DNA of 17,173 bases from a virus (taxonomy: Duplodnaviria > Heunggongvirae > Uroviricota > Caudoviricetes). Both the position numbers and the translations under genes were made by a program. Under the pieces are notes generated by a model, which was not told the origin of the DNA, searched no databases, and saw only the letters and a list, made by a program, of their open reading frames with translations. The stretch lies in IMG/VR virus record IMGVR_UViG_2675903324_000013; one strand, given 5' to 3'. This document shows positions 1-17,173 of the stretch, one piece after another (positions within the stretch are counted from its first letter, which is position 1; the number at the start of each line of letters is the position of its first letter).

Positions 1-1230
1 ATGAGCAGAGCACTTAACAAACTGAGCGATACACAGCTGAGGAAAATCAACGGCACACCCGCCCAAAAAACAGCCTTTCTTAATGACGGTGGAAACCTGA
101 GCGTCAGGCATTCAACCAGTGGCCTTTTAACCTGGTATTTCACTTACAGGGCCGGAACGGGAAGGGGGGCACCACCGGAACGCATTAAGCTGGGAAATTA
201 TCCTGATCTGAGCCTGAAATCAGCCAGGGAAAAAGCCGCCCAGTGTCGCGCATGGCTGGCAGAGGGGAAAAATCCACGTCATGAAATGAATTACACCGTA
301 CAGGAAGCGTTAAAGCCGGTAACGGTTGGCGATGCGCTCACCTACTGGCTTGAGTCGTACGCAAAGGAAAACCGTGTGGATTATGACCCACTGAAAAAGC
401 GGCTAAATAATCACGTAATACAGCACATTGGCCCTATGCCGCTGGATAAATGCGAGCTACGGCACTGGCTGGCCTGTTTTGATCGGGTGGCAAAGAAAGC
501 CCCTGTTTCCGCCGGGTTCCTGCTACAGACATGCAAGCAGGCGCTTAAGTTCTGCAGGAAGCGGCGCTATGCAATCAGCAACGTTCTTGATGATATGAGT
601 GTGGCGGACGTTGGGAAAAAACCGGATATAAGTGAGCGTGTCTTAAGTAACAAAGAACTTGGCGAATTATTGCAGGCACTGGACAAAAAAATATTTTCCC
701 CTTACTACGTCGCACTAATCCGCCTCCTGATTGTTTTCGGATGCCGGACAGTAGAACTGAGGTTATCGGAGATCGGCGAGTGGGATTTTACCGAAATGCT
801 CTGGACCGTTCCGAAGGAGCACAGCAAAACGAAGGTAGCCATATTCCGGCCCATACCGGAAGCGATACTGCCGTTCGTCACGCAGCTGGTGGAGCAGAAC
901 AGGCACACGGGCTTATTGCTGGGGGAAGTGAAACAGGAAACCAGCGTATCGCAGTACGGCAGATTAGCGCACAGGAGGCTAAAACACCCTCAATGGTCAT
1001 TGCATGACATCCGGCGCACCTTTACAACCATGCTGAACGATTTAGGCGTTGATCCTCACGTCGTGGAGCAGCTTACAGGCCACCAGATGCCAGGAATGCA
1101 ACGCGTGTACAACCATTCCCGCTATATTGATGCGAAACGCAATGCGCTTGATATGTGGGTGGAGCGGTTGGAGATACTGGCGGGAACACATGAAAACGTA
1201 ACCACGCTACCAGTAACCAGAATAAAATAA
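1..1230 (+). CDS. int: Tyrosine recombinase / integrase, P4 (CP4-57) type
   Basis: 409-aa ORF starting at window base 1. C-terminal catalytic region carries the tyrosine-recombinase signature residues (…LHDIRRTFTT…, …GHQ…, …VYNHSRY…). Followed by an AlpA gene as in P4-like islands. Confidence 0.9.
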   Translation: MSRALNKLSDTQLRKINGTPAQKTAFLNDGGNLSVRHSTSGLLTWYFTYRAGTGRGAPPERIKLGNYPDLSLKSAREKAAQCRAWLAEGKNPRHEMNYTVQEALKPVTVGDALTYWLESYAKENRVDYDPLKKRLNNHVIQHIGPMPLDKCELRHWLACFDRVAKKAPVSAGFLLQTCKQALKFCRKRRYAISNVLDDMSVADVGKKPDISERVLSNKELGELLQALDKKIFSPYYVALIRLLIVFGCRTVELRLSEIGEWDFTEMLWTVPKEHSKTKVAIFRPIPEAILPFVTQLVEQNRHTGLLLGEVKQETSVSQYGRLAHRRLKHPQWSLHDIRRTFTTMLNDLGVDPHVVEQLTGHQMPGMQRVYNHSRYIDAKRNALDMWVERLEILAGTHENVTTLPVTRIK

Positions 1231-1247
1231 TTTTTTTCGTGTTTTTT

Positions 1248-1263
1248 CAGTATGCGCATACTG
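1248..1263. promoter_or_regulatory. 16-bp perfect palindrome CAGTATGCGCATACTG just downstream of int stop
   Basis: Reverse complement is identical to the sequence itself; lies in the int-alpA intergenic region. Confidence 0.35.
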
Positions 1264-1279
1264 GATAAGTGCACAGATA

Positions 1280-1319
1280 CAACGTGAAACAATGTGCAAC
1301 AACGTGACACAATCACGAA
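1280..1319. repeat. Four tandem 10-bp phased repeats (caacgtgaaa / caatgtgcaa / caacgtgaca / caatcacgaa)
   Basis: Directly visible with exact 10-bp periodicity between int and alpA; candidate binding array for a recombination-directionality factor or regulator. Confidence 0.5.
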
Positions 1320-1419
1320 CAAGAGGCCAAAAAGAATACAGATTTGTAAGTTGCTGATTTTTAATGCTCAGCTGGTTTTTTATACATTAGTGAATTACGC
1401 GTTAAAGCGTGCGAAAAAA

Positions 1420-1448
1420 GGCATAAAACAAGATTTTATGCCTTTGTA
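1420..1448 (+). terminator. Intrinsic terminator-like hairpin downstream of int
   Basis: 9-bp stem GGCATAAAA / TTTTATGCC with loop CAAGA, A-run before and T-rich tract after, so it could act in both directions. Confidence 0.5.
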
Positions 1449-1604
1449 TTAACATGAATTTAAATGATTTTATCCTGATTATTCCTCTTTCTGTAAACCA
1501 TGCGACACCAACATTTGCCAACTCTGAATCATCCTGACACAATCAGACACATCCCAACGCAATAGAACACGAAATAACTCTTTAAGAAACGAAAGGGGGC
1601 AATA

Positions 1605-1793
1605 GTGTTAAGCACTGATCGGTTTATACGTGAAAAAGAATGCGAAAAGCTAACAGGCCTTAGCCGCTCATGCCGCTACCGCCTGGAAAAGGCCGGACAA
1701 TTCCCATCACGTCGTAAACTTGGTGGGCGTTCTGTTGGCTGGTCTTTATCTGAGGTTTTGGCCTGGAAGGATAGCTGCAAGGCAGTTCACTAA
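1605..1793 (+). CDS. alpA: AlpA-family phage regulatory protein (small HTH activator / excisionase-like)
   Basis: GTG start 5 nt after a GGGGG Shine-Dalgarno; 62 aa with the AlpA pattern …LTGLSRS.RYRL…GQFP…KLGGRSVGW…EV..W. Confidence 0.85.
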   Translation: MLSTDRFIREKECEKLTGLSRSCRYRLEKAGQFPSRRKLGGRSVGWSLSEVLAWKDSCKAVH

Positions 1794-1937
1794 AAAGACT
1801 GGCGGCACACAGTCGCCACACATCCACTAATACAGAGATATAACTATGAAGATTGAATATGCGCCCGAACGTGGGCGGGGATTCGTTCGCCCTGGTGAAA
1901 CTGAAAAACAACAAAATTGGGGTTTTTCAGGCATAAA

Positions 1938-1968
1938 AAAAGCGGCCCCGATATGGAGCCGCCTTTCT
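1938..1968. terminator. Bidirectional terminator-like hairpin between alpA and the minus-strand switch genes
   Basis: A-run, stem AGCGGC / GCCGCC (one wobble), 11-12-nt loop, then T-rich sequence; on the minus strand the stem is followed by TTTTTTT. Confidence 0.45.
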
Positions 1969-2036
1969 GAACAATTAACCTGCTGCGCCTTATGTGTATG
2001 TGATCCCAAACATAAGCACGGGAATGATAGCCGCTA

Positions 2037-2240
2037 TCAGGCTGGTGGGCAATTACCTTGCTTGTTGGGGCCGTATTGTGCTGCCATTTTCATCCGTTCA
2101 GAACGTGAATATTTTTTTAGAAACTCATCAAGGACAAAAGCGCATGGAGCGAATCTTTCTGATTCATGCTCGAGCGCCATATTTTCGTGCTCTCTGTTCG
2201 TTTTTTGCGATGGTGTATTGGTTGATTCTTTATTGGTCAT
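2037..2240 (-). CDS. Hypothetical small protein, MTN… paralogue 1 (67 aa), possibly degenerate
   Basis: ORF whose start codon and first codons sit inside a 59-bp block conserved with the start of ORF 2698..2925 (both begin MTN); no clear Shine-Dalgarno; A-rich strand. Confidence 0.25.
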   Translation of the reverse strand: MTNKESTNTPSQKTNREHENMALEHESERFAPCAFVLDEFLKKYSRSERMKMAAQYGPNKQGNCPPA

Positions 2241-2293
2241 TGTGTGTACCTGTAAAGCAATGCGCCGGAGTTCCTCACGCCACGGCGCTGATG
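2235..2293. repeat. Conserved 59-bp block, copy 1 (ggtcat…ctgtaaagcaatgcgccg…cctcacgccacggcgctgatg)
   Basis: About 90% identical to 2920-2978; contains a 6-bp stem GCGCCG / CGGCGC with a 15-nt loop; spans the MTN start codon on the minus strand. Confidence 0.6.
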
Positions 2294-2297
2294 TTTT

Positions 2298-2402
2298 TTA
2301 TTCTTTGGGTTCAATACCGCGTTGCTGTAATTCTTTTCGGATTATTCGTTTTATCCAAGCTGCTAAAGAGTCATCACCGTCTTGTTGTTGTGCTTTTTCC
2401 AT
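2298..2402 (-). CDS. Very small ORF (34 aa, MEKAQQQDGDDSLAAWIKRIIRKELQQRGIEPKE); possible remnant of the C-terminal helix of an RHH-like repressor
   Basis: Occupies the same position relative to the conserved block as the RHH-like gene 2983..3162; weak C-terminal similarity (AAW/AAM…IKR…R); weak RBS. Confidence 0.15.
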   Translation of the reverse strand: MEKAQQQDGDDSLAAWIKRIIRKELQQRGIEPKE

Positions 2403-2465
2403 CTTTTCCCGTAAGTCAGGATCTAAACGGAACTGGAAAGGAGGATTACCACGCCTTTCATTTTT

Positions 2466-2520
2466 GTGTGTTGACACGTCAATTACACTCCATATAATGT
2501 GTTTATGTGTATATACACAT
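2466..2520 (+). promoter_or_regulatory. Near-consensus sigma70 promoter TTGACA (2471-2476), 16-bp spacer, TATAAT (2493-2498), flanked by GTGT-N4-ACAC operator-like sites
   Basis: Hexamers read directly. GTGTgttgACAC at 2466-2477 overlaps the -35; a 16-bp perfect palindrome ATGTGTATATACACAT at 2505-2520 overlaps the predicted transcription start. Confidence 0.5.
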
Positions 2521-2544
2521 TACACACAACTAGCACAAAAAACA

Positions 2545-2578
2545 ACGCCCCGCAGTGATGGGAACACATACGGGGCGT
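2545..2578 (-). terminator. Conserved stem-loop, copy 1: 8-bp GC-rich stem ACGCCCCG / CGGGGCGT with 18-nt loop; followed by a T-tract on the minus strand
   Basis: Homologous to 3293-3325 with one compensatory base-pair change in the stem and a near-identical loop (…GGAACACATA…). Confidence 0.4.
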
Positions 2579-2697
2579 CTAACCAAACCATTAATTGAGG
2601 TAACGATTATGGCTATAAAAGAGCATAGCTTACTCTTTATACACACACAAACGCCCCGGAAACGGAATAATCCGTTTCATAGTTCGGTTTTGTGTAC

Positions 2698-2925
2698 TCA
2701 TCCTGGCGGGCGATTCTTACGGGACTTTAGCCGCCGTGGGCAGCTTGCTAAAAATGCCTCCAACGCGAATAGTCCAGGTTTCATTTCTATCGGTATTAGT
2801 TGGATATTCAGAGGATTAGCCAGTTCGGCTTCAAGGCGAGCACAGGTTTCTAACTGCCTTTGCCGAATGATTTCATCTTCTTGCGTCTGCGTGTCTTGTA
2901 TTGGTGATAGTGTGTTGTTGGTCAT
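2698..2925 (-). CDS. Hypothetical small protein, MTN… paralogue 2 (75 aa)
   Basis: Start codon inside conserved block copy 2, directly downstream of the RHH-like gene on the same strand and in the same frame phase; helical-looking segment EDEIIRQRQLETCARLEAELAN. Confidence 0.35.
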   Translation of the reverse strand: MTNNTLSPIQDTQTQEDEIIRQRQLETCARLEAELANPLNIQLIPIEMKPGLFALEAFLASCPRRLKSRKNRPPG

Positions 2926-2978
2926 GGTACTGCCCTGTAAAGCAATGCGCCGTAGTACCTCACGCCACGGCGCTGATG
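2920..2978. repeat. Conserved 59-bp block, copy 2
   Basis: Same stem GCGCCG / CGGCGC (2947-2952 / 2968-2973); differs from copy 1 mainly in the loop and flanks. Confidence 0.6.
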
Positions 2979-2982
2979 GTGA

Positions 2983-3162
2983 TTATTCTGATTCTTTGGT
3001 CTTGCGGCGCTGGCGGCGTTTGATTTCGCCGCGCATGGCTGCGTTTATAAACTGCCCCGTGCTTTCACCTTCTTCTTTCACGTTCTCCATGCCTTCAATA
3101 ATTTCATGGGCAATACGTGCAGTTACAGATTGTGATTTTGCATTCTTTGGACCCGTTGCCAT
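2983..3162 (-). CDS. Putative ribbon-helix-helix (CopG/Arc/MetJ-like) DNA-binding protein; candidate switch repressor
   Basis: ATG at 3162 preceded by GAGGGG with 6-nt spacing. 59 aa with an N-terminal basic beta-strand (SQSVTARIA) followed by two helices (HEIIEGMENVKEEG / TGQFINAAMRGEI) and a basic tail. Operator-like boxes lie immediately upstream. The six-frame track start at 3201 lacks an RBS. Confidence 0.4.
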   Translation of the reverse strand: MATGPKNAKSQSVTARIAHEIIEGMENVKEEGESTGQFINAAMRGEIKRRQRRKTKESE

Positions 3163-3183
3163 GTTTAACCCCTCATGTTTTTG

Positions 3184-3264
3184 GTGTAAGACAATATACA
3201 CGAAAAAAAAATATTTTGAAGGGTTGACGTGTAAGACACCGTTATTTTACATTGTGTCTTACAC
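3184..3264. promoter_or_regulatory. Divergent promoter-operator region: three GTGTaagACAC boxes and back-to-back promoters
   Basis: Boxes at 3184-3193, 3229-3239 and inverted at 3254-3264. Leftward promoter: -35 TTCAAA / 16 bp / -10 TATATT (complement of 3193-3220). Rightward promoter: -35 TTGACG (3224-3229) with a weak -10 (TTACAT or TACATT) about 17-18 bp downstream. Confidence 0.45.
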
Positions 3265-3292
3265 CTTGTTAATGCAAGGTACAGAAAAGACG

Positions 3293-3325
3293 AAACCCCG
3301 CAGTGCTGGAACACATACGGGGCTT
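3293..3325 (-). terminator. Conserved stem-loop, copy 2: stem AAACCCCG / CGGGGCTT with 17-nt loop; T-rich tract on the minus strand
   Basis: Homologue of 2545-2578; lies in the 5' leader of the rightward operon and upstream of the leftward promoter. Confidence 0.4.
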
Positions 3326-3354
3326 CTAACCAACAACGTAAACTAGGAGCCGTT

Positions 3355-3552
3355 ATGGTTGCTGTAAATCATATACCACACCTTGTACACACACAAACTG
3401 CCTTTGTGTGGCGTTTTCTGGCACTGAGTGCCGGAGAATCTCAAATCATCCACGTCACCGCCTGGACGGAACGCGAAGCGCGTAGCCGTTGCCCGTCCGG
3501 TTGTGTTGCTGTATTTGCCGCCCGTATTCGTCAGGAGGTGCGCCATGATTAA
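3355..3552 (+). CDS. Hypothetical protein (65 aa), first gene of the rightward small-ORF operon
   Basis: AGGAG 6 nt upstream of the ATG; stop overlaps the next start (ATGATTAA); the first ~15 codons are conserved with a degenerate copy at 2609. Confidence 0.4.
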   Translation: MVAVNHIPHLVHTQTAFVWRFLALSAGESQIIHVTAWTEREARSRCPSGCVAVFAARIRQEVRHD

Positions 3553-3757
3553 TCTGTCACTTACTGACCTTAACCGCATTCAGTTTCGTGAGAAATTCAC
3601 AGGGCAGCTACTGGTCAATGTGGATAAAGGTCGCGTGGTGTGTAATTACTACTTACCAGATGAAGCAATTGTCGCCACAAGGGAATCATTACAGGAAATC
3701 ACAAAACGTGCCGGAATGATTAACACGAATATTCAGGGGATGCTTTATGCACAATAA
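3545..3757 (+). CDS. Hypothetical protein (70 aa)
   Basis: ATG at 3545 preceded by AGGAGG; the six-frame track ORF 3428..3757 has an upstream start without an RBS. Confidence 0.45.
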   Translation: MINLSLTDLNRIQFREKFTGQLLVNVDKGRVVCNYYLPDEAIVATRESLQEITKRAGMINTNIQGMLYAQ

Positions 3758-3986
3758 AACCACACCGGACGCAGCCGCCGAAGCCATCAAAACGCTGATG
3801 CACGCGCTGATTGATATTTCTGTTATCGCGGACAGGGCACATAAGCACGCCACCAGCGAAACAGAATATGCCGGGGCTTTCGTTCCTCACTCACTGGCTG
3901 TTATGCAATTTAGTGCTGATATGGCACTGAATGAGGCTAAAACCATCCTGATTACTGATTGTGAAAATGGGGGGGGTTATGCGTGA
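3747..3986 (+). CDS. Hypothetical protein (79 aa)
   Basis: ORF with GGGGA RBS; short overlap with its neighbours, consistent with an operon. Confidence 0.5.
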   Translation: MHNKTTPDAAAEAIKTLMHALIDISVIADRAHKHATSETEYAGAFVPHSLAVMQFSADMALNEAKTILITDCENGGGYA

Positions 3987-4212
3987 TGATCGTTTTAATT
4001 CCCTGAAACAAGAATTTTCCGGCGTTCCTGATGATGCGGCTGATGCGCTTTCGTCAATGCCAGAACTTATTAGAGCGGCTTTTTTCTTACTTTCCACGAA
4101 AGAATATAAATCAACGGGACTTGATGTACTGAATATCGCCGCCGATTATGCGGAATATGTGGCAGAGGCGCGTTACAGAAGAAAATTTCCTGAGGATGTA
4201 AGCCATGCGTGA
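3979..4212 (+). CDS. Hypothetical protein (about 77 aa; start uncertain, alternative GTG at 3961)
   Basis: ATGCGTGA overlap with the upstream stop; G-run RBS. Confidence 0.4.
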   Translation: MRDDRFNSLKQEFSGVPDDAADALSSMPELIRAAFFLLSTKEYKSTGLDVLNIAADYAEYVAEARYRRKFPEDVSHA

Positions 4213-4438
4213 TATTTATCTTGAAACAATAGACCGCGCATCACTTGCACTTTCTCACAGTGAAAACATGATGGAAATATTGCGGATGTGCCTTGAATCC
4301 TTTGGCGATAATGAACGTAATGCAAAAAAAACGCGGATTATTACATCATTAATAACGCTTCTTGAGCCTGTAATAAATGAGTTGCAGGAAATAGAGACAT
4401 TGCACGACAGATATAACGAACAGCACACCGGAGAATAA
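4205..4438 (+). CDS. Hypothetical protein (77 aa)
   Basis: Same ATGCGTGAT start context as the previous gene (coupled translation). Confidence 0.5.
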   Translation: MRDIYLETIDRASLALSHSENMMEILRMCLESFGDNERNAKKTRIITSLITLLEPVINELQEIETLHDRYNEQHTGE

Positions 4439-4443
4439 AAATA

Positions 4444-4743
4444 ATGAAACTTAAATATTCTGGCTTAACTGCCAGTGGCAACACTCACCCTAAATTTACG
4501 CGCGGTGATATTTACCGCGACCAGTACGGCGGCACGGTAATGATTAAGGGCGTGGCGGGACGGTGCGTAACTTACCGCCGTGAAGGTTACGAATATGATT
4601 GCGTGATGCCTGTTTATCAGTTCCGGCGTGATTTTTCTCTGGTACAGACCGCGCCGCATAACGTGCCCACCAGCAACGCCAGGGCACGGGCAAACATCCA
4701 GAAGCTGAAAACCATGATTAACGGATTCAGGGGCAAGAAATGA
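4444..4743 (+). CDS. Hypothetical protein (99 aa)
   Basis: GGAGAA RBS; stop overlaps the rep start (ATGA). Confidence 0.5.
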   Translation: MKLKYSGLTASGNTHPKFTRGDIYRDQYGGTVMIKGVAGRCVTYRREGYEYDCVMPVYQFRRDFSLVQTAPHNVPTSNARARANIQKLKTMINGFRGKK

Positions 4744-6137
4744 AAAGCGCACCGAACTTAAAAAAACAGCCTTACGACAAGATGACCGAAGTCATCATTT
4801 TTGCGGGTAGTGATGCGTGGGCACATGCGAAACAGTGGCAGGAACAGGACGGGCGACTGGCTGGCGATAATGTGCCTCCCATTGTGCTGGCTGATGATCA
4901 ACTGGATGAACTGGCAGACCTGAGAATCATCGACGAGGGGCGCTATTGTGTCCGGCTGTACAAGGCAGGCCACATCAGGCCATCAAATATTAATGCCATT
5001 GCGCACAAGCTGGCGGCGGCGGGCGTAACTGATGCGAATTATTACCCCGAAGGGATACACAGCCAGAAGCGGGAGAACTGGCGCGAATATCTGGAACGGG
5101 AGCGGGGGAAAAAGCCAGGGGAAGAACACCACCAGCGAAAAACCACGCTACCGATGAGCGTTGGATCTGCCGGATATGACACGCAATTAGATTACGTGGT
5201 AAAGGGGATTATTCCGGCATCGTCGCTATGCAGCATATACGGGGCAAGCGGTTCCTATAAATCATTCCTTGCGGGTTCGTGGGCGTGTCACGTTTCCACG
5301 GGCCGCCAGTGGGGAGGCCGCAGGGTGGCGCATGGCGCTGTTCTCTATGTGGTTGGTGAAGGCGGTATCGGCGTTCCGCGTCGTGTAAAAGCCTGGGAGG
5401 TTGTGCACGGTGAGCAGGTGAAAAATCTGTATCTGGTAAACCGTCCAGTTTTTCCGGCTGTCCCGCTTGATGTTGATGAACTGGTTATCGCTGCCCGTCA
5501 GGTGGAGCGGGAAACGGGTAAACCTGTACGCATGATTATTCTTGATACTCTGGCGCGTTGCTTTGGTGGCAATGATGAAAATGATTCCCGTGATATGGGG
5601 GCGTTTATCCGTGGGTGTGACGAGCTTAAACGGCGCACAGGGGCCACGGTGCTGGTGGTTCACCATTCCGGCAAGGATGAGACGAAAGGCGCGCGCGGTT
5701 CCAGTGCATTTCGTGCTTCGCTGGATGCTGAATACCGGATACGCAGGGAGGACGCAGGAAGCGAAGCGCTGGTTATCTCATGCACCAAAATGAAGGACGC
5801 GGAGGAACTCAAAGAGGCTGCCTATGATTTGCGGGTGGTGGAGCTTTTTACCGACGCTGACGGGGAGTTAATCACGTCGCTGGTGGTGGTGGATAAGCCG
5901 CGCCCTCCCGTTGAACTGGAGCGCATCGAGGAGGCAGGCAACAAGACGGAAAACCATACCGCACTATGGGGGTGCATCCGTTCACGCACACAGAACGGCG
6001 ACAAGTGCACGATCCCGCTGTTACGTGATGACATGAAACGGCTTGGGTATGACGTGAAAAATATGCGGCGATGGTTAGCCAAACTGGAAAAAGACGCCGT
6101 GATTTACATTGATGGTGATGATGTAGGACCACTGTAA
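4740..6137 (+). CDS. Replication protein: RepA-like / AAA_25-type RecA-fold ATPase with C-terminal presumed DNA-binding region
   Basis: P-loop-like motif GASGSYKS (non-canonical), Walker-B-like RMIILDTLAR, and LVVHHSGKDETKGARGSSAF typical of RepA/AAA_25 helicase-loader proteins; immediately followed by an iteron array. Confidence 0.65.
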   Translation: MKSAPNLKKQPYDKMTEVIIFAGSDAWAHAKQWQEQDGRLAGDNVPPIVLADDQLDELADLRIIDEGRYCVRLYKAGHIRPSNINAIAHKLAAAGVTDANYYPEGIHSQKRENWREYLERERGKKPGEEHHQRKTTLPMSVGSAGYDTQLDYVVKGIIPASSLCSIYGASGSYKSFLAGSWACHVSTGRQWGGRRVAHGAVLYVVGEGGIGVPRRVKAWEVVHGEQVKNLYLVNRPVFPAVPLDVDELVIAARQVERETGKPVRMIILDTLARCFGGNDENDSRDMGAFIRGCDELKRRTGATVLVVHHSGKDETKGARGSSAFRASLDAEYRIRREDAGSEALVISCTKMKDAEELKEAAYDLRVVELFTDADGELITSLVVVDKPRPPVELERIEEAGNKTENHTALWGCIRSRTQNGDKCTIPLLRDDMKRLGYDVKNMRRWLAKLEKDAVIYIDGDDVGPL

Positions 6138-6340
6138 AAAGTGAGTAGCAAAAGTGAGTAATGGTGAGGTTTTTACAAAATATTAACACGATTACTCACT
6201 TTCTCACCTGTATACATACTCAAAAGTGAGGAGTAAAAAAATGCTTATGAAACATGCACATATAAAACACGAAAATCTCAAGCGAGACGAAGTGAGACGC
6301 GTTAAAAAGTGAGGCGTAAAAGTGAGCGCGAGTGAGGAGA
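6137..6340. repeat. Iteron array, putative origin of replication: about 10 copies of AAAGTGAG(G/T) in both orientations
   Basis: GTGAG at 6141, 6154, 6164, 6226, 6292, 6309, 6322, 6332 and inverted CTCAC at 6195, 6203; spacings of 10 and 13 bp; AT-rich stretch in the middle; directly downstream of the Rep gene. Confidence 0.55.
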
Positions 6341-6348
6341 TAACCAAA

Positions 6349-6591
6349 ATGCGCAGAGACAGAACAGCGCCAAAATATAAAGCGTTAGACATGACAGAGC
6401 ACGCTTTAAAGGTGGCAATCAGAACGATAGACCGCCACGCGGGGGAAGGATACGCGAAGGAACATCCCGACCTGATAAGCGCATTCATGACCACAGCGGC
6501 GGCAAACTTTGCCACGCTGACAGAACGGGAGATTGCCGAAGCGGAACAGGTAACAACCATCAACGTTAAAACCGGAGAGGTGGAATCATGA
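6349..6591 (+). CDS. Hypothetical protein (80 aa)
   Basis: ATG at 6349 with GAGGAG 9 nt upstream; the track start (GTG 6322) lies inside the iterons. Confidence 0.45.
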   Translation: MRRDRTAPKYKALDMTEHALKVAIRTIDRHAGEGYAKEHPDLISAFMTTAAANFATLTEREIAEAEQVTTINVKTGEVES

Positions 6592-6902
6592 GCGAACCAA
6601 AATTTGGTGAAAAATTTTACAAGCACAACGGACGGATCACGATTCTGCAAATAAGCGCAGCTACACCAGGCTGGTGGGTTGAAACAGACGAAGGATCCTC
6701 ACCCGTGGCATCATGGGCGCTTTGTGTGCTTAGTTACCCTGACCGCGATGTGTATCAGGATATTCTGCCTGTGATATCCACTGACAAAGGCATGAAACCC
6801 GTAGACATCAAAAAAATGGGTTTTCAGTGCGTAATGCTCACTGAAAAAATGATGGAAGAGATGAAAAAGATGAAAAAGAACAACGCCGGATCGCTTCACT
6901 GA
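6588..6902 (+). CDS. Hypothetical protein (104 aa)
   Basis: ATGA overlap with the upstream gene; GGAGAGG RBS. Confidence 0.5.
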   Translation: MSEPKFGEKFYKHNGRITILQISAATPGWWVETDEGSSPVASWALCVLSYPDRDVYQDILPVISTDKGMKPVDIKKMGFQCVMLTEKMMEEMKKMKKNNAGSLH

Positions 6903-6911
6903 GGTGGCAAT

Positions 6912-7322
6912 ATGACAGCACAAATTGCAGCTTACGGGCGGCTGGTGGCTGACCCGCAGTTAAAGACCACCAGCAAGGGTACACAAATGACGATGGCGAG
7001 TATGGCGGTCCCCCTTCCGTGCAGCCAGGCAGATGACGGAACGGTGACGATGTGGTTATCCGTCCTGGCATTTGGCAGACAGGCCGAAGCACTGGCAAGG
7101 CACCGCAAAGGTGAACTCCTGACCGTGGCGGGTAACATGCAGATCAGCCAGTGGACCGGACAGAACGGGGAAACACGGCAGGGGTATCAGGTTATTGCAG
7201 ACAGCGTAATCAGTGCCCGCGCGGCACGTCCAGGCGGGAACAGACGCAAAACCACAGGCACACAGGGTAATCAGCCACCAGCGGGAGGCGATGACCCTTA
7301 CGGTGACGGTATTCCGTTCTGA
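6912..7322 (+). CDS. ssb: Single-stranded DNA-binding protein (OB-fold SSB with acidic C-terminal tail …DDPYGDGIPF)
   Basis: Pattern …GRL..DP.L…W..V..FG..AE…KGE…V.G…W…GE.R… parallels bacterial SSB; Gly-rich linker; terminal DGIPF resembling the canonical DDDIPF tail; GAGGTG RBS. Confidence 0.8.
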   Translation: MTAQIAAYGRLVADPQLKTTSKGTQMTMASMAVPLPCSQADDGTVTMWLSVLAFGRQAEALARHRKGELLTVAGNMQISQWTGQNGETRQGYQVIADSVISARAARPGGNRRKTTGTQGNQPPAGGDDPYGDGIPF

Positions 7323-7332
7323 GGGGGTGACG

Positions 7333-7569
7333 ATGGTACATGACCGCATAGCGGAGGAACTCGAGGCAAAAGGCTTTTACCGGAGGGCGTCGGCGCGATG
7401 GGGTGAAGTCATGCAACTGGTGGAGACAGACAAGGAACGGCATCAGGTTACGATGCGACGGCTGGAATGTTCCAGGAAGGCACAGAGGCCACCGGAGAAC
7501 TACGCAGACCTGAGAAATGCAGTAAATCGCACTTATGCAGACATGGGGCTGAGCAAATTAGCTGAGTAG
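7333..7569 (+). CDS. Small regulator-like protein (78 aa), possibly PerC-family
   Basis: GAGGGGG RBS; basic helical protein with the motif DRIAEELEAKGFYRRASARWGEVM, which I recall as PerC-like. Assignment is from memory, not searched. Confidence 0.4.
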   Translation: MVHDRIAEELEAKGFYRRASARWGEVMQLVETDKERHQVTMRRLECSRKAQRPPENYADLRNAVNRTYADMGLSKLAE

Positions 7570-7591
7570 GAATATCAGAACCACACCACGC

Positions 7592-7615
7592 AGCCGGAGC
7601 AATCCGGCTTTTTTT
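7592..7615 (+). terminator. Strong intrinsic terminator T1 (stem AGCCGGA / TCCGGCT, GCAA tetraloop, U7)
   Basis: Read directly; follows the stop at 7569. Confidence 0.7.
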
Positions 7616-7710
7616 GCGTCATTTGAAATGGTATGGCGCACTACTGGCTTTTCGTCACGGTCCGGCATAGTTACTATCTGAAACAAACAGACACAACAGA
7701 GGAAAAAACA

Positions 7711-7935
7711 ATGCCGACGAAATTTGATGAGATATTAAAACAGCGTGATAAATACCATGCTGACAACATGGAGACGATGAACATCACTGATTACCGAGCA
7801 TTCCTGGAAACGGGGGCGCTGATTGAAAAGGATCATCATGGTTTTGTTCGTTGCGCGCTATCCGGTGAAATGCTGGCGGTAAATCCTGAACAGACAGATG
7901 CATTGATAGAATTTCTGAAAGGGATCAGGGACTGA
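7711..7935 (+). CDS. Hypothetical protein (74 aa) in a terminator-bracketed cassette (moron-like)
   Basis: ATG 7711 with GAGGA RBS; possible own promoter (-10 TACTAT at 7672-7677); flanked by two copies of the same terminator. Confidence 0.5.
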   Translation: MPTKFDEILKQRDKYHADNMETMNITDYRAFLETGALIEKDHHGFVRCALSGEMLAVNPEQTDALIEFLKGIRD

Positions 7936-7945
7936 GCACCCATAC

Positions 7946-7967
7946 AGCCGGAGCAATCCGGCTTTTT
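7946..7967 (+). terminator. Intrinsic terminator T2, 23 bp identical to T1 (cagccggagcaatccggcttttt)
   Basis: Read directly. Confidence 0.7.
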
Positions 7968-7986
7968 GTTATTTTTTGTAAATTAT

Positions 7987-8016
7987 TTGTTCGTGGTTGT
8001 TCCACGTTGTTCACTG
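7987..8016. repeat. Three tandem 10-bp repeats TTGTTCgtgg / TTGTTCcacg / TTGTTCactg overlapping a candidate late promoter
   Basis: 10-bp phasing; the third unit is a possible -35 (TTGTTC), with TATTTT at 8029-8034 after a 16-bp spacer; the 15-mer ttgttccacgttgtt recurs at 15574-15588. Confidence 0.45.
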
Positions 8017-8071
8017 AGCGGATCGGCATATTTTACCCGAACTGAATCATGATTATTCTCGCCCGTGGTGC

Positions 8072-8226
8072 CAGGACGCTGGGGCCACTTTCCCGCCTGT
8101 TAATGTGCTCGCCAATATTCATTACCAGGCGGGAAAACGATCGGTGCGATTGCTGATTCCCTTATGAAAAACGGTTGAGTTTTTGCCGCGTCCTGGAGTT
8201 CCTTACTTAACCCCAGGACTTTTTTT
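8072..8226 (+). promoter_or_regulatory. Structured leader of the head-gene operon with alternative pairings and a sequestered Shine-Dalgarno
   Basis: 8188-8196 (GCGTCCTGG) can pair either with 8072-8080 (CCAGGACGC, 9 bp) or with 8213-8219 (CCAGGAC, 7 bp). The latter hairpin is followed by T7 and contains the AGGA SD of the capsid gene (8215-8218). A further 9-bp stem with 26-nt loop lies at 8092-8135. Confidence 0.4.
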
Positions 8227-9384
8227 ATGCCGAGAATAATCGAATTACGCCAGCAGAAAACCGCCATTAAAAATCAGATGCGCGACATGCTGGAGAACGC
8301 GGAAAAAGAAAACCGCAGTCTTAACGATGCTGAGGGCGCAAAATTTGACGAATTACGCGCTAAAGCTGAATCCCTCGATAAAGACATTTCCCGCCTTGAA
8401 GCCATTGCAGACGAAGAGCGCAGCAAGCCAGGTAAAAGCAGCCAGACCACTGACCCCGCAGAACTACGCAGCTACATTCTGACAGGTGAAACCCGCGCAT
8501 TAAGTACAGGCGTTCCCGCTGATGGTGGTTATACCGTTATCCCCGAACTGAACACCGAAATCATGCGAATGCTGGCGGATGAGTCCACCATGCGCCGCAT
8601 CTGTACCGTGAAAAAAATCAGCAGCAACGAGTTTAAGCAGCTTGTTTCCGCTGGCGGTGCGACCGTTAACCACGGTGAAGAGGGTAAGGCACGCGAACAG
8701 ACCAGCACCCCGCAGATTAACGAGGTGAGCATTAAGCTGTATCCGGTCTATGCGTACCCGCGCACCACACAGGAAATCGTGGATTTTTCCGATGTGGACA
8801 TCCTTTCATGGCTGACGGGTGAGATTGGCGACACCTTCACGGAAACCGAAGAAAGCGATCTGGTTGTGGGCGACGGTGACAAAAAAGCAAAAGGTTTTTT
8901 ATCCGTACCCCGTGCAGAGAAGAACGACAAAGAGCGTGATTTTGGTACGTTGCAGGTAATTAAACCTTCCGAATCTCTGGCGTGGACATCTGCGGACCCG
9001 CTGATCGACCTGAAATTTGCATTACGTAAAAAATACCGCAAAAACGCGGTCTGGGTGGTTAACTCCACGACGGCGGCAAAACTCCAGAAGGTGAAGAACG
9101 CGAACGGTGATTACATCTGGCGTGACCGTTTACAGGCGGGTGATCCTGATACGTTGCTGGGCCTTCCGGTCGAATATCTGGAGTTTATGCCTGATAACGT
9201 TATTGCCCTGGGTGACTTCAAACGCGGTTACTACATTGTTGATCACGAAACAGGTGTTCGCACCAGACCGGACAACCTCACAGAGCCGGGCTTCATCAAA
9301 ATTTTCACGCAGAAATATTTAGGCGGTGGCGTGGTGGATTCGAACGCGATCAAGATTCTGGAACTGCCACAGGACGACGATTAA
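8227..9384 (+). CDS. Major capsid protein, HK97 fold, with N-terminal coiled-coil delta domain
   Basis: 385 aa; coiled-coil N-terminus (IELRQQKTAIKNQMRDMLENAEKE…) and a C-terminal region paralleling HK97 gp5 (…VWVVNSTTAAKL…GDYIW…LLGLPVEYLEFMP…GDFKRGYYIVDHETG…). Confidence 0.9.
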   Translation: MPRIIELRQQKTAIKNQMRDMLENAEKENRSLNDAEGAKFDELRAKAESLDKDISRLEAIADEERSKPGKSSQTTDPAELRSYILTGETRALSTGVPADGGYTVIPELNTEIMRMLADESTMRRICTVKKISSNEFKQLVSAGGATVNHGEEGKAREQTSTPQINEVSIKLYPVYAYPRTTQEIVDFSDVDILSWLTGEIGDTFTETEESDLVVGDGDKKAKGFLSVPRAEKNDKERDFGTLQVIKPSESLAWTSADPLIDLKFALRKKYRKNAVWVVNSTTAAKLQKVKNANGDYIWRDRLQAGDPDTLLGLPVEYLEFMPDNVIALGDFKRGYYIVDHETGVRTRPDNLTEPGFIKIFTQKYLGGGVVDSNAIKILELPQDDD

Positions 9385-9394
9385 CAGCATACAG

Positions 9395-9414
9395 AAGGGG
9401 CTTAAAAGCCCCTT
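9395..9414 (+). terminator. Hairpin after the capsid gene (stem AAGGGGC / GCCCCTT, loop TTTTAA), possible attenuating terminator
   Basis: Read directly; followed by T-rich sequence. A partial terminator after a highly expressed capsid gene is common in phages. Confidence 0.35.
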
Positions 9415-9423
9415 TAGTGTTTT

Positions 9424-9996
9424 ATGGGTGAAAAAATTATGAAGAGTATGGAAATCCGGTCATCGGAAATCACCACCAGCGGCAGCAACACGCTTACAGG
9501 CTACGTTGTTCGCTGGGATAAGCTTTCAGAACTGTTATGGGGTGAGTTTTACGAAAAATTCCAGCGGGGGGCGTTTACTGAATGGCTTGCGGCGGGTAAT
9601 GACGTTCGCGGCCTGTATGAGCATGACCACAGTATGTTACTGGGGCGCACCCGTTCCGGCACGCTGAAACTGGAAGAGGATGAAACAGGGTTACGCTTTG
9701 AACTGACCCCACCGGATACCAGTACAGGGCGCGACGTTATCGAACTGGTTAAACGTGGTGATATATCCGGCATGAGCTTTGGCTTTCGCTCCCGTAAGGA
9801 TGTATGGGATACCACAACAGATCCATGCGTGCGCACCGTGCTGGTGGCGGAACTGTACGAAATTACCGTTACATCGGTACCGGCTTACCCCGATTCCGGC
9901 GTGGAGCTGGCCCGCCGTTCCCTGTATGAGCAGCACCCCGAAAAAATGCCGCGTGCGGATAATCGCCGCTGGTGGGTGGATTTAGCGGGGGTGTGA
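9424..9996 (+). CDS. Prohead maturation protease, HK97 family (S78/U35)
   Basis: 190 aa with …LTGYVVRWD…FQRGAF…LYEHD…LLGRT…L.LEEDE.GL.FE…ISGMSFGF…VPAYP…; exact start among ATG 9424, 9439 or 9448 is uncertain. Confidence 0.85.
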   Translation: MGEKIMKSMEIRSSEITTSGSNTLTGYVVRWDKLSELLWGEFYEKFQRGAFTEWLAAGNDVRGLYEHDHSMLLGRTRSGTLKLEEDETGLRFELTPPDTSTGRDVIELVKRGDISGMSFGFRSRKDVWDTTTDPCVRTVLVAELYEITVTSVPAYPDSGVELARRSLYEQHPEKMPRADNRRWWVDLAGV

Positions 9997-9997
9997 T

Positions 9998-11209
9998 ATG
10001 TGGCCTTTCAGAAGAAAAAAAGAGCAGCGCAGCATGACGCTTGATGAATTTATGGCGCTGGCTGGCACATCGAACACGGGGGCGGGTGAGTACGTATCAT
10101 CGGGGACAGCGGAATCACTGCCTGCCGTCATGAACGCCGTTACGGTCATCTCTGAGGCGGTGGCTACCATGCCGTGTTACCTGTACCTGGTACGCAATGA
10201 GAAGGGGAAGGAGGCCCGCGAGTGGCTTGATTCTCATCCGGTCGATCACATCCTCAACGAGCGCCCGAACGCATGGCAAACCCCCTACCAGTTTAAGCGA
10301 ATGATGATCCGCCACTGCCTGTTAAACGGTAATGCTTATGCGGTTATTCAGTGGGGGCGTGATGGTTTTCCGGCGGCTTTACATCCTTACCCGCCGCAGT
10401 CGGTGAACGTGGAGCAGACAGGCGAACACAACTGGCGCTATTGCATCACTGACGCCTACACCGGAAACACCCACAACTATTTACCGTGGGAAGTACTTCA
10501 CCTTCGTTACTCCACGGATGACGGCTTTATGGGGCGCTCACCTGTAACCATCTGCCGCGAATCGCTGGGGCTTGGGCTGGCCCAACAACGCCACGGCGCG
10601 AGCGTGATGCGTGATGGCATGATGGCGGCAGGGGTTATCACGTCAGGCGAATGGCTGGACGGCGTGAAGGGCAAACAGGCATTAGCCGCACTGGAACGCT
10701 ACAAAGGGGCCAGAAACGCCGGAAAAACGCCCATCCTTGAAGGGGGGATGAGCTATCAGCAGCTGGGCATGAGTAATCAGGATGCTGAATGGCTGGCCTC
10801 CCGTCGCTTTACCATTGAAGACATCGCCCGAATGTTCAACGTCTCGCCGATTTTTTTGCAGGAATACAGCAACAGCACCTACAGCAATTTCAGCGAGGCA
10901 AGCCGCGCATTTCTCACCATGACGATGCGCCCGTGGCTGGCGAACTTTGAGCAGCAGATAAAAAACGCCCTGCTGGTGGCCTCGCCTGTACCTGGTATCC
11001 GGTATCAGGTGGAGTTTGACAGCGCGGACCTGTTACGGGCCACACCTGGCGAACGCTTTGCCACCTATGAGCGCGGCATCAAATCCGGCGTTATGTGCCC
11101 GAACGAAGCCCGCGAACGTGAAGGACTGTCACCGCGTGATGGTGGTGATGAGTTCAGTCAGGCATGGAAACAGGAAGTAAAAATCAGCGAGGGAGAAAAA
11201 CCGGAATGA
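9998..11209 (+). CDS. Portal protein, HK97 family
   Basis: 403 aa; GGGGG RBS; motifs …LLNGNAYAVIQW…, …GRSP…, …ARNAGKTPILEGG…, …IEDIARMFNVSPIFL…, …NEAREREGLSPRDGGDE. Confidence 0.9.
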   Translation: MWPFRRKKEQRSMTLDEFMALAGTSNTGAGEYVSSGTAESLPAVMNAVTVISEAVATMPCYLYLVRNEKGKEAREWLDSHPVDHILNERPNAWQTPYQFKRMMIRHCLLNGNAYAVIQWGRDGFPAALHPYPPQSVNVEQTGEHNWRYCITDAYTGNTHNYLPWEVLHLRYSTDDGFMGRSPVTICRESLGLGLAQQRHGASVMRDGMMAAGVITSGEWLDGVKGKQALAALERYKGARNAGKTPILEGGMSYQQLGMSNQDAEWLASRRFTIEDIARMFNVSPIFLQEYSNSTYSNFSEASRAFLTMTMRPWLANFEQQIKNALLVASPVPGIRYQVEFDSADLLRATPGERFATYERGIKSGVMCPNEAREREGLSPRDGGDEFSQAWKQEVKISEGEKPE

Positions 11210-11544
11210 ACATAGGGCGACTGCGTGACAGGATAACGATTCAGACCCTGAAACAGACCAGAGCCATGACGGGCGAAATACTCGAAACGTGGGAGGACGG
11301 TCACACACTCTGGGCAAGCGTGAACATGATCAGCAGCAAGGAGGCCATTTCATCGGGCGCAGAGCTGGCGATTGGTACCGTAAGGATCTGGATACGGTAC
11401 CGGAAGGACATCAACGCCACCAGCCGGATAAAGGTCAGTACGGGGCCGCTGGCGGGGCGTGTACTGAATATCATCGGGCAGCCGTTGCCGGATGTCGCCA
11501 GGACACGCCTTGAAATTCTTTGTCGTGAGGGCGCGGAAAAATGA
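11206..11544 (+). CDS. Head-tail joining / head closure protein (Phage_H_T_join-like)
   Basis: ATGA overlap with the portal stop; pattern …GRLRDRITIQ…GE..E.W.D…WASV…IRYR…RI…LEILCRE. Confidence 0.7.
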   Translation: MNIGRLRDRITIQTLKQTRAMTGEILETWEDGHTLWASVNMISSKEAISSGAELAIGTVRIWIRYRKDINATSRIKVSTGPLAGRVLNIIGQPLPDVARTRLEILCREGAEK

Positions 11545-11837
11545 CAGAAGAACTTATCACCCTGGAAGAAGTGAAACTCCATTGCCGTATCGATGGAGAC
11601 GAGGAAGACCAGTTAATCAGCGGATACATTGCCGCATCGCTTGAGGCGTGCCAGATACACATAGGCAGGCGCTTTGATGACGGGCTGGAGTTCACGCCAG
11701 CCATAAAGATTGGCTGCATGATGTTTATCGCTCACCTGTATGAGAATCGCCAGATTGTCGCGGATAACGCAAAAACACGCGTACCCATGACGATTGGCGC
11801 ACTCTGGACGGCTTACCGTGATGTGGGGGTGTACTGA
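11541..11837 (+). CDS. Head-tail connector protein, gp6-like
   Basis: …LEEVKLHCRIDGDEEDQLISGYIAAS…AHLYENRQ…, typical of gp6-like connector proteins; GAGGG RBS. Confidence 0.7.
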   Translation: MTEELITLEEVKLHCRIDGDEEDQLISGYIAASLEACQIHIGRRFDDGLEFTPAIKIGCMMFIAHLYENRQIVADNAKTRVPMTIGALWTAYRDVGVY

Positions 11838-12277
11838 TGCCGTGGCAACCATTAAGACGATGCACAGAACCAGGCTGTAACAGGCGCGTTAAATCCGGCA
11901 AGTGTGAGGAGCACAGGCGGGCGGCATGGCGTGCAGAGGATGCCAGACGAGGACACCGCCGCGCGCGTGGATATTCCAGACAGTGGGACAAATACCGCGC
12001 CATGTATCTGAGTAAAAACCCGTTATGCGTGCGATGCCTTGAGAAGGGGATATATACGCCCGCCGTGGTGGTGGATCACATTATCCCGATTAATGGCGGT
12101 GATGATGTTCTCTTCTGGCCCGAATGGAACCATCAACCATTGTGCCAGGCGTGTCATAACCAGAAAACGAAATGGCTTGATCCGGCAACAAAAAGCAAGC
12201 GTGCCGCAGGTGGATTTCGTGAAGAGGAAGAACGGGCCGCTAACCGCAATAACTGGATGTATGACGCTGATGAATGA
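11837..12277 (+). CDS. HNH endonuclease (packaging-associated)
   Basis: Cys-rich N-terminus and …CVRC…VVDHIIPINGG…NHQPLCQACHNQKT…; GGGGG RBS; located just upstream of terS as in HNH-dependent cos packaging systems. Confidence 0.85.
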   Translation: MPWQPLRRCTEPGCNRRVKSGKCEEHRRAAWRAEDARRGHRRARGYSRQWDKYRAMYLSKNPLCVRCLEKGIYTPAVVVDHIIPINGGDDVLFWPEWNHQPLCQACHNQKTKWLDPATKSKRAAGGFREEEERAANRNNWMYDADE

Positions 12278-12454
12278 GCGGGAACAAAACCGCCTTATCC
12301 GTGGACTTATAAGGCAGCGTGACGCATGGAAGACACAGGAAACAGGGCATAAAGATAAAGCGTCAGGACGCGCAGAACGCATCACAGCGAAGCGATTAAC
12401 CGACCGTGACCGCGAGGTTATGGAATGTTTCCGCAATCGCTGATGAGGCTGTAT

Positions 12455-12540
12455 GACGGGGTGGGGGGCGTTTTCAGGACAAACCCGACCCCGCCGGGCA
12501 CCGAACGCCTCCTCAAATTTTTATGCACGGGAATTTTTTG
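12455..12540. other. Candidate cos / packaging recognition region between HNH and terS
   Basis: GC-rich blocks GACGGGGTGGGGGGCG and CCCGACCCCGCCGGGC followed by an AT-rich tract; position inferred from known HNH-TerS-cos arrangements. Confidence 0.25.
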
Positions 12541-12566
12541 AAAAATAATCTGGCGAAAAAATAAGC

Positions 12567-12923
12567 ATGTCAAGACCACCGAAAGCCCCCGCCTACCTGG
12601 ATGATATCGCCGTGAAGCAGTGGCGGGAAAAATCTAGGCAGCTTGCGGAACGGGGAGACCTGACCCCCGCCGACTGGAGCAATCTGGAACTGTATTGTGT
12701 CAACTACTCCATTTACCGGAAAGCCGTTGCAGACCTTGCGGCGCGCGGGTTCAGCATTGTTAACAGTCAGGGCGGTGAGAGCAGAAACCCCGCATTAAGC
12801 GCAAAATCCGACGCTGAAAGAGTGATGATAAAAATGGCCTCTTTGCTCGGTTTTGACCCGATAAGCCGCCGTAAAAATCCACCGGAAACAGAAGAAGAGG
12901 ACGAGCTTGACCGCCTGGAATAA
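12567..12923 (+). CDS. Terminase small subunit (P27-family-like)
   Basis: 118 aa, …NLELYCVNYSIYRKAVADL…NP…LGFDPISRR…, acidic C-terminus; immediately precedes TerL. Confidence 0.75.
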   Translation: MSRPPKAPAYLDDIAVKQWREKSRQLAERGDLTPADWSNLELYCVNYSIYRKAVADLAARGFSIVNSQGGESRNPALSAKSDAERVMIKMASLLGFDPISRRKNPPETEEEDELDRLE

Positions 12924-14568
12924 GTACGCAGAAGACGTAAAAACGGGCAAAATTCCGGCCTGTAAACGGCTGAAACAGGCCGTTAAACGGTACTTTTCGG
13001 ACCTTGAAAGCCCCCTTTACACGTTCGATCGTGAGGTTGTGGAGCGGTTTATTGCCTTTTCCAGGGTGTGCCCGCACGTAAAAGGGCCGATGCGTGGCAG
13101 ATCCATTGAGCTGGAGCCGTGGCAGCAGTTCGCCTTTGCGTGCATCCTCGGCTTTAAGGTTAAGGCCACCGGACGGCGCAAATACACGAGCGCCTTTATC
13201 GAAGTGCCGCGCAAAAATGCGAAATCCACGACCGCCGCGATTCTGGCTAACTGGTTTCTGATTATGGAGAACGGGCAGCAGGATATTTACACCGCAGCGG
13301 TGAGCCGTGACCAGGCGCGGATCGTTTTTGATGATGCGCGTCAGATGTGCCTTTTATCCCGACCGTTACGCAGGCGGGTGAATATTCAGGCCCACAAGGT
13401 GATGCACCCGAAAAGCAACAGCCTGTTAAAGCCGCTGGCAGCAAAAGCGGCAACCATCGAGGGCACAAACCCAAGCCTTTCCATCGTGGACGAATACCAC
13501 CTACACCCCGATAACGGCGTTTATTCCGCGCTTGAGCTGGGGATGGGCGCACGTCCCGAAGGGCTGTTATTTGCCATTACCACATCGGGCAGTAACGTCG
13601 TTTCAGCCTGTAAGCAGCACTATGATTATTGCTGCCAGATCCTGGACGGCGAAGAGGTCAACGATTCAATTTTTGTGCTGATTTACGAGCTGGACGACGA
13701 AAACGAGGTTGATGATCCGGCGATGTGGATAAAGGCTAACCCTAACATCGATGTTTCCGTGGATCGTGAAAAACTGGCCTCAACCATCCAGAAAGCGCGG
13801 GGTATTCCGTCGCAATGGGTGGAGATGATGACAAAGCGATTTAATATCTGGTGCCAGGGGGCTACCCCGTGGATGGGTAACGGCGCATGGGCTGAGTGTG
13901 CCGGAACGTTCACGGAGGAAGATTTACACGGGCAGGAGTGTTACGCGGGGCTGGACTTATCATCAACCAGCGATATTTCCAGCGTGTGCTATGCCTTTCC
14001 GGTCGGTAAAAATATCATGCTGGTTTCCCGTCATTATCTGCCGGAGTTCCAGCTACAGAACCCCGCCAATAAAAACCGCGCTGTCTATCGCCAGTGGGCT
14101 AAAGCGGGCTGGATACGCACAACGCCAGGTGACTGCATTGATTACGACCGGATCAGAGATGACATCATGCAGGATGCGGAGAAATTTAATATCAGGCTGG
14201 TGGGCTTTGATACGTGGAACGCCACGCATCTCAGGACGCAATTACAGGGGGCTGGTTTTGAGGTGGAGCCGTTCCCGCAAACCTACCTCAGATTCAGTCC
14301 GGCGGCGAAATCGTTCGAAGTTTTTGTTAACCGCAGGGTGATTGTGCATCGTGGCGATCCGGTGTTGTCCTGGTCGATGAGTAACGTCGTGATGCAGAGT
14401 GACGCGAACGCCAATATCAAGCCGAACAAGAAAAAATCACCGAACAAGATAGACCCGAGCGTAGCGGCGCTGATGGCGTTTGGTACATTCCAGGCAGAGC
14501 ATGAGGATTTTGCTTTTGATATAAGCGACAGCCACCGCCAGAAACTGGAAGAATTTAGCGGGGTGTAA
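12907..14568 (+). CDS. Terminase large subunit (ATPase-nuclease)
   Basis: 553 aa; apparent TTG start at 12907 overlapping the terS end by 17 nt, with AGAGGA upstream; N-terminal pattern …W..YAEDV.TGKI…, then ATPase and nuclease-like regions. Confidence 0.9.
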   Translation: MTAWNKYAEDVKTGKIPACKRLKQAVKRYFSDLESPLYTFDREVVERFIAFSRVCPHVKGPMRGRSIELEPWQQFAFACILGFKVKATGRRKYTSAFIEVPRKNAKSTTAAILANWFLIMENGQQDIYTAAVSRDQARIVFDDARQMCLLSRPLRRRVNIQAHKVMHPKSNSLLKPLAAKAATIEGTNPSLSIVDEYHLHPDNGVYSALELGMGARPEGLLFAITTSGSNVVSACKQHYDYCCQILDGEEVNDSIFVLIYELDDENEVDDPAMWIKANPNIDVSVDREKLASTIQKARGIPSQWVEMMTKRFNIWCQGATPWMGNGAWAECAGTFTEEDLHGQECYAGLDLSSTSDISSVCYAFPVGKNIMLVSRHYLPEFQLQNPANKNRAVYRQWAKAGWIRTTPGDCIDYDRIRDDIMQDAEKFNIRLVGFDTWNATHLRTQLQGAGFEVEPFPQTYLRFSPAAKSFEVFVNRRVIVHRGDPVLSWSMSNVVMQSDANANIKPNKKKSPNKIDPSVAALMAFGTFQAEHEDFAFDISDSHRQKLEEFSGV

Positions 14569-14581
14569 TGAGGTCAGCAGC

Positions 14582-14863
14582 ATGACAGAAGCCGAAATAC
14601 TGCGATTAATCCGCCGCGTCTCTGGAATCAGCCAGCAGGCTGACGAACAGACCACGCAGCCGGACAGCGTGACAGCCGAAAATTATGCGCGTGTTGTTGC
14701 TGAGGTGATGCGCCGTGATGGTATCCAGCTTAATGATGCGGATATGCGCGACATACGGATCCGCGTTCTGGAAATGCTGGCCTACAATCGCCGCGTTGAA
14801 CTGTATCGGGAGAAGGAGAAAATCACGTACCACTGGAAGAAGCCGGAGCGGTTACGGCGGTAA
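14582..14863 (+). CDS. Hypothetical protein (93 aa), terminal gene of the island
   Basis: GAGG RBS 8 nt upstream; the stop overlaps the first copy of the CGGCGGTAACT repeat. Confidence 0.5.
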   Translation: MTEAEILRLIRRVSGISQQADEQTTQPDSVTAENYARVVAEVMRRDGIQLNDADMRDIRIRVLEMLAYNRRVELYREKEKITYHWKKPERLRR

Positions 14864-15135
14864 CTTGTTGATTAAAAGGCGGCTCAATTCTGAGCTGGGT
14901 AGCTGACGGCGGTAACTGTTTGATATTCCCGATAACGCAAAATTGCGCTGACTACATCCCTCACATCTGAGGACTGTTAACCAGCAGGCCGGAATATATT
15001 CACAAACTACGAAATTTTCGTAGTTTAATTACTCGCCAGTTTATCGTTAACTAGTTGATATTTTCGGAAACCTCAATTTGAGGAAGTCGGCGCGGTAACT
15101 GTTTTATATTCCCGATAGCGCAAAAATGCGCGGTC
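14854..15135. repeat. Direct repeats R1 (14854-14873, partial), R2 (14905-14952) and R3 (15089-15135) sharing CGG(C)GGTAACTGTTTkATATTCCCGATArCGCAAAAwTGCGC; candidate att copies
   Basis: R2 and R3 match over about 40 bp with 2-3 differences; each carries the near-palindrome CGCAAAATTGCG; palindromes CTACGAAATTTTCGTAG (15007-15023) and CCTCAATTTGAGG (15071-15083) lie between them. Confidence 0.5.
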
Positions 15136-15160
15136 GGGCAGAATGAGCACCACCTCAATC

Positions 15161-15195
15161 GTGACGGAGAGTGACAACCAGTGACACACCGTGAC
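15161..15195. repeat. Four GTGAC pentamers in exact 10-bp phasing (gtgacggaga gtgacaacca gtgacacacc gtgacaaaaa)
   Basis: Read directly; similar GTGA-containing 10-bp phased array near int at 1280-1319. Confidence 0.55.
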
Positions 15196-15248
15196 AAAAA
15201 GACGGTTTAACCGTTCATTAAAAATCGACGTGATTTTGTGCTTTCCGG

Positions 15249-15272
15249 ATGACGTGGCCAACGTCATTTTTT
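15249..15272 (+). terminator. Intrinsic terminator-like hairpin (stem ATGACGT / ACGTCAT, loop GGCCA, then T6)
   Basis: Read directly; no annotated plus-strand gene ends here. Confidence 0.4.
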
Positions 15273-15712
15273 AGCGAAAAATTCTGATTAAGGTCACTGG
15301 CTGAATGGTCATAATGACCACGCAGACCATCGAGGCAACCATAGCGATCATCGTTACGGTTGGAGCTTTTCCGCCATTGGTGGAAAAGGTGCACATCTGG
15401 ATCATCATTACGGTGATCAAGGGTATGTAAAACCCACCAGCCTGATTAAAGGTTAACCGGAAAAAAAATCCGGTAGCCCCGTTATGGGGATCCCCATATC
15501 GACATTAACGCCCCTCATGAATTGGTGCGCTTCCCCCTGGAAAGATTACCCGCCTGTATATTTCTTGTGTCTATTTGTTCCACGTTGTTTCATACAGTGC
15601 ACCGAACGGTGTAGTTAATGGTGTAGTCAATTTGCGATTTTTGGCACTTTTTCAATGATAATTGTTTAATTAAATCAATGGCTTGACCTGGTATAGTGAT
15701 AAAAGGACATAT

Positions 15713-17173
15713 TTATTCATCTTTCGGCGCAGAATGCTGGCGACCAAAAATCACCTCCATCCGCGCACCGCCCAGCATGCTCTCTCCGGCGACGATTTTA
15801 CCCTCATATTGCTCGGTGATTTCGCGGGCTACCGCCAGCCCTACACCTTGCCCAGGGCGTAAAGTATCAACCCGTTGACCACGGTCGAAAATGACCTCTC
15901 GCTTGCTTAATGGAATACCGGGGCCATCATCCTCGACCACAATATAGAGATGCTCGTCGGTTTGCCTTGCAGAAATTTCGACAAACTCGAGGCAATATTT
16001 ACAGGCATTATCCAGCACGTTGCCCATCACCTCGACAAAATCGTTCTGCTCACCGACAAAGCTGATCTCTGGCGAAATATCGAGAGAGATATTGACCCCT
16101 TTGCGTTGATACACTTTGTTCAGCGCTGAGGTGAGATTGTCCAGCAGTGGGGCGACCGGATGCAGCTCGCGGCTGAGCAATGTCCCGCCGCGCATACTGG
16201 CACGATGCAGGTAGTAGCCAATTTGCTGTGAAATGCGGCTGATTTGCTCCAGCATTACCGGCTCAGCATCACTGACGCTCATCTTTTCACTACGCAGAGA
16301 ACGCAGCGTACTTTGCAGCACCGCCAGTGGCGTTTTCAGACTATGGGTCAGGTCGGTGAGCGTCGTACGGTATTTGTCGTAACGTTCGCGTTCACTTTTT
16401 AACAATCGGTTCAGGTTTCGTACCAGACTGGTCAGTTCTCGCGTTGTGGCTGGATTGAGCAATTCGCGGTTATGTTCTTCCAGTTCGCGGACTTCTTTTG
16501 CCAGGGCTTCGATGGGGCGTAAACTCCACCAGGCGGCGACCCACAGCAGCGGGATCACTAACAGCAGATTGGCTGAGAGCACATAGATAAACCAGCTCCA
16601 GACCATATAGGAACTTTTTAGCTCCACCGGAATGGTATCCACCACCACAATGGTTAATTTTGGCATCCGCGATGTTGCCGGGTAGACGTTTACTGCCACC
16701 GAGTGGGTCATCTCCGCGTCGTCATCATCTTCCCGCACTTCCTGCAACTGTTGCTGTATCGAATGATCTCCACTCAGCAAGAGGCTGGTATCGTTAACAT
16801 CCGCTTCAATTTCATGAAAACCATTCGATTTCAGCCAGTCAGGCTGGATCATCTTCATCAGCCAGGGCACGTCACGTTGCGCCCATAAAAGCTGCCCGTT
16901 CTCATCATAAATTAGCGTCATGGTGGGGCTTTGCTTGTCGATATTTTCGGGTAACTCGACATGCAACTTATTGTTTTCCCACTTCGCAAGGGTATAGAAC
17001 AGATTGCTCTCGCCACGTAACAGCCGAAACGTAGTTTTATCGAAACTGACGCTATAACCGATCAGCGCGACCATTCCGTAGGCAAGCGAAAGCACCAGTA
17101 CTACCGCAGCCGTTGCCAACAGAAAACGTACCCGCAGTGAGAGCGGGAAAAAAAGACGCAGTAATTTTTTCAT
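15713..17173 (-). CDS. phoQ: Sensor histidine kinase PhoQ (PhoPQ two-component system), full length
   Basis: 486-aa product whose sequence I recognise as Escherichia coli PhoQ (N-terminus [77 protein letters not shown]…, acidic patch [11 protein letters not shown]-box and ATP-binding motifs); start codon at the last bases of the window. Confidence 0.97.

Follow-up and report, generated by a model that had tools for sequence, protein, structure and literature searches.

The window (the whole stretch of DNA analyzed here, 17,173 nt) almost certainly carries an integrated capsid-forming PICI (cf-PICI) that is an allelic variant of EcCIEDL933, the prototype from E. coli O157:H7 EDL933, and that lies at the prototype's own site between roxA and phoQ. 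Positions 1-15714 hold an integrase gene (int), alpA, a RepA-type replicase with iterons, a single-strand DNA-binding protein (SSB), a PerC-family regulator, and a full set of head and packaging genes. Each of the 11 components that the published cf-PICI model (SatelliteFinder, PMC10085698) treats as core is present, with strong Pfam scores and in one orientation; the model forbids tails and holins, and none turned up. We found no sequence evidence against this reading. Elements of this type have already been described (Alqurainy et al., bioRxiv 10.1101/2022.09.08.507074), and the island, although genuine, is not new: it differs little from the published prototype. As a natural variant of the cf-PICI that has been studied best, it does not extend the range of known elements. 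An earlier note had proposed a P4-type int/alpA pair, a RepA-like replicase with adjacent iterons, an SSB, and a complete HK97-type head and packaging set without tail, tail-fibre, or lysis genes, and had read these as a satellite that makes its own capsids but takes its tails from a helper phage. These gene assignments held up in the searches described below, and the reading is supported both by the gene content and by allelism with the experimentally proven EcCIEDL933 at the same site.

The two islands share the att core, the arm repeats, and the gene order as well as the site. The proteins of the head and packaging module are 98-100% identical, the gap between the HNH gene and terS is identical in DNA, and the packaging ORFs, int, alpA, and the last ORF have the same lengths, with no frameshifts. 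The islands differ in length (about 15.9 kb in the window, 15.4 kb for EcCIEDL933), in the replication protein, in the sequence that follows alpA, in the repeat copy number of the noncoding right arm, and in the extra small early ORFs of the window's island. Experiments with EcCIEDL933 demonstrated alpA-mediated induction by the helper, PICI-sized capsids, a need for each packaging gene, and a need for only the tail genes of the helper (10.1101/2022.09.08.507074). Because the module is 98-100% identical, we infer that the window's island is likewise induced by a helper via alpA, makes its own small capsids, packages only itself, and needs only helper tails.

The integrase sits at one end of the element (1-1230, + strand). 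It is a P4-type tyrosine integrase of 409 aa with an arm-binding domain (Pfam Arm-DNA-bind_3, 5.5e-18; Phage_integrase, 2.4e-16) and is 95% identical to the Int of EcCIEDL933. As the window begins exactly at the ATG of int, attL must lie outside it, just as the earlier note had stated, and we took attL and the left flank from 99%-identical genomes. In genome L001 and in EDL933, the attL core is 181 nt before int (about 180 nt upstream of the window), and the length of about 15.9 kb was inferred using the left arm of L001. On the right, the island ends not at position 15700, as had been proposed, but with the attR core GGACATATTT (10 bp, 15705-15714), which we placed by comparing the empty site of K-12 and the attL junctions of L001 and EDL933 with the right junction of the window. 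This core overlaps by 2 nt the stop codon (15713-15715) of phoQ (15713-17173, - strand; Pfam, 2.7e-87). So the island was correctly placed beside phoQ, but the site is not an unusual one, since the prototype uses it. The noncoding right arm (14864-15704), which we studied by a repeat search, alignment to EDL933 and genome L003, and motif scans, contains repeats of about 40 nt (at 14909, 15044, and 15092), a AACAACGTGGA box (15579-15589), and tandem GGTGTAGTTAAT/GGTGTAGTCAAT arm-type sites for Int (15608-15631).

Comparison with an island-free genome across the roxA-phoQ interval, as the earlier note had suggested, gives an empty site of 75 nt in K-12 and a 10-bp direct repeat at both junctions of the island. 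The element has the size (about 15 kb) and the att repeats of a satellite. The interval does not represent conserved core genome: the K-12 site is empty, and the whole element occurs in only 60 of 5,426 complete E. coli genomes (of diverse origin, at 94-99% identity). The nearest genome (99.2% identity) has roxA/pepT/potABCD to the left of the island and phoQ/phoP/purB to its right, and neither flank contains tail or lysis genes.

All of the head genes lie on the + strand. The HK97-fold major capsid protein (385 aa, 8227-9384; Pfam Phage_capsid, 1.6e-61) has the same residue as its EcCIEDL933 counterpart at 382 of 385 positions (99%) and matches the solved structure PDB 9gyi at 7e-255. It is followed by a prohead serine protease of family S78 (9424-9996; Peptidase_S78, 4e-48; 98% identical to the prototype) and by the portal protein (9998-11209; Phage_portal, 2.3e-90; 401 of 403 residues the same, or 99%). 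The head-tail adaptor or head closure (head completion) protein (112 aa, 11206-11544; Phage_HCP, 1.1e-22) and the gp6-like head-tail connector (98 aa, 11541-11837; Phage_connect_1, 8.4e-12) are both 100% identical to the prototype's. EcCIEDL933 builds a T=4 capsid with a diameter of 47.5 nm (He et al., 10.1101/2025.02.11.637232), and the adaptor and the connector set the tail compatibility of cf-PICIs (10.1101/2025.02.11.637232). Because these two proteins are identical to the prototype's, we predict that the window's island is compatible with tails of the HK106 type and not of the HK022 type.

The island also encodes its own HNH endonuclease, a packaging accessory protein (11837-12277; Pfam HNH, 1.8e-08; 99% identical to the prototype), a small terminase TerS of the P27/Terminase_4 family (12567-12923; 1.3e-23; 99%), and a large terminase TerL (12907-14568; TerL_nuclease, 1.6e-50; TerL_ATPase, 1.3e-25; 98%), all on the + strand. 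Between HNH and TerS is a 60-aa ORF (12261-12443, + strand; phrog_3173, 9.2e-36) that is identical in DNA to EDL933. Judging from gene order, it is probably the prototype's "gene 1792," a mapping of gene numbers that rests on 1786 being the capsid gene; mutating gene 1792 of EcCIEDL933 severely cuts transfer (10.1101/2022.09.08.507074). cf-PICIs have cohesive ends, and the cos site is probably located in the gap between HNH and terS. The putative cos region (12444-12566) has G/C-rich GACGGGGTGGGGGGCG ... CCCGACCCCGCCGGGC and then an AT-rich segment, and it shows no difference between the window, EDL933, and L003 (100% identity). LR881103, a linear record derived from particles, has ends that map to about 12480 and 12545.

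These packaging genes have only distant relatives among true phages, as the cf-PICI model expects: TerL is at most 36% identical to the proteins of full-length phage genomes. The records with over 60% identity to TerL are satellite-sized (10-17 kb), together with PQ569648, a poorly annotated record of 106 kb whose final ~16 kb resemble a satellite. Downstream of terL is a conserved hypothetical ORF of 93 aa (14582-14863, + strand; phrog_1561, 1.5e-55; 94% identical to the prototype's copy), which is also found at other loci, without the packaging module, in many E. coli genomes.

The replication protein is a RepA-type initiator/helicase of 465 aa (4740-6137, + strand; Pfam AAA_25, 4.7e-44; PHROG primase/helicase matches), and it is labelled "helicase RepA family" in the 99.2%-identical genome. 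EcCIEDL933 instead encodes a 710-aa DUF927 protein, and only the N-terminal ~122-125 aa are common to the two, at 68% identity. By this comparison, the replication module is swapped relative to the prototype. Immediately 3' of the rep stop codon are about ten (A/G)GTGAG iterons, in both orientations around an AT-rich segment (6135-6340; repeats D6 and D13, and direct reading), which look like a replication origin. Thus, as judged by Pfam AAA_25, PHROGs, and the iterons, the island has a primase-replicase with its own origin. Further along the + strand are two conserved hypothetical ORFs (6322-6591, with a probable ATG at 6349, phrog_1231, 4.7e-52; and 6588-6902, phrog_27268, 8.5e-74), the SSB (6912-7322; Pfam SSB, 1.4e-15; 82% identical to the EDL933 copy), the PerC-family regulator (7333-7569; Pfam PerC, 2.5e-32; 79% identical to the EDL933 copy), and a hypothetical 74-aa ORF (7711-7935; phrog_1957). 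The last of these lies between near-identical terminator-like hairpins at 7592-7609 and 7946-7963 (repeat D18; terminator scan).

After alpA, the window has a cassette of small minus-strand ORFs (2037-3201; 2037-2240, 2298-2477, 2698-2925, and 2983-3201), which we identified from PHROG matches (an Arc-like repressor, phrog_228; phrog_21027; and phrog_949) and from the annotation of the nearest genome. That genome has minus-strand genes at 2037-2240, 2298-2477, and 2983-3162, one of them of the YlcI/YnfO family, and no annotation for 2698-2925. The cassette has repeated noncoding junctions (repeats D1, D19, and D20), and the region has a negative AT skew. The cassette is an accessory or regulatory module, and EDL933 has other sequence in its place. 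(Two long ORFs on the + strand, 1846-2598 and 2555-3346, are unlikely to be genes.) Then comes the early operon (3355-4743, + strand), with small ORFs for an Ash-like fragment, an Icd-like protein, unknowns, and DUF4222 (PHROGs 340, 2512, 2196, and 285). DUF4222 has a Pfam score of 2.1e-23 and the other product names are from the nearest genome.

Phage HK97 and the HNH-dependent cos siphophages (e.g., HK106) resemble the island in their HK97-fold capsid protein, protease-dependent maturation, portal, gp6-like connector, and use of HNH, TerS, and TerL. However, sequence identity is low, the gene order of the island (capsid-protease-portal ... HNH-TerS-TerL) counts as a difference, and the cf-PICI capsid is T=4 with no crosslink while HK97-type capsids are T=7 (10.1101/2025.02.11.637232). 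Also, these phages have tail, lysis, and lysogeny-switch genes, which are absent from the island. None of the remaining ORFs matched tail, fibre, holin, or endolysin/lysis families in Pfam, PHROGs, or PADLOC, and neither the window nor the flanking DNA in near-identical genomes contained a CI/Cro-type immunity region, a tail module, or a lysis cassette, so we rejected a complete temperate siphophage (an ordinary prophage). Could the island be the decayed remains of a temperate, HK97-like prophage, now immobile and stripped of its genes for tail, lysis, and immunity? Its head and packaging genes are phage-derived. Islands of this kind have historically been annotated as cryptic prophages. Nevertheless, decay is highly improbable, because the packaging ORFs are all intact and equal in length to those of a proven mobile element, because hundreds of genomes have the same compact architecture of ~15-16 kb, which is not confined to a single att site, and because Int, alpA, and rep are of PICI types and not of lambdoid ones and TerL is so distant from full-length phages. 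Furthermore, helper-dependent, high-frequency transfer in its own small capsids has been shown for the prototype, whose module is 98-100% identical. The correct annotation is cf-PICI, not cryptic prophage. The earlier note was unaware that this kind of element had already been named and characterized.

Another way to depart from the cf-PICI reading would be to propose a P4-like satellite, or a classical PICI that forms no capsid and remodels those of the helper. Satellite phage P4 does have an integrase of the same family, an AlpA-type regulator, and a helper-dependent life style, and the classical Gram-negative PICIs (EcCICFT073 and EcCIED1a; Fillol-Salom et al., 2018, PMC6092414) have a similar int-alpA-rep left half with unidirectional, rightward organization, as well as PerC homologues, interchangeable Pri-Rep alleles, and non-phage attachment sites. 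But P4 uses the capsid protein, cos site, and terminase of P2 and encodes Sid, Psu, and Delta, and the classical PICIs redirect helper capsids and terminase. Both lack the capsid protein, protease, portal, adaptor, connector, and TerL that the window's island encodes, and portal, adaptor, and connector are forbidden in the PICI model (PMC10085698). No ORF matched Psu, Sid, Delta, or P4 alpha-type proteins in Pfam or PHROGs, where some P4 markers may have no profile. We give this explanation almost no credence. Finally, the island could be a cf-PICI by descent whose allele is functionally impaired, by the replicon swap or by the cassette after alpA, and which persists only vertically. The short stretch that Rep shares with the prototype's protein (~122-125 residues) and the rearranged region at 1846-3346, with an alpA-proximal cassette that is partly antisense, would fit with this. 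On the other hand, four interchangeable Pri-Rep alleles are known in E. coli PICIs (PMC6092414), and the whole element is present in 60 diverse genomes at 94-99% identity and at a second att site. Also, both RepA and its iterons are intact, and 558 complete genomes carry this module, which argues that it is working and circulating. Impairment is very unlikely.

AlpA (62 aa, 1605-1793, + strand; Phage_AlpA, 5e-18) is encoded beside int, where the cf-PICI model has an AlpA/MerR/Stl-type regulator, and is 98% identical to the AlpA of EcCIEDL933. AlpA is the helper-activated inducer of Gram-negative PICIs, and in EcCIEDL933 an alpA mutation abolishes induction and transfer (10.1101/2022.09.08.507074). 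We noticed a box, AACAACGTGRA, whose position is conserved at five sites: in the attL arm, in a phased tandem array that follows int, ahead of the early operon, ahead of the capsid operon, and in the attR arm. The array consists of tandem AACAAYGTGMA boxes with 10-bp phasing in the int-alpA spacer (1278-1322, + strand; tandem-repeat and motif scans), which are candidate AlpA sites and occur at the same position in EDL933 and in a relative that is integrated in tqsA. A motif scan identified the box ahead of the early operon (AACAACGTAAA, 3332-3342). The box region upstream of the capsid operon (7984-8021, - strand; repeats I1 and D3, and motif scan), with an exact AACAACGTGGA at 8001-8011, has the same position in EDL933 and L003. 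We tentatively suggest that the box is an AlpA operator, at somewhat short of even chances. The main support is covariation: in the tqsA-integrated relative, the arm-binding domain of Int and the GGTGTAGTTAAT arm repeats have changed together, and AlpA and the boxes are unchanged. We found no description of such sites in the papers that we consulted, and this detail is possibly new. If AlpA does bind the box, then a single small protein would link excision, in which it would act as a directionality factor on the two att arms, to activation of both the early operon and the late packaging operon. The pattern of conserved boxes and arm repeats also suggests, in a form that is inexpensive to test, which parts of excision and induction may fall to AlpA and which to Int.

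Given the near-identity to EcCIEDL933, we propose that the window's island follows the same steps. It would remain quiescent in the chromosome until a helper siphophage (of the HK106/HK446 type for the prototype) switches on alpA. AlpA would then drive excision by Int at the GGACATATTT core and activate the rightward operons, and the RepA-type initiator/helicase, together with the SSB that the island encodes, would replicate the circle, starting at the iteron origin that immediately follows rep. The capsid protein, protease, and portal would form small T=4 procapsids, while TerS, TerL, and HNH would cleave concatemers at a cos that is specific to the island and probably lies between HNH and terS, so that only island DNA is packaged. 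Last, the adaptor and the connector would complete the head and join it to a helper-made tail, with nothing else taken from the phage's structural set.

The packaging module is more widespread than the whole element and is present in 407 of the 5,426 complete E. coli genomes. It travels with at least two replication modules and with two integrase specificities (roxA-phoQ and tqsA). The second of these comes from a near-identical element, with an Int that is 90% identical, in tqsA of another strain, which indicates that the element moves as a unit.

The island has the architecture of the capsid-forming PICIs (cf-PICIs), a family already named. Judged by its sequence, it is a close allele of a published and experimentally dissected element, EcCIEDL933 of E. 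coli O157:H7 EDL933, and it lies at that element's own integration site. Its genes form a nearly unbroken plus-strand array (six-frame ORF listing and Pfam scans), beginning with a tyrosine integrase with an arm-binding domain (Int, 1-1230), AlpA (1605-1793), a DUF4222 protein (4444-4743), and a 465-aa AAA_25 "RepA-type" helicase (4740-6137). Repeat analysis places an iteron origin at 6135-6340, directly 3' of the rep stop codon, where about 10 (A/G)GTGAG units of both orientations surround AT-rich sequence. SSB (6912-7322) and a PerC-family regulator (7333-7569) are followed by an HK97-type major capsid protein (8227-9384), an S78 prohead protease (9424-9996), a portal (9998-11209), a head-completion or adaptor protein (11206-11544), a gp6-like connector (11541-11837), an HNH endonuclease (11837-12277), a P27-family small terminase (TerS, 12567-12923), and a large terminase (TerL, 12907-14568). 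On the minus strand, phoQ (15713-17173) enters from the right. An earlier note, made from the sequence alone, had named int, alpA, a RepA-like replicase with iterons, SSB, and the head and packaging genes; the ORFs, Pfam matches, and repeats account for every item. It had also described the island as lacking tail, tail-fiber, and lysis genes, and none of the remaining small ORFs matched tail, fiber, holin, endolysin, or defense families in Pfam, PHROGs, or PADLOC. (Their PHROG matches were solely of unknown or regulatory function. The lone marginal PADLOC match, Cas8g at 6e-4 in a 67-aa ORF, was discounted, which leaves no defense system among the unknown ORFs.) A tRNA-site island is excluded, because neither a tRNA nor a tmRNA gene lies in the window. 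Overall, predicted promoters and terminators did not exceed shuffle expectation.

EcCIEDL933 occupies the same roxA-phoQ gap in the EDL933 chromosome and has the same gene order. We compared the two elements gene by gene with BLASTP, not as one whole-island alignment, and the 11 proteins that follow are each of equal length in both. The adaptor (112/112) and connector (98/98) are identical, and the major capsid protein (382/385), portal (401/403), HNH (145/146), and TerS (117/118) nearly so; AlpA, the protease, and TerL are 98% identical, Int 95%, and the terminal 93-aa ORF (14582-14863) 94%. The capsid protein matches PDB 9gyi (7e-255). The cfPICI model of SatelliteFinder has 11 required core components and forbids tails and holins (PMC10085698); as read from gene content, the window has all 11 and none of the forbidden ones. 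With this result and the near-identity to EcCIEDL933 at the same site, the proposal that this is a tail-less, capsid-encoding, PICI-like satellite beside phoQ proves correct. The element is thus already known in kind, and its value lies in a correct annotation and in a record of module exchange.

Other readings of the region can be weighed against its gene content and flanks. The next PDB match of the capsid protein is the capsid of RcGTA, which raised the possibility of a gene transfer agent. We reject this reading because the element encodes an integrase and a cos-type terminase set of its own and also has att sites and rep/ori. Tail or lysis genes just beyond the window would point to an ordinary prophage. 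In the closest genome, OkiPb01685 (99.2% identity across the whole window), the flanks are roxA, pepT, and potABCD on the left and phoQ, phoP, and purB on the right, and there are no tail or lysis genes on either side. Nor is the interval conserved core genome: in K-12 it is an empty site of 75 nt, and only 60 of 5,426 complete E. coli genomes have the complete element (coverage of at least 80%), which makes it accessory.

Comparison of the K-12 interval with the left junctions in OkiPb01685 and EDL933 and the right junction in the window identifies a 10-bp direct repeat, GGACATATTT, as the att core. attR (15705-15714) overlaps the phoQ stop codon by 2 bases. attL, which the earlier note had put outside the window, is indeed beyond it, 181 nt upstream of the int ATG (from OkiPb01685 and EDL933), and adding the OkiPb01685 left arm brings the island to about 15.9 kb. 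Everything downstream of the phoQ stop codon is replaced (15705-15715), so that the phoQ 3' UTR is island sequence, and roxA and phoPQ are about 15.9 kb apart in island carriers. Any read-through coupling between roxA and phoPQ would be broken in these strains.

EcCIEDL933 is induced by helper phages HK106 and HK446 through alpA, makes PICI-sized capsids of its own proteins, uses its own HNH, TerS, and TerL to package no DNA but its own, and requires only the helper's tail genes (bioRxiv 10.1101/2022.09.08.507074). In later work, its capsid was solved (T=4, 47.5 nm), and the adaptor and connector were found to determine which phage tails can attach (bioRxiv 10.1101/2025.02.11.637232). Gene content, intactness, the att core, the iteron origin, accessory distribution, and near-identity to EcCIEDL933 are established for the window. 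By analogy, a helper would trigger alpA expression, Int and AlpA would mediate excision, and replication would proceed through Rep/ori; T=4 capsids would then assemble, HNH, TerS, and TerL would carry out cos-type self-packaging, and helper tails would dock via the adaptor and connector. Because these two proteins are identical to those of EcCIEDL933, we predict compatibility with HK106-type tails.

The DNA of cf-PICIs has cohesive ends, and in HNH-dependent cos phages, cos lies between hnh and terS. The probable location of cos here is the gap between HNH and TerS (12444-12566), a G/C-rich stretch with 100% identity among the window, EDL933, and a relative integrated in tqsA (L003). Both ends of LR881103, a 16.5-kb linear, particle-derived relative, map into this gap, at about 12480 and 12545.

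One main difference from EcCIEDL933 is in replication. The 465-aa RepA/AAA_25 helicase of the window stands in place of a 710-aa DUF927 protein in EDL933, and the two are related over only their first 122-125 or so residues (68% identity; 4740-5105 versus 4039-4413 of the EDL933 locus, L002). The N-terminal DNA common to both rep genes is, in other genomes, also attached to "DNA primase family" genes; the shared domain resembles a common adaptor domain, or else a joint at which recombination swaps replicons. As 558 complete E. coli genomes contain the RepA module with its iterons, in many cases at different loci, and four interchangeable Pri-Rep alleles are already known in E. coli PICIs, the replication swap is ordinary modular exchange. 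SSB and PerC are also diverged (82% and 79% identical). In the third strain, essentially the same element, with a 90% identical integrase, lies within tqsA, so the element moves as a unit between attachment sites. Many E. coli genomes, O157:H7 and O55:H7 among them, also carry the 93-aa ORF by itself at other loci, unaccompanied by the packaging module; it is probably common to classical PICIs too.

An 11-mer, AACAACGTGRA (at most one mismatch), occurs at five conserved positions in the window with the OkiPb01685 left arm (L001) as proxy, in EDL933 (L002), and in the tqsA element (L003). A motif scan found it in the attL arm (L001 5926-5936; L002 255; L003 4924), in a 10-bp-phased tandem array after int (1278-1322; L002 1627; L003 6277), just before the early operon (3332-3342; L002 2916; L003 8317), just before the capsid operon (8001-8011, an exact match in the window; L002 7898; L003 12647), and in the attR arm (15579-15589, likewise exact in the window; L002 15483; L003 20202). 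Of six matches in 49 kb of EDL933 sequence, these sites account for five. Both att arms also contain a tandem GGTGTAGTTAAT repeat (15608-15631; L001 5957-5980). The tqsA element has a 100% identical AlpA and unchanged boxes, but its Int is heavily substituted in the N-terminal arm-binding domain (the differences are mostly in the first 60 residues). There, both units of the left-arm repeat (L003 4953-4976) are GGTGTAGTCACT, and the right-arm repeats are GGTGTAGTCACT and GGTGTAGTCATT. The tandem repeats, likely arm-type sites of Int, covary with integrase specificity. The covariation, seen in this single comparison, points to the GGTGTAGT repeats as arm-type sites for Int and to the boxes as sites for AlpA. 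The boxes may be AlpA operators, possibly a new detail; if so, AlpA would be both an excision directionality factor and an operon activator.

The stretch after alpA (about 1846-3346) also differs from EcCIEDL933. We rejected the plus-strand ORFs 1846-2598 and 2555-3346 as spurious because they have no family matches, AT skew in this stretch is negative (the reverse of the skew elsewhere in the island), only the first 66 or so aa are conserved in EDL933 (the remainder is Cys/Ser-rich), and they overlap minus-strand ORFs with PHROG matches. Four small minus-strand ORFs lie within 2037-3346, with PHROG matches to an Arc-like repressor, phrog_21027, and a YlcI/YnfO-type protein (the last is annotated in OkiPb01685). 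This cassette, absent from EcCIEDL933 in its window form, could be a repressor/switch or toxin-antitoxin-like. The ORFs are parted by repeated non-coding junctions (2230-2304 and 2915-2989; 2534-2586 and 3282-3333). The proteins of the two minus-strand cassettes are not paralogs, and the repeats are confined to these junctions. A perfect sigma-70 consensus promoter lies on the plus strand at 2471-2498.

Between perC and the capsid operon, a near-identical pair of terminator-like hairpins (AGCCGGAGCAATCCGGCT plus a T-run; 7586-7613 and 7940-7967) flanks a 74-aa ORF (7711-7935), which may be an insulated mini-cassette; alternatively, the hairpins may be an anti-termination target. The right arm, starting at 14864, is 840 nt of non-coding sequence. 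Rfam gave no match, either over the whole window at gathering thresholds or in this arm at E ≤ 1; the arm is not accounted for by any known sRNA or by a type I toxin-antitoxin RNA. Repeats of about 40 nt (CGGTAACTG..TGATATTCCCGATAACGCAAAATTGCGC) lie at 14909, 15044, and 15092, and their copy number differs in EcCIEDL933. A conserved, very hydrophobic minus-strand mini-ORF (M-I/F-A/V-M/V-V-A-S/L-MVCVVIMTI...) lies at about 15300-15380.

TerL is at most 36% identical to that of any full-length phage genome, which agrees with the report that cf-PICI modules are distinct from those of phages (10.1101/2022.09.08.507074). Those "phage" records whose TerL exceeds 60% identity have satellite sizes of 10-17 kb, apart from one 106-kb record that has a satellite-like end. 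Among the closest entries (68-82% identical) are LR881103.1, OR544138.1, OR544139.1, and PQ569648.1 (last ~16 kb), and several of the 10-17 kb GenBank entries have, or probably have, the cf-PICI layout. PQ569648.1, the 106-kb Klebsiella "phage" record, has a full cf-PICI-like block at its end and may be an assembly concatenation. The order in LR881103 is TerS-TerL ... int ... primase ... capsid-protease-portal-connectors-HNH, and the 765-aa "tape measure" annotated after its TerL probably is either misannotated or encoded by a cargo gene.

What the first reader, a model, noticed from the sequence alone, without database searches (positions are those of the whole stretch)
1248..1319. Palindrome and 10-bp phased GTGA repeats between int and alpA, echoed at the right junction
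A perfect 16-bp palindrome (1248-1263) and four 10-bp phased CAAYGTG units (1280-1319) lie between int and alpA. A related array of four exactly phased GTGAC pentamers sits at the right end (15161-15195). Helical-phase direct repeats are the typical binding mode of excisionase or recombination-directionality factors and of arm-type integrase sites, so AlpA or Int may bind both arrays to couple regulation and excision.
Basis: partly seen in the sequence, partly recalled or inferred. Interest (0 to 1): 0.45.

Follow-up and report, generated by a model that had tools for sequence, protein, structure and literature searches.

The report
Phased AlpA-type operator arrays in PICI
The repeats between int and alpA are a real, conserved array of 10-bp-phased ACAA units that recurs at both ends of this phage satellite and in front of its capsid operon. 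It is most likely the docking site of the satellite's small AlpA protein, an ordinary P4/186-style arrangement rather than a new kind of element.

Summary
The window is a 15.4-kb capsid-forming PICI (EcCIEDL933-like) inserted between roxA and phoQ of E. coli.

- **Observation.** The 16-bp palindrome (1248-1263) and the four GTGAC pentamers (15161-15195) are exactly as described. Only three of the four CAAYGTG units fit.
- **The conserved periodic element.** It is (A/C)ACAA, five units at exact 10-bp phase (1276-1325), present in all 13 related islands compared. Copy number changes by whole 10-bp units.
- **Where else it occurs.** The same array, inverted, lies on both att arms: window 15565-15588, and upstream of int, outside the window. 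It also lies upstream of the capsid operon (7966-8012). No such array appeared in 300 shuffles.
- **Integrase sites.** On both arms the array abuts a tandem 12-bp repeat (GGTGTAGTTAAT x2, 15608-15631). This repeat co-varies with the integrase N-domain, so it is the likely arm-type site.
- **Binder.** AlpA is 47% identical to P4 Vis and is the best candidate for the ACAA arrays. No binding has been tested.
- **What is not supported.** The GTGAC array is a different motif, about 510 bp inside the junction and absent from most relatives. The palindrome is specific to one subfamily.

Verdict: a real feature, a new member of a known kind, of moderate interest.

The parts
1..1230 (+). int: P4-type tyrosine integrase with an N-terminal arm-DNA-binding domain
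   Evidence: Pfam Arm-DNA-bind_3 5.5e-18 and Phage_integrase 2.4e-16; 25% identity to P4 Int.
1248..1263 (.). Perfect 16-bp palindrome CAGTATGCGCATACTG; subfamily-specific accessory site
   Evidence: Invariant in 9 of the 13 aligned int-alpA loci, and also in L001 and L026, while the next 14 bp vary. Absent from L011-L014 and L023 (EcCICFT073). As RNA it is only a 6-8 bp hairpin (-5.0 to -6.6 kcal/mol) with no T-run after it.
1259..1278 (.). LexA-box-like sequence TACTGGATAAGTGCACAGAT (CTGG-N8-ACAG), overlapping the right half of the palindrome; candidate only
   Evidence: Second-best hit in the window to a LexA matrix built from boxes recalled from memory: 13.7 bits. Shuffle maxima average 10.2, 95th percentile 14.3. 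CTG...CAG is kept in every palindrome-bearing locus, and L006 reads a canonical CTGT-N8-ACAG. Borderline.
1276..1325 (+). Five-unit head-to-tail array, period exactly 10 bp: GATACAACGT GAAACAATGT GCAACAACGT GACACAATCA CGAACAAGAG. Proposed AlpA operator array.
   Evidence: Present in all 13 homologous loci across four integration sites. L010 has exactly one extra 10-bp unit; EcCICFT073 has six units.
1347..1359 (-). IHF-consensus-like site AATCAGCAACTTA (WATCARNNNNTTR)
   Evidence: Read. The consensus is kept in diverged relatives although the bases differ (L011 AATCAAATGGTTA, L013 AATCAACTTTTTA). The consensus is from my own knowledge; no statistics were run.
1417..1445 (.). Conserved 12-bp-stem hairpin flanked by an A-run and a T-run: probable bidirectional terminator between int and the alpA promoter
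   Evidence: -13.8 kcal/mol on the + strand, -13.4 on the - strand. L014 keeps the pairing through an A>G plus T>C double change; L011 and L013 show the G-T intermediate.
1515..1543 (+). Putative alpA promoter: TTGCCA, 17 bp, CACAAT (TG-extended)
   Evidence: The 17-bp spacing to a (C/A)ACAAT hexamer is kept in relatives whose spacer sequence differs.
1536..1575 (+). CA-rich 10-bp units in the alpA leader (GACACAATCA GACACATCCC AACGCAATAG AACACGAAAT); weak resemblance to the ACAA unit
   Evidence: L014 carries one exact extra 10-bp unit. The ACAA-matrix score is 9.9, no better than shuffled sequence.
1605..1793 (+). alpA: 62-aa AlpA/Vis-family helix-turn-helix (HTH) protein, proposed binder of the arrays
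   Evidence: Pfam Phage_AlpA 5e-18. 47% identity to P4 Vis, which is annotated 'excisionase and transcriptional regulator'. PDB 8c3t 'AlpA family' E=2.6e-6. 95% identical to the AlpA of EcCICFT073.
7680..7699 (+). Two ACAA units (GAAACAAACA GACACAACAG) just upstream of the ribosome-binding site of a 74-codon ORF (7711-7935)
   Evidence: Matrix scan score 20.8, against a null 95th percentile of 13.8 and a null maximum of 20.5; sequence.
7966..8012 (-). Five-unit ACAA array (TTGT on the + strand at 7966, 7976, 7987, 7997, 8007), directly after a terminator and upstream of the capsid operon
   Evidence: Conserved in the cf-PICIs L015 and L026. Absent from the non-capsid-forming islands L001 and L023.
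8007..8034 (+). Putative activator-dependent promoter of the capsid operon: -35 TTGTTC (which is the last array unit), 16 bp, -10 TATTTT
   Evidence: Read. Not called by the consensus scan. Inference.
15161..15195 (+). Four exactly phased GTGAC units: a separate conserved motif inside a right-end accessory cassette; binder unknown
   Evidence: Found in 266 E. coli genomes, including islands at clpS (L024, 4 units) and yifB (L025, 5 units). Absent from L001, L015 and L023. ACAA-matrix score 6.6, below the null mean.
15565..15588 (-). Right-arm (P') ACAA array, three units (TTGT on the + strand at 15565, 15575, 15585): the true junction echo
   Evidence: Identical in L001, L015, L023, L025 and L026. 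The units lie at -23, -33 and -43 from the arm repeat, in the same register as on the left arm.
15608..15631 (+). Tandem 12-bp repeat GGTGTAGTTAAT GGTGTAGTCAAT: proposed Int arm-type sites. Its twin lies 23 bp upstream of the int ATG, outside the window.
   Evidence: All four copies switch to GGTGTAGTCAC/TT in the tqsA-type islands, whose Int N-domain is 80% identical. P4 has annotated tandem 12-bp 'attP arm sequence repeat' pairs in the same layout.
15705..15714 (.). Right copy of the 10-bp direct repeat GGACATATTT (att core and insertion boundary), overlapping the phoQ stop codon
   Evidence: Comparison with the empty K-12 site and with attL. In L026 the two copies are 15,382 bp apart.

Best explanation
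The repeats at 1276-1325 are one of four head-to-tail arrays of 10-bp units (core ACAA; TTGT on the other strand) carried by this capsid-forming phage satellite. They are most likely operator arrays for the island's own AlpA protein, a 62-residue relative of P4 Vis. Such proteins bind as cooperative head-to-tail filaments, one monomer per helical turn, and bend the DNA.

Inferred mechanism:
- The helper phage switches on alpA.
- AlpA fills the arrays on both att arms. Each array sits in fixed register next to a tandem pair of integrase arm-type sites, so AlpA helps Int build the excision complex.
- AlpA also fills the array whose last unit overlaps the -35 of the capsid-operon promoter and turns on the packaging genes.
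- AlpA fills the array between int and alpA. This array lies in the int 3' untranslated region, about 190 bp upstream of the alpA promoter, with an IHF-like site and a terminator hairpin in between. It is the best candidate for the element behind AlpA's published positive autoregulation.

The 16-bp palindrome is a subfamily-specific add-on next to that array. It is probably a site for a dimeric protein, and a LexA-like box overlaps it. The GTGAC array is an unrelated cassette element.

Shown here: the arrays, their phase, their conservation, their four positions, and the co-variation of the other repeat with Int. Inferred: that AlpA is the binder, and what the int-alpA copy does.
For: - **Statistics.** There are three chains of phased [AC]ACAA in the window plus its attL flank, four when the bare ACAA core is scored. 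Shuffles of the [AC]ACAA test gave 0 of 300 with any chain.
- **Conservation.** The int-alpA array is present in 13 of 13 loci from four integration sites (roxA, tqsA, yifB, abgR). ACAA is invariant while the inter-unit bases drift. Copy number changes by exact 10-bp steps.
- **Two motifs, two proteins.** The tandem repeat GGTGTAGTTAAT changes to GGTGTAGTCAC/TT in all four copies of the tqsA-type islands. Their Int N-domain is 80% identical, with changes in the SVRHSTSGLL strand. AlpA stays 98% identical and the ACAA arrays are unchanged.
- **Fixed register.** Array units lie at -13/-23/-33/-43 (left arm) and -23/-33/-43 (right arm) from the arm repeat.
- **A promoter far from att.** One array overlaps a -35 about 7.7 kb from either att end. 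That fits a transcription factor better than an integrase.
- **Independence from other modules.** The arrays are the same in islands with three different replication proteins and different late modules. Only Int, AlpA and a few small ORFs are shared.
- **AlpA family.** Pfam PF05930 and 47% identity to P4 Vis, annotated excisionase and transcriptional regulator. P4 has the same layout of phased units followed by tandem arm repeats in front of int.
- **Experiments on a near-identical protein.** EcCICFT073 sits at the same site, its AlpA is 95% identical, and it has a six-unit array. There AlpA activates its own promoter, does not change Pint, and on its own triggers excision and replication (PMC6092414).
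- **Known binding mode.** RDFs bind direct repeats one helical turn apart. Some, such as Apl of phage 186, bind both att and promoters (PMC7498355).
Against: - No binding data exist for any PICI AlpA in the searchable literature.
- AlpA and the arrays are too conserved in this sample to show co-variation with each other. The assignment rests on elimination and analogy.
- Three other small ORFs (orf93, orf89, DUF4222) are also shared by all four islands compared.
- The int-alpA array points the opposite way, relative to the downstream gene, from the arrays upstream of int and of the capsid operon. It also lies about 190 bp and one terminator away from the predicted alpA promoter. That is an unusual geometry for a sigma-70 activator, so its specific role is uncertain.
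- In EcCICFT073 AlpA did not affect Pint, although an array lies just upstream of int.
- The classical PICIs L001 and L023 have no array in front of their late genes.
- The promoters named here are consensus readings. The capsid one was not called by the scan.
Confidence: 0.55

Rival explanations
1. The phased ACAA units are integrase arm-type sites: Int's N-terminal domain binds them, including the copy between int and alpA, to autoregulate or to build the intasome.
For: Int carries an Arm-DNA-bind_3 domain. Two of the arrays are in the att arms. Arm-type sites are often direct repeats.
Against: A better candidate occupies that role. The tandem 12-bp repeat on both arms co-varies in all four copies with the Int N-domain, while the ACAA arrays do not change. 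P4's annotated arm repeats are likewise tandem 12-mers in the same positions. Arrays at the capsid promoter and in the int 3' UTR have no obvious use for Int.
Confidence: 0.08
2. The arrays are bound by something other than AlpA, or act mainly as phased intrinsically bent DNA. The binder could be a helper-phage activator (the still unidentified inducer of alpA, for example a CII-like protein, since lambda CII reads TTGC-N6-TTGC across a -35), a host nucleoid protein, or another conserved island ORF.
For: TTGT-N6-TTGT across a -35 has the geometry of CII sites (my own knowledge). alpA is switched on by helper phages through an unknown factor (PMC6092414). orf93, orf89 and DUF4222 are also shared by all four islands. 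Units such as GAAACAA contain short A-tracts in phase.
Against: Arrays have 3-6 units and also sit on both att arms, where an RDF is expected. Cloned alpA alone gives excision and replication without any phage. The helper phages are diverse (lambda, phi80, Kapi1-type) while the arrays are invariant. Strict conservation of the four bases ACAA argues for base-specific recognition rather than bending alone.
Confidence: 0.17
3. For the palindrome part only: 1248-1278 is an SOS operator. LexA binds CTGG-N8-ACAG, which overlaps the palindrome and abuts the first array unit, so this subfamily would sense DNA damage directly.
For: The two best LexA-matrix hits of the whole window both fall in this 374-bp spacer (1259 at 13.7 bits; 1370 at 14.7 bits). 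CTG and CAG are kept in all palindrome-bearing loci while the interior varies, and L006 is a canonical CTGT-N8-ACAG scoring 16.1 bits. The roughly 20 bp that distinguish this subfamily from EcCICFT073 contain exactly this box.
Against: The scores are at the bottom of the range of real boxes and near the 95th percentile of shuffles (14.3). The matrix came from boxes recalled from memory. The 1370 hit lacks the essential CAG. alpA of EcCICFT073 is not SOS-responsive, although that island lacks the box. No promoter that the box would occlude was identified.
Confidence: 0.15
4. The int-alpA array is a decaying duplicate of an att arm (a pseudo-arm) with no present function, and the palindrome is a chance or hitch-hiking sequence.
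For: Read on the minus strand, the array ends ...TTTCACGTTGTATCTGTGCAC..., which resembles both arms (...TTTCACGTTGTAGCCCTTTGTGCAAC... and ...TTCCACGTTGTTTCATACAGTGCACC...).
Against: ACAA cores are intact in every unit of every locus while the flanks drift. There are gains of whole 10-bp units. The array is retained across islands down to about 71% identity in this spacer. The palindrome shows no substitutions in 9 loci while the adjacent 14 bp vary at several positions.
Confidence: 0.04
5. The arrays are replication iterons bound by the island's initiator, as in P4, where the alpha protein binds TGTTCACC repeats.
For: Units such as GTTGTTCAC contain TGTTCAC, which resembles the P4 type-1 iteron (my own knowledge; P4 ori repeats are annotated).
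Against: The same arrays occur in islands with three unrelated replication proteins: a RepA-like AAA_25 helicase here, DUF927 in L015, and a primase-family protein in EcCICFT073. None of the arrays lies next to the replication gene, where PICI origins are reported to be (PMC10111431).
Confidence: 0.02

Closest known systems
Satellite phage P4: Vis (excisionase and late-promoter regulator) and the P4 attP
   Same: AlpA is 47% identical to Vis. P4 attP has tandem 12-bp arm repeats on both sides of the core, one pair directly upstream of int, preceded by 10-bp phased units. From my own memory of Cali et al. 2004 (not read here), Vis binds two boxes between int and the core, bends the DNA, is needed for excision, and also regulates promoters.
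   Different: The unit sequences differ: nTCC in P4 against ACAA here, and TGGGGGCA against GGTGTAGTTAAT for the arm repeats. Int is only 25% identical. P4 vis is far from int, whereas here alpA follows int. No Vis-type array was seen upstream of P4 vis. This island has arrays on both arms.
Phage 186 Apl and P2 Cox: dual-purpose RDFs that bind att and the lysis-lysogeny promoters
   Same: Operators are direct repeats one helical turn apart. Binding is cooperative and head-to-tail with low sequence specificity. Arrays occur both at att and at promoters (PMC7498355). The gene order att, int, regulatory spacer, RDF gene is the same.
   Different: Apl and Cox repress promoters, whereas PICI AlpA is an activator (PMC6092414). 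There is no immunity repressor gene between int and the RDF gene here. Apl and Cox are not in the AlpA Pfam family (my own knowledge).
Doubled attP motif of helper-embedded PICIs (tgTGTATTGCa x2 at -81 and +132 from the attP centre)
   Same: A tandem doubled motif, co-oriented, one copy on each side of the core at similar distances. Here the repeat centres lie about 90 bp upstream and about 141 bp downstream of the middle of the 10-bp core.
   Different: The motif is spelled differently. That paper reported the motif as unique to HE-PICIs and left the binder open (Int arm domain, AlpA or unknown). Here co-variation points to Int.
EcCIEDL933 and EcCICFT073 (prototype capsid-forming and classical E. 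coli PICIs)
   Same: The int, alpA and att site are the same. EcCICFT073 is at roxA-phoQ with the same Int and AlpA family. The capsid, protease, portal, HNH, TerS and TerL module and the 15.4-kb size match the description of EcCIEDL933.
   Different: Neither paper, nor any other found in the library, describes AlpA binding sites or these arrays.

Membership tests
RDF/excisionase operator array (lambda Xis, P2 Cox, 186 Apl, P4 Vis type) | At least 3 co-oriented direct repeats spaced one helical turn (10-11 bp) apart | tested here: met
   Five units at exactly 10 bp (1279-1319); the other arrays have 3-5 units; 0 of 300 shuffles produce such a chain.
RDF/excisionase operator array (lambda Xis, P2 Cox, 186 Apl, P4 Vis type) | Sites lie in an att arm, between the core and the Int arm-type sites, in fixed register with them | tested here: met
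   Met for the arm copies: window 15565-15588 next to 15608-15631, and L001 2912-2945 next to 2955-2978, in the same -23/-33/-43 register. The 1276-1325 copy itself is not in an arm.
RDF/excisionase operator array (lambda Xis, P2 Cox, 186 Apl, P4 Vis type) | A small helix-turn-helix RDF gene is encoded by the same element | tested here: met
   alpA 1605-1793: PF05930 at 5e-18, 47% identity to P4 Vis, PDB 8c3t.
RDF/excisionase operator array (lambda Xis, P2 Cox, 186 Apl, P4 Vis type) | The RDF binds the repeats cooperatively and bends the DNA, and the repeats are needed for excision | not testable with these tools
   Needs EMSA or footprinting and excision assays. No such data were found for a PICI AlpA.
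RDF/excisionase operator array (lambda Xis, P2 Cox, 186 Apl, P4 Vis type) | Unit sequence co-varies with the RDF recognition helix | tested here: inconclusive
   AlpA is at least 94% identical in all E. coli loci. More distant AlpAs (63-70% identity; L016, L018, L020) have similar TGTT(C/T) units. P4 Vis (47%) has different units. Consistent, but too few data points.
Integrase arm-type sites (P4-like heterobivalent Int) | Repeats co-vary with the Int N-terminal arm-binding domain | tested here: not met
   The ACAA arrays are identical between roxA-type and tqsA-type islands, whose Int N-domains are 80% identical. The tandem GGTGTAGTnAnT repeat is what changes.
Integrase arm-type sites (P4-like heterobivalent Int) | Located in the att arms only | tested here: not met
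   Two of the four arrays are far from att: 1276-1325 and 7966-8012.
LexA (SOS) box, for 1259-1278 | CTGT-N8-ACAG palindrome scoring within the range of known boxes | tested here: inconclusive
   CTGG-N8-ACAG scores 13.7 bits, against 12.9-26.3 for the training boxes and a shuffle 95th percentile of 14.3. L006 is canonical at 16.1 bits. The matrix was built from memory.
Intrinsic terminator, for the palindrome 1248-1263 | G+C-rich stem-loop followed by a T-run on the transcribed strand | tested here: not met
   Not called by the scan. The stem is weak (-5.0 to -6.6 kcal/mol). The T-run precedes the stem on the + strand and A's follow it on the - strand.
Replication-origin iterons | Repeats specific to, and adjacent to, the cognate initiator gene | tested here: not met
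   The arrays are unchanged in islands with three different replication proteins and are not adjacent to them.
Capsid-forming PICI (context of the finding) | int, alpA and a replication gene plus capsid, protease, portal, head-completion, HNH, TerS and TerL genes, no tail or lysis genes, 10-15 kb, at a dedicated att site | tested here: met
   Pfam hits. 15,382 bp between the direct repeats in L026. The criteria are those of bioRxiv 10.1101/2022.09.08.507074.

The most novel reading that the evidence does not exclude
The TTGT-N6-TTGT arrays are not (only) AlpA sites. They would be the docking sites of the still unidentified helper-phage factor that induces Gram-negative PICIs, for example a CII-like activator that reads phased tetramers across a -35. 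One phage protein would then directly trigger alpA expression, capsid-operon expression and remodelling of the att arms.
Probability: 0.08. Interest if true: 0.7.

Novelty: new member of a known kind. Interest (0 to 1): 0.38.

Why it matters
AlpA is described as the master switch of Gram-negative PICIs. It is required for excision, replication and transfer, and it activates its own promoter. I found no mapped AlpA binding site in the searchable literature.

This analysis yields a concrete, testable map for the EcCIEDL933/EcCICFT073 family:
- a 10-bp unit (S-n-AACAA-y-g-n) present as four arrays, on both att arms, in the int-alpA spacer and at the capsid-operon promoter;
- a separate tandem 12-bp repeat that behaves as the integrase arm site.

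If AlpA binds all four arrays, one small protein would physically couple excision with switching on the satellite's own capsid genes. The same cis-elements could then be used to predict AlpA regulons, to find att arms in other PICIs, and to engineer PICI-based delivery vehicles.

It is not a new principle. P4 Vis, 186 Apl and P2 Cox already work this way.

Tried and rejected
- **Rfam.** Nothing reached the gathering threshold in the whole window. At relaxed thresholds there were only chance-level hits in the int-alpA spacer (BSnc120, 27 bits against a cutoff of 114) and none at the right end.
- **The search for homologous proteins.** Searching with AlpA gave only 19 hits. The distant ones (L016, L018, L020) have an extra gene between int and alpA, so their spacer is not comparable. 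Their int-proximal arms still show the same layout of phased units followed by a tandem repeat.
- **Leftward promoter in the spacer.** I tested whether the spacer array drives an AlpA-dependent leftward promoter (-35 TTGTAT, 16 bp, -10 TATGCG inside the palindrome), by analogy with the capsid promoter. The EcCICFT073-type spacer has no -10-like hexamer at that distance, so I dropped it as the main model.
- **AlpA as an antiterminator.** The P. aeruginosa AlpA mechanism is known to me from memory only. I consider it unlikely here because this AlpA has only about 4 residues before the HTH. This was not tested.
- **Consensus folding of the 1417-1445 hairpin.** RNAalifold failed because the alignment is one base out of register in L011-L014. 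The compensatory change was read by eye instead.
- **P4 comparison.** I checked whether P4 has Vis-type phased units upstream of vis. Only the unrelated 'ori type 2' GCTTTAA repeats are there.
- **GTGAC array.** Pfam finds nothing for the small ORFs around it. Its binder and function remain unexplained.
Full report
**Context.** The window starts at the ATG of a P4-type integrase gene (1-1230) and ends inside phoQ (15713-17173, minus strand). Between them lie the following genes:
- alpA (1605-1793) and a RepA-like helicase (4740-6137);
- an SSB gene;
- a complete head and packaging module: capsid 8227-9384, protease, portal, head-completion protein, HNH 11837-12277, TerS, and TerL 12907-14568.

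No tail or lysis genes are present. This is a capsid-forming PICI of the EcCIEDL933 type (criteria). Comparison with the empty K-12 site shows an insertion bounded by the direct repeat GGACATATTT: the right copy is at 15705-15714 and overlaps the phoQ stop codon, and the left copy lies about 175 bp upstream of the int ATG, outside the window. In a 99.8%-identical island the two copies are 15,382 bp apart. EcCICFT073, the experimentally studied classical PICI, sits at the same site, and its AlpA is 95% identical.

**Checking the observation.** The palindrome CAGTATGCGCATACTG (1248-1263) is exact. The window has three perfect palindromes of at least 16 bp against 0.29 expected. Of the four claimed CAAYGTG units, three fit; the fourth is CAATCAC. 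GTGAC occurs at 15161, 15171, 15181 and 15191 exactly as stated.

**What is really periodic.** I aligned the int-alpA spacer from 13 loci, taken from four integration sites (roxA, tqsA, yifB, abgR) and down to about 71% identity. The invariant element is ACAA, repeated every 10 bp.
- The window has five units: GATACAACGT GAAACAATGT GCAACAACGT GACACAATCA CGAACAAGAG (1276-1325).
- One O157 island has exactly one extra 10-bp unit. The EcCICFT073 type has six units.
- Gain and loss in whole helical turns is what a phase-constrained protein-binding array should show.

**The same array elsewhere.** A search for phased ACAA on both strands found three more arrays and nothing else; 300 shuffles gave no chain at all. 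All three are inverted relative to the spacer copy.
- Four units lie 56-89 bp upstream of the int ATG, on the left att arm.
- Three units lie at 15565-15588, on the right att arm.
- Five units lie at 7966-8012. They follow an intrinsic terminator, and the last unit (TTGTTC) sits 16 bp upstream of TATTTT, a plausible activator-dependent promoter for the capsid operon.

The capsid array is conserved in two other capsid-forming islands and absent from two classical PICIs. A matrix scan also picked up two units at 7680-7699.

**A second, distinct repeat marks the integrase sites.**
- On both arms the ACAA array abuts a tandem 12-mer, GGTGTAGTTAAT x2. The right-arm copy is at window 15608-15631; the left-arm copy ends 23 bp before the int ATG.
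- Array units sit at -23, -33 and -43 from the tandem repeat on both arms.
- In the tqsA-type islands all four copies read GGTGTAGTCAC/TT instead. Their Int N-domain is only 80% identical, with changes clustered in the SVRHSTSGLL strand. AlpA remains 98% identical and the ACAA arrays are unchanged.
- The tandem repeat therefore behaves as the Int arm-type site, and the ACAA arrays belong to something else.
- P4 itself carries annotated tandem 12-bp 'attP arm sequence repeat' pairs on both sides of its core. One pair lies directly upstream of int and is preceded by 10-bp phased units.
- A similarly placed doubled motif was reported for helper-embedded PICIs, with the binder left open.

**Who binds the ACAA arrays.**
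- The arrays are identical in islands that differ in replication protein (three types) and in late module. Only Int, AlpA and a few small ORFs are common to all.
- AlpA belongs to PF05930 and is 47% identical to P4 Vis, which is annotated excisionase and transcriptional regulator.
- RDFs characteristically bind head-to-tail to direct repeats one helical turn apart, with high cooperativity and low specificity. Dual-purpose RDFs such as Apl bind both att and promoters (PMC7498355).
- In EcCICFT073, AlpA activates its own promoter, does not affect Pint, and when expressed alone causes excision and replication (PMC6092414).
- I found no report of a mapped PICI AlpA site.
- AlpA is therefore the best candidate, by elimination and analogy. 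No binding evidence exists.

**What the int-alpA copy does.** This is the least certain part.
- The spacer reads, in order: T-rich tract, palindrome, array, an IHF-consensus site kept in diverged relatives (1347-1359), a conserved block, a hairpin with a compensatory change and runs of A and T on either side (1417-1445), the predicted alpA promoter (1515-1543), and a CA-rich leader.
- The array is about 190 bp upstream of that promoter and points away from it.
- I propose that it is the upstream element for AlpA autoregulation, helped by an IHF bend.
- A role in limiting int read-through, or as a threshold-setting decoy, cannot be excluded.

**The palindrome.**
- It is invariant in nine of the 13 aligned int-alpA loci (and in L001 and L026) while its flank drifts.
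- It is absent from the EcCICFT073-type spacer, which lacks about 20 bp here.
- It is not terminator-like.
- Those extra bases create CTGG-N8-ACAG. This is the second-best LexA-matrix hit in the window, and one relative has a canonical box. The score is borderline and the matrix was built from memory.

**The GTGAC array.**
- It is real and conserved: it occurs in 266 genomes, including islands at clpS and yifB, one of them with five units.
- It scores below random against the ACAA matrix.
- It lies in one of several right-end accessory cassettes, each bounded by a 40-nt junction repeat.
- It is absent from three close relatives.
- Its function is unexplained.

**Verdict.** The feature is real and functional-looking. 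The arrangement is a P4/186-style device in a PICI: a new member of a known kind.

Noticed in passing
window 14850-15300 (repeat copies at 14909-14948, 15044-15083, 15092-15131); L023 14650-14900: The right-end accessory region is built of short cassettes. Each begins with a roughly 40-nt junction repeat (GCGGTAACTGTTTGATATTCCCGATAACGCAAAATTGCGC), and the first copy overlaps the stop codon of the last conserved ORF. The same TAACnnGTTGATATTyyCG joints occur in EcCICFT073. This looks like a recombination hotspot for swapping accessory modules.
   Followed up: partly
window 15271-15396 (minus strand), with 15404-15431, 15202-15214 and 15251-15272: An unannotated 41-codon hydrophobic ORF (MCTFSTNGGKAPTVTMIAMVASMVCVVIMTIQPVTLIRIFR). 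It has a promoter-like site upstream, a terminator-like hairpin downstream, and a convergent hairpin plus T-run on the plus strand. The layout resembles a type I toxin-antitoxin pair. There is no Pfam hit.
   Followed up: partly
window 1417-1497: The conserved hairpin has its better T-run on the minus strand, and a TTTACA...TAAAAT promoter-like pair (1497 down to 1467) points leftward. A roughly 50-nt leftward small RNA between the alpA promoter and the array is possible. There is no Rfam match above chance.
   Followed up: partly
window 7592-7609 and 7946-7963: Two identical 18-nt terminator hairpins (AGCCGGAGCAATCCGGCT plus a T-run) bracket the 74-codon ORF that precedes the capsid-operon array. 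The same hairpin follows the SSB/PerC region in L001 and EcCICFT073.
   Followed up: no
window 15483-15498 and 2505-2520: Two further perfect 16-bp palindromes. TATGGGGATCCCCATA lies in the conserved right arm about 70 bp left of the arm array and is present in every island examined. ATGTGTATATACACAT lies inside the variable zone after alpA.
   Followed up: no
window 1536-1575; L014 spacer: The alpA leader consists of CA-rich 10-bp units (ACACAA, ACACAT, ACGCAA, ACACGA) that start at the predicted -10. One relative has an exact extra 10-bp unit (ACCCAACCCA). This may be a second, weaker operator or an RNA-level element.
   Followed up: partly
L027 (phage P4) 3942-3965, 4078-4097, 4151-4174; window 15608-15631: The 'doubled attP motif' reported as unique to helper-embedded PICIs (PMC10111431) has differently spelled counterparts with similar geometry in this PICI family and in P4 itself. 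It is probably a general feature of P4-type integrases.
   Followed up: partly
L005, L006, L008 (tqsA site); L013 (yifB); L014 (abgR); L024 (clpS): Islands with near-identical AlpA and arm architecture use at least five chromosomal sites whose cores differ (GGACATATTT, ATAACAGCA, and others). The tqsA insertion truncates the tqsA gene.
   Followed up: partly

Follow-up and report, generated by a model that had tools for sequence, protein, structure and literature searches.

A putative switch region in two tandem copies, each with a ribbon-helix-helix repressor candidate and a predicted antisense RNA, in a capsid-forming PICI-type satellite

In the immI region of phage P22, the small ribbon-helix-helix (RHH) repressors Mnt and Arc are found at divergent, overlapping promoters, and a cis-antisense RNA of about 69 nt, sar, starts within the 5' end of the gene it regulates, covers the ribosome-binding site and has an intrinsic terminator at its 3' end. 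Entry of transcription into the operon depends, in P1 and P4, on whether the first ORF is translated, and both P1/P7 immI (c4 RNA-icd-ant) and P4 (CI RNA, seqA/seqC, kil/eta) have an RNA repressor just upstream of an icd-like first ORF. Among satellites, the Stl (Rpr) repressor of SaPIs and Gram-positive PICIs is encoded divergently from the operon it controls and occurs in many specificities (PMC6092414). For Gram-negative PICIs, no regulator other than the activator AlpA has been described, and it was said to be unclear if a repressor exists (PMC6092414); induction has been attributed to AlpA, with no repressor reported (PMC6092414; 10.1101/2022.09.08.507074), and C4/isrK RNAs have been reported in some of these elements (PMC10111431). 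The capsid-forming members (cf-PICIs) are induced by helper phages and packaged in their own small capsids with helper tails, and the paper describing them does not contain the word 'repressor' (10.1101/2022.09.08.507074). A layer of repressors, operators and antisense RNA is not mentioned in the published descriptions of cf-PICIs and Gram-negative PICIs.

The window (the whole 17,173-nt stretch of DNA analysed here) is an E. coli phage-satellite island and appears by its gene content to be of the capsid-forming PICI type. Pfam matches were found to Phage_integrase, Phage_AlpA, AAA_25, SSB, Phage_capsid, Peptidase_S78, Phage_portal, HNH, Terminase_4 and TerL, and no family match to a tail protein was seen among the window ORFs scanned, the small ORFs having been scanned in part. 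This is the gene content of a cf-PICI (int, alpA, replication genes and its own capsid, protease, portal and terminase genes, with tail genes absent), and the order int, alpA, replication, capsid, protease, portal, HNH, terminase is the same as in the cf-PICI EcCIEDL933. The window ends at phoQ. Between alpA (1605-1793, plus strand; Phage_AlpA, E = 5e-18), which is annotated in RefSeq relatives as a helix-turn-helix regulator, and the replication/packaging operon lie two modules of about 750 bp in tandem. We consider it probable (roughly 65%) that this is the switch, or immunity, region of the PICI in two tandem copies, each with an RHH repressor, cassette-specific operators and a cis-antisense RNA of about 78 nt.

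The initial annotation had proposed two tandem regulatory modules, homologous but diverged and with differing operator sets, and this was borne out by the repeats, by alignment and by profile comparison (hhalign). Each module would be read leftward as an RHH repressor gene, a hairpin and a variable accessory gene. Minus-strand operon 1 consists of RHH1 (2298-2477, 59 aa, RefSeq WP_000103621) and, as its second gene, MTN1 (2037-2240, 67 aa, RefSeq WP_000182306; phrog_21027, E = 2e-12), whose exact sequence occurs in about 997 contigs, and is closed by an intrinsic terminator at 1935-1963 (GGCGGCUCC...GGGGCCGC then U7), with an RNA fold of -22.4 kcal/mol (z = -3.5) that none of 200 shuffles equalled in stability. 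In the second module, RHH2 (2983-3162, minus strand, 59 aa) is followed by MTN2 (2698-2925, minus strand, 75 aa), which had no family match in Pfam, NCBIfam or PHROG and is without annotation in the two RefSeq relatives examined, and which occurs as an exact sequence in 162 contigs. The hairpin downstream of MTN2, at the junction between the modules (2654-2697, minus strand; -23.2 kcal/mol, z = -2.1), is a candidate terminator of minus-strand operon 2. Module 1 had been taken for a degenerate copy with only gene fragments, a view that did not hold: both of its minus-strand ORFs are intact and RefSeq-annotated, its rightward promoter is of consensus type, and its antisense element is complete and outscores that of module 2 (90.8 vs 58.2 bits). 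The sole shortened part is its icd-like ORF, and both modules look functional from their sequences.

Nucleotide alignment limited the similarity between the modules to two segments, blocks A and C; the genes and promoter regions between these blocks were unalignable in pairwise DNA comparison. Block A corresponds to the conserved block noted earlier at the MTN start codons, and is a direct repeat of 75 nt (2230-2304 and 2915-2989, minus strand, 84% identity), lying in module 1 between the RHH1 stop and the MTN1 start. Its first copy has a hairpin, GCGCCG(15 nt)CGGCGC, at 2262-2288, the loop of which carries GGCGUGAGGAACUC, and the hairpin of the second copy lies at 2947-2973. A variant of block A, GUGCCG/CGGUGC, allows wobble pairing on the minus strand only. 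RHH cassettes of at least six types are followed by this block, which is in turn found before several different accessory genes. Block C (about 2534-2656 and 3282-3400) includes further repeats of 26-28 nt at 2534-2586 and 3282-3333 (79-96% identity), crosses the ATGs at 2609 and 3355 and continues up to ...TACACACACAAAC at 2652 and 3398; in module-1 coordinates, the homology stops at 2656.

RHH2 had been described as a plausible repressor, and it scored 64.7 bits (E = 5.5e-18) against the YlcI/YnfO family model NF041551, for which the curated cut-off is 30 bits; its structural model has the strand-helix-helix topology and superposes on solved RHH proteins. RHH1 matched phrog_228, 'Arc-like repressor' (E = 1.5e-6), and scored 20 bits (E = 5e-4) against NF041551, which is under the cut-off, so it is not filed as a YlcI/YnfO member; profile matches of its family to Arc and Mnt in the PDB reached E = 0.7-0.9 only. 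The RHH1 family is under purifying selection (pN/pS 0.07-0.08), and the exact RHH1 sequence is present in about 1,000 contigs. RHH1 and RHH2 gave no BLASTP alignment, and their family profiles matched each other (hhalign 94.8%, E = 5e-8), which identifies RHH1 as a homologue of RHH2 at the level of sequence profiles.

The rightward promoter of module 1, TTGACA-16-TATAAT (2471-2498, plus strand), agrees with the consensus at 12/12 positions, compared with 9/12 for that of module 2, TTGACG-18-TACATT (3224-3253, plus strand), as had been judged at the outset. Module 2 also has a predicted leftward promoter, TTAACA-17-TAAAAT (3272 to 3244, minus strand), divergent from the rightward one. A promoter scan gave no clear minus-strand promoter for RHH1, the GTG start of which overlaps the -35 of the module-1 rightward promoter. 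Sequence inspection of 2481-2527 revealed candidate operators of module 1, namely half-sites of the forms ATTACAC and GTGTA(A/T)T, along with the palindrome ATGTGTATATACACAT (2505-2520), and these half-sites recur in single-module relatives that have RHH1-type genes. In module 2 (3184-3264), the candidates are three copies of GTGTAAGACA(C), two of which form the inverted repeat GTGTAAGACAC / GTGTCTTACAC at 3229-3239 and 3254-3264, with the third half-site at 3184-3193, and they overlap both divergent promoters. Relatives share the module-2-like layout with a different core, and across cassette types the operator core varies jointly with the residues of the RHH beta-strand: QSVTARI pairs with GTGTAAGACAC, QLTTVRV with GTGTGTTTCA, QMTTVRI with GTGTATTTCA, QQIVSRV with GTGGCATTCA and QTVAARV with GTGTT(C/T)AACAC. 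The symmetry of these sites and their co-variation with the proteins point to them as candidate binding sites of the RHH proteins, and the joint change of YlcI/YnfO-type beta-strand residues and operator core agrees with the earlier suggestion of two immunity specificities.

Block C was examined in 74 independent relatives that were gathered by their icd-like start motif, the hairpin not being used. Across these, 93% of cells are paired, compensatory changes occur in 15/22 pairs, and the covariation score is 0.324, compared with 0.157 in shuffles, none of 500 of which reached it. The mismatch-type cells comprise 199 G·U and 3 A·C, so the pairing of the hairpin is selected on the minus strand, and after the stem a mean of 5.1 of 10 bases are T. 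A second helix displays an anti-Shine-Dalgarno sequence in its loop, and all 63 parsed relatives have a TAnnnT hexamer at a distance of 4 or 10 nt from the complement of the start codon, despite differing encoded residues. Taken together, the minus-strand covariation, U-tract, anti-Shine-Dalgarno helix and -10 hexamer argue that block C is a gene for a cis-antisense RNA of about 78 nt, predicted to cover the icd-like AUG together with its ribosome site. The hairpin had been interpreted as an element of the plus-strand leader with a conserved loop of 17-18 nt. Hairpins are indeed present at 2545-2578 and 3292-3326, but they read as intrinsic terminators on the minus strand, and the 17-18-nt loop is conserved only in close relatives; farther afield in the family it is variable, whereas the stem shows covariation.

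A covariance model of this element (R1), from whose training the window was excluded, matched the window at two places only, both on the minus strand. Element 1 (2526-2620; 90.8 bits, E = 3e-22) specifies a predicted RNA of about 78 nt, from about 2614 to about 2537, with a 5' stem-loop bearing the anti-Shine-Dalgarno CCUC in its loop, a terminator stem at 2545-2578 and a U-tract at 2536-2544 (fold -33.5 kcal/mol, z = -4.5). For element 2 (3274-3366; 58.2 bits, E = 1e-13), the predicted RNA is about 77 nt, from about 3360 to about 3284, with a terminator stem at 3292-3326 followed by the tail GUCUUUUCUG (3282-3291; fold -33.6 kcal/mol, z = -4.2); the canonical 5' stem-loop of the family is absent from this copy. 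The predicted antisense promoters lie on the minus strand at 2622-2650 (-10 TATGCT, 2627 to 2622; possible -35 TTGTGT, 2650 to 2645), inside the shortened icd-like frame, and at 3368-3396 (-10 TATGAT, 3373 to 3368; possible -35 TTGTGT, 3396 to 3391). The -35 is weak, matching the consensus at 3/6 positions and overlapping coding or terminator sequence, and these putative promoters are recognised by the conserved -10 only. Simple promoter and terminator scans flagged neither the antisense promoter nor the terminator stems, which are bulged and have an upper part of unusual length. The first ~15 codons following each ATG, described earlier as coding sequence, would hold the -10 and possible -35 of the antisense promoter. 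The suggestion that a non-coding RNA might be made was right in spirit.

The icd-like gene (3355-3552, plus strand), the first gene of the rightward operon, scored 64.7 bits (E = 5.8e-18; curated cut-off 25 bits) against NF033153, over residues 17-60 only. The module-1 frame from ATG 2609 had no match in Pfam or NCBIfam and is therefore not an Icd-like member. In P4, the ORF after the CI RNA has a similar start (ATGGCT...CACCCTGAATTT).

The predicted anatomy is that of P22 immI (mnt / Pant-arc-ant, sar), and a conserved RNA structure of two helices lies on the strand opposite the target mRNA. There is no sequence relationship, however; the regulated first gene is ant in P22 and icd-like here, P22 is a phage whereas the present element is a satellite, and the RNA here has a second helix with its looped anti-Shine-Dalgarno. 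Like the RNA repressors of P1/P7 and P4, the predicted RNA belongs to the region just ahead of an icd-like first ORF. However, C4 and CI come from the operon strand, are processed from the leader and pair with short, separate target sites, whereas the RNA predicted here would come from the opposite strand and be fully complementary to its target leader. The Rfam families C4 (RF01695), isrK (RF01394) and c4-a1b1 (RF03163) gave no match in the window at gathering threshold and none at E <= 10 over 1900-3700, whereas P4, as a positive control, gave 74.9 bits for C4 and 60.8 bits for isrK; conversely, R1 found nothing in the P4 immunity region (NC_001609, 6500-10500). The antisense element itself is absent from Rfam.

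Most related islands have a single module, and two were found in 11 of the 50 loci searched, answering a survey proposed in the initial annotation. Of the 5,426 complete E. coli genomes, 1,491 have the leader block and 110 the junction; the tandem is thus found in about 7% of carriers. Apart from single-base differences, the junction sequence is alike in every two-module locus sampled, and the cassettes on either side of it differ between loci, with at least two types in position 1 and at least five in position 2. The tandem may have originated by one recombination in which the antisense-RNA gene of one cassette became fused to the sequence 3' of another cassette's accessory gene, after which cassettes would have been swapped at both positions through blocks A and C.

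Several other readings of the locus were weighed. The hairpin could act within the plus-strand icd-like leader, for instance by stabilising the mRNA, by marking a site of processing or by binding an antiterminator or regulator, with no antisense RNA made: a complementary hairpin is inevitable in that leader, the module-1 plus strand folds well (-23.9 kcal/mol, z = -3.2), an ...ACCA is conserved after the stem, and the P4/P1 RNA at the equivalent position (C4/CI) comes from the plus, or operon, strand. We regard this as very improbable, given that mismatches occur almost only as minus-strand wobble pairs, that the U-tract is on the minus side only, that the plus-strand fold of module 2 equals its shuffles (z = -0.15), that R1 scores on the plus strand of the window reach at most 12.9 bits, and that neither C4 nor isrK is matched. 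Just as improbable is that blocks A and C are mere homology arms for cassette swapping without a regulatory function of their own. They do flank many different RHH/operator cassettes, and mosaic BLAST segments agree with exchange at these blocks, but compensatory changes, strand-specific wobble and a conserved promoter hexamer in block C are unexpected in passive arms. The two readings are in any case compatible, as a functional RNA gene can double as a recombination arm. A neutral or decaying module 1, a by-product of unequal recombination that survives merely by being recent and at most titrates a regulator, deserves more weight while still being rather unlikely. Its icd-like ORF ends after ~15 codons, the single junction common to all tandems implies that the arrangement arose once, the tandem is far less widespread than the leader block, and a frequency of about 7% is as compatible with a neutral product of recombination as with a selected product. 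Against it stand the intact RHH1 ORF, whose family has a low pN/pS, the full-consensus promoter, the complete antisense element 1 and the exchange of cassettes at both tandem positions, which argues for persistence through many recombination events.

Two long stop-free frames run along the plus strand. L1 (1846-2598, 250 codons) is antisense to MTN1 and RHH1 and ends 10 nt upstream of ATG 2609, and L2 (2609-3346, 245 codons) begins at the shortened icd-like start, is antisense to MTN2 and RHH2 and ends 8 nt upstream of ATG 3355. Were these frames real coding sequence, the conserved blocks would in part be codon-level conservation, and the openness of both frames over about 250 codons, each closing 8-10 nt before the following ATG, speaks for this. 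So do the relatives, in which 74 of 131 distinct leader contexts have at least 200 open codons that either abut the icd-like ATG on its upstream side or share its frame, and the frame is stop-free over 28 of 38 distinct RHH-like genes where codon resampling predicts 11.7 (control genes of the same island had 9 open windows, 12.0 being expected). We nevertheless think it unlikely. The minus-strand gene is under the stronger selection (pN/pS 0.07-0.08, compared with 0.24-0.25 for the plus frame), family and fold support belongs to the minus-strand genes, and the plus-frame segment scanned, 2609-2800, has no Pfam or NCBIfam match. The L1 and L2 products are Cys-rich, the frames run over promoters, operators and terminators with sequence that is not conserved between cassettes, and blocks A and C show covariation of RNA type, not codon periodicity. 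The frames may instead be open for another reason. On this account, read-through from the alpA side or the upstream module would stay translated, and so escape Rho-dependent polarity, while running antisense over the repressor gene and being translationally coupled to the icd-like start. That swappable RHH/operator cassettes and a new family of icd-like-leader cis-antisense sRNAs constitute an undescribed repression layer of Gram-negative PICIs and related satellites, and that selection also keeps the plus strand over the repressor gene stop-free, is a combined proposal that we offer as tentative and somewhat doubtful.

Returning to the two-copy switch region, which remains our preferred reading, each RHH repressor would shut its own rightward promoter, a sigma-70 promoter overlapped by cassette-specific operators. 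The antisense RNA would start in the first icd-like codons, cross the AUG and Shine-Dalgarno sequence and stop at the 'GC hairpin' terminator. By pairing with the leader it would block translation of the first ORF and, if P1 c4-icd-ant and P4 CI-kil/eta are a guide, might also halt transcription before the replication/packaging genes; the RNA, if produced as predicted, would act through translation and polarity. Transcripts from the module-1 promoter would need to cross the module-2 repressor gene in antisense to reach the operon, so the tandem would form two locks that differ in specificity. As the published accounts of Gram-negative PICIs ascribe induction to AlpA and report no repressor, the repression layer may be dispensable. 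As a divergent, satellite-encoded repressor of many specificities, Stl is similar to the RHH candidates; however, Stl is a large helix-turn-helix protein that is inactivated by helper-phage proteins, whereas the candidates here are RHH proteins of 59 aa that are accompanied by an antisense RNA.

PICI-type satellites are common in Enterobacterales, and the present locus supplies candidates with coordinates: small RHH proteins that occur in many specificities together with their matching operators, and a structured antisense RNA, found in no RNA-family library, which could join annotation pipelines. The silencing of these islands and the setting of their helper specificity thereby become directly testable. 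If the stop-free antisense frame is selected, it would be an unusual case of a frame kept open for the act of translation and not for its product; induction driven by AlpA could in that case circumvent the protein repressor and the RNA repressor alike, and an island with the tandem would respond to two different inducers.

The window represents a genomic island of E. coli and carries, from left to right, a tyrosine integrase gene (1-1230), alpA (1605-1793), the switch region and a rightward operon. The operon opens with an icd-like gene (3355-3552, plus strand), continues with small ORFs and genes for an AAA_25/RepA-type helicase, SSB, major capsid, prohead protease, portal, HNH endonuclease and the small and large terminase subunits, and no match to tail-protein families was found among the window genes searched. 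The HNH gene (11837-12277) lies directly before the terminase genes, an arrangement of HNH-dependent cos packaging systems. Judged by its gene set, the element is a capsid-forming PICI (10.1101/2022.09.08.507074). Its right-hand chromosomal flank is phoQ (15713-17173, minus strand), within which the window ends; in E. coli isolated from cattle and humans, near-identical DNA is found beside roxA.

Between alpA and the operon, the initial annotation placed two tandem switch modules with a repeated set of elements, and these elements are indeed present (repeat finder, pairwise alignment, promoter match). The repeat finder detected a 75 nt direct repeat with 84% identity (block A; 2230-2304 and 2915-2989) and shorter repeats around the hairpins (2534-2586 and 3282-3333). 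Formal nucleotide alignment of the two ~700 bp stretches also found the modules to be similar, in block A and a second block, C (about 2534-2656 and 3282-3400), only. Block C begins with an A-rich tract, takes in the hairpin, a ribosome site and an ATG, and extends to ...TACACACACAAAC; the genes and promoter/operator DNA lying between blocks A and C could not be aligned between modules. Module 1 had been credited with the better promoter but with gene fragments only. The former holds, as its promoter (2471-2498) is a perfect TTGACA-16-TATAAT and that of module 2 (3224-3253) is weaker, but its ORFs at 2298-2477 and 2037-2240 (minus strand) are intact, are annotated by RefSeq in relatives, and each occurs as an exact copy on ~1,000 contigs. 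We designate the first RHH1, a candidate ribbon-helix-helix (RHH) repressor gene, and the second MTN1, an accessory gene; their counterparts in module 2 are RHH2 (2983-3162) and MTN2 (2698-2925). The suggestion that module 1 is degenerate is likewise not upheld: pN/pS among diverged RHH1-type genes is 0.07–0.08, its block C RNA gene is whole, and both cassettes are apparently functional.

Block C is best read as the gene for a ~78 nt cis-antisense RNA lying over the ribosome site and AUG of the icd-like gene, because covariation, strand-specific wobble pairs, a terminator-like stem, a −10-like hexamer and covariance-model matches all point the same way. Two hairpin-anchored searches of viral contigs returned numerous variants with differing loops and a covarying upper stem. 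So that membership would not depend on the hairpin, a third leader set was gathered via a motif in the icd-like start, and 74 non-redundant leaders were aligned in the minus-strand orientation. They support two helices, with 93% of cells paired and compensatory changes in 15 of 22 pairs, values reached by none of 500 shuffles. The 3' helix, rich in GC and with a U-rich tail behind it (mean of 5.1 T in the next 10 bases), reads as an intrinsic terminator; the loop of the 5' helix displays the Shine-Dalgarno complement CCUC. A TAnnnT hexamer (TATGAT, TATGCT, TAGACT, TACACT, TATAAT and others) stands upstream of the RNA at a fixed distance from the start-codon complement in all 63 parsed relatives, which were gathered via the hairpin and not via the hexamer, and in which the overlapped codons encode different residues. 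The nucleotide-level conservation of the 'first 15 codons' is thus explained by the putative antisense promoter that overlaps them. A covariance model built from the 74 leaders, none of them from the window, finds exactly two matches in the window, both on the minus strand, at 2526-2620 (90.8 bits) and 3274-3366 (58.2 bits). No relevant Rfam family was found in the window, either at the gathering threshold or at E ≤ 10, and a full-text search of the literature found no mention of the RNA sequence.

The hairpin had previously been taken for an element of the plus-strand leader. The non-Watson-Crick cells of the 74 leaders comprise 199 G·U against 3 A·C, and since selection on the plus strand would give the reverse, the pairing is that of a minus-strand element. 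The two window elements have folding energies of −33.5 and −33.6 kcal/mol as minus-strand RNAs (z = −4.5 and −4.2), compared with −23.9 and −21.2 on the plus strand (z = −3.2 and −0.15). The same wobble-pair asymmetry led us to drop a tRNA-like minihelix or RNase P substrate, which had been considered from the plus-strand hairpin followed by ...ACCA and by analogy with C4/CI processing. A translation-dependent attenuator within the icd-like ORF was also considered and rejected, as a terminator-like plus-strand hairpin (3390-3410) precedes GCGUUUUCUG there but folds no better than shuffled sequence (z = 0.44) and its U-run consists of WRFL codons.

The product of RHH2 belongs to the YlcI/YnfO family (NF041551, E = 5.5e-18), and an AlphaFold2 model computed from an alignment of 32 homologues is confident (pLDDT 87.5) and combines an extended N-terminal segment with two helices. 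The RHH1 product matches the PHROG 'Arc-like repressor' (E = 1.5e-6) and reaches NF041551 only below the cut-off. BLASTP found no significant similarity between the two, and only their family profiles link the pair (94.8% probability, E = 5e-8); the repressor genes too are therefore homologous but anciently diverged. The MTN1 and MTN2 proteins likewise show no significant similarity by BLASTP, and share only their first residues, which belong to block A. A two-module relative (IMGVR_UViG_2778261567_000015) lacks MTN1 and block A copy 1 but retains RHH1, so the accessory gene is dispensable for the cassette.

At least seven different promoter/operator sequences are found upstream of the same leader in related loci. 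Several of these loci have the layout of module 2, with one half-site near the repressor gene, one over the −35 and one inverted after the −10, but with different cores. The core covaries with residues in the beta-strand through which the YlcI/YnfO-type protein is predicted to read DNA, as would be expected if repressors and operators formed cognate pairs that differ in specificity. In the window and in Klebsiella phage P12620-1, the start codon of the RHH1-type gene, GTG (2475-2477) and ATG (about 2436 of the oriented locus) respectively, overlaps the −35 TTGACA of the opposite-strand rightward promoter. No convincing minus-strand promoter for RHH1 was found in the window, and its transcription may depend on polymerases that read past the antisense-RNA terminator.

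Block A is a ~60 nt element between the RHH stop codon and the accessory gene start, and across relatives it follows at least six different types of RHH cassette and precedes several different accessory genes. On the minus strand it forms a hairpin with GGYGUGAGG in the loop (2262-2288 and 2947-2973), and in one variant both arms have changed to wobble pairs that are workable only on that strand. Pairing of its loop (GUGAGGAAC) with the loop of the antisense-RNA terminator (GUUCC..CAC) was rejected, as block A is the same in relatives whose terminator loops differ. The loop sequence GGCGUGAGGAACUCC resembles GAGCGUGAGAACUCC, just after the CI RNA of P4 (1893-1918 of the oriented locus), and GGGCGUGAGAACCC in the P4 a1b1 target region. 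When aligned to a 4 kb P4 segment, copy 1 gave its best local alignment just after the CI RNA (score 32; 0 of 300 shuffles), whereas copy 2 gave no signal (29 of 300 shuffles), and BLAST of the phage collection with block A did not recover P4. The reading of block A as a P4 seqC-type target is kept as a lead; a C4-type RNA encoded by another element in the same cell may act on it.

Relatives were surveyed for one versus two modules, and a single module is typical: window positions 1-2656 and 3280-6158 map to overlapping positions of one leader (BLAST against oriented loci), and the covariance model found two copies of the RNA element in 11 of the 50 loci searched. In every two-copy locus the same sequence links the truncated icd-like start (ATG 2609 in the window), which holds the putative promoter of the antisense RNA, to the 3' flank of one and the same MTN2 allele, while the repressor/operator cassettes and some terminator loops differ on both sides of this junction. 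Because the junction is the same and the cassettes differ, the tandem arose once, with cassettes swapped since, presumably by exchange through blocks A and C. The homology between modules stops at 2656, right after a possible −35, and module 1 therefore keeps the RNA gene whole but no more of the icd-like gene. Among 5,426 complete E. coli genomes, the leader block is present in 1,491 and the junction in 110.

Some close relatives carry ~360 extra bases after the first ~28 icd-like codons (3356-3913 of the NZ_CP043478 locus, compared with 3355-3552 in the window), in which the RefSeq annotation places a partial 'ash family protein' pseudogene and, after it, a second icd-like gene, suggesting that the same conserved 5' block was the site of another duplication or recombination. 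In the 106 kb Klebsiella phage P12620-1 (PQ569648), an RHH1-type gene, palindromic operators, the antisense-RNA element (86.8 bits) and an icd-like gene occur together (2244-2841 of the oriented locus) next to an antirepressor-like ORF, in a record that annotates one long plus-strand CDS across the module. The module is therefore not confined to satellites. Loci of Limnobaculum allomyrinae and L. eriocheiris share the inner stem and loop flanks (CCCCGCAGUG...GGAACACAUACGGGG) of the E. coli islands and differ in promoters and outer stems, and the same element in a genus distant from Escherichia points to horizontal spread.

Two plus-strand frames, 1846-2598 and 2609-3346, are each open for ~250 codons and run antisense through the accessory and repressor genes, promoters, operators and RNA terminator. 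Each ends 8–10 nt before the next ATG, so that the plus strand is an unbroken chain of ORFs from alpA onwards. In 74 of 131 distinct leader contexts, the icd-like ATG is immediately preceded by, or in frame with, at least 200 open codons. The frame concerned shares its third codon positions with the minus-strand gene, and no stop codon interrupts it in 28 of 38 distinct RHH-like genes (a few of these ORF picks look spurious), compared with 11.7 expected when codons are resampled and the protein kept. Other island genes show no such bias in the same test (9 open windows, 12.0 expected). Selection is stronger on the minus-strand gene than on the plus frame, and the one plus-frame segment scanned had no family match. 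Hypothetically, the absence of stops could be maintained because it lets translation continue along read-through transcripts and couples them to the icd-like start.

The CI RNA of P4 (Rfam C4, 74.9 bits) occupies the equivalent place, with the early promoter on one side and an ORF of similar start on the other, and its targets isrK and c4-a1b1 were also detected there. The RNAs of P1 and P4 prevent the first ORF (icd; kil/eta) from being translated, and transcription then terminates before the operon. By analogy, the antisense RNA of the window would block translation of the icd-like gene and transcription would end before the operon, the same logic served by a different kind of RNA, as this one is encoded on the opposite strand and is fully complementary. 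Such an anatomy is that of the P22 sar RNA, which lies next to the RHH repressors Mnt and Arc, and the element in the window likewise stands beside RHH-type repressor candidates. Some Gram-negative PICIs are reported to carry C4/isrK RNAs (PMC10111431), but the window element has no Rfam match and is not one of these. For these satellites, AlpA is the only regulator named and the existence of a repressor has been called unclear (PMC6092414), and the paper on capsid-forming PICIs makes no mention of 'repressor' (10.1101/2022.09.08.507074). For one capsid-forming PICI, EcCIEDL933, the helper phages HK106 and HK446 have been published. The window holds a real tandem pair of what are, from their sequences, apparently functional satellite immunity cassettes, each pairing a candidate RHH repressor with a new, predicted antisense RNA, a richer arrangement than was initially described.

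Follow-up and report, generated by a model that had tools for sequence, protein, structure and literature searches.

Stem-loops beside an Icd-like gene as predicted terminators of a SymR-like antisense RNA in a cf-PICI

Genes and inverted repeats of modules A and B

The stretch of DNA analysed (the window, 17,173 nucleotides) carries two modules, A and B. Each has a leftward gene for a small protein, a predicted rightward promoter, an inverted repeat and an Icd-like reading frame, which is complete in module B and truncated in module A:

2298-2477, minus strand: module A, YlcI/YnfO-like protein of 59 aa, a weak match to NF041551 (E 5e-4, under the cut-off)
2471-2498, plus strand: module A, predicted rightward promoter TTGACA-16-TATAAT (12/12 matches)
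2545-2552 and 2571-2578: hairpin HP1, stem ACGCCCCG / CGGGGCGT; in plus-strand view a perfect 8-bp stem with loop CAGTGATGGGAACACATA
2609-2686, plus strand: module A, truncated remnant (25 aa) of an Icd-like ORF
2983-3162, minus strand: module B, YlcI/YnfO-family protein of 59 aa (NCBIfam NF041551, E 5.5e-18), divergent
3224-3253, plus strand: module B, predicted rightward promoter TTGACG-18-TACATT, with GTGTAAGACAC / GTGTCTTACAC as flanking inverted repeat
3293-3300 and 3318-3325: hairpin HP2, stem AAACCCCG / CGGGGCTT; in plus-strand view with loop CAGTGCTGGAACACATA
3355-3552, plus strand: module B, Icd-like gene of 65 aa (NCBIfam NF033153 phage_ICD_like, E 5.8e-18), first of the rightward early operon

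Pfam gave no match for the small leftward proteins or for the Icd-like protein, which are named by NCBIfam only. The YlcI/YnfO-type protein of module B is presumed, from its position only, to be the repressor of the module. RefSeq relatives have the rightward gene annotated as Icd-like, and what suggests toxicity of its product is solely the family name, host cell division inhibitor Icd-like.

The predicted rightward promoters, which are sigma-70-like, precede the hairpin DNA by 30-45 nt; as originally described, this DNA belongs to the leader at the 5' end of the rightward transcript. No LexA box is evident, and the operators are island-specific inverted repeats. The initial annotation also related the hairpin loop to the operator half-sites by a shared ACACAT. 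This link does not hold and was rejected. The "loop" is mostly stem and varies freely in relatives (CACTGTTGGAGCAGTA, CAAGTGTCATTACCACTCG), the same hairpin type is found beside unrelated operators (TGTGCGCACA, GGTGTACACC, GTGTTAAACAC) and the module B operator GTGTAAGACAC is devoid of ACACAT; hairpin types and operator types assort independently.

Minus-strand structure of the two stem-loops

Both repeats were originally described as 8-bp stems closing a long loop. The inverted repeats are present at these coordinates and the HP1 stem is perfect, but HP2 forms only 7 of its 8 pairs on the plus strand because its third pair (3295-3323), overlooked before, is an A.C mismatch there; on the minus strand it is G.U. 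The combination of an 8-bp stem with an 18-nt loop is an artefact of plus-strand reading, as the "loop" pairs on the minus strand, where both hairpins have 14-15 bp, one bulge and an apical loop of 4-7 nt. Their minus-strand folds reach -23.3 kcal/mol each (z -4.65 for HP1 and -5.13 for HP2) and none of 200 shuffles was equally good, compared with plus-strand folds of -18.4 kcal/mol (z -3.3) for HP1 and -13.2 kcal/mol (z -2.0) for HP2.

The pair 2546-2577 of HP1 is C-G while its counterpart 3294-3324 in HP2 is A-T, a double change that had been read as a mark of selection on structure rather than sequence. The change is confirmed and splits 13:13 among 26 distinct hairpin variants from related islands (alignment A2). 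In this set 95.9% of pairing cells are paired on the minus strand and 81.7% on the plus strand, and G.U wobbles number 53 on the minus strand, whereas a single cell would be G.U on the plus strand. As the set consists of related, mosaic sequences, these counts do not represent independent events. Folds of the minus strand are 5-10 kcal/mol more stable than those of the plus strand in nearly every variant. In this unbiased alignment double changes occur at three pairs, and no shuffle out of 500 matched either the observed percentage of pairing or the covariation score. One relative (L086) carries a non-homologous hairpin in the same position. The covariation analysis across homologous islands that was proposed with the original claim thus finds the stem kept and compensated, and selection on structure is upheld by these variants, by the unrelated sequence of the L086 hairpin and by the longer alignment described below.

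What the initial annotation overlooked is that the hairpins form only the 3' halves of predicted antisense RNA genes, each of which has two stem-loops and a predicted promoter within the Icd-like ORF. Their parts are the following:

2536-2614, minus strand: predicted SymR-like antisense RNA, copy A, ~79 nt, ends also predicted, AGCCAUAAUCGUUACCUCAAUUAAUGGUUUGGUUAGACGCCCCGUAUGUGUUCCCAUCACUGCGGGGCGUUGUUUUUUG
2544-2579, minus strand: stem-loop 2 of copy A (HP1), from folding, followed by the tail GUUUUUUG at 2536-2543
3284-3360, minus strand: predicted SymR-like antisense RNA, copy B, ~77 nt, ends also predicted, AACCAUAACGGCUCCUAGUUUACGUUGUUGGUUAGAAGCCCCGUAUGUGUUCCAGCACUGCGGGGUUUCGUCUUUUC
3292-3326, minus strand: stem-loop 2 of copy B (HP2), stem of 15 bp including one G.U pair, a single bulged U, loop UCCA
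3325-3332, plus strand: conserved box TCTAACCA (minus strand UGGUUAGA), comprising the 3' half of the basal stem of stem-loop 1 and the linker to stem-loop 2
3328-3360, minus strand: stem-loop 1 of copy B, apical loop GCUCCUAGUUUA with the anti-Shine-Dalgarno CUCCU

The copy B RNA folds into two adjacent stem-loops at -31.9 kcal/mol (z -5.5) and the copy A RNA reaches -32.1 kcal/mol (z -5.3), while the plus-strand 77-mer of copy B has a z of -0.9. The same two stem-loops are obtained for the predicted RNA of 77-79 nt in every sequence class. R1, our own covariance model built from island RNAs only, scores copy B with 50.4 bits at 3284-3355(-) and copy A with 56.1 bits at 2536-2615(-); on the plus strand it gives only 11-14 bits.

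The basal stem of stem-loop 1 in copy B joins its 5' end, AACCA, to UGGUU of the conserved box. The stem is retained in every leader class despite their different sequences, with a mean fold of -11.0 kcal/mol on the minus strand versus -5.9 kcal/mol on the plus strand. The box shows no variation in alignments A2 and A4, for which it served as the anchor in gathering instances, and it also adjoins every hairpin variant retrieved by a BLAST run that made no use of it.

Across the whole RNA, an alignment of 44 sequences (A7), which was fitted to our own model and therefore leans towards it, displays double changes in 12 of 27 pairs. Its paired cells amount to 94.4%, versus 38-50% in slid controls, and none of 500 shuffles reaches any of five measures. 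RNAalifold applied to a plain MAFFT alignment recovered stem-loop 2 but no more than 3 pairs of stem-loop 1. As the columns of that alignment are inconsistent between leader classes, stem-loop 1 was judged per class and on the model-guided alignment. Sequence and comparison together show, with high confidence, that both stem-loops are structures of a minus-strand RNA.

Predicted promoter and terminator

The antisense promoter, the RNA ends and termination are inferred. The promoter elements assigned on the minus strand are:

2622-2627, minus strand: copy A, predicted -10 TATGCT
2645-2650, minus strand: copy A, predicted -35 TTGTGT
3368-3373, minus strand: copy B, predicted -10 TATGAT, opposite codons 5-7 (N-H-I) of the Icd-like ORF
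3391-3396, minus strand: copy B, predicted -35 TTGTGT, a weak match (3/6) with a 17-nt spacer

The predicted start of copy B is A3360, 7 nt downstream of the -10, and that of copy A is A2614; in every class the start coincides with the base of stem-loop 1. All 42 distinct downstream sequences have TATGAT or TATGCT at 35-38 nt from the box, a distance maintained despite a 7-nt shift of the ATG and N-terminal peptides that vary from class to class. The conserved -10 overlaps the conserved codons N/Q-H-T/I, and coding constraint could account for part of its conservation. The -35 is poor in two leader classes and absent in some, one of which has an extended -10 TG instead. Homology of the Icd-like remnant in module A stops just beyond the antisense -35. 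At the other end, about 45 of 54 distinct relatives have an equivalent rightward promoter, the end of which precedes the box by 67-82 nt.

A T-tract follows each hairpin on the minus strand (GUUGUUUUUUG and UUUCGUCUUUUC), as originally noted. In copy B the U-rich tail at 3282-3291 (minus strand) reads GUCUUUUCUG and the 3' side of the stem itself adds UUUC. All 26 variants feature a GC-rich stem of 14-15 bp, a loop of 4-7 nt and then the U-rich tail; in the window the arrangement of an intrinsic terminator is found, with a -23.3 kcal/mol stem followed by UUGUUUUUUG or UUUCGUCUUUUC. The U-tract is broken by G or C. A simple terminator scan flagged neither hairpin, which we attribute to the bulged base. 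No T-run follows the hairpin on the plus strand. The earlier proposal of a minus-strand terminator or insulator is borne out by the G.U asymmetry between the strands, and each hairpin is probably a Rho-independent terminator of minus-strand transcription.

Likeness to SymR and possible role

No Rfam family matches the window at gathering thresholds. Below threshold, the SymR model RF01809 aligns full-length with copy B at 3289-3360(-) with 22.1 bits; copy A gives no match. The best relatives, L043 with 33.9 bits (E 0.008 in 38 kb) and L089 with 32.8 bits, remain under the SymR gathering score of 61 bits. The alignments of RF01809 to the minus strand span model positions 1-77. In the reciprocal search R1 ranks the annotated symR of K-12 first in its locus with 19.4 bits (E ~1e-4, the E-values of this model being rough), and similarity is found both ways, forward with RF01809 and in reverse with R1. 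Global alignment of sequence alone with SymR yields 44-50 identities in 77-82 nt and z values up to 5.5; controls on the plus strand score worse than the null.

SymR (RyjC) of the E. coli K-12 symE-symR locus (Kawano, Aravind and Storz 2007, PMC1891008) is likewise an RNA of ~77 nt, cis-antisense to the 5' end of its target mRNA and transcribed from a promoter embedded in the target ORF, as predicted for the island RNA. SymR starts 3 nt inside the ORF, which corresponds to the predicted island start at A3360, 3 nt past the complement of the AUG, and both follow the same order of -10, 7 nt, A, 2 nt and CAUAAC. Both RNAs have two adjacent stem-loops joined by UUAG, the first with the anti-Shine-Dalgarno and the second with a GUGUU...GCAC apex; the island box corresponds to UGAUUAG in K-12 SymR. 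The symR -10 was verified by silent mutations, and SymR represses symE translation with no need of Hfq or RNase III (PMC1891008).

The two systems differ in their targets and regulators. The island target matches NF033153 and is an Icd-like protein, not an AbrB/MazE-fold, SOS/LexA-regulated protein like SymE, whose fold is of the AbrB type. Both targets are under a transcriptional repressor, which is LexA for symE while for the island it is presumably of the YlcI/YnfO type with island-specific operators. The island RNA has a predicted U-tract terminator which K-12 SymR lacks, so that their 3' ends differ. Unlike SymR, it resides in a mobile phage satellite and has many sequence variants.

The C4 RNA of phages P1 and P7 and the CI RNA of satellite P4 are processed from the sense transcript and act via short loop complementarities. 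In this C4/icd/ant immunity module (RF01695, RF03163), as is proposed for the island, a small RNA governs translation of a short Icd-type ORF that opens the early operon of a phage-like element, but the island RNA is encoded on the opposite strand and is fully complementary to its target. C4, isrK and a1b1 gave no match in the window, even at E up to 10, and a P1/P4-type C4 immunity RNA (RF01695, cut-off 45 bits) is rejected for it. This search had the power to detect C4 because insertion-bearing relatives carry it at 69-82 bits. Some relatives have C4 and isrK genes between the antisense RNA and the Icd-like gene.

Sar of phage P22 and OOP of lambda are short antisense RNAs with a promoter inside or beside the target and a terminator hairpin at their end, sar being complementary to the ant ribosome-binding site and OOP to the cII mRNA. 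Their layout is similar to that of the island RNA but their genetic context differs, and no sequence or model similarity to either was detected. In type I toxin-antitoxin systems (hok/Sok, tisB/IstR) an antisense RNA represses translation of a small protein that arrests growth. The target there is a stand-alone toxin, whereas the Icd-like gene opens a long operon as its first cistron, and its product is only potentially toxic. The R1162/RSF1010 countertranscript (RF00043) also has two stem-loops and a UAACCA-like linker beside a ribosome-binding site. Its model matches the plus strand at 2543-2616 with 18.1 bits and L086 with 28.8 bits (E 0.3-4). This family (cut-off 55 bits) was rejected, the scores being under threshold and the plus strand being disfavoured by the wobble asymmetry; we regard the resemblance as chance or mirror-image. 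Some of the island relatives use an AAA_25 (RepA-type) helicase.

The likely reading of the locus is that the hairpins are the 3' terminator stem-loops of a SymR-like cis-antisense RNA that would repress the Icd-like gene of a capsid-forming phage-inducible chromosomal island (cf-PICI). A discrete small RNA of SymR type is itself a reasonably well-founded prediction. Minus-strand structure and U-tail also fit a stand-alone leftward terminator or insulator that protects the divergent promoter-operator region, with no discrete small RNA; HP1, found downstream of the two leftward genes of module B (2698-3162), would then also terminate their operon, and the weakness of the proposed antisense -35 speaks for this possibility. 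Islands with a single module nevertheless encode nothing leftward upstream of the hairpin, and a source of minus-strand transcript would still be required. A -10 at fixed distance, a second conserved stem-loop at the predicted start and reciprocal SymR matches are not expected of a mere terminator, which makes this explanation unlikely.

Function in the plus-strand 5' leader, be it in stabilising the mRNA, in binding a protein or in an attenuator-like manner, would agree with the position of the hairpin DNA 30-45 nt from the rightward promoters, with the plus-strand fold of HP1 and with the weak plus-strand matches to the R1162 model (18.1 and 28.8 bits). It is very unlikely, given how much weaker the structure is on that strand: of 54 wobble-type cells, 53 form G.U on the minus strand but A.C on the plus strand, pairing falls to 81.7%, the plus-strand z of copy B and the R1 scores are weak and the T-run is missing. 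Least probable of all, and hardly to be entertained, is a DNA-level site, such as a palindrome bound by a protein or used in recombination. A GC-rich inverted repeat at a mosaic junction would be in line with it and the invariant TCTAACCA box could mark a recombination boundary, but strand-asymmetric wobble pairs, a conserved bulge, half-sites that vary freely with compensation and the non-homologous L086 hairpin are all unexpected of a protein-recognised palindrome.

The predicted target of the antisense RNA is the Icd-like gene, whose Shine-Dalgarno AGGAG (3345-3349) and AUG (3355-3357) fall within the RNA. Transcription of the minus strand would start at the sigma-70 promoter in codons 5-14 of the ORF, 3 nt inside it, and run leftward over the initiation codon and the Shine-Dalgarno and on through most of the 5' UTR, to end at the hairpin and U-tract ~20-25 nt short of the start site of the rightward promoter. 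With CUCCU displayed in the loop of stem-loop 1 and perfect complementarity to the initiation region, the RNA would most likely act by preventing ribosome binding to the Icd-like mRNA; that translation is repressed in this manner is, by analogy with SymR and symE, an evenly balanced proposition. Such a lock would hold down a cell-division inhibitor that is potentially toxic and, through polarity, the downstream operon for replication and packaging. It would be added to the divergently encoded YlcI/YnfO-type repressor, and the terminator would shield the rightward promoter and operators from antisense read-through. Two silent changes in the His codon are predicted to de-repress the early operon of the island.

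Should the RNA be produced, a post-transcriptional lock would act on the first early gene of such satellites and SymR, so far an orphan chromosomal antisense RNA, would gain a family of relatives in mobile elements. It would also account for annotation pipelines placing long ORFs across the region. Induction of Gram-negative PICIs and cf-PICIs is currently framed as AlpA plus activation by the helper phage (bioRxiv 10.1101/2022.09.08.507074), and no RNA layer was found in the literature searched. Nor was an earlier description of an antisense RNA on an Icd-like gene or in a PICI, which is weak evidence as most subscription papers were outside the search. SymR-type antisense RNA itself is known; the SymR-like antisense RNA of the cf-PICI is previously unannotated.

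It is conceivable, though distinctly doubtful, that the SymR-like RNA is more than an additional brake and serves E. coli PICIs and cf-PICIs as their principal, island-specific determinant of immunity. Its stem-loops would then have diversified into many specificity classes that do not cross-react, at least eight hairpin types and 5-6 leader types being shuffled as modules, and symE-symR would be a domesticated relic of a satellite or prophage module. Were this true, up to six islands co-resident in a genome would each silence their own early operon only, and induction by a helper phage would have to overcome or out-titrate the RNA.

A search of the phage database with the region returned nothing. 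A scan of genome contigs returned three loci only, all of Escherichia or Shigella, and at this level of similarity the element looks confined to Escherichia. Among the matches listed, no record annotates it as an RNA. The element is present in the prototype EcCIEDL933, which is amenable to experiment, and is found in 1355 of 5426 complete E. coli genomes (~25%).

Island layout and its doubled regulatory region

The window is a capsid-forming phage-inducible chromosomal island (cf-PICI) with an insertion site between E. coli roxA and phoQ, sharing attachment site and layout with the prototype EcCIEDL933 (bioRxiv 10.1101/2022.09.08.507074).

Main features of the island
1-1230, integrase
1605-1793, AlpA-family regulator (Pfam PF05930)
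3355-3552, plus strand, intact Icd-like ORF of module B (NF033153)
Replication and capsid/terminase genes, with phoQ at the right end

The regulatory region, in which both hairpins lie, is doubled as tandem diverged modules A (~2037-2690) and B (~2698-3400). Each has two small leftward genes, of which the promoter-proximal one is YlcI/YnfO-like, a divergent promoter/operator, one hairpin and the start of an Icd-like ORF, reduced in module A to a 25-codon remnant. The operators of modules A and B differ (TGTGTATATACACA versus GTGTAAGACAC...GTGTCTTACAC), as do their RNA variants. Despite the ORF remnant, module A retains a rightward promoter that matches the consensus perfectly (2471-2498), and its predicted antisense RNA gene is intact; the rightward transcript of the module would read antisense into the leftward genes of module B.

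The two leftward genes of each module are separated by a 75-nt direct repeat (2230-2304 and 2915-2989, 84% identity) with a conserved hairpin GCGCCG-(15 nt)-CGGCGC lacking a U-tract, which might act in the processing or stability of the leftward operon RNA. A hairpin at 1934-1967, GCGGC-(11 nt)-GCCGC preceded by A7 and followed by CTTTCTG, looks from its sequence like a terminator acting in both directions, placed between alpA and the end of leftward operon A. The module junction features a hairpin AAACGGA-ATAA-TCCGTTT (2654-2678), just past the stop of a 75-aa leftward ORF (2698-2925) that has no RefSeq annotation in a near-identical record, and a terminator-like minus-strand site (2667-2654), TTCCGTTTCCGGGG then CGTTTGTGTG.

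Minus-strand structure of the hairpins

The inverted repeats reported in the initial annotation are present at 2545-2578 (HP1, module A) and 3293-3325 (HP2, module B) with the loops it described, and the double change at stem position 2 is real (C-G in HP1, A-T in HP2). It overlooked position 3 of HP2, which is A.C on the plus strand. The supposed 18-nt loop fails on the minus strand, where the "loop" pairs on through U.G and A-U pairs with one bulged U to give a stem of 14-15 bp and a loop of 4-7 nt. On the plus strand HP1 folds at -18.4 kcal/mol and HP2 at -13.2; on the minus strand each reaches -23.3 kcal/mol, with z-scores of -4.65 and -5.13 and no shuffle folding as well.

Relatives were gathered by homology to the Icd-like protein, so that the hairpin played no part in their selection. 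The loci (3 genomic, 80 metagenomic and 6 from exact-protein look-ups) yield 26 distinct hairpin variants, in which 95.9% of cells are paired in the minus-strand structure and 81.7% on the plus strand, cells that are not independent events since the sequences are related and mosaic. Both-sided changes occur at three stem pairs, and the position initially singled out is A-U in 13 variants and C-G in 13. None of 500 shuffles matches the observed pairing or covariation score, which bears out the early suggestion of selection on structure; slid controls are paired in only 36-56% of cells. The non-Watson-Crick cells include 53 that read as G.U on the minus strand and as A.C on the plus, against a single one with the opposite arrangement; the G.U pairs are spread over five or more stem positions in different lineages. 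One related locus, L086, has a wholly different hairpin sequence in the same position. The strand asymmetry, which is decisive, and this replacement show by sequence comparison that selection acts on the RNA structure of the minus strand.

On the minus strand a U-rich tail comes after the hairpin in every variant; on the plus strand what follows is an invariant TCTAACCA without a T-run. Judged by sequence, these are the features of a leftward intrinsic terminator, in keeping with the minus-strand reading first given to it. HP1 also lies downstream of the module B leftward genes and may terminate them.

A predicted SymR-like antisense RNA

A source of minus-strand transcripts is needed because single-module islands encode nothing leftward to the right of the hairpin. 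In 42/42 distinct downstream sequences a minus-strand -10-like hexamer (TATGAT/TATGCT) stands 35-38 nt away from the box, a conserved stretch adjoining the hairpin (3325-3332 on the plus strand). The distance holds though the ATG shifts by 7 nt and the N-terminal peptides vary (MVAVNHI, MAGTQHT, MRNHT). The main classes combine the -10 with a TTGTGT -35 and a 17-nt spacer; another has an extended -10 TG. A rightward sigma-70-like promoter ending 67-82 nt ahead of the box is present in ~45 of the 54 distinct upstream regions. The RNA start was set 7 nt downstream of the hexamer.

Predicted antisense RNAs
2536-2614, minus strand, copy A, 79 nt (-32.1 kcal/mol, z -5.3; plus strand z -3.9)
3284-3360, minus strand, copy B, 77 nt (-31.9 kcal/mol, z -5.5; plus strand z -0.9)

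Folding of the predicted RNA gives two neighbouring stem-loops in each class, the second being the hairpin. In stem-loop 1 the first nucleotides of the RNA pair with the box (UGGUU), hence the invariance of the latter, and an anti-Shine-Dalgarno occupies the apical loop. This element also prefers the minus strand (mean -11.0 versus -5.9 kcal/mol) and has 1-3 G.U pairs per variant. Over 44 distinct RNAs the whole 27-pair structure has 94.4% of cells paired and double changes at 12 pairs, with 0/500 shuffles reaching any measure, in a model-guided alignment that favours the model by construction. The predicted RNA is complementary to most of the rightward mRNA 5' UTR, the Shine-Dalgarno AGGAG (3345-3349) and the AUG (3355-3357), and stops ~20-25 nt short of the mRNA start; from the promoter and RNA positions, it would therefore cover all three.

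SymR, 77 nt long, is transcribed from a promoter inside symE and represses translation of symE without needing Hfq or RNase III (PMC1891008). When twelve relatives were scanned permissively with Rfam, the SymR antitoxin model RF01809 aligned full-length on the minus strand exactly over the predicted RNA, with 33.9 bits in L043 (E 0.008 in 38 kb; 2.9e-5 searching that stretch alone), 32.8 in L089 and 24.7 in L015. Copy B scores 22.1 bits (3289-3360, minus strand), the model 5' end coinciding with the predicted start A3360, and copy A gave no SymR match; all scores are under the curated cut-off of 61 bits. Reciprocally, a covariance model was built solely from 15 island RNAs belonging to a single leader class. 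It recovers all the other classes on the minus strand (28-63 bits), with plus-strand matches of only 11-14 bits, and detects 2536-2615 (56.1 bits) and 3284-3355 (50.4 bits) in the window. Run with filters off, it gives the annotated K-12 symR as the top match in the 3.5-kb symR locus (3338-3417 versus annotated 3336-3412; 19.4 bits, E ~1e-4 as a rough value). Sequence-only alignments with SymR give 44-50 identities in 77-82 nt (z 1.7 to 5.5), plus-strand controls being below the null. The promoter register is identical: TAGAAT, 7 nt, A, GU, CAUAAC in symR, whose -10 has been confirmed by two silent changes that remove the RNA (PMC1891008), and TATGAT, 7 nt, A, AC, CAUAAC in the window. By resemblance the window RNA is SymR-like, and as a predicted cis-antisense RNA that covers a ribosome-binding site it is of a well-known kind; it is not assigned to RF01809 because it departs from that family in score threshold and target.

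It is likely, from sequence and the SymR parallel, that a small RNA is transcribed leftward from a promoter within the Icd-like ORF and ends at stem-loop 2, a terminator that would keep antisense transcription from entering the promoter/operator region. P1 c4-icd-ant and P4 cI-kil are analogues for translational repression and polarity. By analogy with them and with SymR/symE, the RNA would pair with the translation-initiation region of the first early gene of the island, block its translation and have a polar effect on the replication genes downstream.

A bare terminator or insulator with no discrete RNA is unlikely, as it leaves the fixed -10, stem-loop 1 and the SymR reciprocity unexplained. 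The plus-strand leader role proposed in the initial annotation is much less probable, the wobble-pair asymmetry pointing to the minus strand, and a DNA palindrome is the most improbable reading in view of this asymmetry, the bulge and the non-homologous hairpin replacement.

Distribution and neighbouring elements

The element is carried by 1355 of 5426 complete E. coli genomes. Rfam at threshold gives no family over the predicted RNA region of the window, none of the RefSeq matches listed annotates an RNA at the element, and a literature search of incomplete coverage found no paper describing it. EcCIEDL933 (locus L092, strain ATCC 43894 = EDL933) carries the same predicted RNA (3963-4036, minus strand, 39.4 bits). 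RefSeq annotates there a 247-aa hypothetical protein (3267-4010, plus strand) spanning the operator region and hairpin, and not the divergent YlcI-like gene; an annotation error or another regulatory layout may account for this.

In some close relatives an insertion of 360-470 bp separates the SymR-like RNA from the Icd-like gene, and these loci have genuine isrK (62-80 bits) and C4 antisense RNA genes (69-82 bits); in some cases there are also c4-a1b1 targets and another C4 on the downstream side of the Icd-like gene. This is a P1 immI-like cassette of immunity RNAs within E. coli PICIs, across which RefSeq annotates an 'ash family protein' ORF. Rfam at gathering threshold finds no isrK, C4 or c4-a1b1 in the whole window.

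Related loci with isrK/C4-bearing insertions
L053 1252-1437, 1828-1915
L048, L051, L055, L056, L043 1239-1437
L019 878-1082

A terminator-like hairpin at 3390-3420 (plus strand), CACACAAACTGCCTTTGTGTG then GCGTTTTCTG, lies within codons 12-21 of the Icd-like ORF (HTQTAFVWRFL) and overlaps the predicted antisense -35. The segment, ~37 nt, is found twice in insertion-bearing relatives (second BLAST match 1509-1545) and, on this sequence evidence, may be the recombination site that excised the C4 cassette from the island of the window; the hairpin could alternatively be an attenuator or operator.

The R1162 plasmid countertranscript model (cut-off 55 bits) weakly matches the plus strand at 2543-2616 of the window (18.1 bits) and at 1430-1502 of L086 (28.8 bits); these matches were judged not significant. 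The parallel is curious, the matches sharing the motif order hairpin, UAACCA, stem-loop, AUGGCU. Some relatives use an AAA_25 (RepA-type) helicase for replication.

Follow-up and report, generated by a model that had tools for sequence, protein, structure and literature searches.

A ribbon-helix-helix protein of the YlcI/YnfO family as a candidate autoregulated repressor with exchangeable operators in Gram-negative PICIs

Results

Gene content of the island

The DNA that we analysed, hereafter the window, is a stretch of 17,173 nt whose gene content is that of an E. coli chromosomal island, and other E. coli genomes carry close relatives of it between roxA and phoQ. It encodes an integrase, AlpA, a replication gene and a complete head and packaging set, comprising capsid, S78 protease, portal, head completion and connector proteins, HNH, TerS and TerL. 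No Pfam match to a tail protein was found among the scanned ORFs of the window, and phoQ follows directly. This content matches the one described for capsid-forming PICIs (10.1101/2022.09.08.507074) and, on the basis of its genes, with tail genes not matched, the window is a cf-PICI. The HNH endonuclease gene (11837-12277) is located just upstream of TerS/TerL in the packaging module of this satellite. Such an arrangement is typical for HNH-dependent cos packaging. The genes with which this study is mainly concerned are the following:

1-1230: P4-type integrase gene
1605-1793, plus strand: alpA (Pfam Phage_AlpA, E 5e-18), convergent with the leftward RHH transcripts
2698..2925, minus strand: ORF of 75 aa that follows the RHH gene on the leftward transcript and has no family
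2983..3162, minus strand: candidate repressor gene, coding for a 59-aa RHH protein of the YlcI/YnfO family, with its ATG at 3162
3355..3552, plus strand: gene of an Icd-like protein (NCBIfam NF033153, E 5.8e-18), first in the rightward operon
4740-6137, plus strand: gene of a RepA-family helicase (Pfam AAA_25)

In the rightward operon, the Icd-like gene is followed by small ORFs, DUF4222, the RepA-family helicase and SSB, as assigned from Pfam (AAA_25 and SSB) and from the RefSeq annotation of relatives. The alpA gene lies upstream of the regulatory cassette described below, points to the rightward operon and is convergent with the RHH gene. On the minus strand, terminator-like hairpins with a T run are present at 1797-1819, between alpA and a leftward 67-aa ORF, and probably mark the ends of leftward transcripts.

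A predicted ribbon-helix-helix protein

The candidate repressor comprises 59 residues, MATGPKNAKSQSVTARIAHEIIEGMENVKEEGESTGQFINAAMRGEIKRRQRRKTKESE. Although the ORF list extends its reading frame to a GTG at 3201, we placed the start at the ATG at 3162 because the homologues and the RefSeq annotation begin at MATG. Judged by its score against the NCBIfam model NF041551 (64.7 bits, with a cutoff of 30, residues 9-50 covering positions 1-42 of the 42 in the model), the protein is a member of the YlcI/YnfO family. It also matches two PHROGs of unknown function. None of the small proteins, the RHH protein included, gave a Pfam match; a sequence-profile search of the PDB returned no solved structure of a relative, and a Foldseek search of the PDB with the small RHH model returned no match. 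The homologues fall into 92 clusters, all of them from Enterobacterales.

An earlier note on this DNA had put forward this protein as a candidate repressor of the ribbon-helix-helix (RHH) type, and structure prediction bears out the fold. The AlphaFold model of the monomer (50 homologues) has a pLDDT of 86, with residues 10-17 extended and helices at 19-28 and 35-58. Proteins of the RHH (MetJ/Arc) superfamily are obligate dimers whose ribbon, made of two antiparallel strands, inserts into the major groove; DSSP calls no strand in this monomer model, from which the partner chain is absent. Its top structural neighbours are nearly all RHH proteins, namely CopG-family CopA, ORF56, AmrZ, omega, Arc, TacA, NikR and PutA. 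In the RHH motif, a G-x-S/T/N turn joins the two helices, and helix 2 points its N-terminus at the DNA backbone. The 59-aa protein likewise combines an N-terminal strand and two helices with such a turn, in which, across 50 homologues, G32 is nearly invariant and E33, S34 and T35 are invariant. With good confidence, the model thus predicts a ribbon-helix-helix fold. Alignment with Arc by hhalign was not significant (probability 4.8%), with the strand and helix 1 aligned in register; in this non-significant register, residues 12, 14 and 16 stand opposite Arc Q9, N11 and R13, which are the base-contacting residues of Arc.

Promoters and repeated boxes in the intergenic region

Two divergent promoters and three boxes are found between the RHH gene and the Icd-like gene:

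3184-3194: O1 (box 1), reading GTGTAAGACAa on the plus strand, with one mismatch, and TTGTCTTACAC on the minus strand
3193..3220, minus strand: leftward promoter of the RHH gene, with TTCAAA at 3220-3215 and TATATT at 3198-3193, separated by 16 nt
3224..3253, plus strand: rightward promoter of the Icd-like/replication operon, with TTGACG at 3224-3229 and TACATT at 3248-3253, separated by 18 nt
3229-3239: O2 (box 2), GTGTAAGACAC on the plus strand
3254-3264: O3 (box 3), GTGTCTTACAC, inverted, i.e., the reverse complement of GTGTAAGACAC

The promoters and their starts are predicted sigma-70 elements, assigned from consensus and conservation, and the two -35 elements stand back to back, 4 bp apart. 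By itself, a scan for the promoter consensus was not above chance (8 sites, with 6.5 expected), and the assignment was therefore made on conservation in the 51 loci described in the next section. There, the rightward -35 reads TTGAnn in all 51, with TAnnnT following 17-18 nt later in 44 of them; the leftward -10 (TATAnT) holds a fixed position in 49/51, and the leftward -35 is poorly conserved. Another leftward candidate, at 3272..3244 (TTAACA-17-TAAAAT, 10/12), which looks stronger by consensus, was rejected, as it is not conserved and its start would fall upstream of O2.

Three boxes on the core elements of divergent promoters, in a compact switch layout, had been claimed at 3184-3264. Our scan of the sequence recovered them at these positions. 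With at most one mismatch, GTGTAAGACAC matches three times in the 17 kb window, always within the same 81 bp (0.19 expected), and none of 200 shuffles reached three such matches. When two mismatches are allowed, the count (5, with 3.3 expected) is not significant, and hence the signal consists of the three near-perfect clustered copies. The degenerate O1, which is the weaker copy, covers the predicted leftward start and reaches into the leftward -10, with which it has that element's last 2 nt in common. The first base of O2 is also the final base of the rightward -35, and the box fills the spacer, so the claim that this box overlaps the -35 holds only in that it touches the element, which it does not cover. 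O3 comes directly after the rightward -10 and covers the predicted rightward start. The switch layout itself stood up well, and it recurs in 50 other loci.

We also observed an inverted repeat, ACCTTG-N6-CAAGGT (3263-3280), immediately behind O3, where the predicted rightward transcript has its 5' end. Other loci have equivalents of different sequence and, in those with an O2-O3 spacing of 34-36 bp, the inverted repeat flanks O3 itself, e.g., CATAGGTG...CACCTATG.

Co-variation of the protein and the boxes

A scan of one genome per species yielded 51 loci that encode relatives of the RHH protein, spanning Escherichia, Citrobacter, Enterobacter, Serratia, Yersinia, Pectobacterium and Xenorhabdus. 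In essentially all of them, O1 lies at -32 from the ATG of the RHH gene and is fused to a conserved GTATACTG. The first base of O1 is usually C or T, since this base is common to O1 and the -10. O2 is found at -77 and is followed by TCAA, the complement of the TTGA of the rightward -35, and the distance between O1 and O2 is 45 bp almost without exception. O3 is present in every locus, 22-26 or 34-36 bp beyond O2 and in either orientation; the O2-O3 spacing is not phased, which is neutral on cooperativity. This comparison also qualifies two details of the original description. The pattern of two direct boxes and one inverted box is true of the window but is not conserved, since O3 is direct in about half of the loci. 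Similarly, GTGT-N3-ACAC fits the boxes of the window, whereas the consensus across loci is nTG-N5-CAC, in which the outer bases alone are constant.

The 5-bp core of the box occurs in about 14 types and is near-identical among the three boxes of a given locus, with a mean distance within a locus of 0.44 of 5 nt. Between loci, the core distance is 3.36 when the beta-strand class of the protein differs and 0.38 when the class is the same, and the outer 6 nt differ by 0.36 of 6 between classes. Like these outer bases, R16 is invariant in the RHH homologues. The boxes stand within 100 bp of the RHH gene, and therefore linkage alone yields some co-variation. Mutual information, computed between single columns of the intergenic alignment and the beta-strand class, was not informative, since the 45 sequences fall into 19 classes and every variable column then has a high value; for this reason, we turned to within-locus concordance and to a partial Mantel analysis. 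The latter gave r = 0.60 (p <= 0.0002) between core and beta-strand given the rest of the protein. The partial correlation of the core with the rest of the protein given the strand was 0.24, and the value for the spacer DNA was 0.13. Moreover, proteins with a similar backbone and a different strand go with different boxes, as seen in the window and a related locus (L003). The matched strand residues 12-16 and box cores are as follows:

SVTAR or SITVR: core TCTTA
MTTVR or MTTIR: core AAATA
LFTVR: core AAACA
QLNAR: core AATCG (operator GTGAATCGCAC)
QVNVR: core AATAG
QxSVR: core AACAC
ALKAR or SLKSR: core TGGCC
KLQAR or KVQAR: core GA(C/T)TC
KLEAR: core TCAGC
RFDVR: core TCGGA

The same correspondence also holds in an E. 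coli O157 locus (L054) and in EcCICFT073. Across these alignments, the box core tracks strand residues 12-15, and we predict that the operator sequence is read through the side chains of the strand.

Exchange of the cassette among satellites

The variant of the cassette that is present in the window occurs, over most of its length, in 63 of 5426 E. coli genomes. The adjacent leader and the start of the Icd-like gene, with 97% identity, are found in many more E. coli genomes than the cassette. Judged from sequence comparison, the regulatory cassette is exchangeable between elements. The cf-PICI of E. coli O157 FDAARGOS_293 (L053), which occupies the same roxA/phoQ site, encodes an Icd-like protein with 65/66 and an AlpA with 62/63 residues identical to those of the window, and has neither the RHH gene nor such boxes. 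In front of the same leader hairpin, the region at 3920-3990 of this locus holds a TTGACA promoter with two direct CATGGTAATTACC repeats, which represent a third operator type.

EcCICFT073, the prototype of the Gram-negative PICIs, encodes an AlpA that is identical to that of the window at 60 of 63 residues, and its boxes are different. Its RHH protein belongs to the ALKAR class, and the boxes read GTGTGGCCCAC, GTGTGGCCCAC and CTGTCCCCCAC. The cassette, at 5474-6053 of our locus L136 (NC_004431.1 1380473-1381052), comprises a YlcI/YnfO gene and a divergent Icd-like gene; these two small genes bear late-assigned locus tags (C_RS30120 and C_RS30125) that are out of series with those of their neighbours. 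By tblastn, a homologue of alpA convergent with the RHH gene was detected in 27 of the 51 loci, and the 75-aa ORF gave no match in the 51 loci.

A neighbouring cassette with an Arc-like gene

Between alpA and the YlcI/YnfO cassette lies a second cassette, which is not homologous to it and has the following features:

2298..2477, minus strand: gene of an Arc-like 59-aa RHH protein (PHROG 228 'Arc-like repressor', E 1.5e-6)
2466..2520, plus strand: control region with a perfect TTGACA-16-TATAAT at 2471-2498
2466-2477: GTGT-N4-ACAC box lying exactly on codons 1-4 (GTG TCA ACA CAC) of the Arc-like gene
2507-2518: GTGT-ATAT-ACAC palindrome (GTGT-N4-ACAC) on the start

The Arc-like protein matches NF041551 weakly (E 5e-4, 20 bits, below the cutoff of 30). 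We compared it with 80 close relatives on IMG/VR contigs, many of about 8-17 kb and others of up to about 95 kb. The earlier note had listed the boxes at 2505-2520 and 2466-2477 as a paralogous operator set. The first, a palindrome of 16 bp, was confirmed in the window and is real, its GTGT-N4-ACAC motif being kept in 76 of the 80 relatives. The second is ambiguous, as it overlaps coding sequence, and its conservation over the GTG start codon in 71/80 relatives is confounded by coding constraint. GTGTAAT half-sites in the same control region are also conserved among relatives. The strand of the Arc-like protein is invariant among the 80 relatives.

Downstream, the leader hairpin of the YlcI/YnfO cassette recurs in the second cassette, and behind it stands an Icd-like ORF truncated to 25 codons (2610-2687). 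The two cassettes (2240-2925 and 2925-3400) stand in tandem and have their flanks alone in common. On the left, these consist of a ATGACCAA start with a GCGCCG...CGGCGC hairpin and, on the right, of a CCCCG...CGGGG hairpin with the 5' end of the Icd-like gene. This arrangement looks like the outcome of exchange or stacking by recombination at conserved flanks. A conserved block of 45 nt with the hairpin GCGCCG-N15-CGGCGC was observed between each RHH gene and the next MTN... ORF (2249-2295 and 2934-2980). The first copy is followed by TGATGTTTTTTATT on the plus strand, and this block could terminate transcription from alpA.

Structure in the Icd-like leader

Opposite the leader of the Icd-like gene, we predict one further element:

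3278..3366, minus strand: predicted cis-antisense RNA of about 80 nt

The leader, which extends from O3 to the Icd-like start, is conserved; it has two hairpins, and 11 of their 13 pairs show compensatory changes. Read in the sense direction, the non-canonical cells amount to 24 A.C against 3 G.U, an excess that becomes G.U on the antisense strand. In agreement with this, the antisense strand folds at -33.6 kcal/mol (z -4.47 vs shuffles) and the sense strand has a z of -1.68. Hence, from base pairing and folding, the structure seems to be selected on the antisense strand. The loop of the antisense 5' hairpin reads CUCCU, an anti-Shine-Dalgarno sequence, and the 3' hairpin (3296-3325) is followed by a U run. 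A -10-like TATGAT is located at 3375-3370; in most of 39 loci the position of this hexamer does not change, although the hexamer overlaps conserved codons. The antisense fold, the U run, the anti-Shine-Dalgarno loop and the placement of the -10-like hexamer lead us to predict a sar-like cis-antisense RNA directed against the ribosome-binding site of the Icd-like gene. A copy of the leader is found in the second cassette (2535-2625). Rfam searches returned chance-level matches only, with no family at the gathering thresholds for the whole window or at E up to 10 for 2200-3600, and the models of the C4 and isrK immunity RNAs had no match in the window.

Inside the Icd-like ORF (3390-3420, plus strand), we also noted a terminator-like hairpin, CACACAAA-CTGCC-TTTGTGTG, followed by GCGTTTTCTG. 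A translation-coupled attenuator at this hairpin (3390-3410) was considered and dropped, as the hairpin is present in 1 of 39 loci and is probably not a conserved attenuator.

Discussion

The arrangement described here makes it likely that the 59-aa protein is an autoregulated repressor of the replication operon, acting at three 11-bp operators and existing in exchangeable specificity classes. We infer its binding, the sign of regulation, the stoichiometry and the lifting of repression as follows. The RHH protein would bind the three nTG-N5-CAC operators, probably with one dimer per site. Occupation of O2, in the promoter spacer, and of O3, on the start, would shut off the Icd-like/replication operon. 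At higher levels, the protein would also bind the degenerate O1 and limit its own weak promoter, resulting in negative autoregulation. The constant outer bases of the boxes are probably read by constant parts of the protein, e.g., the invariant R16 and the conserved N-terminal arm, and the variable 5-bp core by the variable beta-strand residues 12-15. In this way, many specificity classes could exist without cross-reaction, as is the case with phage immunity regions.

The most plausible route for the lifting of repression would be AlpA-driven transcription that starts upstream and runs convergently through the RHH gene into the operon. Such read-through would bypass the repressed promoter and disturb the expression of the repressor, and we infer it to be the simplest link between the two. 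Helper phages switch on alpA, and expression of AlpA alone induces EcCICFT073 (PMC6092414). Since AlpA overexpression is by itself sufficient for induction in that element, the RHH protein, if it is a repressor, can be bypassed. According to the literature, related satellites that lack the cassette, among them the O157 cf-PICI from the roxA/phoQ site, are mobilised normally, which indicates that the cassette is not essential for the life cycle of PICIs.

A broader proposal, which we hold only tentatively and with less than even weight, is that the YlcI/YnfO protein serves as the immunity repressor of many Gram-negative PICIs, EcCICFT073 included, through O2 and O3. In this case, two or three strand residues would set a dozen or more classes that do not cross-react, and satellites of different classes could coexist. 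Helper-induced AlpA transcription through the repressor gene would override the repression, and the sar-like antisense RNA would act as a second lock.

Alternatively, the RHH protein might bind the boxes and yet act as an early, Cro-like fine-tuner or as an activator of its own weak promoter from O2, whose centre is about 48 bp before the leftward start, with the lack of AlpA alone keeping the island silent. This would account for a leftward promoter that has a conserved -10 and a poor -35, as in activator-dependent promoters. It would also agree with a literature that credits induction to AlpA only (PMC6092414; 10.1101/2022.09.08.507074) and with the existence of PICIs that lack the cassette. 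We nevertheless consider it unlikely. In every locus, O2 is inside the rightward core promoter and O3 on the start, positions that mean repression; moreover, transcription of the RHH gene leads away from the replication operon, as it does for Stl, cI and Mnt, and diversification into many specificities is typical of immunity repressors. Even less probable is that the boxes are read by another factor, such as AlpA, the Icd-like protein, the integrase or a host protein, and that the RHH gene just travels with them. Tight linkage could indeed produce co-variation in the absence of any interaction, and the PHROGs that match the Icd-like protein are labelled 'transcriptional repressor'. Nonetheless, AlpA and the Icd-like protein were rejected as readers because near-identical copies of them accompany different boxes or none at all. 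A host factor leaves the roughly 14 core types unexplained, the cores are tied more closely to the beta-strand than to the rest of the protein, and across the 51 loci the RHH protein is the sole conserved product of the cassette.

Two further explanations deserve hardly any credence when set against repression by the RHH protein. Were this protein a type II antitoxin, paired with the 75-aa ORF as its toxin and autoregulated through the boxes, a conserved toxin gene would be expected next to the RHH gene and co-transcribed with it. The 75-aa ORF has no family and is absent from 51/51 related loci and, in the O157 locus L054, the convergent alpA directly follows the RHH gene in its place; besides, two of the three boxes would control the divergent operon and not the RHH gene. 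On these grounds, a toxin-antitoxin module was rejected, as no conserved adjacent partner exists in the 51 loci. The other possibility is that the inverted O2/O3 pair works as a nucleic-acid hairpin, i.e., an attenuator, a terminator or a cruciform, and not as protein sites. In the window, the 11-nt arms are perfectly complementary around a loop of 14 nt, and a chance-level match to a miRNA-like Rfam model reflects this hairpin. This pairing does not extend to the family, for roughly half of the loci have O2 and O3 as direct repeats and the spacing of the two varies (22-26 or 34-36 bp), so that no O2/O3 hairpin is conserved. Furthermore, O2 lies upstream of the rightward start, and a third copy stands 45 bp away.

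The cassette offers a concrete and testable candidate for the repressor of Gram-negative PICIs, and it is present in the tractable EcCICFT073. A fold, a probable function and a DNA target can be proposed for a family so far annotated only by name. The approximately 14 natural protein/operator pairs, built on one scaffold, constitute a data set for the recognition rules of RHH proteins, and may also be a source of orthogonal repressor/promoter pairs. For the ecology of satellites, they bear on whether the satellites residing in one cell are mutually immune or independent.

Relation to known systems

Systems in which a small RHH repressor acts on repeated operators at divergent promoters are well known. 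Within the open-access papers and preprints that we searched, three aspects appear to be new, namely a role and a target for the YlcI/YnfO family, the presence of its cassette in Gram-negative PICIs including the prototype, and the series of matched protein/operator classes. The family (NF041551) owes its name to proteins encoded by DLP12 and Qin, two prophages of E. coli K-12; no function was described for it in these papers and preprints, and its definition is without the operator, the fold assignment and the satellite context proposed here. Likewise, open-access papers and bioRxiv returned nothing relevant for PICIs together with ribbon-helix-helix proteins or for a repressor of EcCICFT073.

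The immI region of phage P22 comprises the RHH repressors Arc and Mnt, the promoters Pant and Pmnt, and the sar RNA. It resembles our cassette in its small RHH repressors, its close divergent promoters, the placement of an operator within the -35/-10 spacer of the outward promoter, and autoregulation, which is predicted for our cassette. In the window, O2 occupies the spacer of the rightward promoter, and the gene of the putative repressor has a divergent promoter of its own. The predicted short antisense RNA, possibly directed against the ribosome-binding site of the first downstream gene, would extend the likeness to sar. In contrast to P22, where two repressors have one operator each, a single putative repressor is associated here with three 11-bp sites. 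In addition, our cassette has no antirepressor gene (ant); its first gene is Icd-like and the operon contains replication genes. The sequence similarity of the protein to Arc is not significant, and the host element is a satellite and not a phage.

In Gram-positive PICIs (SaPIs), the master repressors are of the Stl/Rpr type, and the Stl proteins are much larger than 59 aa and carry a helix-turn-helix domain. Stl keeps these islands silent (PMC6092414), and the RHH protein is likewise a candidate for silencing a phage-inducible island. In both cases, the gene is divergent from the excision and replication operon, with intergenic sites that here are predicted. Loss of a repressor of the Stl/Rpr type leads to induction independent of a helper. 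Stl is inactivated when it binds a helper-phage protein, and the 59-aa RHH protein is not known to have an inducer; the known trigger in Gram-negative PICIs is expression of AlpA. The immI region of P1 (c4 RNA - icd - ant) also has an icd gene that comes first after a structured leader under RNA control, as is predicted for the Icd-like gene here. In P1, C4 is a sense RNA processed from the same transcript, whereas in our loci folding favours the antisense strand, and the C4 and isrK models gave no match. We know of no RHH repressor at the c4-icd-ant promoter of P1.

Finally, CopG, omega and other plasmid RHH repressors, which are among the top structural neighbours of our model, act as dimeric RHH proteins on short repeats, direct or inverted, that overlap promoters. 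They differ in the length and number of their sites, which are 7-bp heptads for omega and a 13-bp pseudo-palindrome for CopG, whereas the predicted operators of the YlcI/YnfO cassette are isolated 11-bp sites placed 22-45 bp apart.

Follow-up and report, generated by a model that had tools for sequence, protein, structure and literature searches.

Here we report that the six small open reading frames at positions 3355-4743 of the DNA analysed (a stretch of 17,173 nucleotides, hereafter the window) are genes, and that they probably form the half nearer to the promoter in the early (replication) operon of an E. coli phage satellite, a capsid-forming PICI (cf-PICI) of the EcCIEDL933/CP-933C type. 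The block is a variant of a known arrangement: its leader gene and the gene for RgdR at its end are already known, and only the middle four genes are without a function. The current picture of satellites is left unchanged by this, and detail is added to it.

We propose that transcription starts at a promoter inside a divergent switch, which would carry three GTGTAAGACA operator-like sites and face a YlcI/YnfO-family gene, and that the transcript carries a conserved leader hairpin. Ribosomes would load at ORF1 and be relayed as far as rep by termination-reinitiation at the overlapping stop/start junctions, so that all seven products would be synthesised jointly on an mRNA that is never bare of ribosomes. 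ORF1 may be viewed as a gate, like the "first translated ORF" of the P1 c4-icd-ant and P4 kil-epsilon-orf151-alpha operons. RgdR, a basic and Tudor/SH3-like protein, would assist the Pri/Rep protein or have a role in transcribing the island once it is induced, the effects published for LEE and motility being side effects on the host, and ORFs 2-5 are most likely accessory modulators of helper or host proteins.

Six small genes ahead of a satellite replicase

An earlier note, made by a reader who had only the sequence, described six ORFs of 65-99 aa ahead of the replicase. All six are present on the plus strand where it had placed them: ORF1 (3355-3552, 65 aa), ORF2 (3545-3757, 70 aa), ORF3 (3747-3986, 79 aa), ORF4 (3979-4212, 77 aa), ORF5 (4205-4438, 77 aa) and ORF6 (4444-4743, 99 aa). 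They are followed on the same strand by rep (4740-6137), whose product has an N-terminal domain (aa 1-125) that matches no Pfam family and a RepA/AAA_25 helicase domain.

The overlapping stop and start codons listed in that note are found as described, namely ATGATTAA between ORF1 and ORF2, ATGCGTGA both between ORF3 and ORF4 and between ORF4 and ORF5 (8 nt of overlap in each of these three cases), and ATGA, where the stop codon of ORF6 overlaps the start of rep. The list left out an 11-nt overlap between ORF2 and ORF3 (ATGCACAATAA). ORF5 and ORF6 do not overlap and are separated by a 5-nt gap (TAA aaata ATG); because of this gap, coupling there is expected to be weaker than at the overlapping junctions. 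A Shine-Dalgarno (SD)-like purine run lies 5-10 nt upstream of all seven start codons (ORF1-ORF6 and rep), and a consensus scan of the plus strand found no promoter-like site inside 3355-4743. These observations support the reading of the block as an operon whose genes are chained in translation and which lies between a phage-satellite replicase on one side and a divergent operator/promoter switch on the other.

Several lines of evidence indicate that ORFs 1-6 are more than chance reading frames. RefSeq/PGAP predicts the same genes in islands 97-99% identical to the window, and the block, or parts of it, is matched in 1501 of 5426 complete E. coli genomes, or about 28%, although the label "hypothetical" still attaches to the majority of its genes. 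With 4-39 distinct alleles per ORF, the annotated frames contain no stop codons and have a pooled pN/pS of 0.30-0.38 (ORF1 0.31, ORF2 0.33, ORF3 0.33, ORF4 0.30, ORF5 0.38). Shifted frames and two long antisense ORFs (3343-3579 and 4465-4752) gave values of 1.08-3.0 and gained stops, the sole exception among these control frames being the +1 frame of ORF2, with a pN/pS of 0.39 but with stops in six of eight alleles. The earlier note had named a lack of conservation of the frames in related islands as a finding that would count against it; in such islands the frames are conserved and stay open.

A capsid-forming island between roxA and phoQ

The window is a capsid-forming PICI of the EcCIEDL933/CP-933C/Sp7 type, located between roxA and phoQ. 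It is 99% identical over its whole length to a sibling island, L002, which is annotated as int, HTH (AlpA), YlcI/YnfO, Icd-like, four hypotheticals, DUF4222 and RepA helicase, followed by SSB, PerC, capsid, protease, portal, head closure, connector, HNH, TerS and TerL, and then by phoQ. The insertion site is common to the window and Sakai Sp7/OI-51, and their packaging modules are 96% identical. The architecture by which cf-PICIs are defined (10.1101/2022.09.08.507074), that of an island of about 15 kb with int, alpA, rep and genes of its own for capsid, protease, portal, head-tail connectors, HNH, TerS and TerL, is found here. Tail and lysis genes are absent, as the definition demands, both from the ORF layout and from the L002 annotation, which also lists none of sid, delta and psu.

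Helper- and AlpA-dependent induction and transfer in the island's own small capsids with helper tails have been shown for EcCIEDL933 only, in a study that tested alpA and the packaging genes (10.1101/2022.09.08.507074). CP-933C is, by its size, strain and gene content, probably the same island as EcCIEDL933. The EDL933 counterpart of the operon is silent in LB and on under prophage-inducing conditions.

The region has no DNA match among 50,697 phage records (Megablast/blastn), and in the same records ORF1 and ORF6 have one tblastn match each, both in small satellite-sized records, which argues that these two are not ordinary phage genes. Defence-system models (PADLOC-DB) did not match ORFs 1-6 at E<=0.1. 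Comparison of ORFs 1-6 and rep with epsilon, orf151, orf106 and alpha of P4 gave nothing beyond chance.

A putative divergent switch and a conserved leader RNA

Divergent from the operon lies a YlcI/YnfO-family gene (2983-3162, minus strand, 59 aa; NCBIfam NF041551, 64.7 bits against a cut-off of 30), which is a candidate for the switch repressor and stands head-to-head with an icd-like ORF in islands of other genera as well. Three exact copies of the 10-mer GTGTAAGACA fall within 81 bp at 3184-3264 (3184-3193 and 3229-3238 on the plus strand, 3255-3264 on the minus strand) and may be operator sites. Promoter-like sites are found on the plus strand at 3224-3253 (TTGACG-18-TACATT) and on the minus strand at 3272-3244 and 3220-3193; these putative operators and promoters come from consensus scans in which the overall number of sites was not above chance.

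The leader contains a hairpin (3295-3323, plus strand), followed by an invariant CTCTAACCA and then by a stretch that includes an SD and reaches the ATG of ORF1, the whole motif spanning 3293-3357. In an alignment of 11 sequences from about 10 genera, seven of its ten pairs show compensatory changes and 92.7% of cells are paired, a level reached by none of 500 shuffles; a single-sequence MFE fold also gives the hairpin. A search of 86 sources with the model built on this leader (R1) gave 43 copies, every one of which lies ahead of rep and on its strand; the motif is absent from P4. No Rfam family matches the hairpin.

RNA immunity was considered for the window's island and is ruled out by Rfam scans that lack C4, isrK or any other credible family; C4, isrK and c4-a1b1 had no match at gathering score, or at E<=10 over 1200-4800, and the C4 target CACACTGAGGAGG over the icd SD is absent even with two mismatches allowed. 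It does hold for L002, where icd is immediately preceded by both RNAs, isrK at 66 bits and C4 at 77.6 bits. In sibling islands, then, the ORF1 gate may lie under isrK/C4 antisense-RNA immunity, and in the window's island, since both RNAs and their target are absent, control would rest on the protein switch. Antisense RNA control is a mark of the regulatory system, not of the Icd/Kil protein family. A terminator-like hairpin inside ORF1 (3390-3410) was also considered as a conserved attenuator and was rejected, being allele-specific and not seen in other genera.

ORF1, an Icd/Kil-type leader gene

ORF1 can be assigned to the Icd/Kil family: it scores 64.7 bits on the NCBIfam model NF033153, for which the cut-off is 25. 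On this model P1 Icd reaches 52.6 bits and P4 Kil 76.1 bits, and the three align over the motif F-W-R-F ... A-T-E-x-E-A-R ... F-A-A-R. The protein is 97% identical to Sakai ECs1577. Its gene is the first ORF past the switch promoter, with the 8-nt overlap onto ORF2 described above. By analogy with P1 and P4, ORF1 most likely gates translation of the whole operon and, in addition, inhibits cell division or is toxic as a peptide.

The earlier note had recognised no motif in any of the six products and had called their function unknown, which stands for ORFs 2-5 and falls for ORF1 and ORF6. Profile searches of the kind that it suggested, and sequence searches of the PDB, gave no match for ORFs 2-5 (Pfam, PADLOC, PDB), and the profiles placed ORF1 in NF033153 and ORF6, the RgdR orthologue, in DUF4222. 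For ORF1 and ORF6, sequence and profile searches for PDB relatives gave nothing better than E ~0.02.

ORFs 2-5, a mosaic of small cassettes

The four middle genes are found only in Escherichia. ORF2 (phrog_340) has a neutral product and is known from only 28 clusters, all from Escherichia; its AF2 model, from a 23-sequence alignment, has a pLDDT of 51.6, too low for a useful fold search. ORFs 3-5 encode small helical proteins that are acidic (pI 4.8-5.3) and highly polymorphic, and alleles down to 25-30% identity keep the conserved residues of their families. ORF3 matches phrog_5146 and the N-terminal half of phrog_2512 and is conserved at both ends and variable in the middle; ORF4 (phrog_24341) has only 27 representative clusters in 1.84 billion proteins; and ORF5 (phrog_2196), whose family is common to Sakai ECs1580, forms 470 clusters at 90% identity, with all 120 among the matches listed coming from E. 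coli or uncultured Escherichia. None of the four has a PDB relative better than E ~0.02 in sequence and profile searches.

Related islands of other genera carry unrelated small ORFs instead of ORFs 2-5, and ORF2 is an optional cassette; none of the four is therefore essential to the satellite life cycle. Gene order is fixed and the identity of each ORF varies independently. Identity breakpoints gather at the junctions, with 51 of 99 lying within 30 nt of one against an expected 25.3 +/- 4.4, and the best-conserved stretches, at 95-98% mean identity, run across the ORF3/4 and ORF5/6 junctions and the adjoining coding sequence. Paralogy of ORFs 3-5, suggested by similar size, by the ATGCGTGA junctions and by the MRD start shared by ORF4 and ORF5, was rejected: iterated HMM searches kept the families apart, and hhalign of the family profiles gave no pair above 30% probability.

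The ORF3/ORF4 junction also contains a G8 homopolymer (3969-3976, plus strand) that doubles as the SD of ORF4. Its length varies among 82 IMG/VR matches (G7 in 23, G8 in 34, G9 in 19, G10 in four and G11 in two), and more than one length occurs in 9 of 58 contexts with identical flanks. Depending on this length, ORF3 and ORF4 stand as separate frames, are joined into one or are extended in frame; fused forms are seen in P0270 and phrog_2512. How Gram-negative PICIs are switched on could be approached through the four middle ORFs, through the poly-G tract between ORF3 and ORF4 and through the leader hairpin with its covariation.

What ORFs 2-5 do can be approached by analogy, through which they may be effectors. 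The earlier note had suggested that this position holds derepression or takeover factors, and the position does so in other elements (P4 epsilon, P1 Ant1, Gifsy-1 AnrP); the suggestion finds no echo in homology, as ORFs 2-5 had no match in Pfam to the Derepression or the Ant/AntA/Bro/KilA families at E<=1; P4 epsilon itself scores 170 bits on PF25738 (Derepression).

It is possible, and in our judgement rather unlikely, that ORFs 2-5, perhaps with ORF1, are specifically helper-directed effectors, acting in antirepression or derepression (as P4 epsilon, P1 Ant or Gifsy AnrP do) or in interference, with their shuffling tracking helper diversity. The derepression or antirepressor genes of P4, P1 and Gifsy-1 lie directly past an Icd-like or leader ORF, and AntA/AntB or Bro genes adjoin Icd in cf-PICIs and PICIs of Enterobacter (PMC13612085, PMC10111431). 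The small size, acidity and polymorphism of ORFs 3-5, the many clusters of ORF5 and the recombination of ORFs 2-5 as cassettes would all suit such a role. The pN/pS values, however, point to overall purifying rather than diversifying selection, and EcCIEDL933 is reported to be helper-induced and not to block helper reproduction (10.1101/2022.09.08.507074).

The mosaic pattern and the poly-G tract can be taken further, in a proposal that we regard as speculative and unlikely. ORFs 2-5 would be an array of small, mostly acidic effector cassettes swapped between islands at conserved SD-ATG-stop junctions, with the slippage-prone poly-G toggling between separate and fused ORF3-4; together with the leader RNA they would form a contingency-type module that sets which helpers and hosts can be exploited. 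RgdR would then be a Tudor-like factor whose docking partner is either RNA polymerase or the N-terminal domain of Pri/Rep, its virulence effects being by-products.

At the other extreme, ORFs 2-5 might have no protein function and serve as translated spacers that keep ribosomes on the mRNA, prevent Rho-dependent polarity and relay initiation at ORF1 to rgdR-rep. Such a role is consistent with the substitution of unrelated small ORFs in other genera, the optional ORF2, the lack of any detectable family or solved relative, and the peaks of conservation that span the ORF3/4 and ORF5/6 junctions. We nevertheless consider it distinctly improbable: selection on the amino acids is purifying (0.30-0.38, where other frames reach at least 1.08 apart from the +1 frame of ORF2 with its stops), conserved residues are kept in the most divergent alleles, and a pure spacer has no need of four separate reading frames.

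RgdR and its proposed link to rep

Our preferred reading, the early replication operon, draws also on ORF6, a basic protein (pI 10.2) that scores 82.1 bits on DUF4222 (PF13973; cut-off 27) over residues 16-68, close to the 82.0 bits of Sakai ECs1581. RgdR, represented by ECs1581 and C1493, is an activator of the LEE1 promoter and type III secretion (T3S), a repressor of motility and a non-specific DNA binder, and its orthologues are recognised by >77% over 99 aa (PMC3378721). ORF6 is 77.8% identical to RgdR/ECs1581 over residues 1-99 (E 1e-56) and is thus an orthologue in the published sense. It carries R20-G21-D22 and K35, as well as Q27, R61, A10 and R45; the RGD at 20-22 and K35 are the residues tied to T3S activation (PMC3378721). 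RGD as a conserved signature of the family was rejected, residue 20 varying among the homologues inspected (CGD, NGD, PGD). Since ECED1_1787, which is 94% similar, is inactive (PMC3378721), activity of the window's RgdR allele on LEE, T3S or motility cannot be assumed from its sequence. The core of ORF6 models as a Tudor/SH3-like barrel with a basic C-terminal helix, and its model in BFVD matches only uncharacterised DUF1653-like proteins.

The DUF4222 gene keeps close company with one type of Rep N-terminal domain. Among loci gathered partly via neighbouring ORFs, it adjoins this domain at all 80 that have the domain, 37 of which show a C-terminus of the primase type. It is absent at 78 loci where the helicase domain is the same and the N-terminus differs; the ones examined have a 122-aa ORF in its place. 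The Sakai primase ECs1582 and the window's Rep share 68% identity in the N-terminal domain. Co-evolution at the level of alleles was considered and rejected: at least 13 loci pair RgdR proteins >=96% identical with Rep N-terminal domains <=65% identical. The RgdR-Rep link holds at the family level only, and adjacency alone could explain the co-occurrence. We infer that the native job of RgdR is to aid the Pri/Rep protein or to act in transcription of the induced island.

Very unlikely, in our view, is the reading of the block as mainly a host-directed virulence or physiology module of lysogenic-conversion genes, in which RgdR and a PerC/PchE-like gene would not serve the satellite cycle but reprogramme host transcription (LEE, motility, curli) as long as the island is uninduced. 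Uninduced EHEC that has lost ecs1581 or OI-51 does show less T3S, adheres less and colonises sheep less well, homologues are active in UPEC too (PMC3378721), a PerC-family gene lies downstream at 7333-7569 and PICI PerC homologues can affect LEE (PMC11773190), but RgdR homologues are common in LEE-negative E. coli (PMC3378721), rgdR is tied to rep by the ATGA overlap and to one Rep N-terminal domain type by synteny, the EDL933 operon responds to prophage-inducing conditions and not to LB, and the LEE-linked RGD varies among homologues. Within a replication operon, RgdR, known only as an EHEC virulence regulator, now has a place in a satellite's coupled genes and with it a testable native role, and this placement offers an explanation for changes in LEE and motility on satellite carriage.

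Comparison with known systems

Among the closest known systems is Sakai Sp7/EcCIEDL933/CP-933C/OI-51 (ECs1577-ECs1582), which shares the roxA/ycfD-phoQ site with the window and has 88-97% DNA identity to it in int, the SSB-to-TerL module and the flanks. The layout is also shared, with an icd-like gene, small ORFs, a 99-aa DUF4222 gene, the ATGA overlap and Pri/Rep in the same order, and ORF5 is a distant homologue of ECs1580. ORFs 2-4, on the other hand, are without counterpart, their position in Sp7 being held by ECs1578 and ECs1579, which are unrelated to them; at the C-terminal enzyme, Sp7 has a 710-aa protein of the primase type and the window a RepA/AAA_25 helicase (465 aa); and in the switch region window positions 2334-3319 have no DNA match.

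The left operon of P4 (kil/eta, cI RNA, epsilon, orf151, orf106, alpha) resembles the block in that its first translated ORF is a 65-aa Icd/Kil protein and small genes precede the primase/helicase, in the order kil, 8-nt overlap, epsilon, 8-nt overlap, orf151, orf106, alpha. The window's AlpA-like gene is, in addition, 47% identical to P4 Vis/orf88. Translation of kil reportedly blocks Rho-dependent termination at timm, and kil overexpression is said to kill. Unlike P4, the window lacks the CI/C4 RNA and its target, and its ORFs 2-6 are not homologous to epsilon (Pfam Derepression), orf151 or orf106 (DUF5375); a weak blastp match had suggested P4 orf151 as a DUF4222 protein, which was ruled out, there being no Pfam match. 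The window's island also has no sid/delta/psu and makes its own capsid, with no remodelling of a helper capsid.

An Icd-family ORF likewise heads the operon in P1 immI (c4 RNA, icd, ant1/ant2), where icd and ant1 overlap by ATGA; P1 icd carries the annotation "apparently required for expression of ant" as well as that of a cell-division inhibitor (PMC8198154). The likeness extends to the sibling L002, which has its bona fide C4 RNA (77.6 bits) at the equivalent place, whereas the window is without C4 and the a/b target sites, its downstream genes are no antirepressors by homology, and its operon ends in a replicase. In the isrK-orf45-anrP locus of Gifsy-1, translation of the leader orf45 is needed for the downstream anrP, by coupling (PMC4825925); the window's operon likewise starts with a small leader ORF, and L002 has an isrK homologue (66 bits), but the window itself has no isrK.

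The block corresponds finally to the "dynamic (Bro) zone" in the Williams lab model of Gram-negative PICIs (PMC10111431), lying between alpA and the replication genes, with high mosaicism and, in some members, immunity RNAs (C4/isrK). It differs in having no gene with a Bro-network domain, and L002-type relatives keep only an "ash family" pseudogene. Taken with the P1 and P4 operons, these comparisons suggest that cf-PICIs employ an Icd gate of the P1/P4 type whether or not a C4/isrK RNA immunity layer is present.

Six small genes between the switch and rep

Six consecutive plus-strand ORFs lie between the divergent switch and rep, exactly where the earlier note placed them: ORF1 at 3355-3552 (65 aa), ORF2 at 3545-3757 (70 aa), ORF3 at 3747-3986 (79 aa), ORF4 at 3979-4212 (77 aa), ORF5 at 4205-4438 (77 aa) and ORF6 at 4444-4743 (99 aa), with rep downstream of ORF6 on the same strand (4740-6137). 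Their junctions are ATGATTAA for ORF1/ORF2, ATGCACAATAA for ORF2/ORF3 (an 11-nt overlap missing from the earlier list), ATGCGTGA for both ORF3/ORF4 and ORF4/ORF5, a 5-nt gap between ORF5 and ORF6, and ATGA between ORF6 and rep. Every start codon from ORF1 through rep has an SD-like purine run, and a sequence scan found no plus-strand promoter-like site within the block (3355-4743).

These ORFs are real genes. The same reading frames are annotated by PGAP in islands 97-99% identical, and the region is matched in 1501 of 5426 complete E. coli genomes. Among the loci we gathered (80 with a Rep homologue in other Enterobacterales, and some 80 from IMG/VR reached through ORF5 and ORF2), the annotated frames had acquired no stops across 4-39 distinct alleles per ORF, and their pooled pN/pS was 0.30-0.38, as compared with 0.03-0.11 for Rep. 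The long antisense ORFs at 3343-3579 and 4465-4752, like the shifted frames, gave mostly 1.08-3.0, with stops in many alleles; the sole exception, the +1 frame of ORF2 (pN/pS 0.39), nevertheless has stops in six of eight alleles. Open frames at these ratios therefore bear out the conservation in related islands on which the earlier note had made its claim depend. Its picture of a coupled early satellite operon with uncharacterised middle genes also stands, but not its view that all six are of unknown function and lack a recognisable motif: profile searches place ORF1 in NF033153 and ORF6 in DUF4222, both known families.

ORF6 and the N-terminal domain of Rep

ORF6 matched the Pfam family DUF4222 at 82.1 bits, and the literature on this family points to RgdR (PMC10877973; PMC3378721). 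RgdR (ECs1581) is a 99-aa protein of OI-51, encoded directly upstream of a primase gene between ycdF and phoQ, that activates LEE1 and type III secretion, represses motility and binds DNA non-specifically, with homologues in CFT073 (C1493) and ED1a (ECED1_1787) (PMC3378721). ORF6 is 77.8% identical to ECs1581 across all 99 residues and retains R20-G21-D22, Q27, K35 and R61; in the homologues inspected, conservation does not extend to the RGD. Its AF2 model (pLDDT 75, about 90 in the core) has a five-stranded barrel, a short helix and a basic C-terminal helix. ORF6 is an orthologue of RgdR, an experimentally studied regulator.

A DUF4222 gene lies immediately upstream in all 80 loci that encode the N-terminal domain of Rep (RepN; aa 1-125, window 4740-5114), 37 of them with a C-terminus of the primase type, as in ECs1582, and is absent from the 78 loci in which the same helicase domain follows a different N-terminus; in those of the latter that we examined, a 122-aa ORF occupies the equivalent overlapped position. 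RepN itself, which is 38-100% identical between RepA-helicase-type and primase-type replication proteins, has no Pfam family. These counts, from loci not sampled independently, support a functional pairing of DUF4222 with RepN at the family level. Individual alleles recombine freely, as at least 13 loci pair an RgdR of at least 96% identity with a RepN of at most 65%. ORF1 and ORF6 each had one tblastn match among 50,697 phage records, and both records are small and satellite-sized.

Exchange of ORFs 2-5

ORFs 2-5 matched only PHROG families of unknown function; they had no match in Pfam (its Derepression family included), NCBIfam, PADLOC or the PDB, nor in any antirepressor family, and P4 epsilon and P1 Ant are their counterparts in position without a family match. 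ORF2 is near neutral; ORFs 3-5, predicted to be helical, have acidic pI values of 4.8-5.3. Sequence comparison detected no paralogy among ORF3, ORF4 and ORF5. Homologues of ORFs 2-5 come from Escherichia only: 28 clusters for ORF2, 27 representatives in 1.84 billion proteins for ORF4, and 470 clusters at 90% identity for ORF5, where the 120 listed all come from E. coli or uncultured Escherichia. None of ORFs 2-5 occurs in the 80 Rep-homologue loci of other genera, which have unrelated small ORFs instead; in Sakai prophage Sp7, ECs1580 belongs to one family with ORF5.

From island to island the gene order is fixed while identity varies independently for each ORF (e.g., ORF3 at 50% with ORF4 at 100%), ORF2 can be missing, and some genes are hybrids. 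Of 99 identity breakpoints, 51 are no more than 30 nt from a gene junction, about twice the 25.3 +/- 4.4 expected. Fixed order, independent identities and breakpoint enrichment together argue for cassette-like exchange, and ORFs 2-5 thus behave as cassettes swapped at conserved boundaries. Many of the small ORFs in this zone, in several genera, share similar C-terminal tails, typically (Q)(G/E)V(R/H/N)H(A/G/D) (...EVRHD, ...GVRHA, ...DVSHA and ...GVNHG; in the window at the ORF ends 3538-3552 and 4198-4212), because the shared SD-ATG-stop junction sequence gets translated.

At the ORF3/ORF4 junction, a G8 homopolymer (3969-3976) doubles as the SD of ORF4. In the 82 IMG/VR matches, 23 tracts are G7, 34 G8, 19 G9, four G10 and two G11; relatives overall span G6 to G11, and nine of 58 identical-flank contexts contain more than one length. 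G8 and G11 give separate, coupled ORF3 and ORF4, G7 and G10 an in-frame ORF3-4 fusion of about 155 aa (phrog_2512, P0270), and G9 and G6 a 7-aa extension. Such variation represents either slipped-strand hypervariability, making the tract a candidate contingency switch, or homopolymer sequencing error.

A duplicated switch and a conserved leader hairpin

Three exact copies of GTGTAAGACA, at 3184, 3229 and 3255 (the last on the minus strand), bracket a plus-strand promoter-like site (3224-3253) and overlap the minus-strand promoter-like sites that lead into a gene assigned by family match to YlcI/YnfO (2983-3162, minus strand). The pairing of YlcI/YnfO on the minus strand with icd, the ORF1-type gene, on the plus strand is seen again in other genera. 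We infer a repressor role for the YlcI/YnfO gene and an operator role for the GTGTAAGACA copies. The switch is in tandem duplicate, and its second module (2037-2611) holds two minus-strand genes (2037-2240 and a YlcI-like gene at 2298-2477), a promoter that matches the sigma-70 consensus perfectly (TTGACA-16-TATAAT, 2471-2498) and a second copy of the leader motif (2545-2611, 80.4 bits). It also has, at 2609, a truncated icd-like start (MAIKEHSLLFIHTQT...), which runs into the minus-strand genes of the next module.

The leader motif (3293-3357) comprises a 10-bp hairpin (3295-3323), 30-60 nt upstream of the icd start, then an invariant CTCTAACCA and an SD-containing stretch. Over about 10 genera, seven of the 10 pairs show compensatory changes and 92.7% of cells are paired; none of 500 shuffles reached the observed pairing, and slid controls collapsed. 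The covariance model found 43 copies in 86 sources, all of them upstream of rep and on its strand, in Enterobacterales islands from Xenorhabdus to Escherichia, Sakai Sp7 included, and none in P4 or P1. Rfam scans of the window returned no family for the hairpin. The element may be an inverted repeat at the DNA level rather than an RNA structure; as an RNA hairpin, it may serve mRNA stability, as a processing site or a protein-binding site.

ORF1 and the Icd/Kil family

ORF1 scored 64.7 bits against NCBIfam NF033153 (Icd-like; cut-off 25), which is also matched by P1 Icd of the immI region (52.6 bits) and the 65-aa Kil ORF of P4 (76.1 bits), and the three align over a common pattern, F-W-R-F ... 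A-T-E-x-E-A-R ... F-A-A-R. In P1, the c4 RNA is followed by icd, an ATGA overlap and ant1, icd being a cell division inhibitor apparently needed for ant expression (P1 record; PMC8198154). P4 has kil, epsilon (helper derepression) and orf151 joined by successive 8-nt overlaps, then orf106 and alpha, and in Gifsy-1 the downstream antirepressor requires translation of the leader orf45 (PMC4825925). Together with the NF033153 matches, these arrangements place ORF1 in a known family of 'gate' ORFs that head translationally chained early operons.

PHROG labels the Icd families (phrog_1743 / phrog_6196) 'transcriptional repressor'. This label probably derives from the obsolete 'cI gene product' CDS of the P4 RefSeq record (L163 8168-8584), which is the eta/kil ORF overlapping the CI RNA, and if so would be a propagated annotation error.

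In the sibling island L002, genes for the antisense RNAs isrK (66 bits) and C4 (77.6 bits) lie between switch and icd, within an 'ash family' pseudogene. This segment of ~366 bp (L002 4932-5300) is missing from the window (site 3432-3440) and from L001, a related island at tqsA; two diverged copies of the icd 5' end flank it, and the forms with and without it are therefore related by unequal recombination, in either direction. Rfam gave no match to C4 or isrK in the window even at E<=10, and the C4 target, which covers the icd SD in L002, is absent from the window. Most relatives also lack these RNAs: blastn found C4 in 9-12 of 79 loci, and Rfam in two of 16 further ones. Rfam places an int-alpA RNA (RF02996, 49.8 bits) at 777-845 of one related IMG/VR island, L159, and detected none in the window at the gathering threshold. 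ORF1 and rep each have, just inside the 5' end, a terminator-like hairpin with a T-rich tail (3390-3410 and 4781-4796, respectively); that of ORF1 is limited to the window's icd allele and unconserved in other genera, and the overall count of terminator-like hairpins is not above chance.

Relationship to known islands

Along its length the window shares 99% identity with L002, an E. coli island annotated, in order, as int, AlpA-like HTH, YlcI/YnfO, Icd-like, four hypotheticals, DUF4222, RepA helicase, SSB, PerC, major capsid, prohead protease, portal, head closure, connector, HNH, TerS, TerL and phoQ. This order is the capsid-forming PICI architecture (10.1101/2022.09.08.507074). A classical PICI at tqsA (L001) carries the six-gene block too, together with a different packaging module.

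Downstream of SSB, at 7333-7569, is a regulator gene of the PerC/PchE family. Counting RgdR, two different families of LEE regulators (RgdR and Pch/PerC) therefore have homologues on the island, as they do on Sakai Sp7 (pchE = ECs1588). Sakai Sp7 / EDL933 CP-933C / OI-51 occupies the same roxA(ycfD)-phoQ insertion site as the window's island, with Sp7 88-97% identical to the window at the DNA level in int, icd, the SSB-to-TerL module and the flank, and we infer that CP-933C is EcCIEDL933. Taken as a whole, the arrangement is a mosaic variation on the EcCIEDL933/CP-933C early region and on the Icd-gated operon design of P4 and P1.

Follow-up and report, generated by a model that had tools for sequence, protein, structure and literature searches.

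Positions 4740–6340 of the analysed stretch of DNA (17,173 nt; hereafter, the window) most plausibly form the replication module of a capsid-forming PICI (phage-inducible chromosomal island; cf-PICI), a reading to which we assign a probability of roughly 0.8. In this module, a Rep protein with a functional tyrosine-containing P-loop would read iterons through its winged helix and act as a self-loading helicase (feature coordinates in Table 1). A replicase gene followed by its own repeat-studded origin is an arrangement already described for PICIs, and the current view of their replication is not overturned; the parts most worth attention are the aromatic P-loop and a putative self-loading initiator of the RecA-fold (SF4-like) type.

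Table 1. Features of the replication module and neighboring genes (window coordinates).
Feature	Position	Strand	Basis or detail
DUF4222 gene	4444..4743	+	PGAP annotation of the 99.8%-identical record; phrog_285
rep, 465-aa initiator-helicase	4740..6137	+	N-terminal module, RecA-fold RepA-like ATPase and C-terminal winged helix (predicted)
N-terminal module, aa 1–124, alpha/beta fold	4740..5111	+	Identity to EcCICFT073 Pri-Rep; model
RecA-fold helicase/ATPase core, aa 146–385	5175..5894	+	
Walker A GASGSYKS, G168 to S175	5241..5264	+	Tyr173 codon TAT 5256–5258
HHSGKD...ARGSSAF, sensor His pair and putative arginine finger	5661..5711	+	R319 = CGC 5694–5696
C-terminal winged-helix domain, aa 395–465	5922..6134	+	
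N441, candidate specificity residue, start of helix 3	6060..6062	+	Codon AAT
Predicted origin of replication (iteron array)	6138..6340	.	GTGAG excess; colinear with L083 origin; cassette boundary 6340
Left iteron triplet	6138..6168	+	Cores 6141, 6154, 6164; spacings 13 and 10
AT-rich segment 1	6169..6193	.	19% GC over 6169–6194
Core dyad	6194..6231	.	CACTT…AAGTG pattern conserved in related loci
AT-rich segment 2, candidate unwinding region	6232..6281	.	26% GC
Right iteron array	6282..6340	+	GCGAG 6282; cores 6292, 6309, 6322, 6332
SSB gene of the island	6912..7322		

Genomic setting and cassette exchange

Judged by gene content and location, the window is not a plasmid but a cf-PICI, an E. 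coli phage satellite residing between roxA and phoQ, an insertion site it has in common with EcCICFT073 and EcCIEDL933. The annotation was read from an E. coli island record 99.8% identical to the window, which encodes int, an HTH protein, an icd-like gene, DUF4222, rep, SSB, PerC, HK97 capsid, protease, portal, connectors, HNH, TerS and TerL; tail genes are absent from its annotated gene list. PICIs are marked by a terminal int gene, a regulator of the AlpA type, genes that all point one way and a site that prophages do not use; by that record's annotation, its roxA–phoQ location and its DNA identity to EcCIEDL933 outside the cassette, the window agrees with this description. cf-PICIs measure 10–18 kb and carry their own capsid, protease, portal, connectors, HNH, TerS and TerL without tail or lysis genes (10.1101/2025.02.11.637232); they use their own HNH, TerS and TerL to package their own DNA, and EcCIEDL933 is their prototype (10.1101/2022.09.08.507074). 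The gene list of the window conforms to this description, and its packaging module (6901–14872) is 96% identical to the EcCIEDL933 counterpart.

DNA identity between the window and EcCIEDL933 was 88–97%, except in 5105–6340: similarity ends at 5105 and resumes at 6340. On this alignment, the interval is a swapped cassette of helicase, C-terminal domain and predicted origin, which form one exchangeable unit relative to EcCIEDL933. Its published counterpart is the EcCIO42 "Pri-Rep" allelic variant (CBG34588, E. coli 042; Fig. S10 in Fillol-Salom et al. 2018, PMC6092414): the two proteins are 95% identical from end to end, GASGSYKS included, with a few substitutions in the C-terminal domain (M442F, A446Y and others). 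The two origins also agree in their AAAGTGAGG iterons and a TGTATACA-centered dyad, as does the gene order (DUF4222, rep, origin, small ORF, SSB, PerC). EcCIO42 is a classical 11-kb PICI at tqsA, whereas the window is a cf-PICI at roxA–phoQ. Transfer of EcCIO42 was not detected, and neither its transfer nor its replication was demonstrated (Fillol-Salom et al., PMC6092414); a published functional test of this Rep type was not found in the literature.

Among named E. coli islands, our Rep comparison covered EcCIO42, EcCICFT073 and EcCIEDL933; the published Pri-Rep types also include EcCIED1a and EcCIRM13514. As in the window, EcCICFT073 and EcCIEDL933 have DUF4222 upstream, a small ORF, SSB and PerC downstream, the N-terminal 125-aa module of Rep, and an origin directly 3′ of rep in which iterons of either orientation surround AT-rich DNA. 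What differs is the helicase, i.e. D5_N/DUF5906/Pox_D5 (P4-family, SF3, canonical GDGGSGKS) in EcCICFT073, DUF927 in EcCIEDL933 and RecA-fold AAA_25 in the window, as well as the iterons, which are unrelated (TGTCTACC, TAACCCGCA and AAAGTGAG, respectively). The DUF4222 gene, with its stop and the rep start overlapping in ATGA, is conserved as the neighbor upstream of rep and precedes the D5/SF3-type gene in EcCICFT073, the DUF927-type gene in EcCIEDL933 and the RepA-type gene in EcCIO42, L083 and L085. E. coli PICIs keep the N-terminal module and the neighboring genes constant while swapping a 'helicase + winged helix + iterons' cassette across at least three helicase superfamilies. Replication modules determine satellite coexistence and the helper or host factors required.

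The exchange also bears on whether the repeats might be a packaging (cos/pac) site recognized by the small terminase that the island encodes, given that cf-PICI DNA is packaged by its own HNH, TerS and TerL (10.1101/2022.09.08.507074) and that terminase sites can be repeat-rich. Because the packaging modules of the window and EcCIEDL933 are nearly identical while their repeats differ wholly, GTGAG in one and TAACCCGCA in the other, the repeats follow rep and not terS; moreover, EcCIO42 has these repeats too, and the 12-kb stretch containing this classical PICI shows no annotated terminase. As the repeats track rep instead of the terminase module, we rejected this reading as exceedingly improbable.

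Iteron array and its covariation with Rep

The array begins 1 nt past the rep stop and consists of two groups and a central dyad. Ten GTGAG cores fall within 6138–6348 (211 bp), where their frequency in the remainder of the window predicts 0.39 (Poisson P = 1.4e-11), leading us to reject a chance origin of the repeats; every other 211-bp stretch of the window holds at most two. Likewise, the AAGTGAG 7-mer is present in eight exact copies in the window (1.5 expected), seven of them within 6139–6326, and a count of eight was reached by none of 200 shuffles. Eight of the cores lie on the plus strand (6226 in the dyad, the others in the flanking groups; Table 1) and two on the minus strand (6195 and 6203), accompanied by the degenerate GCGAG. 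About ten iterons in both orientations had been claimed previously: ten GTGAG cores on both strands agree with this, but only six sites remain when the full 9-mer, AAAGTGAG[GT], is required with no more than one mismatch. With one mismatch allowed, AAAGTGAGK showed no window-wide enrichment (7 found, 6.0 expected); the repeat signal is carried by the clustering and by the exact 7-mer and 5-mer counts.

The 10- and 13-bp spacings noted before recur twice, in one triplet at each end of the array (6141/6154/6164 and 6309/6322/6332), and a 46-nt direct repeat (6135–6180 and 6303–6348) is 72% identical. The AT-rich DNA, formerly described as a single centre, is there but falls into two stretches (6169–6194 and 6232–6281). 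Between these lies the core dyad, composed of an inverted iteron (6194–6202, minus strand), a spacer with TGTATACA at 6209–6216 and a direct iteron (6223–6231, plus strand). The minus-strand site at 6203, within the dyad spacer, is probably not an iteron, because it is unchanged in the E. coli relative L083, whose other iterons are all GTGGGG.

In L083, Rep is 85% identical to that of the window, its C-terminal domain 73% identical and residue 441 is His instead of Asn; the L083 origin is colinear with that of the window and carries GTGGGG at each iteron position, and the counterpart of AT-rich segment 2 is AT-rich without its sequence being conserved. This relation was followed across 80 related loci from many Enterobacterales genera. 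Where the residue aligned to N441 was Asn, iterons read GTGAG[GT] in 27 of 31 loci; His went with GTGGGGA (7/10), Lys with GTGGGGG (28/29) and Ser with GTGCGG (8/8). As the sample is phylogenetically structured, with a few clades carrying most loci, these counts are not independent events. Every iteron class was found with more than one N-terminal architecture. A CACTT-N20-AAGTG dyad with a TATATA-like centre is present in 65 of the 80 loci, about 45–60 nt past the rep stop (2% of shuffles show the pattern); its spacer is exactly 20 nt in 59 loci and 22 nt in the window.

In Gram-negative PICIs the origin directly follows rep, its iterons forming two sets on either side of AT-rich DNA, and the EcCICFT073 rep-ori drives plasmid replication (PMC6092414). 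Together, the position of the repeats at the place of PICI and SaPI origins, the tracking of their sequence with the Rep C-terminal variant over 80 loci and their exchange with helicase and C-terminal domain as one cassette relative to EcCIEDL933 strongly support Rep-specific iterons, i.e. the Rep-dependent origin predicted by the first-pass annotation. Its further suggestion that the C-terminal part of Rep binds the iterons gains from the winged-helix fold and from the N441/iteron-base covariation, but the domain spans ~70 aa, not ~100. The RepA-type cassette may thus hold a simple recognition code between residue 441 and the variable iteron base. If it does, the Rep C-terminal domain would favor AAAGTGAGG over AAAGTGGGG, AAGTGCGGC and AAATGAGG, and the natural series at this residue would be usable to study and re-engineer origin specificity and satellite incompatibility.

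Initiators of iteron plasmids frequently autoregulate through their own iterons. The GTGAG array might accordingly serve mainly as an operator or promoter of the SSB–PerC–packaging operon, bound by Rep or another island regulator, and not as an origin: the last iteron copy overlaps the Shine–Dalgarno sequence (GAGGAG) of the next gene (ATG 6349), and the TATATA-centered dyad could also be a promoter or operator. However, a promoter/terminator scan of 5900–6700 found no sigma-70-like promoter, the position and layout match origins of EcCICFT073 and SaPIs that experiments have validated, and the array moves with helicase and C-terminal domain as a single cassette. Its covariation with the Rep C-terminal domain is compatible with a dual role but not with a Rep-independent one, and we consider a mainly regulatory array very improbable. 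The same scan gave a single terminator-like hit, on the minus strand within rep, no more than shuffles yield.

Rep architecture and the Walker A tyrosine

The RepA-like ATPase recognized earlier was borne out by a Pfam AAA_25 match (aa 146–314, E = 4.7e-44) and by alignment to RSF1010 RepA (PDB 1g8y), which place in Rep a RecA-type core of the RSF1010 RepA, DnaB or T7 gp4-like kind. Helicases of this SF4-like kind work as hexameric rings that use NTP to unwind 5′–3′, and Rep is predicted to be a hexamer of this type. Rep is without the AAA+ SF3 or MCM-like core of SaPI-type Reps, and Rep_3-type Pfam matches, typical of iteron-plasmid initiators (Rep_3/RepA-pi-TrfA WH-WH), are absent; in place of the tandem winged helices of the latter initiators, which lack helicase activity and recruit host DnaB, it has a single winged helix fused to the helicase. 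The Rep monomer was modelled from an 83-sequence alignment (pLDDT 92.7), with aa ~395–465 predicted to fold as helix-helix-helix-hairpin. This model replaced an earlier AF2 model from 21 close homologues (pLDDT 61.9, ATPase below 50), for which Foldseek returned nothing at E <= 1e-3.

The N-terminal module is 63% identical to aa 1–125 of EcCICFT073 Pri-Rep, where the similarity ends, and is also present in the DUF927 proteins P0165 and P0245, making it common to PICI replicases of three different helicase types. It was modelled with a pLDDT of about 85–97 in the order b-a-b-a-b-a-b-a and has no match in Pfam or NCBIfam; the sole lead is a segment of the PHROG 'DNA primase' family phrog_864. 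A Toprim-like reading was not adopted because the invariant acidic residues E17, D43 and D65 precede strands in the model rather than follow them. In Rep as a whole, Pfam and NCBIfam searches detected no primase domain.

The helicase and C-terminal domain are 55–72% identical to those of T7 gp4-like Zn-ribbon/Toprim primase-helicases of 680–730 aa, which occur in Xenorhabdus, Pectobacterium, Serratia, Morganella and others. In these relatives the P-loop residue is likewise Tyr or Phe (70 Y and 5 F in 81 loci), and the stop is followed by the same iteron origin with the same dyad core. At the N-terminus they carry Zn_Ribbon_Prim and Toprim_3; the 125-aa PICI module that the window Rep has there is unrelated to these.

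In phmmer and profile alignments, GASGSYKS of Rep aligned with SPGGAGKS of RSF1010 RepA, so that Y173 occupies the Gly of GKS, as the first-pass annotation had noticed; the canonical Walker A GxxxxGK[ST] is not found in Rep. RSF1010 RepA shares the catalytic Glu, Walker B (DTL), HH and RGSS motifs with Rep, but differs in its canonical GKS P-loop and in having neither N-terminal module nor winged helix. The HHSGKD (aa 308–313) and ARGSSAF (aa 318–324) motifs, previously reported as retained, align with LHHASK...SRGSSVL of RepA, and Rep has the catalytic Glu (E207), the Walker B Asp (D269), H308/H309 and R319. The tyrosine is not peculiar to this gene; the Tyr P-loop is a trait that a large clade of helicases has conserved. 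Y173 is invariant across 21 homologues (59–94% identity), and in a set of 139 cluster representatives, 78 have an aromatic residue here, 48 Gly and 13 another residue. The family as a whole counts ~33,000 members.

A glycine preceding the Walker A lysine is close to universal in P-loop NTPases, and a bulky residue in its place is unusual and could reduce or alter nucleotide handling. Rep might hence be a dead or crippled ATPase, with no role beyond binding the origin as an initiator or loader and recruiting host DnaB; RSF1010 RepA has Gly at this position, and our literature search found no biochemical data on any Tyr- or Phe-type member, nor anything specific on the Walker A variant or on RepA-type PICI initiators. 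Yet K174, E207, D269, H308, H309 and R319 are 100% conserved in the aromatic as in the Gly class of the 139 representatives, whereas dead enzymes normally lose their catalytic residues. Inside the clade, aromatic and Gly residues have interchanged at least about 20–21 times (rough NJ tree), an annotated replicative helicase of a Vibrio phage has the P-loop GPGGSYKS, and the window sequence is found exactly on at least 998 contigs. We consider loss of ATPase function unlikely; by this conservation pattern, the Walker A tyrosine is most likely a conserved, functional P-loop variant of the helicase clade and not an inactivating lesion.

Proposed initiation mechanism

After induction by the helper phage, the winged helix would recognize the AAAGTGAG(G/T) iterons downstream of the rep stop, as the covariation suggests. 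The two opposed iterons around TGTATACA (6194–6231) may then nucleate Rep assembly, probably as two oppositely facing rings, a step modelled on SaPI Rep and viral SF3 initiators. The flanking triplets would increase the local Rep concentration, neighboring AT-rich DNA would melt, and the Rep helicase would load itself and unwind the template. Since Rep has no recognizable primase domain, priming and ssDNA coating would presumably come from host DnaG and the island SSB.

SaPIs provide a parallel in architecture: their Reps are self-loading helicases whose C-terminal winged helix binds 5–6-nt iterons just 3′ of rep, and SaPI Rep1 and PriRep5, like the window Rep, combine a helicase (hexameric in SaPI) with a C-terminal winged helix, their origins likewise having 6–12 iteron copies after rep in opposed orientations with an AT-rich centre (PMC9371898).

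RSF1010 places origin recognition (RepC) and priming (RepB') on separate proteins. To our knowledge, self-loading origin recognition is documented for SF3/SF6 initiators (SaPI Rep, SV40 LTag, E1) and not for DnaB/RepA-type helicases. We tentatively propose, at slightly worse than even odds, that the aromatic Walker A is a working alternative P-loop and that Rep is a self-loading, origin-recognizing initiator of the SF4 type. The fused winged helix may find the origin and two opposed rings may assemble on CACTT-N20-AAGTG, without a separate initiator or loader. A large clade of RecA-fold replicative helicases from phages and satellites may rely on the alternative P-loop, Gx[SP]GS[YF]KS; its aromatic residue might change which nucleotide is used, or tie hydrolysis to the DNA or to the assembly of the ring. 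With the conserved Tyr/Phe P-loop, how far RecA-fold helicases must obey the Walker A glycine rule could be tested at little cost and with a clear outcome.

Iteron array and rep–ori cassette

The intergenic region 6138–6348 contains ten exact GTGAG cores, against 0.39 predicted from the rest of the window (Poisson P = 1.4e-11), and every other 211-bp stretch holds at most two. The 7-mer AAGTGAG occurs eight times in the window, seven of them in this region (1.5 expected; eight reached in 0 of 200 shuffles). The first-pass annotation had noted a replicase followed by a dense iteron array, and these counts confirm it. One of the ten cores, CTCAC at 6203, is probably no iteron but belongs to the dyad spacer in which it lies, or to another kind of site. 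The evidence comes from the E. coli relative locus L083, where it is unaltered although the true iterons all read GTGGGG; both origins share the block ACTTTCTCACCTGTATA without change. Since the last iteron has a dual role, occupancy of the right array by Rep could alter how the downstream SSB–PerC genes are expressed.

Features of the rep–ori region (window coordinates)
Feature	Coordinates	Strand	Remarks
DUF4222 gene	4444–4743		overlaps rep start by ATGA
rep ORF	4740–6137	+	465 aa
N-terminal alpha/beta module	4740–5111	+	Rep aa 1–124
Walker A	5241–5264	+	G168-A-S-G-S-Y173-K-S175
GTGAG cores, exact (n = 8)	6141, 6154, 6164, 6226, 6292, 6309, 6322, 6332	+	intergenic 6138–6348
GTGAG cores, exact (n = 2)	6195, 6203	-	intergenic 6138–6348
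Degenerate core GCGAG	6282
Left triplet			first layout element; 13- and 10-bp spacing
AT-rich segment	6169–6194		second element; 19% GC
Inverted/direct iteron pair	6194–6231		third element; around TGTATACA
CTCAC	6203–6207	-	inside dyad spacer 6202–6223
AT-rich segment	6232–6281		fourth element; 26% GC
Right-hand array			last element; ends in second 13/10 triplet
Last iteron GAGTGAGGAG	within 6330–6351		doubles as Shine-Dalgarno of next gene (ATG 6349, phrog_1231, 80 aa)
SSB and PerC-family regulator	6912–7322 and 7633–7935 region		directly downstream of origin; PerC from annotation of identical record

A 99.8%-identical copy of the window lies between roxA and phoQ in E. coli 00-3076. Its annotation comprises int, an HTH regulator, ash, an icd-like gene, DUF4222, a 'helicase RepA family protein', small ORFs, SSB and PerC, followed by packaging genes (HK97 capsid, protease, portal, head closure, connector, HNH, TerS and TerL), with tail and lysis genes absent; the same genes make up a capsid-forming phage-inducible chromosomal island (cf-PICI; 10.1101/2022.09.08.507074). 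The cf-PICI prototype EcCIEDL933 occupies the same site and is 88–97% identical to the window at the DNA level, save for 5105–6340, where nothing aligns: similarity ends with the N-terminal module of Rep and returns at the end of the iteron array. In that interval EcCIEDL933 (L089:34412–36541) encodes a DUF927 protein of 710 aa, and TAACCCGCA occurs 11 times. EcCICFT073, a classical PICI at the same site, has TGTCTACC/GGTAGA iterons; its Pri-Rep is of the P4-family D5_N/DUF5906/Pox_D5 type, and the loop of this protein reads the canonical GDGGSGKS. Three E. coli PICIs at one site thus have three helicase families (RepA/AAA_25, DUF927 and P4-type D5/SF3) and three unrelated iterons, and share only the first ~125 aa of their Reps (63% identity to EcCICFT073) plus the upstream DUF4222 gene. 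Helicase, C-terminal domain and repeats thus form one discrete, exchangeable cassette; its right edge (6340) coincides with the end of the array, which independently supports grouping 6138–6340 functionally with the helicase.

As the DUF4222 gene precedes rep in all PICIs examined, regardless of helicase type, its product may assist replication as a conserved accessory factor; the ATGA overlap suggests translational coupling. SSB and the PerC-family regulator are likewise kept in EcCICFT073, EcCIEDL933 and EcCIO42.

The last of these is one of four 'Pri-Rep allelic variants' of E. coli PICIs described by Fillol-Salom et al. 2018 (CBG34588; PMC6092414). Its sequence, taken by coordinates from the supplement of that study, encodes a 466-aa 'helicase RepA family protein' that is 95% identical to the window's Rep and likewise has GASGSYKS; the 200 bp past rep contain AAAGTGAGG repeats and the same CACTT...TGTATACA...AAAGTGAGG core. 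By these matches and the EcCIEDL933 similarity, the window is an EcCIEDL933-like cf-PICI backbone with an EcCIO42-type rep–ori cassette. Gram-negative PICI origins lie directly 3′ of rep as an AT-rich region flanked by two iteron sets, and plasmid replication from EcCICFT073 depended on rep and ori (PMC6092414). SaPI Rep, a helicase that loads itself, uses its C-terminal winged helix to bind 5–6-nt iterons right after rep, present in 6–12 copies in opposite orientations with an AT-rich centre (PMC9371898). The window's module belongs to these well-described PICI rep–ori modules, its Rep type being already catalogued as EcCIO42. Our analysis adds the cassette boundaries, a residue-to-base specificity pattern and conserved dyad core over 80 loci, and evidence on the Tyr/Phe P-loop. 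What is new and open to testing is the aromatic Walker A, along with a RecA-fold (SF4-type) helicase that would serve as its own initiator, recognising the origin and loading itself.

Iteron specificity and the dyad core

A one-genome-per-species scan yielded 80 loci (Xenorhabdus, Pectobacterium, Serratia, Pantoea, Kosakonia, Morganella and others) encoding relatives with 52–72% identity over helicase and C-terminal domain; one E. coli and one Enterobacter locus were added, and all proteins were aligned to the window's Rep. Nearly all of the 80 loci contain a short motif repeated 4–10 times within 320 nt of the rep stop, its 5′ AAGTG constant in all iteron classes and its 3′ half variable. The repeat class can be predicted from the residue at the position of N441: Asn goes with GTGAG[GT] (27 of 31 loci), His with GTGGGGA (7 of 10, plus two GTGGGGG), Lys with GTGGGGG (28 of 29) and Ser with GTGCGG (8 of 8), counts that are not independent events, since clades are shared, yet each class has more than one N-terminal architecture. 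In the four Asn-type exceptions, all from Xenorhabdus, the repeats read AATGAGG and the protein has KLEND, not KLE[QH]D, at residue 450. L083 is the cleanest case of covariation: its Rep, 85% identical to the window's overall and 73% in the C-terminal domain, carries N441H, and in its colinear origin GTGGGG replaces GTGAG at each iteron position, save the CTCAC at 6203.

The pattern CAC[TC]T-N(14–32)-A[AG]GTG starts ~45–60 nt past the rep stop in 65 of the 80 loci and appears in 2% of shuffled-sequence trials. In 59 of the 65 its spacer is exactly 20 nt long and centred on (T/C)ATATA or TGTATA; in the window and L083 it is 22 nt. Such conservation points to an origin core of two outward-pointing iterons, ~30 bp from each other, that flank a readily melting alternating pyrimidine–purine element. 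By analogy with SaPI Reps and SF3 viral initiators, the dyad might nucleate two oppositely facing Rep assemblies, with the outer triplets adding cooperative Rep binding and the flanking AT-rich DNA serving as unwinding region. The earlier interpretation as a Rep-dependent origin is thus supported by the array's position 3′ of rep, the cassette unit, the covariation and the match to published PICI origins; that the C-terminus of Rep reads the iterons, also proposed then, is supported by residue 441 tracking repeat class over the 80 loci.

Single Xenorhabdus genomes can contain two or three primase-helicase relatives with an iteron origin, sometimes on one contig, e.g. Xenorhabdus bakwenae (loci L012, L017, L080), Xenorhabdus sp. 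TCT-1 (L006, L011) and X. budapestensis (L020, L025). Copies in one genome can differ in iteron class (GTGAGG vs. AATGAGG), correlating with KLE[QH]D vs. KLEND at residue 450, a divergence that may reflect diversification avoiding incompatibility of co-resident satellites.

Rep domains and the aromatic P-loop

AAA_25 is the sole Pfam domain in Rep (aa 146–314, E = 4.7e-44). Both phmmer and profile alignments pair its Walker A with 'SPGGAGKS' of the RSF1010 RepA helicase (PDB 1g8y), and therefore Tyr173 occupies the position of Gly in GK[ST]; further pairings (window Rep/RepA) are 'VGEGG'/'PAED', 'ILDTLAR'/'VLDTLRR', 'VHHSGK'/'LHHASK' and 'ARGSSAF'/'SRGSSVL'. The first-pass annotation had described the protein correctly.

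Tyr173 is invariant in 21 homologues of 59–94% identity. Scanning all of 1.84 billion cluster representatives with HMMER returned 32,782 relatives, the best 150 of which have G (48), Y (47), F (34), L (7), C (3), A (2) or R (1) at this position. Among 139 representatives with a complete core, it is aromatic in 78, Gly in 48 and other in 13, proportions that reflect selection by similarity to a Tyr-type query and not AAA_25 as a whole. A rough neighbour-joining tree of these 139 gave at least ~21 state changes at position 173, and K174, E207, D269, H308, H309 and R319 are 100% conserved in aromatic and Gly classes alike. The 81 fetched loci have Y in 70 and F in 5 cases. Phage records with this helicase family number 1,336. 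The loop reads GPGGSYKS in a Vibrio phage 'DnaB-like helicase', while Caulobacter and Mycobacterium phage members have Gly. The pattern is what a variant that is tolerated, recurs and is selected in active enzymes would leave, and not a lesion; it argues for a clade-wide functional variant. A literature search found no paper discussing it.

A structure model from 21 close homologues was poor (pLDDT 61.9); that from 83 diverse sequences (pLDDT 92.7) predicts an alternating beta/alpha domain (aa 17–123), the ATPase (aa 150–385) and three helices plus a beta hairpin (aa 395–465). The invariant acidic residues E17, D43 and D65 of the 125-aa N-terminal module are placed at strand N-termini. This module, without any family match in Pfam or NCBIfam, is kept at 63–82% identity in PICI replicases with different helicases (EcCICFT073 Pri-Rep and the DUF927 proteins P0165 and P0245). 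It was also found in a 233-aa protein (P0186). Interaction with a primase, with DnaB or with DnaG is a possible role, as is regulation.

The longer relatives (680–730 aa) carry Zn_Ribbon_Prim and Toprim_3 ahead of the helicase, where the window's Rep has the PICI module; by their domains, they are T7 gp4-like primase-helicases with an origin-binding domain. No domain detected in Rep backs its database names 'Pri-Rep' and 'DNA primase', and host DnaG is the simplest assumption for the primer source. In one E. coli genome, a 563-aa protein (P0001) consists of a Rep 98% identical to the window's with a lambda gpD-like head-decoration domain (PF02924) at its C-terminus. A deletion, or else the assembly, probably fused rep to the decoration gene of a classical PICI.

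Follow-up and report, generated by a model that had tools for sequence, protein, structure and literature searches.

The 74-codon gene at positions 7711..7935 of the window, the whole 17,173-nucleotide stretch of viral DNA analysed here, is best explained as an accessory unit of a satellite that is insulated by twin terminators, with the terminator also serving as a seam for recombination between islands. We put the probability of this reading at about 0.6. It leaves current views of satellites in place; moron-like units and terminators that mark mosaic boundaries are both known kinds.

The window is a capsid-forming PICI (cf-PICI) of the EcCIEDL933 type, located between roxA and phoQ. EcCIEDL933 is the prototype cf-PICI (bioRxiv 10.1101/2022.09.08.507074), and identity to it over the region was 92.8%. 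Positions 7200-8300 were 100% identical to E. coli UC4224 (NZ_CP104472), an identity that is local only, with ~1.27 kb of additional DNA farther upstream in UC4224. Parts of the same interval were matched in 841 of 5,426 complete E. coli genomes. The 5' part of the NZ_CP104472 island carries an integrase, a small HTH regulator, Icd-like and DUF4222 genes and a RepA-type helicase. Its middle part holds two small hypothetical genes, SSB, a PerC-family regulator and the 74-aa hypothetical protein (WP_001142405.1), and its late part encodes an HK97-type capsid, prohead protease, portal, head closure, connector, HNH, P27-type TerS and TerL. The assignment to cf-PICIs was made via the annotation of this 100%-identical stretch. 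An integrase, AlpA-type regulator, replication module, own capsid, protease, portal, head-tail genes, HNH, TerS and TerL are present, tail and lysis genes are absent, and the element is ~15 kb long and sits at the PICI att site.

The small gene, on the plus strand, sits where the early (replication/PerC) genes give way to the capsid operon. The last early gene, at 7333..7569 on the plus strand, encodes a PerC-family (PchE-like) protein (Pfam PF06069, E 7.7e-33; annotated as PerC family in NZ_CP104472). The first gene of the packaging operon, at 8227..9384 on the plus strand, encodes the HK97-type major capsid protein according to the NZ_CP104472 annotation and is numbered 1786 in the EcCIEDL933 papers. 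PerC has been described as an accessory gene of PICIs (Fillol-Salom et al. 2018, PMC6092414), and a mid-island accessory region has been described as an immune hot spot and the site of Tai defence genes (He et al. 2024, PMC11364771). The small gene is located in that region, 3' of the replication genes and 5' of the packaging genes.

A repeat search of the window revealed a 28-nt direct repeat, identical at 26 of 28 positions, at 7586-7613 and 7940-7967 with a spacing of 354 nt. It contains an exact 23-nt core, CAGCCGGAGCAATCCGGCTTTTT, at 7591-7613 and 7945-7967; ~2e-6 such 23-mer repeat pairs are expected by chance in a window of this size. Both copies form a hairpin with a 7-bp stem (AGCCGGA/TCCGGCT, five GC pairs), a GCAA tetraloop of the GNRA type and a T-run, and both were called by a terminator scan. 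The T-run consists of six T in copy 1 and of four T, a G, two T, an A and six T in copy 2. RNA folding gave -15.7 and -12.8 kcal/mol (z -4.4 and -3.8), and none of 200 shuffles was as good. Copy 1 starts 22 nt past the perC stop codon. It occupies 7591..7616 on the plus strand, with the stem at 7592-7598/7603-7609 and the T-run extending to 7615, and is the predicted terminator of the early/PerC transcript as well as a putative recombination junction. Copy 2 (7945..7967, plus strand) starts 10 nt past the stop codon of the small gene and is predicted from the repeat, the scan and the folding to terminate its transcript and insulate the capsid operon. The initial annotation had proposed identical terminator-like copies on both sides of the ORF. 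The exact core bears this out, with coordinates that differ by 1-2 nt.

The hairpin is not confined to these islands. The 21-base pattern AGCCGGAGNAATCCGGCTTTTT also occurs singly in at least 120 species-representative genomes of unrelated phyla, against ~0.3 expected by chance. Its copies started no more than 60 nt after a co-oriented ORF in 83 of 110 cases, whereas random positions drawn from those loci did so in 9.5%. GAAA replaces GCAA as the loop of the upstream copy in EDL933 and EC4115, so that the GNRA type is retained. The kept GNRA loop and the placement at gene ends in unrelated genomes suggest that the hairpin functions as a terminator at the RNA level rather than as a specialised recombination site. 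It is evidently of ordinary Rho-independent terminator design and would be expected to terminate transcription in vivo. In other PICIs, where the last early gene is SSB, p83 or PerC, the same hairpin ends the early operon.

To compare the slot between PerC and the capsid gene, islands were sampled across the whole ranking of E. coli matches to the query 7333-8500 and sorted into classes a to e. Class a comprises full-length cf-PICIs including EDL933 (L001, L007), and class b comprises cf-PICIs that are ~340 bp shorter and have no annotation between PerC and capsid (L002, L003). Class c (L004) matches query positions 1-635 only, and its Megablast match ends at window position 7967, the last base of copy 2; it is at hairpin copy 2 that homology to other island types stops. 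Class d (L005) matches from query position 642 onward only, and class e (L006) matches positions 1-286 only, ending just past copy 1. In L002, whose flanks are 97.9% identical and whose capsid protein is identical, the left flank of copy 1 is followed by one hairpin and the right flank of copy 2, and L003 is similar at the slot. L006 is a classical PICI with a single hairpin and without the small gene. Exactly one 354-bp unit, the gene plus one hairpin, is therefore absent in close relatives, in cf-PICIs and classical PICIs alike. L004, from O157:H7 strain EC4115, is also a classical PICI and shares the att site; it has another capsid-like gene as well as a decoration protein and a Nu1-type TerS, and its order is PerC, hairpin, 74-aa homologue, second hairpin and then unrelated DNA.

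Among the 5,426 complete E. coli genomes, the gene with its leader was present in 539 and the capsid leader (at least 80% coverage) in 361, and both were found in 214. Since 214 of the 361 genomes with the capsid leader have the gene, ~40% of these cf-PICIs are without it. No homologue was found hidden within 3-5 kb on each side in the islands without the small gene.

The identical hairpin is also found at many other junctions. In the IMG/VR contigs that carry it, its upstream partners were three PerC alleles, an 83-aa gene (p83, homologous to window 6340-6591) and the 3' ends of the SSB gene and of the small gene. Its downstream partners were the cf-PICI box leader, the classical leader, the small gene's own leader and at least three others, among them a third late module with a protease-capsid fusion. 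At least five modules upstream and at least five downstream thus meet at the hairpin, in many combinations (U1-U6 by D1-D6). This mosaic, together with the homology breakpoints at the hairpin ends, suggests that the early-operon terminator is the seam of module exchange. Exchange at module boundaries is familiar from the modular theory of Susskind and Botstein, and boundary ('linker') sequences have been described in mosaic lambdoid phages. The hairpin resembles those linkers in being a short conserved boundary sequence that is common to different modules and that carries the homology breakpoints. It differs from them in that it looks like a functional terminator and occurs twice in tandem around one gene, where it would drive a precise indel. 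The small-gene unit follows PerC in 16 of 48 PICI contigs compared to SSB or p83 in none of 43 (Fisher p ~1e-5, with contigs that are non-independent). The association with PerC may be plain linkage; homologues in other genera occur without PerC.

The region between copy 1 and the ORF contains a promoter-like site and a conserved leader. A candidate weak sigma-70 promoter at 7649..7677 on the plus strand has a -35 of TTTTCG (7649-7654), a 17-nt spacer and a -10 of TACTAT (7672-7677), matching 8 of 12 consensus positions. A relative with 73% identity keeps the hexamers and their spacing (TTTACG/17/TACTGT), together with the CA-rich leader that follows. The CA-rich 5' leader at 7680..7710 on the plus strand includes the Shine-Dalgarno sequence GAGGA (7699-7703), 7 nt before the ATG, and AACAAACAGACACAACA is unchanged in all four aligned leaders. 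Over the proximal 58 nt of the leader only one difference separates the alleles, compared to 9 of ~45 synonymous sites in the ORF (p = 0.002), where dS is 0.23. The ORF and its ribosome-binding site are thus as the initial annotation described them. Its proposal of a dedicated promoter holds only in part: the site is conserved in the 73% relative and may be used, but it is weak, and a consensus promoter scan of 7614-7710 called no promoter.

The product is an acidic protein of 74 aa and 8.5 kDa (pI 5.0, net charge -5). Two E. coli alleles differ by nine synonymous and six non-synonymous changes, giving a dN/dS of ~0.15. The protein matches phrog_1957 over its full length (residues 1-74, E 1.5e-39). 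Its close homologues are nearly all from E. coli, and exhaustive phmmer searching gave 23 representative clusters of 66-96 aa at ~35-45% identity. Beyond E. coli they come from Enterobacter, Klebsiella, Citrobacter, Gilliamella and Arsenophonus, and every one is annotated 'hypothetical'. The family alignment has conserved motifs (Y28, D41-H-H-G-F, S/T-G-E, Q61 and L69). The AlphaFold2 model consists of three short helices, a three-stranded sheet and a C-terminal helix (pLDDT 79.7, pTM 0.59), and structure comparison of this model gave no match to a known fold, DNA-binding domains included. A profile search of PDB sequences returned a marginal local match to residues 83-121 of N.BspD6I (E 0.0016, domain E 0.35), which the structure comparison did not confirm. 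Searches against Pfam and NCBIfam gave no match, and PADLOC-DB 2.0 gave no family at E <= 1. A tblastn search of 50,697 phage genomes found no member of the family, and literature searches with the protein accessions found nothing.

Published proteomics suggests that the protein is made. Amigo et al. (2016, PMC5120812) performed TMT proteomics on O157:H7 strains in exponential phase in DMEM-F12 without mitomycin C. They reported a 9-kDa 'phage protein EDL933_1785', encoded on CP-933C alongside the PchE activator, at 5.35-fold higher levels in the supernatant of a clade 8 strain, where a PchE-like protein was also higher (PMC5120812). Strong but indirect evidence identifies EDL933_1785 as the small gene's orthologue, WP_001132080.1. 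The capsid gene carries the next number, 1786, in the cf-PICI papers, and the reported mass agrees with the predicted 8.5 kDa. Furthermore, the 406-nt intergenic region upstream of EDL933_1785 corresponds to the distance from SSB to the ORF, 407 nt in L007, if perC is left out, and perC was stated to be unannotated (PMC5120812). The signal could come from spontaneous induction of the island in a subpopulation of cells. Taken together, the dN/dS, the multi-genus homologues and the mass spectrometry of the orthologue indicate that the small gene is a real gene.

What lies 3' of the small gene differs between islands. A conserved box at 7976..8012 on the plus strand marks the start of the capsid-operon leader. 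It comprises TTGTAAATTATTTGTTCG (7976-7993) and TTGTTC at 7987, 7997 and 8007, with 10-bp spacing. All cf-PICIs that were examined have the box, with 0-3 mismatches from the consensus, at ~215-250 nt before the capsid gene. It was found in elements of E. coli, Enterobacter, Klebsiella and Citrobacter, always 3' of any extra cargo, and ~60 E. coli genomes match just these 38 nt. The order of the elements is early genes, small gene, terminator, variable slot, box, leader and capsid operon. In the window the slot is empty, with 8 nt from copy 2 to the box. Elsewhere its occupants encode proteins of 157 aa, of 169 and 246 aa, or of 223 aa, and these gave no matches above threshold against Pfam or PADLOC. 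The true variable slot is evidently the one between the small gene's terminator and the box, which indicates to annotators where cargo is to be placed.

An unlikely but serious alternative is that the small gene itself is cargo, a cassette recently inserted into a variable slot that serves defence, superinfection exclusion or host modulation and is expressed independently of the island, as the initial annotation had proposed. The presence or absence of the gene between near-identical islands with clean repeat boundaries agrees with this proposal, as do the promoter-like site of its own, the protein found without induction and the location in the accessory region where Tai defence genes occur (PMC11364771). 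The GC content of the gene, 0.444 compared to 0.508 for the island, points the same way but lies at the 13th percentile and is not an outlier. Anti-phage and anti-defence factors include many small proteins whose fold is unknown, which also counts for cargo. In contrast, comparison across islands showed that the slot does not hold variable cargo: all 15 two-copy contigs among 120 IMG/VR hairpin contigs enclose this same gene, with a spacing of 354 nt in cf-PICIs or 363-364 nt in classical PICIs. The absence of matches in PADLOC, Pfam and NCBIfam also argues against cargo, as does the absence from the phage genomes, which sets the family apart from typical morons and defence genes, since these are exchanged by phages and satellites. 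EcCIEDL933, an island with the gene, was reported not to interfere with its helpers and not to reduce the plating of HK106 or HK446 (bioRxiv 10.1101/2022.09.08.507074). The small gene was outside the set mutated in the packaging-gene mutagenesis of EcCIEDL933.

The position of homologues elsewhere bears on how recent the gene is. In L005 (LH50-c), a different PerC allele is followed directly by an 82-aa homologue (38% identity, E 1e-19) with no hairpin between them, and then by a different terminator, a minus-strand gene of 157 aa and the same capsid leader. In L016, a diverged E. coli cf-PICI, the end of a ProQ/FinO gene overlaps the start of the homologue (hhalign probability 99.9%), and a different terminator and the same leader box lie downstream. 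Neither has a terminator upstream of the homologue, which in both appears to be an early-operon gene. In satellites of Gilliamella (L008), Enterobacter (L011) and Klebsiella (L018), the homologue comes after the primase/helicase region and before the capsid operon, with unrelated genes between it and the capsid operon in L011 and L018. In 16-kb elements of Arsenophonus it comes after TerL. The upstream hairpin was found in the E. coli PerC lineage only. In the 73%-identical relative, L017, copy 1 is recognisable but decayed, and copy 2 keeps its stem with a new loop. The decay of copy 1 suggests that the duplication is old, older than the 27% divergence of the protein, and that only the downstream copy is consistently kept. 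The small gene is evidently a long-standing satellite gene and not swappable defence cargo. What remains of the earlier proposal is a discrete, repeat-bounded indel (L002, L006), a conserved weak promoter-like site with an RBS, an EDL933 orthologue reported from uninduced cultures (PMC5120812) and a location in the accessory region of PICIs (PMC11364771).

The unit can be compared with several known arrangements. A moron, in the concept of Hendrix and Juhala, is a gene added between two genes that are adjacent in related genomes, and it brings a promoter and a terminator of its own. The small gene is moron-like in being a single small gene that follows a promoter-like site and precedes a factor-independent terminator, in being missing between the same neighbours in L002 and L006, and in that its protein was detected without induction. 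In contrast to a moron, it resides in a satellite rather than in a phage, its family is absent from the 50,697 phage genomes, its position is conserved across genera, unlike that of a newly added gene, its composition does not look clearly foreign, and the upstream terminator duplicates the downstream one. The SaPI proteins PtiA, PtiM and Ppi are small interference or regulatory proteins that are encoded upstream of packaging genes and act by binding proteins. The likeness here, by analogy only, is a small satellite-specific protein encoded just before the packaging module; unlike the SaPI case, EcCIEDL933 does not interfere with its helpers. With the PICI immune hot spot (PMC11364771), the gene shares the same part of the island and an optional content, with PerC directly upstream (PMC6092414). 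It differs in lacking similarity to known defence families and in belonging to a long-resident family, the truly variable genes coming after it in L005, L011 and L018. It was compared with the Tai (tail assembly inhibition) system by location alone.

We consider it quite unlikely that the protein is a core regulator of the early-to-late switch that activates or anti-terminates the capsid operon from the box or leader. The placement of the gene fits such a role, since it precedes the control region of the capsid operon across genera, and the box directly follows its terminator in the window, in L016 and in Citrobacter L009/L010. The capsid leader also holds several hairpins, one of them with a T7 run that adjoins the capsid ATG, and there is marginal winged-helix-like sequence similarity. 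However, the ~40% of E. coli cf-PICIs without the gene have the same box, leader and capsid and showed no homologue in the parts examined, and classical PICIs with the gene have a different late region without the box. The protein is acidic, with a net charge of -5, and has no fold match to DNA-binding domains, and cargo genes lie between the gene and the box in L005, L011 and L018.

It is very improbable that the hairpins are dedicated cassette-recombination sites, integron attC-like or similar, and not primarily terminators. Identical hairpins around one gene, its precise gain and loss, and a junction shared by many module combinations would suit such sites. However, an 18-nt perfect stem-loop with a T-run is far from attC architecture, and the same sequence is an ordinary gene-end terminator in unrelated phyla. 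The island tyrosine integrase is the only recombinase, with no integron integrase or extra recombinase present, one kind of cargo was found in 15 of 15 cases, and copy 1 has decayed without loss of the gene. We rejected an integron-type cassette on the generic hairpin, the single cargo type and the lack of an extra recombinase. The idea that the ORF is not a gene and that two tandem terminators merely flank spacer DNA, for which a short ORF with no domain match and spuriously annotated neighbours might speak, has a negligible probability and is effectively refuted by the selection on the ORF, the multi-genus family with conserved motifs, the confident secondary-structure model and the orthologue detected by mass spectrometry.

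Based on these results, we propose the following arrangement for the terminator-insulated accessory unit. The early operon would end in a standard Rho-independent terminator, in which a 7-bp GC-rich stem with a GNRA loop precedes a U-run, and this hairpin would be the common early/late junction in E. coli PICIs, whichever gene ends the early operon. Two accessory units, perC and then the 74-codon gene, would lie between the SSB gene and the capsid operon, each followed by a copy of the terminator. Copy 1 would stop the early/PerC transcript. The small gene would be transcribed mainly from its own weak conserved promoter, possibly with some read-through, so that product is made while the island is quiescent. 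Copy 2 would stop the small-gene transcript and shield the capsid operon, which would start from its own control region at the box. The 23-28 bp of identity would permit homologous recombination between the two copies or with the single hairpin of another island, deleting or restoring exactly one 354-bp unit and reshuffling the neighbouring modules. Recombination at the hairpin would account for both the present/absent pattern and the many-by-many mosaic.

The product would be a conserved but dispensable satellite protein that binds another protein, with PerC as its partner, target or co-regulated factor, and it would not be a structural component of the particle, nor would it act as a DNA-binding switch. 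As the family is restricted to satellites, acidic, dispensable, linked to PerC in E. coli and increased together with PchE, we infer a protein-binding accessory modulator connected to PerC. This is a best guess, held with low confidence. A broader proposal, which we regard as rather unlikely, is that the 74-aa protein founds a satellite-specific family acting with or against PerC-type regulators, or together with ProQ/FinO-type proteins elsewhere, and, separately, that the hairpin has been co-opted as a 'connector'. If true, the family would control the early-to-late transition or the dealings with host or helper. The connector hairpin would be a simple recombinase-free cassette system, in which short homology allows E. 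coli PICIs to exchange accessory units and whole late modules.

An uncharacterised expressed protein, the EDL933_1785 family, is now placed at a defined, putatively insulated position in the prototype cf-PICI and in classical O157:H7 PICIs. Its gene adjoins a PchE/PerC-type gene and is a concrete candidate for deletion by PICI researchers. A plain terminator hairpin that acts as a common seam for early-end genes and late modules would help to explain the mosaicism of E. coli PICIs. Rfam gave nothing in 7000-8600. Near the small gene, PGAP places spurious annotations such as a 'trigger factor' pseudogene.

In other capsid-forming PICIs (cf-PICIs), the space between the terminator of the 74-aa gene and a conserved box ahead of the capsid operon holds differing genes with no assigned function. 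A single gene occupies it at 4466-4939 (-) in L005, the E. coli cf-PICI LH50-c, two are found at 6164-6673 and 6730-7470 (both -) in the Enterobacter satellite L011, and one is found at 6270-6941 (+) in the Klebsiella satellite L018. The genes of L005 and L011 lie on the opposite strand, and L005 also carries a bidirectional terminator. Pfam and PADLOC searches returned no matches for the slot genes of these three elements. The space looks like the true variable cargo slot, and its genes in L005, L011 and L018 are candidate defence or accessory genes.

The conserved box, at window 7976-8012, opens the capsid-operon leader and consists of TTGTAAATTATTTGTTCG followed by three copies of TTGTTC at 10-bp spacing. 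It was detected ~215-250 nt 5' of the capsid gene, with 0-3 mismatches, in E. coli, Enterobacter, Klebsiella and Citrobacter cf-PICIs. In ~60 E. coli genomes whose cf-PICIs are diverged, its 38 nt were the sole match. The box is likely a late-operon promoter or operator.

Two further structures were observed in the capsid leader. At 8190-8226, a hairpin (GTCCTGG...CCAGGAC) followed by T7 abuts the capsid ATG at 8227; it folds at -14.1 kcal/mol (z -3.6), and the sole Shine-Dalgarno-like AGGA before this ATG lies within its 3' arm. The hairpin is kept in LH50-c, in EDL933 (L007) and in two cf-PICIs that lack the 74-aa gene (L002 and L003). It could be a terminator or attenuator, or else a translational control element of the capsid gene. 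Upstream, at 8089-8136, is an inverted repeat with 17-nt arms (TTTCCCGCCTGTTAATG / CATTACCAGGCGGGAAA) that are 94% complementary across a 14-nt spacer, with a folding z-score of only -1.95. This repeat is kept among E. coli cf-PICIs of the window's type but not in the E. coli cf-PICI L016.

In three IMG/VR contigs (L153, L163 and L168), the predicted terminator hairpin of the early operon also links early genes to an E. coli PICI late module of a third type. This module comprises a 75-aa gene and then a protease-capsid fusion of 380-640 aa. In these contigs the hairpin is directly 3' of the SSB gene or the 83-aa gene, and PerC is absent.

Compared with the UC4224 island (L001), the window is 100% identical at 7200-8300. 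The coordinate offset rises from 1027 at the integrase to 2301 at 7200, and the UC4224 regulatory region contains ~1.27 kb of extra DNA upstream of window ~4200, in which a second YlcI/YnfO gene is located. The window is therefore a related island rather than the exact UC4224 island. At 2471-2498 (+), close to the small minus-strand genes in the regulatory region, a perfect-consensus sigma-70 promoter (TTGACA, 16 nt, TATAAT; 12/12) points rightward; the main promoter region for rightward transcription of the island presumably lies here.

In two complete Arsenophonus nasoniae records, CP123539.1 (L012; 16,022 bp) and CP038627.1 (L013; 15,977 bp), a 74-aa-gene homologue occurs together with genes for a primase and a 'Derepression' domain protein and with capsid/packaging genes that form a full set like that of cf-PICIs. 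Both records may represent extrachromosomal elements of a cf-PICI-like kind.

RefSeq features that span hairpin copy 1 together with the perC 3' end and the leader can almost certainly be discounted as annotation artefacts. They lie at 1742-1857 of the EDL933 locus L007 and at 8230-8358 of L004, the classical PICI of EC4115, and are labelled either as a 'trigger factor' pseudogene with a frameshift or as a hypothetical protein of 42 aa.

Follow-up and report, generated by a model that had tools for sequence, protein, structure and literature searches.

The 205 nucleotides that precede the major capsid gene of this element are a new, conserved cis-regulatory leader, in which the ribosome binding site (RBS) of the capsid gene is masked and one segment has two mutually exclusive pairing partners. 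On balance, we consider that the late (capsid/packaging) operon has its 5' untranslated leader here and that this leader is a cis-acting RNA gate; it is probably an on/off leader for satellite head genes that had not been described so far. The window (the whole stretch of DNA that was analysed, 17,173 nucleotides) comes from an EcCIEDL933-type capsid-forming PICI (cf-PICI), a phage satellite of E. coli. The cf-PICIs have been recognised recently, and their unusual trait is the production of their own capsids even without helper phage, the tails being borrowed afterwards. This self-production of capsids depends on the expression of the packaging operon, for which neither promoter nor leader nor regulator is described in the searchable cf-PICI literature. 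The features of the region are collected in the table.

The start of transcription (TSS) was transferred to A8022 from the 98%-identical strain EDL933, in which the gTSS NZ_CP008957.1:1687918(+) was detected by Cappable-seq in seven of eight uninduced conditions (PMC10469882); it was measured in uninduced cells only. The capsid coding sequence of EDL933 starts at 1688124, and the TSS is 205-206 nt upstream. With a TSS mapped at the position that corresponds to A8022, the region is a genuine 205-nt leader. A start at the first base of hairpin H1, with TATAT/ATTATT as the -10 region, was rejected for this class because the Cappable-seq TSS is located 43 nt farther upstream. That model had rested on the constant spacing between the TTGTAAAT box and H1, which is of 87-89 bp in 71 of the 72 loci among the matches listed.

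The core promoter is overlapped by three TTGTTC repeats in 10-bp phase (7987, 7997 and 8007), as the initial annotation had proposed. The first repeat (R1) occupies the positions -35 to -30, the -10 region is TTCACT (8010-8015) and A8022 is localized 10 nt past the third repeat. Near-identical arrays are found elsewhere in the window, at 1275-1322(-) and 15565-15590(+), and copies of the motif also lie over the alpA promoter and beside the two att cores. At least three phased direct repeats are common to the late promoter, to the promoter of the regulator itself and to the att arms, which is the arrangement of Cox/Vis/AlpA-type arrays. The repeat type follows the AlpA allele better than Int, PerC or phrog_1957. 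Judging from sequence, the repeats are probably candidate sites of AlpA, a PICI activator (PMC6092414), and less likely candidate sites of the arm-binding domain of the integrase. PerC was rejected as the binder because many loci whose TTGTTC repeats are identical lack it, and phrog_1957 (a 74-aa protein) because its identity does not follow the repeat type. For phrog_1957, the AF2 single-sequence model was unusable (pLDDT 60), and a sequence search of the PDB and NCBIfam gave no significant match.

Table. Features of the capsid leader and its surroundings (positions in the window)
Feature	Position	Strand	Basis
Intrinsic terminator of the upstream (early) operon; hairpin AGCCGGAGCAATCCGGCT then T-run	7946..7968	+	Terminator scan
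Conserved TTGTAAAT box, A/T-rich stretch, -46 to -39 of the mapped TSS	7976..7983	+	Almost all related loci
Three TTGTTC direct repeats, 10-bp phase, at 7987, 7997 and 8007; overlap the core promoter	7987..8012	+	Sequence
TSS, transferred from EDL933	8022 (A8022)	+	gTSS NZ_CP008957.1:1687918(+), PMC10469882 Table S5
Untranslated leader RNA of the capsid/packaging operon, 205 nt	8022..8226	+	TSS to capsid ATG 8227
5'-terminal segment UCGGCAUA, complementary to the start-codon-containing UAUGCCGA (8226-8233)	8023..8030	+	Repeat I5, 8 nt, 100%
Segment GAUUAUUCUCG, complementary to capsid codons 2-5 (8231-8241)	8051..8061	+	Repeat I2, 11 nt, 100%
Hairpin H1, GUGGU G CCAG [GACG] CUGG G GCCAC	8065..8088	+	RNAalifold, pair counts
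Hairpin H2, position and shape conserved, sequence variable	8089..8136	+	Repeat I1; compensatory pairs
Small hairpin H2b, weak, class-specific	8139..8158	+	In MFE
Switch segment C, GCGUCCUGG; partner A (8071-8079) or D (8213-8219)	8188..8196	+	Repeats I4, I3
Hairpin H3, terminator-like and RBS-masking	8190..8219	+	-12.7 kcal/mol, pair probability ~1.0
U7 tract between H3 and ATG; U8 in EDL933	8220..8226	+	Sequence
Major capsid gene, HK97-type; gene 1 of the packaging operon	8227..9384	+	Pfam PF05065, E=1.6e-61; annotation

The MFE of 8022-8262 is -83.0 kcal/mol, and for 8020-8240 folding gives a z-score of -5.4. In a region of 303 nt, perfect inverted repeats of 8 nt or more number four, compared with 0.62 on average in 500 dinucleotide shuffles (P=0.006), and those of 9 nt or more number three, which none of the 500 shuffles reached. 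The long-range helix I2 (8051-8061/8231-8241) closes the whole leader with a pair probability of 0.82-1.0 and displays one mismatch in the EDL933-type variants. The pairing I5 (8023-8030 with 8226-8233) competes with I2 and is outside the MFE structure. We did not retain this pairing of the 5' segment with the start codon as a feature of all classes: it reaches significance in the window class and some other classes, and it is confounded by the low complexity of the U-run and the A-run. The hairpin H1 has a predicted energy of -15.6 kcal/mol and includes segment A (8071-8079). In H2b, two wobble pairs become Watson-Crick pairs in the variants 2012C-4227 and L029.

The hairpin H3 corresponds to the inverted repeat I3, with the arms 8190-8200 and 8209-8219 and an outer helix of 7 bp (GTCCTGG/CCAGGAC). 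The Shine-Dalgarno sequence AGGA (8215-8218) is included in the 3' arm CCAGGAC (8213-8219), a motif that is present twice as a direct repeat (D1), and its spacing of 8 nt to the ATG is functional. That this downstream hairpin is followed by seven U up to the capsid ATG and buries AGGA had already been noticed in the initial annotation, and both the sequence and the repeat search confirm it. The 5' arm of H3 has a second potential partner. The inverted repeat I4, read directly and recovered by an independent repeat search, joins 8071-8079 CCAGGACGC to 8188-8196 GCGTCCTGG over 9 nt with 100% complementarity. Both pairings initially assigned to 8188-8196 are thus real complementarities, the upstream partner being 8071-8079 and not 8072-8080, a shift of one position. 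I4 and I3 are mutually exclusive, both of them using 8190-8196, as in an attenuator.

At equilibrium, the probability of the alternative helix is about 0, and the corresponding fold is 10-12 (10.6-12.4) kcal/mol worse than the closed fold. For a nascent RNA ending at 8200-8212, the alternative fold comes within 0.3-1.6 kcal/mol of the MFE, and it equals the MFE at one prefix length at least in two other classes (L030 and L068). In these folding models, the alternative pairing is competitive only in the nascent RNA, before the 3' arm of H3 emerges. The energy of the duplex between H1 and the tail is only marginally better than with shuffled tails (38-82 of 1000 shuffles).

Related leaders were taken as the best 80 per query of roughly 600-1000 IMG/VR and GenBank cf-PICI leaders, and the covariation set consisted of 37 non-redundant leaders from related satellites, among the matches listed. 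H1, a variable H2 and the RBS hairpin H3 are retained across these 37 leaders. In H1, 99.4% of cells are paired and four pairs show compensatory changes (RNAalifold and pair counts), and its loop GACG (8075-8078) is invariant in the aligned leaders and replaced by GGCG in two further loci. When H1 and H2 are taken together, 93% of cells are paired, versus 33-51% in slid controls, and double compensatory changes are observed in seven of the eight basal pairs of H2. The alternative helix is kept in all 37 leaders, with 85.9% of cells paired versus 29-41% in slid controls; the absence of the pairings from homologous islands, which the initial annotation had named as the observation that would speak against it, is not what we find. 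The pair 15/134 of this helix occurs in three Watson-Crick states (UA in 30 leaders, CG in 5 and GC in 2, none unpaired), and the pair 10/139 as AU in 26 leaders and GC in 5.

Segment C has the same core, CGUC, in each of the 37 leaders, with flanks that co-vary with H1. In further loci, ten GGAG-type H1 hairpins are accompanied by a CCCGUC tail, a locus with a 93%-identical capsid has a UGAG-type H1 together with CACGUC, and the two loop variants GACG-to-GGCG retain a G.U pair. The covariation of the alternative helix comes from two to three independent lineages only, and a degenerate pattern scan for new tail variants gave mostly random matches and no new lineage. Within the window class, no covariation is detected in 40 leaders, the elements being invariant: A, C, D and U7-8 vary little or not at all across the 40 window-class IMG/VR leaders among the matches listed, and the U-tract comprises seven or eight U in each of these 40 leaders.

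The energy of H3 (-12.7 kcal/mol) is comparable to the -12.0 kcal/mol predicted for the hairpins of the two bona fide, canonical terminators upstream of the leader; a hairpin identical to that of the terminator at 7946-7968 is also found at 7592-7609. H3 and U7 constitute a G+C-rich hairpin with a U-tract (7-bp outer helix with five GC pairs, three inner pairs), on the sense strand and inside the region transcribed according to the EDL933 Cappable-seq TSS. A simple consensus terminator scan did not call H3, because its stem has a 1x1 internal loop; the apical loop is of 8 nt. Among the matches listed, the U-tract is limited to the E. coli/Shigella class, to which the window belongs. As a conserved part of a terminator it is absent from every sister class listed, where the leaders end with ...GGAAACCACUCCAUG (ends ACUCCAUG or CUUCAUG). 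Therefore, the conserved function is the masking of the RBS and not termination, which cannot be the ancestral role.

In the finished window RNA, the probability of being unpaired is 0.0 for the Shine-Dalgarno sequence and for the codons 2-5. Over the translation initiation region this probability averages 0.23, versus 0.53 when the upstream sequence is shuffled, none of 40 shuffles being as low, and the occlusion of the region significantly exceeds that of the shuffled control for 8 of the 13 class representatives. RBS masking is the function common to all leader classes, and regulated termination is plausible in the E. coli class. Of the attenuation logic first proposed for this region, the exclusive pairings, the genuine 5' leader and the conservation hold, whereas the U-tract belongs to one class only and the anti-terminator has a probability of about 0 at equilibrium.

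According to the mechanism that we propose, transcription would start around A8022 from a weak promoter, covered from -35 to -10 by the three TTGTTC repeats, probably AlpA sites. In the finished leader, H1 (8065-8088), H2 (8089-8136) and H3 (8190-8219) would be formed, with the Shine-Dalgarno sequence buried by H3, and the long-range helices (8051-61/8231-41, or 8023-30/8226-33) would cover the start codon and the first codons; translation would thus be off by default, which sets the presumed direction of the regulation. In the E. coli class, a fraction of the transcripts should also be terminated by H3 and U7, immediately at the ATG. The unpaired loop GACG of H1, complementary to CGUC in segment C, could be a toehold. 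During synthesis, C would invade H1 to give an alternative helix of 9-11 bp (8071-79/8188-96), which would withhold the 5' arm of H3, and neither the terminator nor the RBS-masking hairpin would be formed. The output would be a kinetic competition of the two folds, possibly biased by an additional factor. More tentatively, the cf-PICIs across Enterobacterales may share a leader RNA family H1-H2-H3, in which a kinetic switch with the H1 tetraloop as toehold would set the amount of capsid, the E. coli class having turned into an attenuator by the gain of the U-tract.

The same elements could also belong to a purely translational or protective leader, where H1 would stabilise the 5' end, H3 and the long-range helices would tune the access of ribosomes, U7 would be a spacer or an S1 standby site, and the contact between H1 and C would guide folding and not termination. 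This explanation, rather unlikely in our opinion, agrees with the presence in all classes of RBS masking and not of the U-tract, with a functional Shine-Dalgarno to ATG spacing of 8 nt, with a U7 predicted to be partly single-stranded (unpaired probability 0.34-0.98) and with the formation of capsids without helper induction. However, a GC-rich hairpin of -12.7 kcal/mol followed by seven or eight U is a textbook intrinsic terminator, as strong as the upstream terminators, and U7-8 is invariant in 40 leaders. Termination would be central if the leader worked as lambda PR'/tR', with a basal late promoter giving a short terminated RNA, possibly a StxS-like trans-acting sRNA, and read-through obtained via a protein or via H1-H2 in the manner of HK022 put. 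A TSS that is used in uninduced cells, about 205 nt before the late genes, then a hairpin and U7, are indeed found, two adjacent 5' hairpins are conserved in position, and the sequence of H1 is almost invariant across elements with capsids only 65-75% identical. We nevertheless regard this model as improbable: Pfam detected no Q- or N-family protein in the 20 island ORFs tested (several small ORFs being without any family), the lists of Hfq-bound sRNAs reported for EHEC have no entry in the island, the sister classes have no terminator to overcome at the same position, and the covariation ties H1 to segment C and not to itself alone.

A very improbable explanation would place the signal at the DNA level, the apex of H1 and segment C being inverted copies of one protein site that co-vary with the changing specificity of the protein. 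Both copies do change together in three classes, and the CCAGGAC direct repeat (D1) is present in two copies. Yet the sites are inside the mapped transcript, the spacing of the copies varies with the length of H2, and compensatory changes of the RNA type, G.U pairs included, are seen in the arms of H1 and in the variable H2. Furthermore, the complementarity runs toward the 5' arm of H1 in the window and toward its 3' arm in other classes, which fits base pairing and not a fixed operator.

For the cis-acting RNA gate that we favour, a sensing device was sought, be it a leader peptide or a known site for a protein, a tRNA or a ligand, and none was found. The leader RNA gave no match in Rfam 15 at the gathering score, and at E up to 10 the window and L003 gave only sub-threshold chance matches, none of them relevant. 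Leader-peptide attenuation via the uORF 8050-8157 was rejected (no Shine-Dalgarno sequence, ATG missing in several classes, different stop position, frameshifting indels in L029), as well as CsrA sites at the two CCAGGAC copies, the GGA motif not being conserved in H1 of other classes. The gating by an RNA-binding protein or an antiterminator, suggested at the outset, finds no counterpart in these searches for a sensor, in Rfam or in the Q and N families of Pfam. A helper-phage cue had been suggested as well; it is unlikely to be obligatory, because EcCIEDL933 capsids devoid of tails are reported to form in the absence of helper induction, and because the TSS is in use in uninduced cells. Such capsids would imply that the gate is leaky, or constitutively open in some cells. 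An origin of the leader in true phages was also sought, and the matches were cf-PICI-like records only.

For the packaging operon, the analysis defines a promoter with an experimentally mapped TSS (in EDL933), a candidate AlpA operator common to the att sites and the alpA promoter, and a structured, conserved leader with a switch amenable to testing. Provided that this switch is real, it represents a control point of capsid dosage in elements carried by about 8% of the complete genomes of E. coli, O157:H7 among them, and a new RNA family for Rfam. If the toehold-switch family is true, it could explain the helper-independent tail-less capsids reported, produced from a basally active late promoter.

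Among the known systems, the classical attenuators (trp, pyrBI, bgl/sac RAT, PyrR and TRAP; 1:2/2:3/3:4 hairpins) resemble the leader by a terminator hairpin directly before the first structural gene and by an upstream segment that pairs with the 5' arm of the terminator, H1 having the role of an anti-antiterminator. Unlike these attenuators, the leader has no conserved leader peptide, no known protein or ligand motif and no Rfam match; the 3' arm of its terminator is the Shine-Dalgarno sequence itself, the U-tract is present in one class and the equilibrium strongly favours the terminator. With lambdoid late control (PR', 6S RNA/StxS, tR' and Q; PMC7547250), the leader shares an uninduced TSS about 200 nt before the head genes and a hairpin with a U-run. 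In contrast to that system, no Q-type protein was detected in the island (Pfam), the terminator is directly adjacent to the start codon and hides the RBS, and the promoter is overlapped by direct repeats common to the att sites and the alpA promoter.

The RBS-sequestering leaders (5'-3' pairing of the hok mRNA, Mu mom/Com and lambda cIII) are similar in that the Shine-Dalgarno sequence and the start codon are locked by local and long-distance helices, and in that the alternative fold is competitive only co-transcriptionally. They differ from the present leader, for which neither an antisense RNA nor an activator protein was found and whose hairpin would serve as a terminator as well in the E. 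coli class. Finally, excisionase-regulators of the P2 Cox, P4 Vis and AlpA type bind direct-repeat arrays. Contrary to those arrays, the candidate sites described here cover -35 to -10 and not an upstream activator position, and their binder could be the arm-binding domain of the integrase. The likeness consists in three to five hexamer repeats in 10-bp phase, placed at the late promoter, at the regulator promoter and beside the att cores.

The window (17 kb) is a capsid-forming phage-inducible chromosomal island (cf-PICI) of E. coli, of the EcCIEDL933 type, located between roxA and phoQ; the leader preceding its capsid gene belongs to a conserved but undescribed family of leader RNAs in cf-PICI packaging operons. 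This extends the initial annotation, which had described a feature of this single island. About 360 of 5,426 complete E. coli genomes carry the region 7900-8300 at 93-100% identity, invariably on the chromosome and invariably ahead of a capsid gene.

Features of the island, the capsid leader and related loci (window coordinates unless a locus is named)
Feature	Coordinates	Strand	Remark
Integrase	1-1230
TTGTKY array, 5 copies	1275-1322	-	3' of int
TTGTKY array	1535-1575	-	over alpA promoter; EDL933 alpA TSSs map there
AlpA	1605-1793		PF05930
RepA-like helicase, then SSB			after AlpA in gene order
PerC-family protein	7333-7569
phrog_1957 protein	7711-7935		74 aa
Implied -35, TTGTTC	7987-7992	+	from transferred TSS
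Implied -10, TTCACT	8010-8015	+	17-bp spacer from -35
H1, hairpin	8065-8088
H2b, small hairpin	8139-8158
H3, RBS-masking hairpin	8190-8219
HK97-type capsid	8227-9384
Protease, portal, connectors, HNH, TerS, TerL			after capsid, in that order
TTGTKY array, 3 copies	15565-15590	+
att core, 21-bp direct repeat	L001 1377-1397; 15607-15627
TTGTKY array	L001 1340-1368
H1 apex/H3 5'-side pairing, window			CCAGGACGC with GCGUCCUGG
H1 apex/H3 5'-side pairing, majority			AGACGUGA(GCCGC) with (GCGCUGGUU)UCACGUCU
H1 apex/H3 5'-side pairing, L068/L090 class			GACGGGA with UCCCGUC

In uninduced EDL933, Cappable-seq detected a single gene-specific capsid TSS at NZ_CP008957.1:1687918(+), in 7 of 8 growth conditions (PMC10469882, Table S5); the capsid CDS starts at 1688124. 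This TSS is the bracketed A of CACTGACAGG[A]TCGG. Its window equivalent is A8022, 10 nt past the third TTGTTC repeat, so that the leader comprises 8022-8226 (205 nt; 206 nt with U8 in EDL933). The implied promoter is a poor sigma-70 promoter that a consensus promoter scan does not call. The three TTGTTC repeats (7987, 7997 and 8007) cover its -35 to -10 region, as the initial annotation had proposed. In sister elements, a -10-like TATAT box ending 7 nt short of H1 had suggested a start at the base of H1; in the window class (E. coli/Shigella leaders) this model gives way to the experimental TSS. The EDL933 table also contains an internal TSS inside terS (NZ_CP008957.1 1692589, about window 12,690), assigned to the terminase large subunit gene and found in 2 of 8 conditions (PMC10469882).

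Within the leader, GCGTCCTGG (segment C, 8188-8196) is the perfect complement of CCAGGACGC at 8071-8079; the initial annotation had recognized this 9-nt complement but placed it at 8072-8080. The last 7 nt of GCGTCCTGG pair, as first described, with CCAGGAC (8213-8219), which places the Shine-Dalgarno AGGA (8215-8218) inside the 3' arm of H3 and is followed by T7 (8220-8226) ending at the ATG (8227). A repeat search recovered the H2 hairpin (8089-8136), an 11-nt perfect complementarity of 8051-8061 with 8231-8241 (capsid codons 2-5) and an 8-nt complementarity of 8023-8030 with 8226-8233, ATG included. Within 303 nt there are four perfect inverted repeats of 8 nt or longer, against a mean of 0.62 in dinucleotide shuffles (P=0.006); three are 9 nt or longer, a number that none of 500 shuffles reached. 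The fold z-score of 8020-8240 is -5.4. H3 is predicted at -12.7 kcal/mol, slightly stronger than the canonical 18-nt terminator hairpin AGCCGGAGCAATCCGGCT (-12.0 kcal/mol), present in two identical copies (7592-7609 and 7946-7963).

Capsid-upstream regions were collected from five GTDB genomes, three other E. coli cf-PICIs and 160 IMG/VR loci (the best 80 for each of two capsid queries, the result sets partly overlapping), with capsids 64 to 100% identical to that of the window. One architecture is common to most enterobacterial elements: from 5' to 3', a TTGTAAAT box, a set of three direct repeats that keep a 10-bp phase but vary in sequence by element (TTGTTC; TCGTAC/GTTTAC/GATTAC; others), a 43-nt segment, H1, the long H2 of variable sequence, a C-rich linker and H3, whose 3' arm lies just 5' of the ATG. 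The TTGTAAAT-to-H1 distance is 87-89 bp in all but one of 72 loci, the exception having 99 bp. From an alignment (A2) of 37 non-redundant leaders, RNAalifold recovered H1 and the base of H2; pair counting gave 93% paired cells for H1/H2 versus 33-51% in slid controls, with double compensatory changes at 4 H1 pairs and 7 of 8 H2 pairs. The H1 sequence is almost invariant (majority form GUGGCACUCAGACGUGAGCCGCCAC) even where H2 differs completely. No Rfam family matched, even at E up to 10, and in the phage database the leader is carried by cf-PICI-like records only.

Complementarity between the H1 apex and a stretch on the 5' side of H3 is present in all classes. Across the 37 leaders its core (loop GACG paired to CGUC) does not vary; at the flanking columns 15/134, 30 leaders have U-A, 5 have C-G and 2 have G-C, with no case unpaired, and at columns 10/139, 26 have A-U and 5 have G-C. 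The competing pairing put forward initially is conserved in homologous islands, with 85.9% of cells paired versus 29-41% in controls with the partner shifted by 1-3 columns. With the second capsid query, ten GGAG-type H1 hairpins all have a CCCGUC tail (10/10), one close capsid relative combines a UGAG-type H1 with CACGUC, and in two independent variants with loop GGCG in place of GACG the tail U stays paired, as G.U. This covariation represents two or three independent events; the elements are all invariant among window-class leaders, so none is seen inside that class. The H1-by-tail duplex energy only marginally beats shuffled tails (38-82 of 1000 shuffles). Starting at the loop, the complementary stretch runs into the H1 5' arm in the window and into the 3' arm in the other classes, a difference that favours an RNA pairing over a DNA operator.

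The finished RNA (8022-8262) has an MFE of -83.0 kcal/mol and contains H1, H2, H2b, H3 and the 8051-61/8231-41 helix; in the predicted ensemble, the unpaired probability of the Shine-Dalgarno and codons 2-5 is 0.0. In the MFE the AUGAAAAA run at 8164-8171 pairs with 8220-8228 (U7 plus the first two bases of the start codon), and in this model can act as a fourth element covering the initiation region. The alternative helix (8071-8079 with segment C), which excludes H3, has a probability near 0 in the finished RNA and costs 10.6-12.4 kcal/mol when forced. In nascent RNA ending at 8200-8212, where segment C has emerged and the H3 3' arm is still absent, the alternative fold is 0.3-1.6 kcal/mol from the MFE. 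In sister nascent RNAs it lies 0.0 (L068), 0-1.3 (L030) or 3.3-4.5 kcal/mol (L084 and L003) above the MFE, and it loses by 3-9 kcal/mol once the H3 3' arm is present. A near-MFE alternative fold only in nascent RNA is, in these predictions, the signature of a kinetically decided switch, and the invariant unpaired H1 loop, to which the equally invariant CGUC is complementary, may serve as a toehold for strand invasion. In 8 of 13 class representatives, pairing of the translation initiation region (-15 to +13) significantly exceeds that obtained with shuffled upstream sequence (mean unpaired probability in the window, 0.23 versus 0.53), and its occlusion is a predicted property common to the classes. 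The default fold would close the ribosome-binding region, and the conserved competing helix could open it.

The initial annotation had read these structures as transcription attenuation. The conservation of the competing pairing and the stability of the U7 hairpin are in line with this reading, but the U-tract is confined to the window class (U7 or U8 in 40 of 40 window-class leaders from IMG/VR), and neither a conserved leader peptide nor an Rfam match points to a sensor. Sister leaders end with ...GGAAACCACUCCAUG or ...GAAAACCUUCAUG, without a U-run, which argues that the conserved function of H3 is RBS masking. Attenuation at the U7 hairpin is a reasonable if tentative reading for the E. 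coli class; from the sequence comparison it is not the conserved function of the leader, and a terminator function, if real, would be an addition in the E. coli/Shigella lineage. Most sister classes (e.g. L003 2795-2830; most non-E. coli classes) carry a terminator-like hairpin and T-run between repeat 3 and the leader. Since the inferred start lies inside the loop of this hairpin, it would stop only upstream read-through and spare late-promoter transcripts; its window-class counterpart sits 5' of TTGTAAAT.

TTGTKY arrays nearly identical to the capsid-promoter repeats, likewise with a 10-bp phase, are present at several other sites, including directly to the left of each copy of the att core CGGTGTAGTTAATGGTGTAGT. 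They could be arm-type sites, bound by the arm-binding domain of the integrase, although AlpA is the likelier binder. The repeat type follows Int, PerC or phrog_1957 less well than AlpA: TGTTC-type repeats go with AlpA 51-100% identical to that of the window and other types with at most 53%, and many loci with TTGTTC repeats lack PerC. Where the capsid promoter of an element has TTAC-type repeats, its int-alpA region has TTAC-type arrays. As AlpA is the known activator of Gram-negative PICIs and activates its own promoter (PMC6092414), we infer that these repeats are candidate binding sites of AlpA (excisionase/activator). The int-alpA intergenic region of a sister cf-PICI (L067 1870-2110) contains three different 10-bp tandem arrays (CATTCAACAG x7, GACACGTAAT x4 and TGTTCATnnn x5). 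At both att cores, similarity continues imperfectly leftward, possibly as the remnant of an older integration event or as part of a long att site.

Directly 5' of the window leader lies the phrog_1957 gene, of unknown function in PHROG; homologues are found 5' of the capsid gene in many sister elements, including Gilliamella, often adjoining the leader. Its product has no match in Pfam, NCBIfam or PDB, and the quality of a single-sequence AF2 model was too low for use. The two AGCCGGAGCAATCCGGCT terminators flank this gene on both sides, so its expression would depend on read-through of the first copy or on a promoter of its own, as yet unseen. In three other E. coli cf-PICIs (L014 2691-3221, L015 and L016), a gene for a ProQ/FinO-domain RNA-binding protein takes the PerC position, two genes 5' of the capsid leader; the H3 predicted for these elements is weak (-4.5 kcal/mol).

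Pfam scans of 20 island ORFs detected no Q- or N-type antiterminator, and the Hfq-bound sRNAs reported for EHEC include none from this island. The searchable cf-PICI literature makes no mention of a packaging-operon promoter, leader or terminator. A helper-phage cue was among the initial suggestions, but published observations argue against an obligatory one: tail-less EcCIEDL933 and KpCIDSM30104 capsids are reported to be made even without helper-phage induction (2025 preprint, 10.1101/2025.02.11.637232), in agreement with TSS use in uninduced cells.
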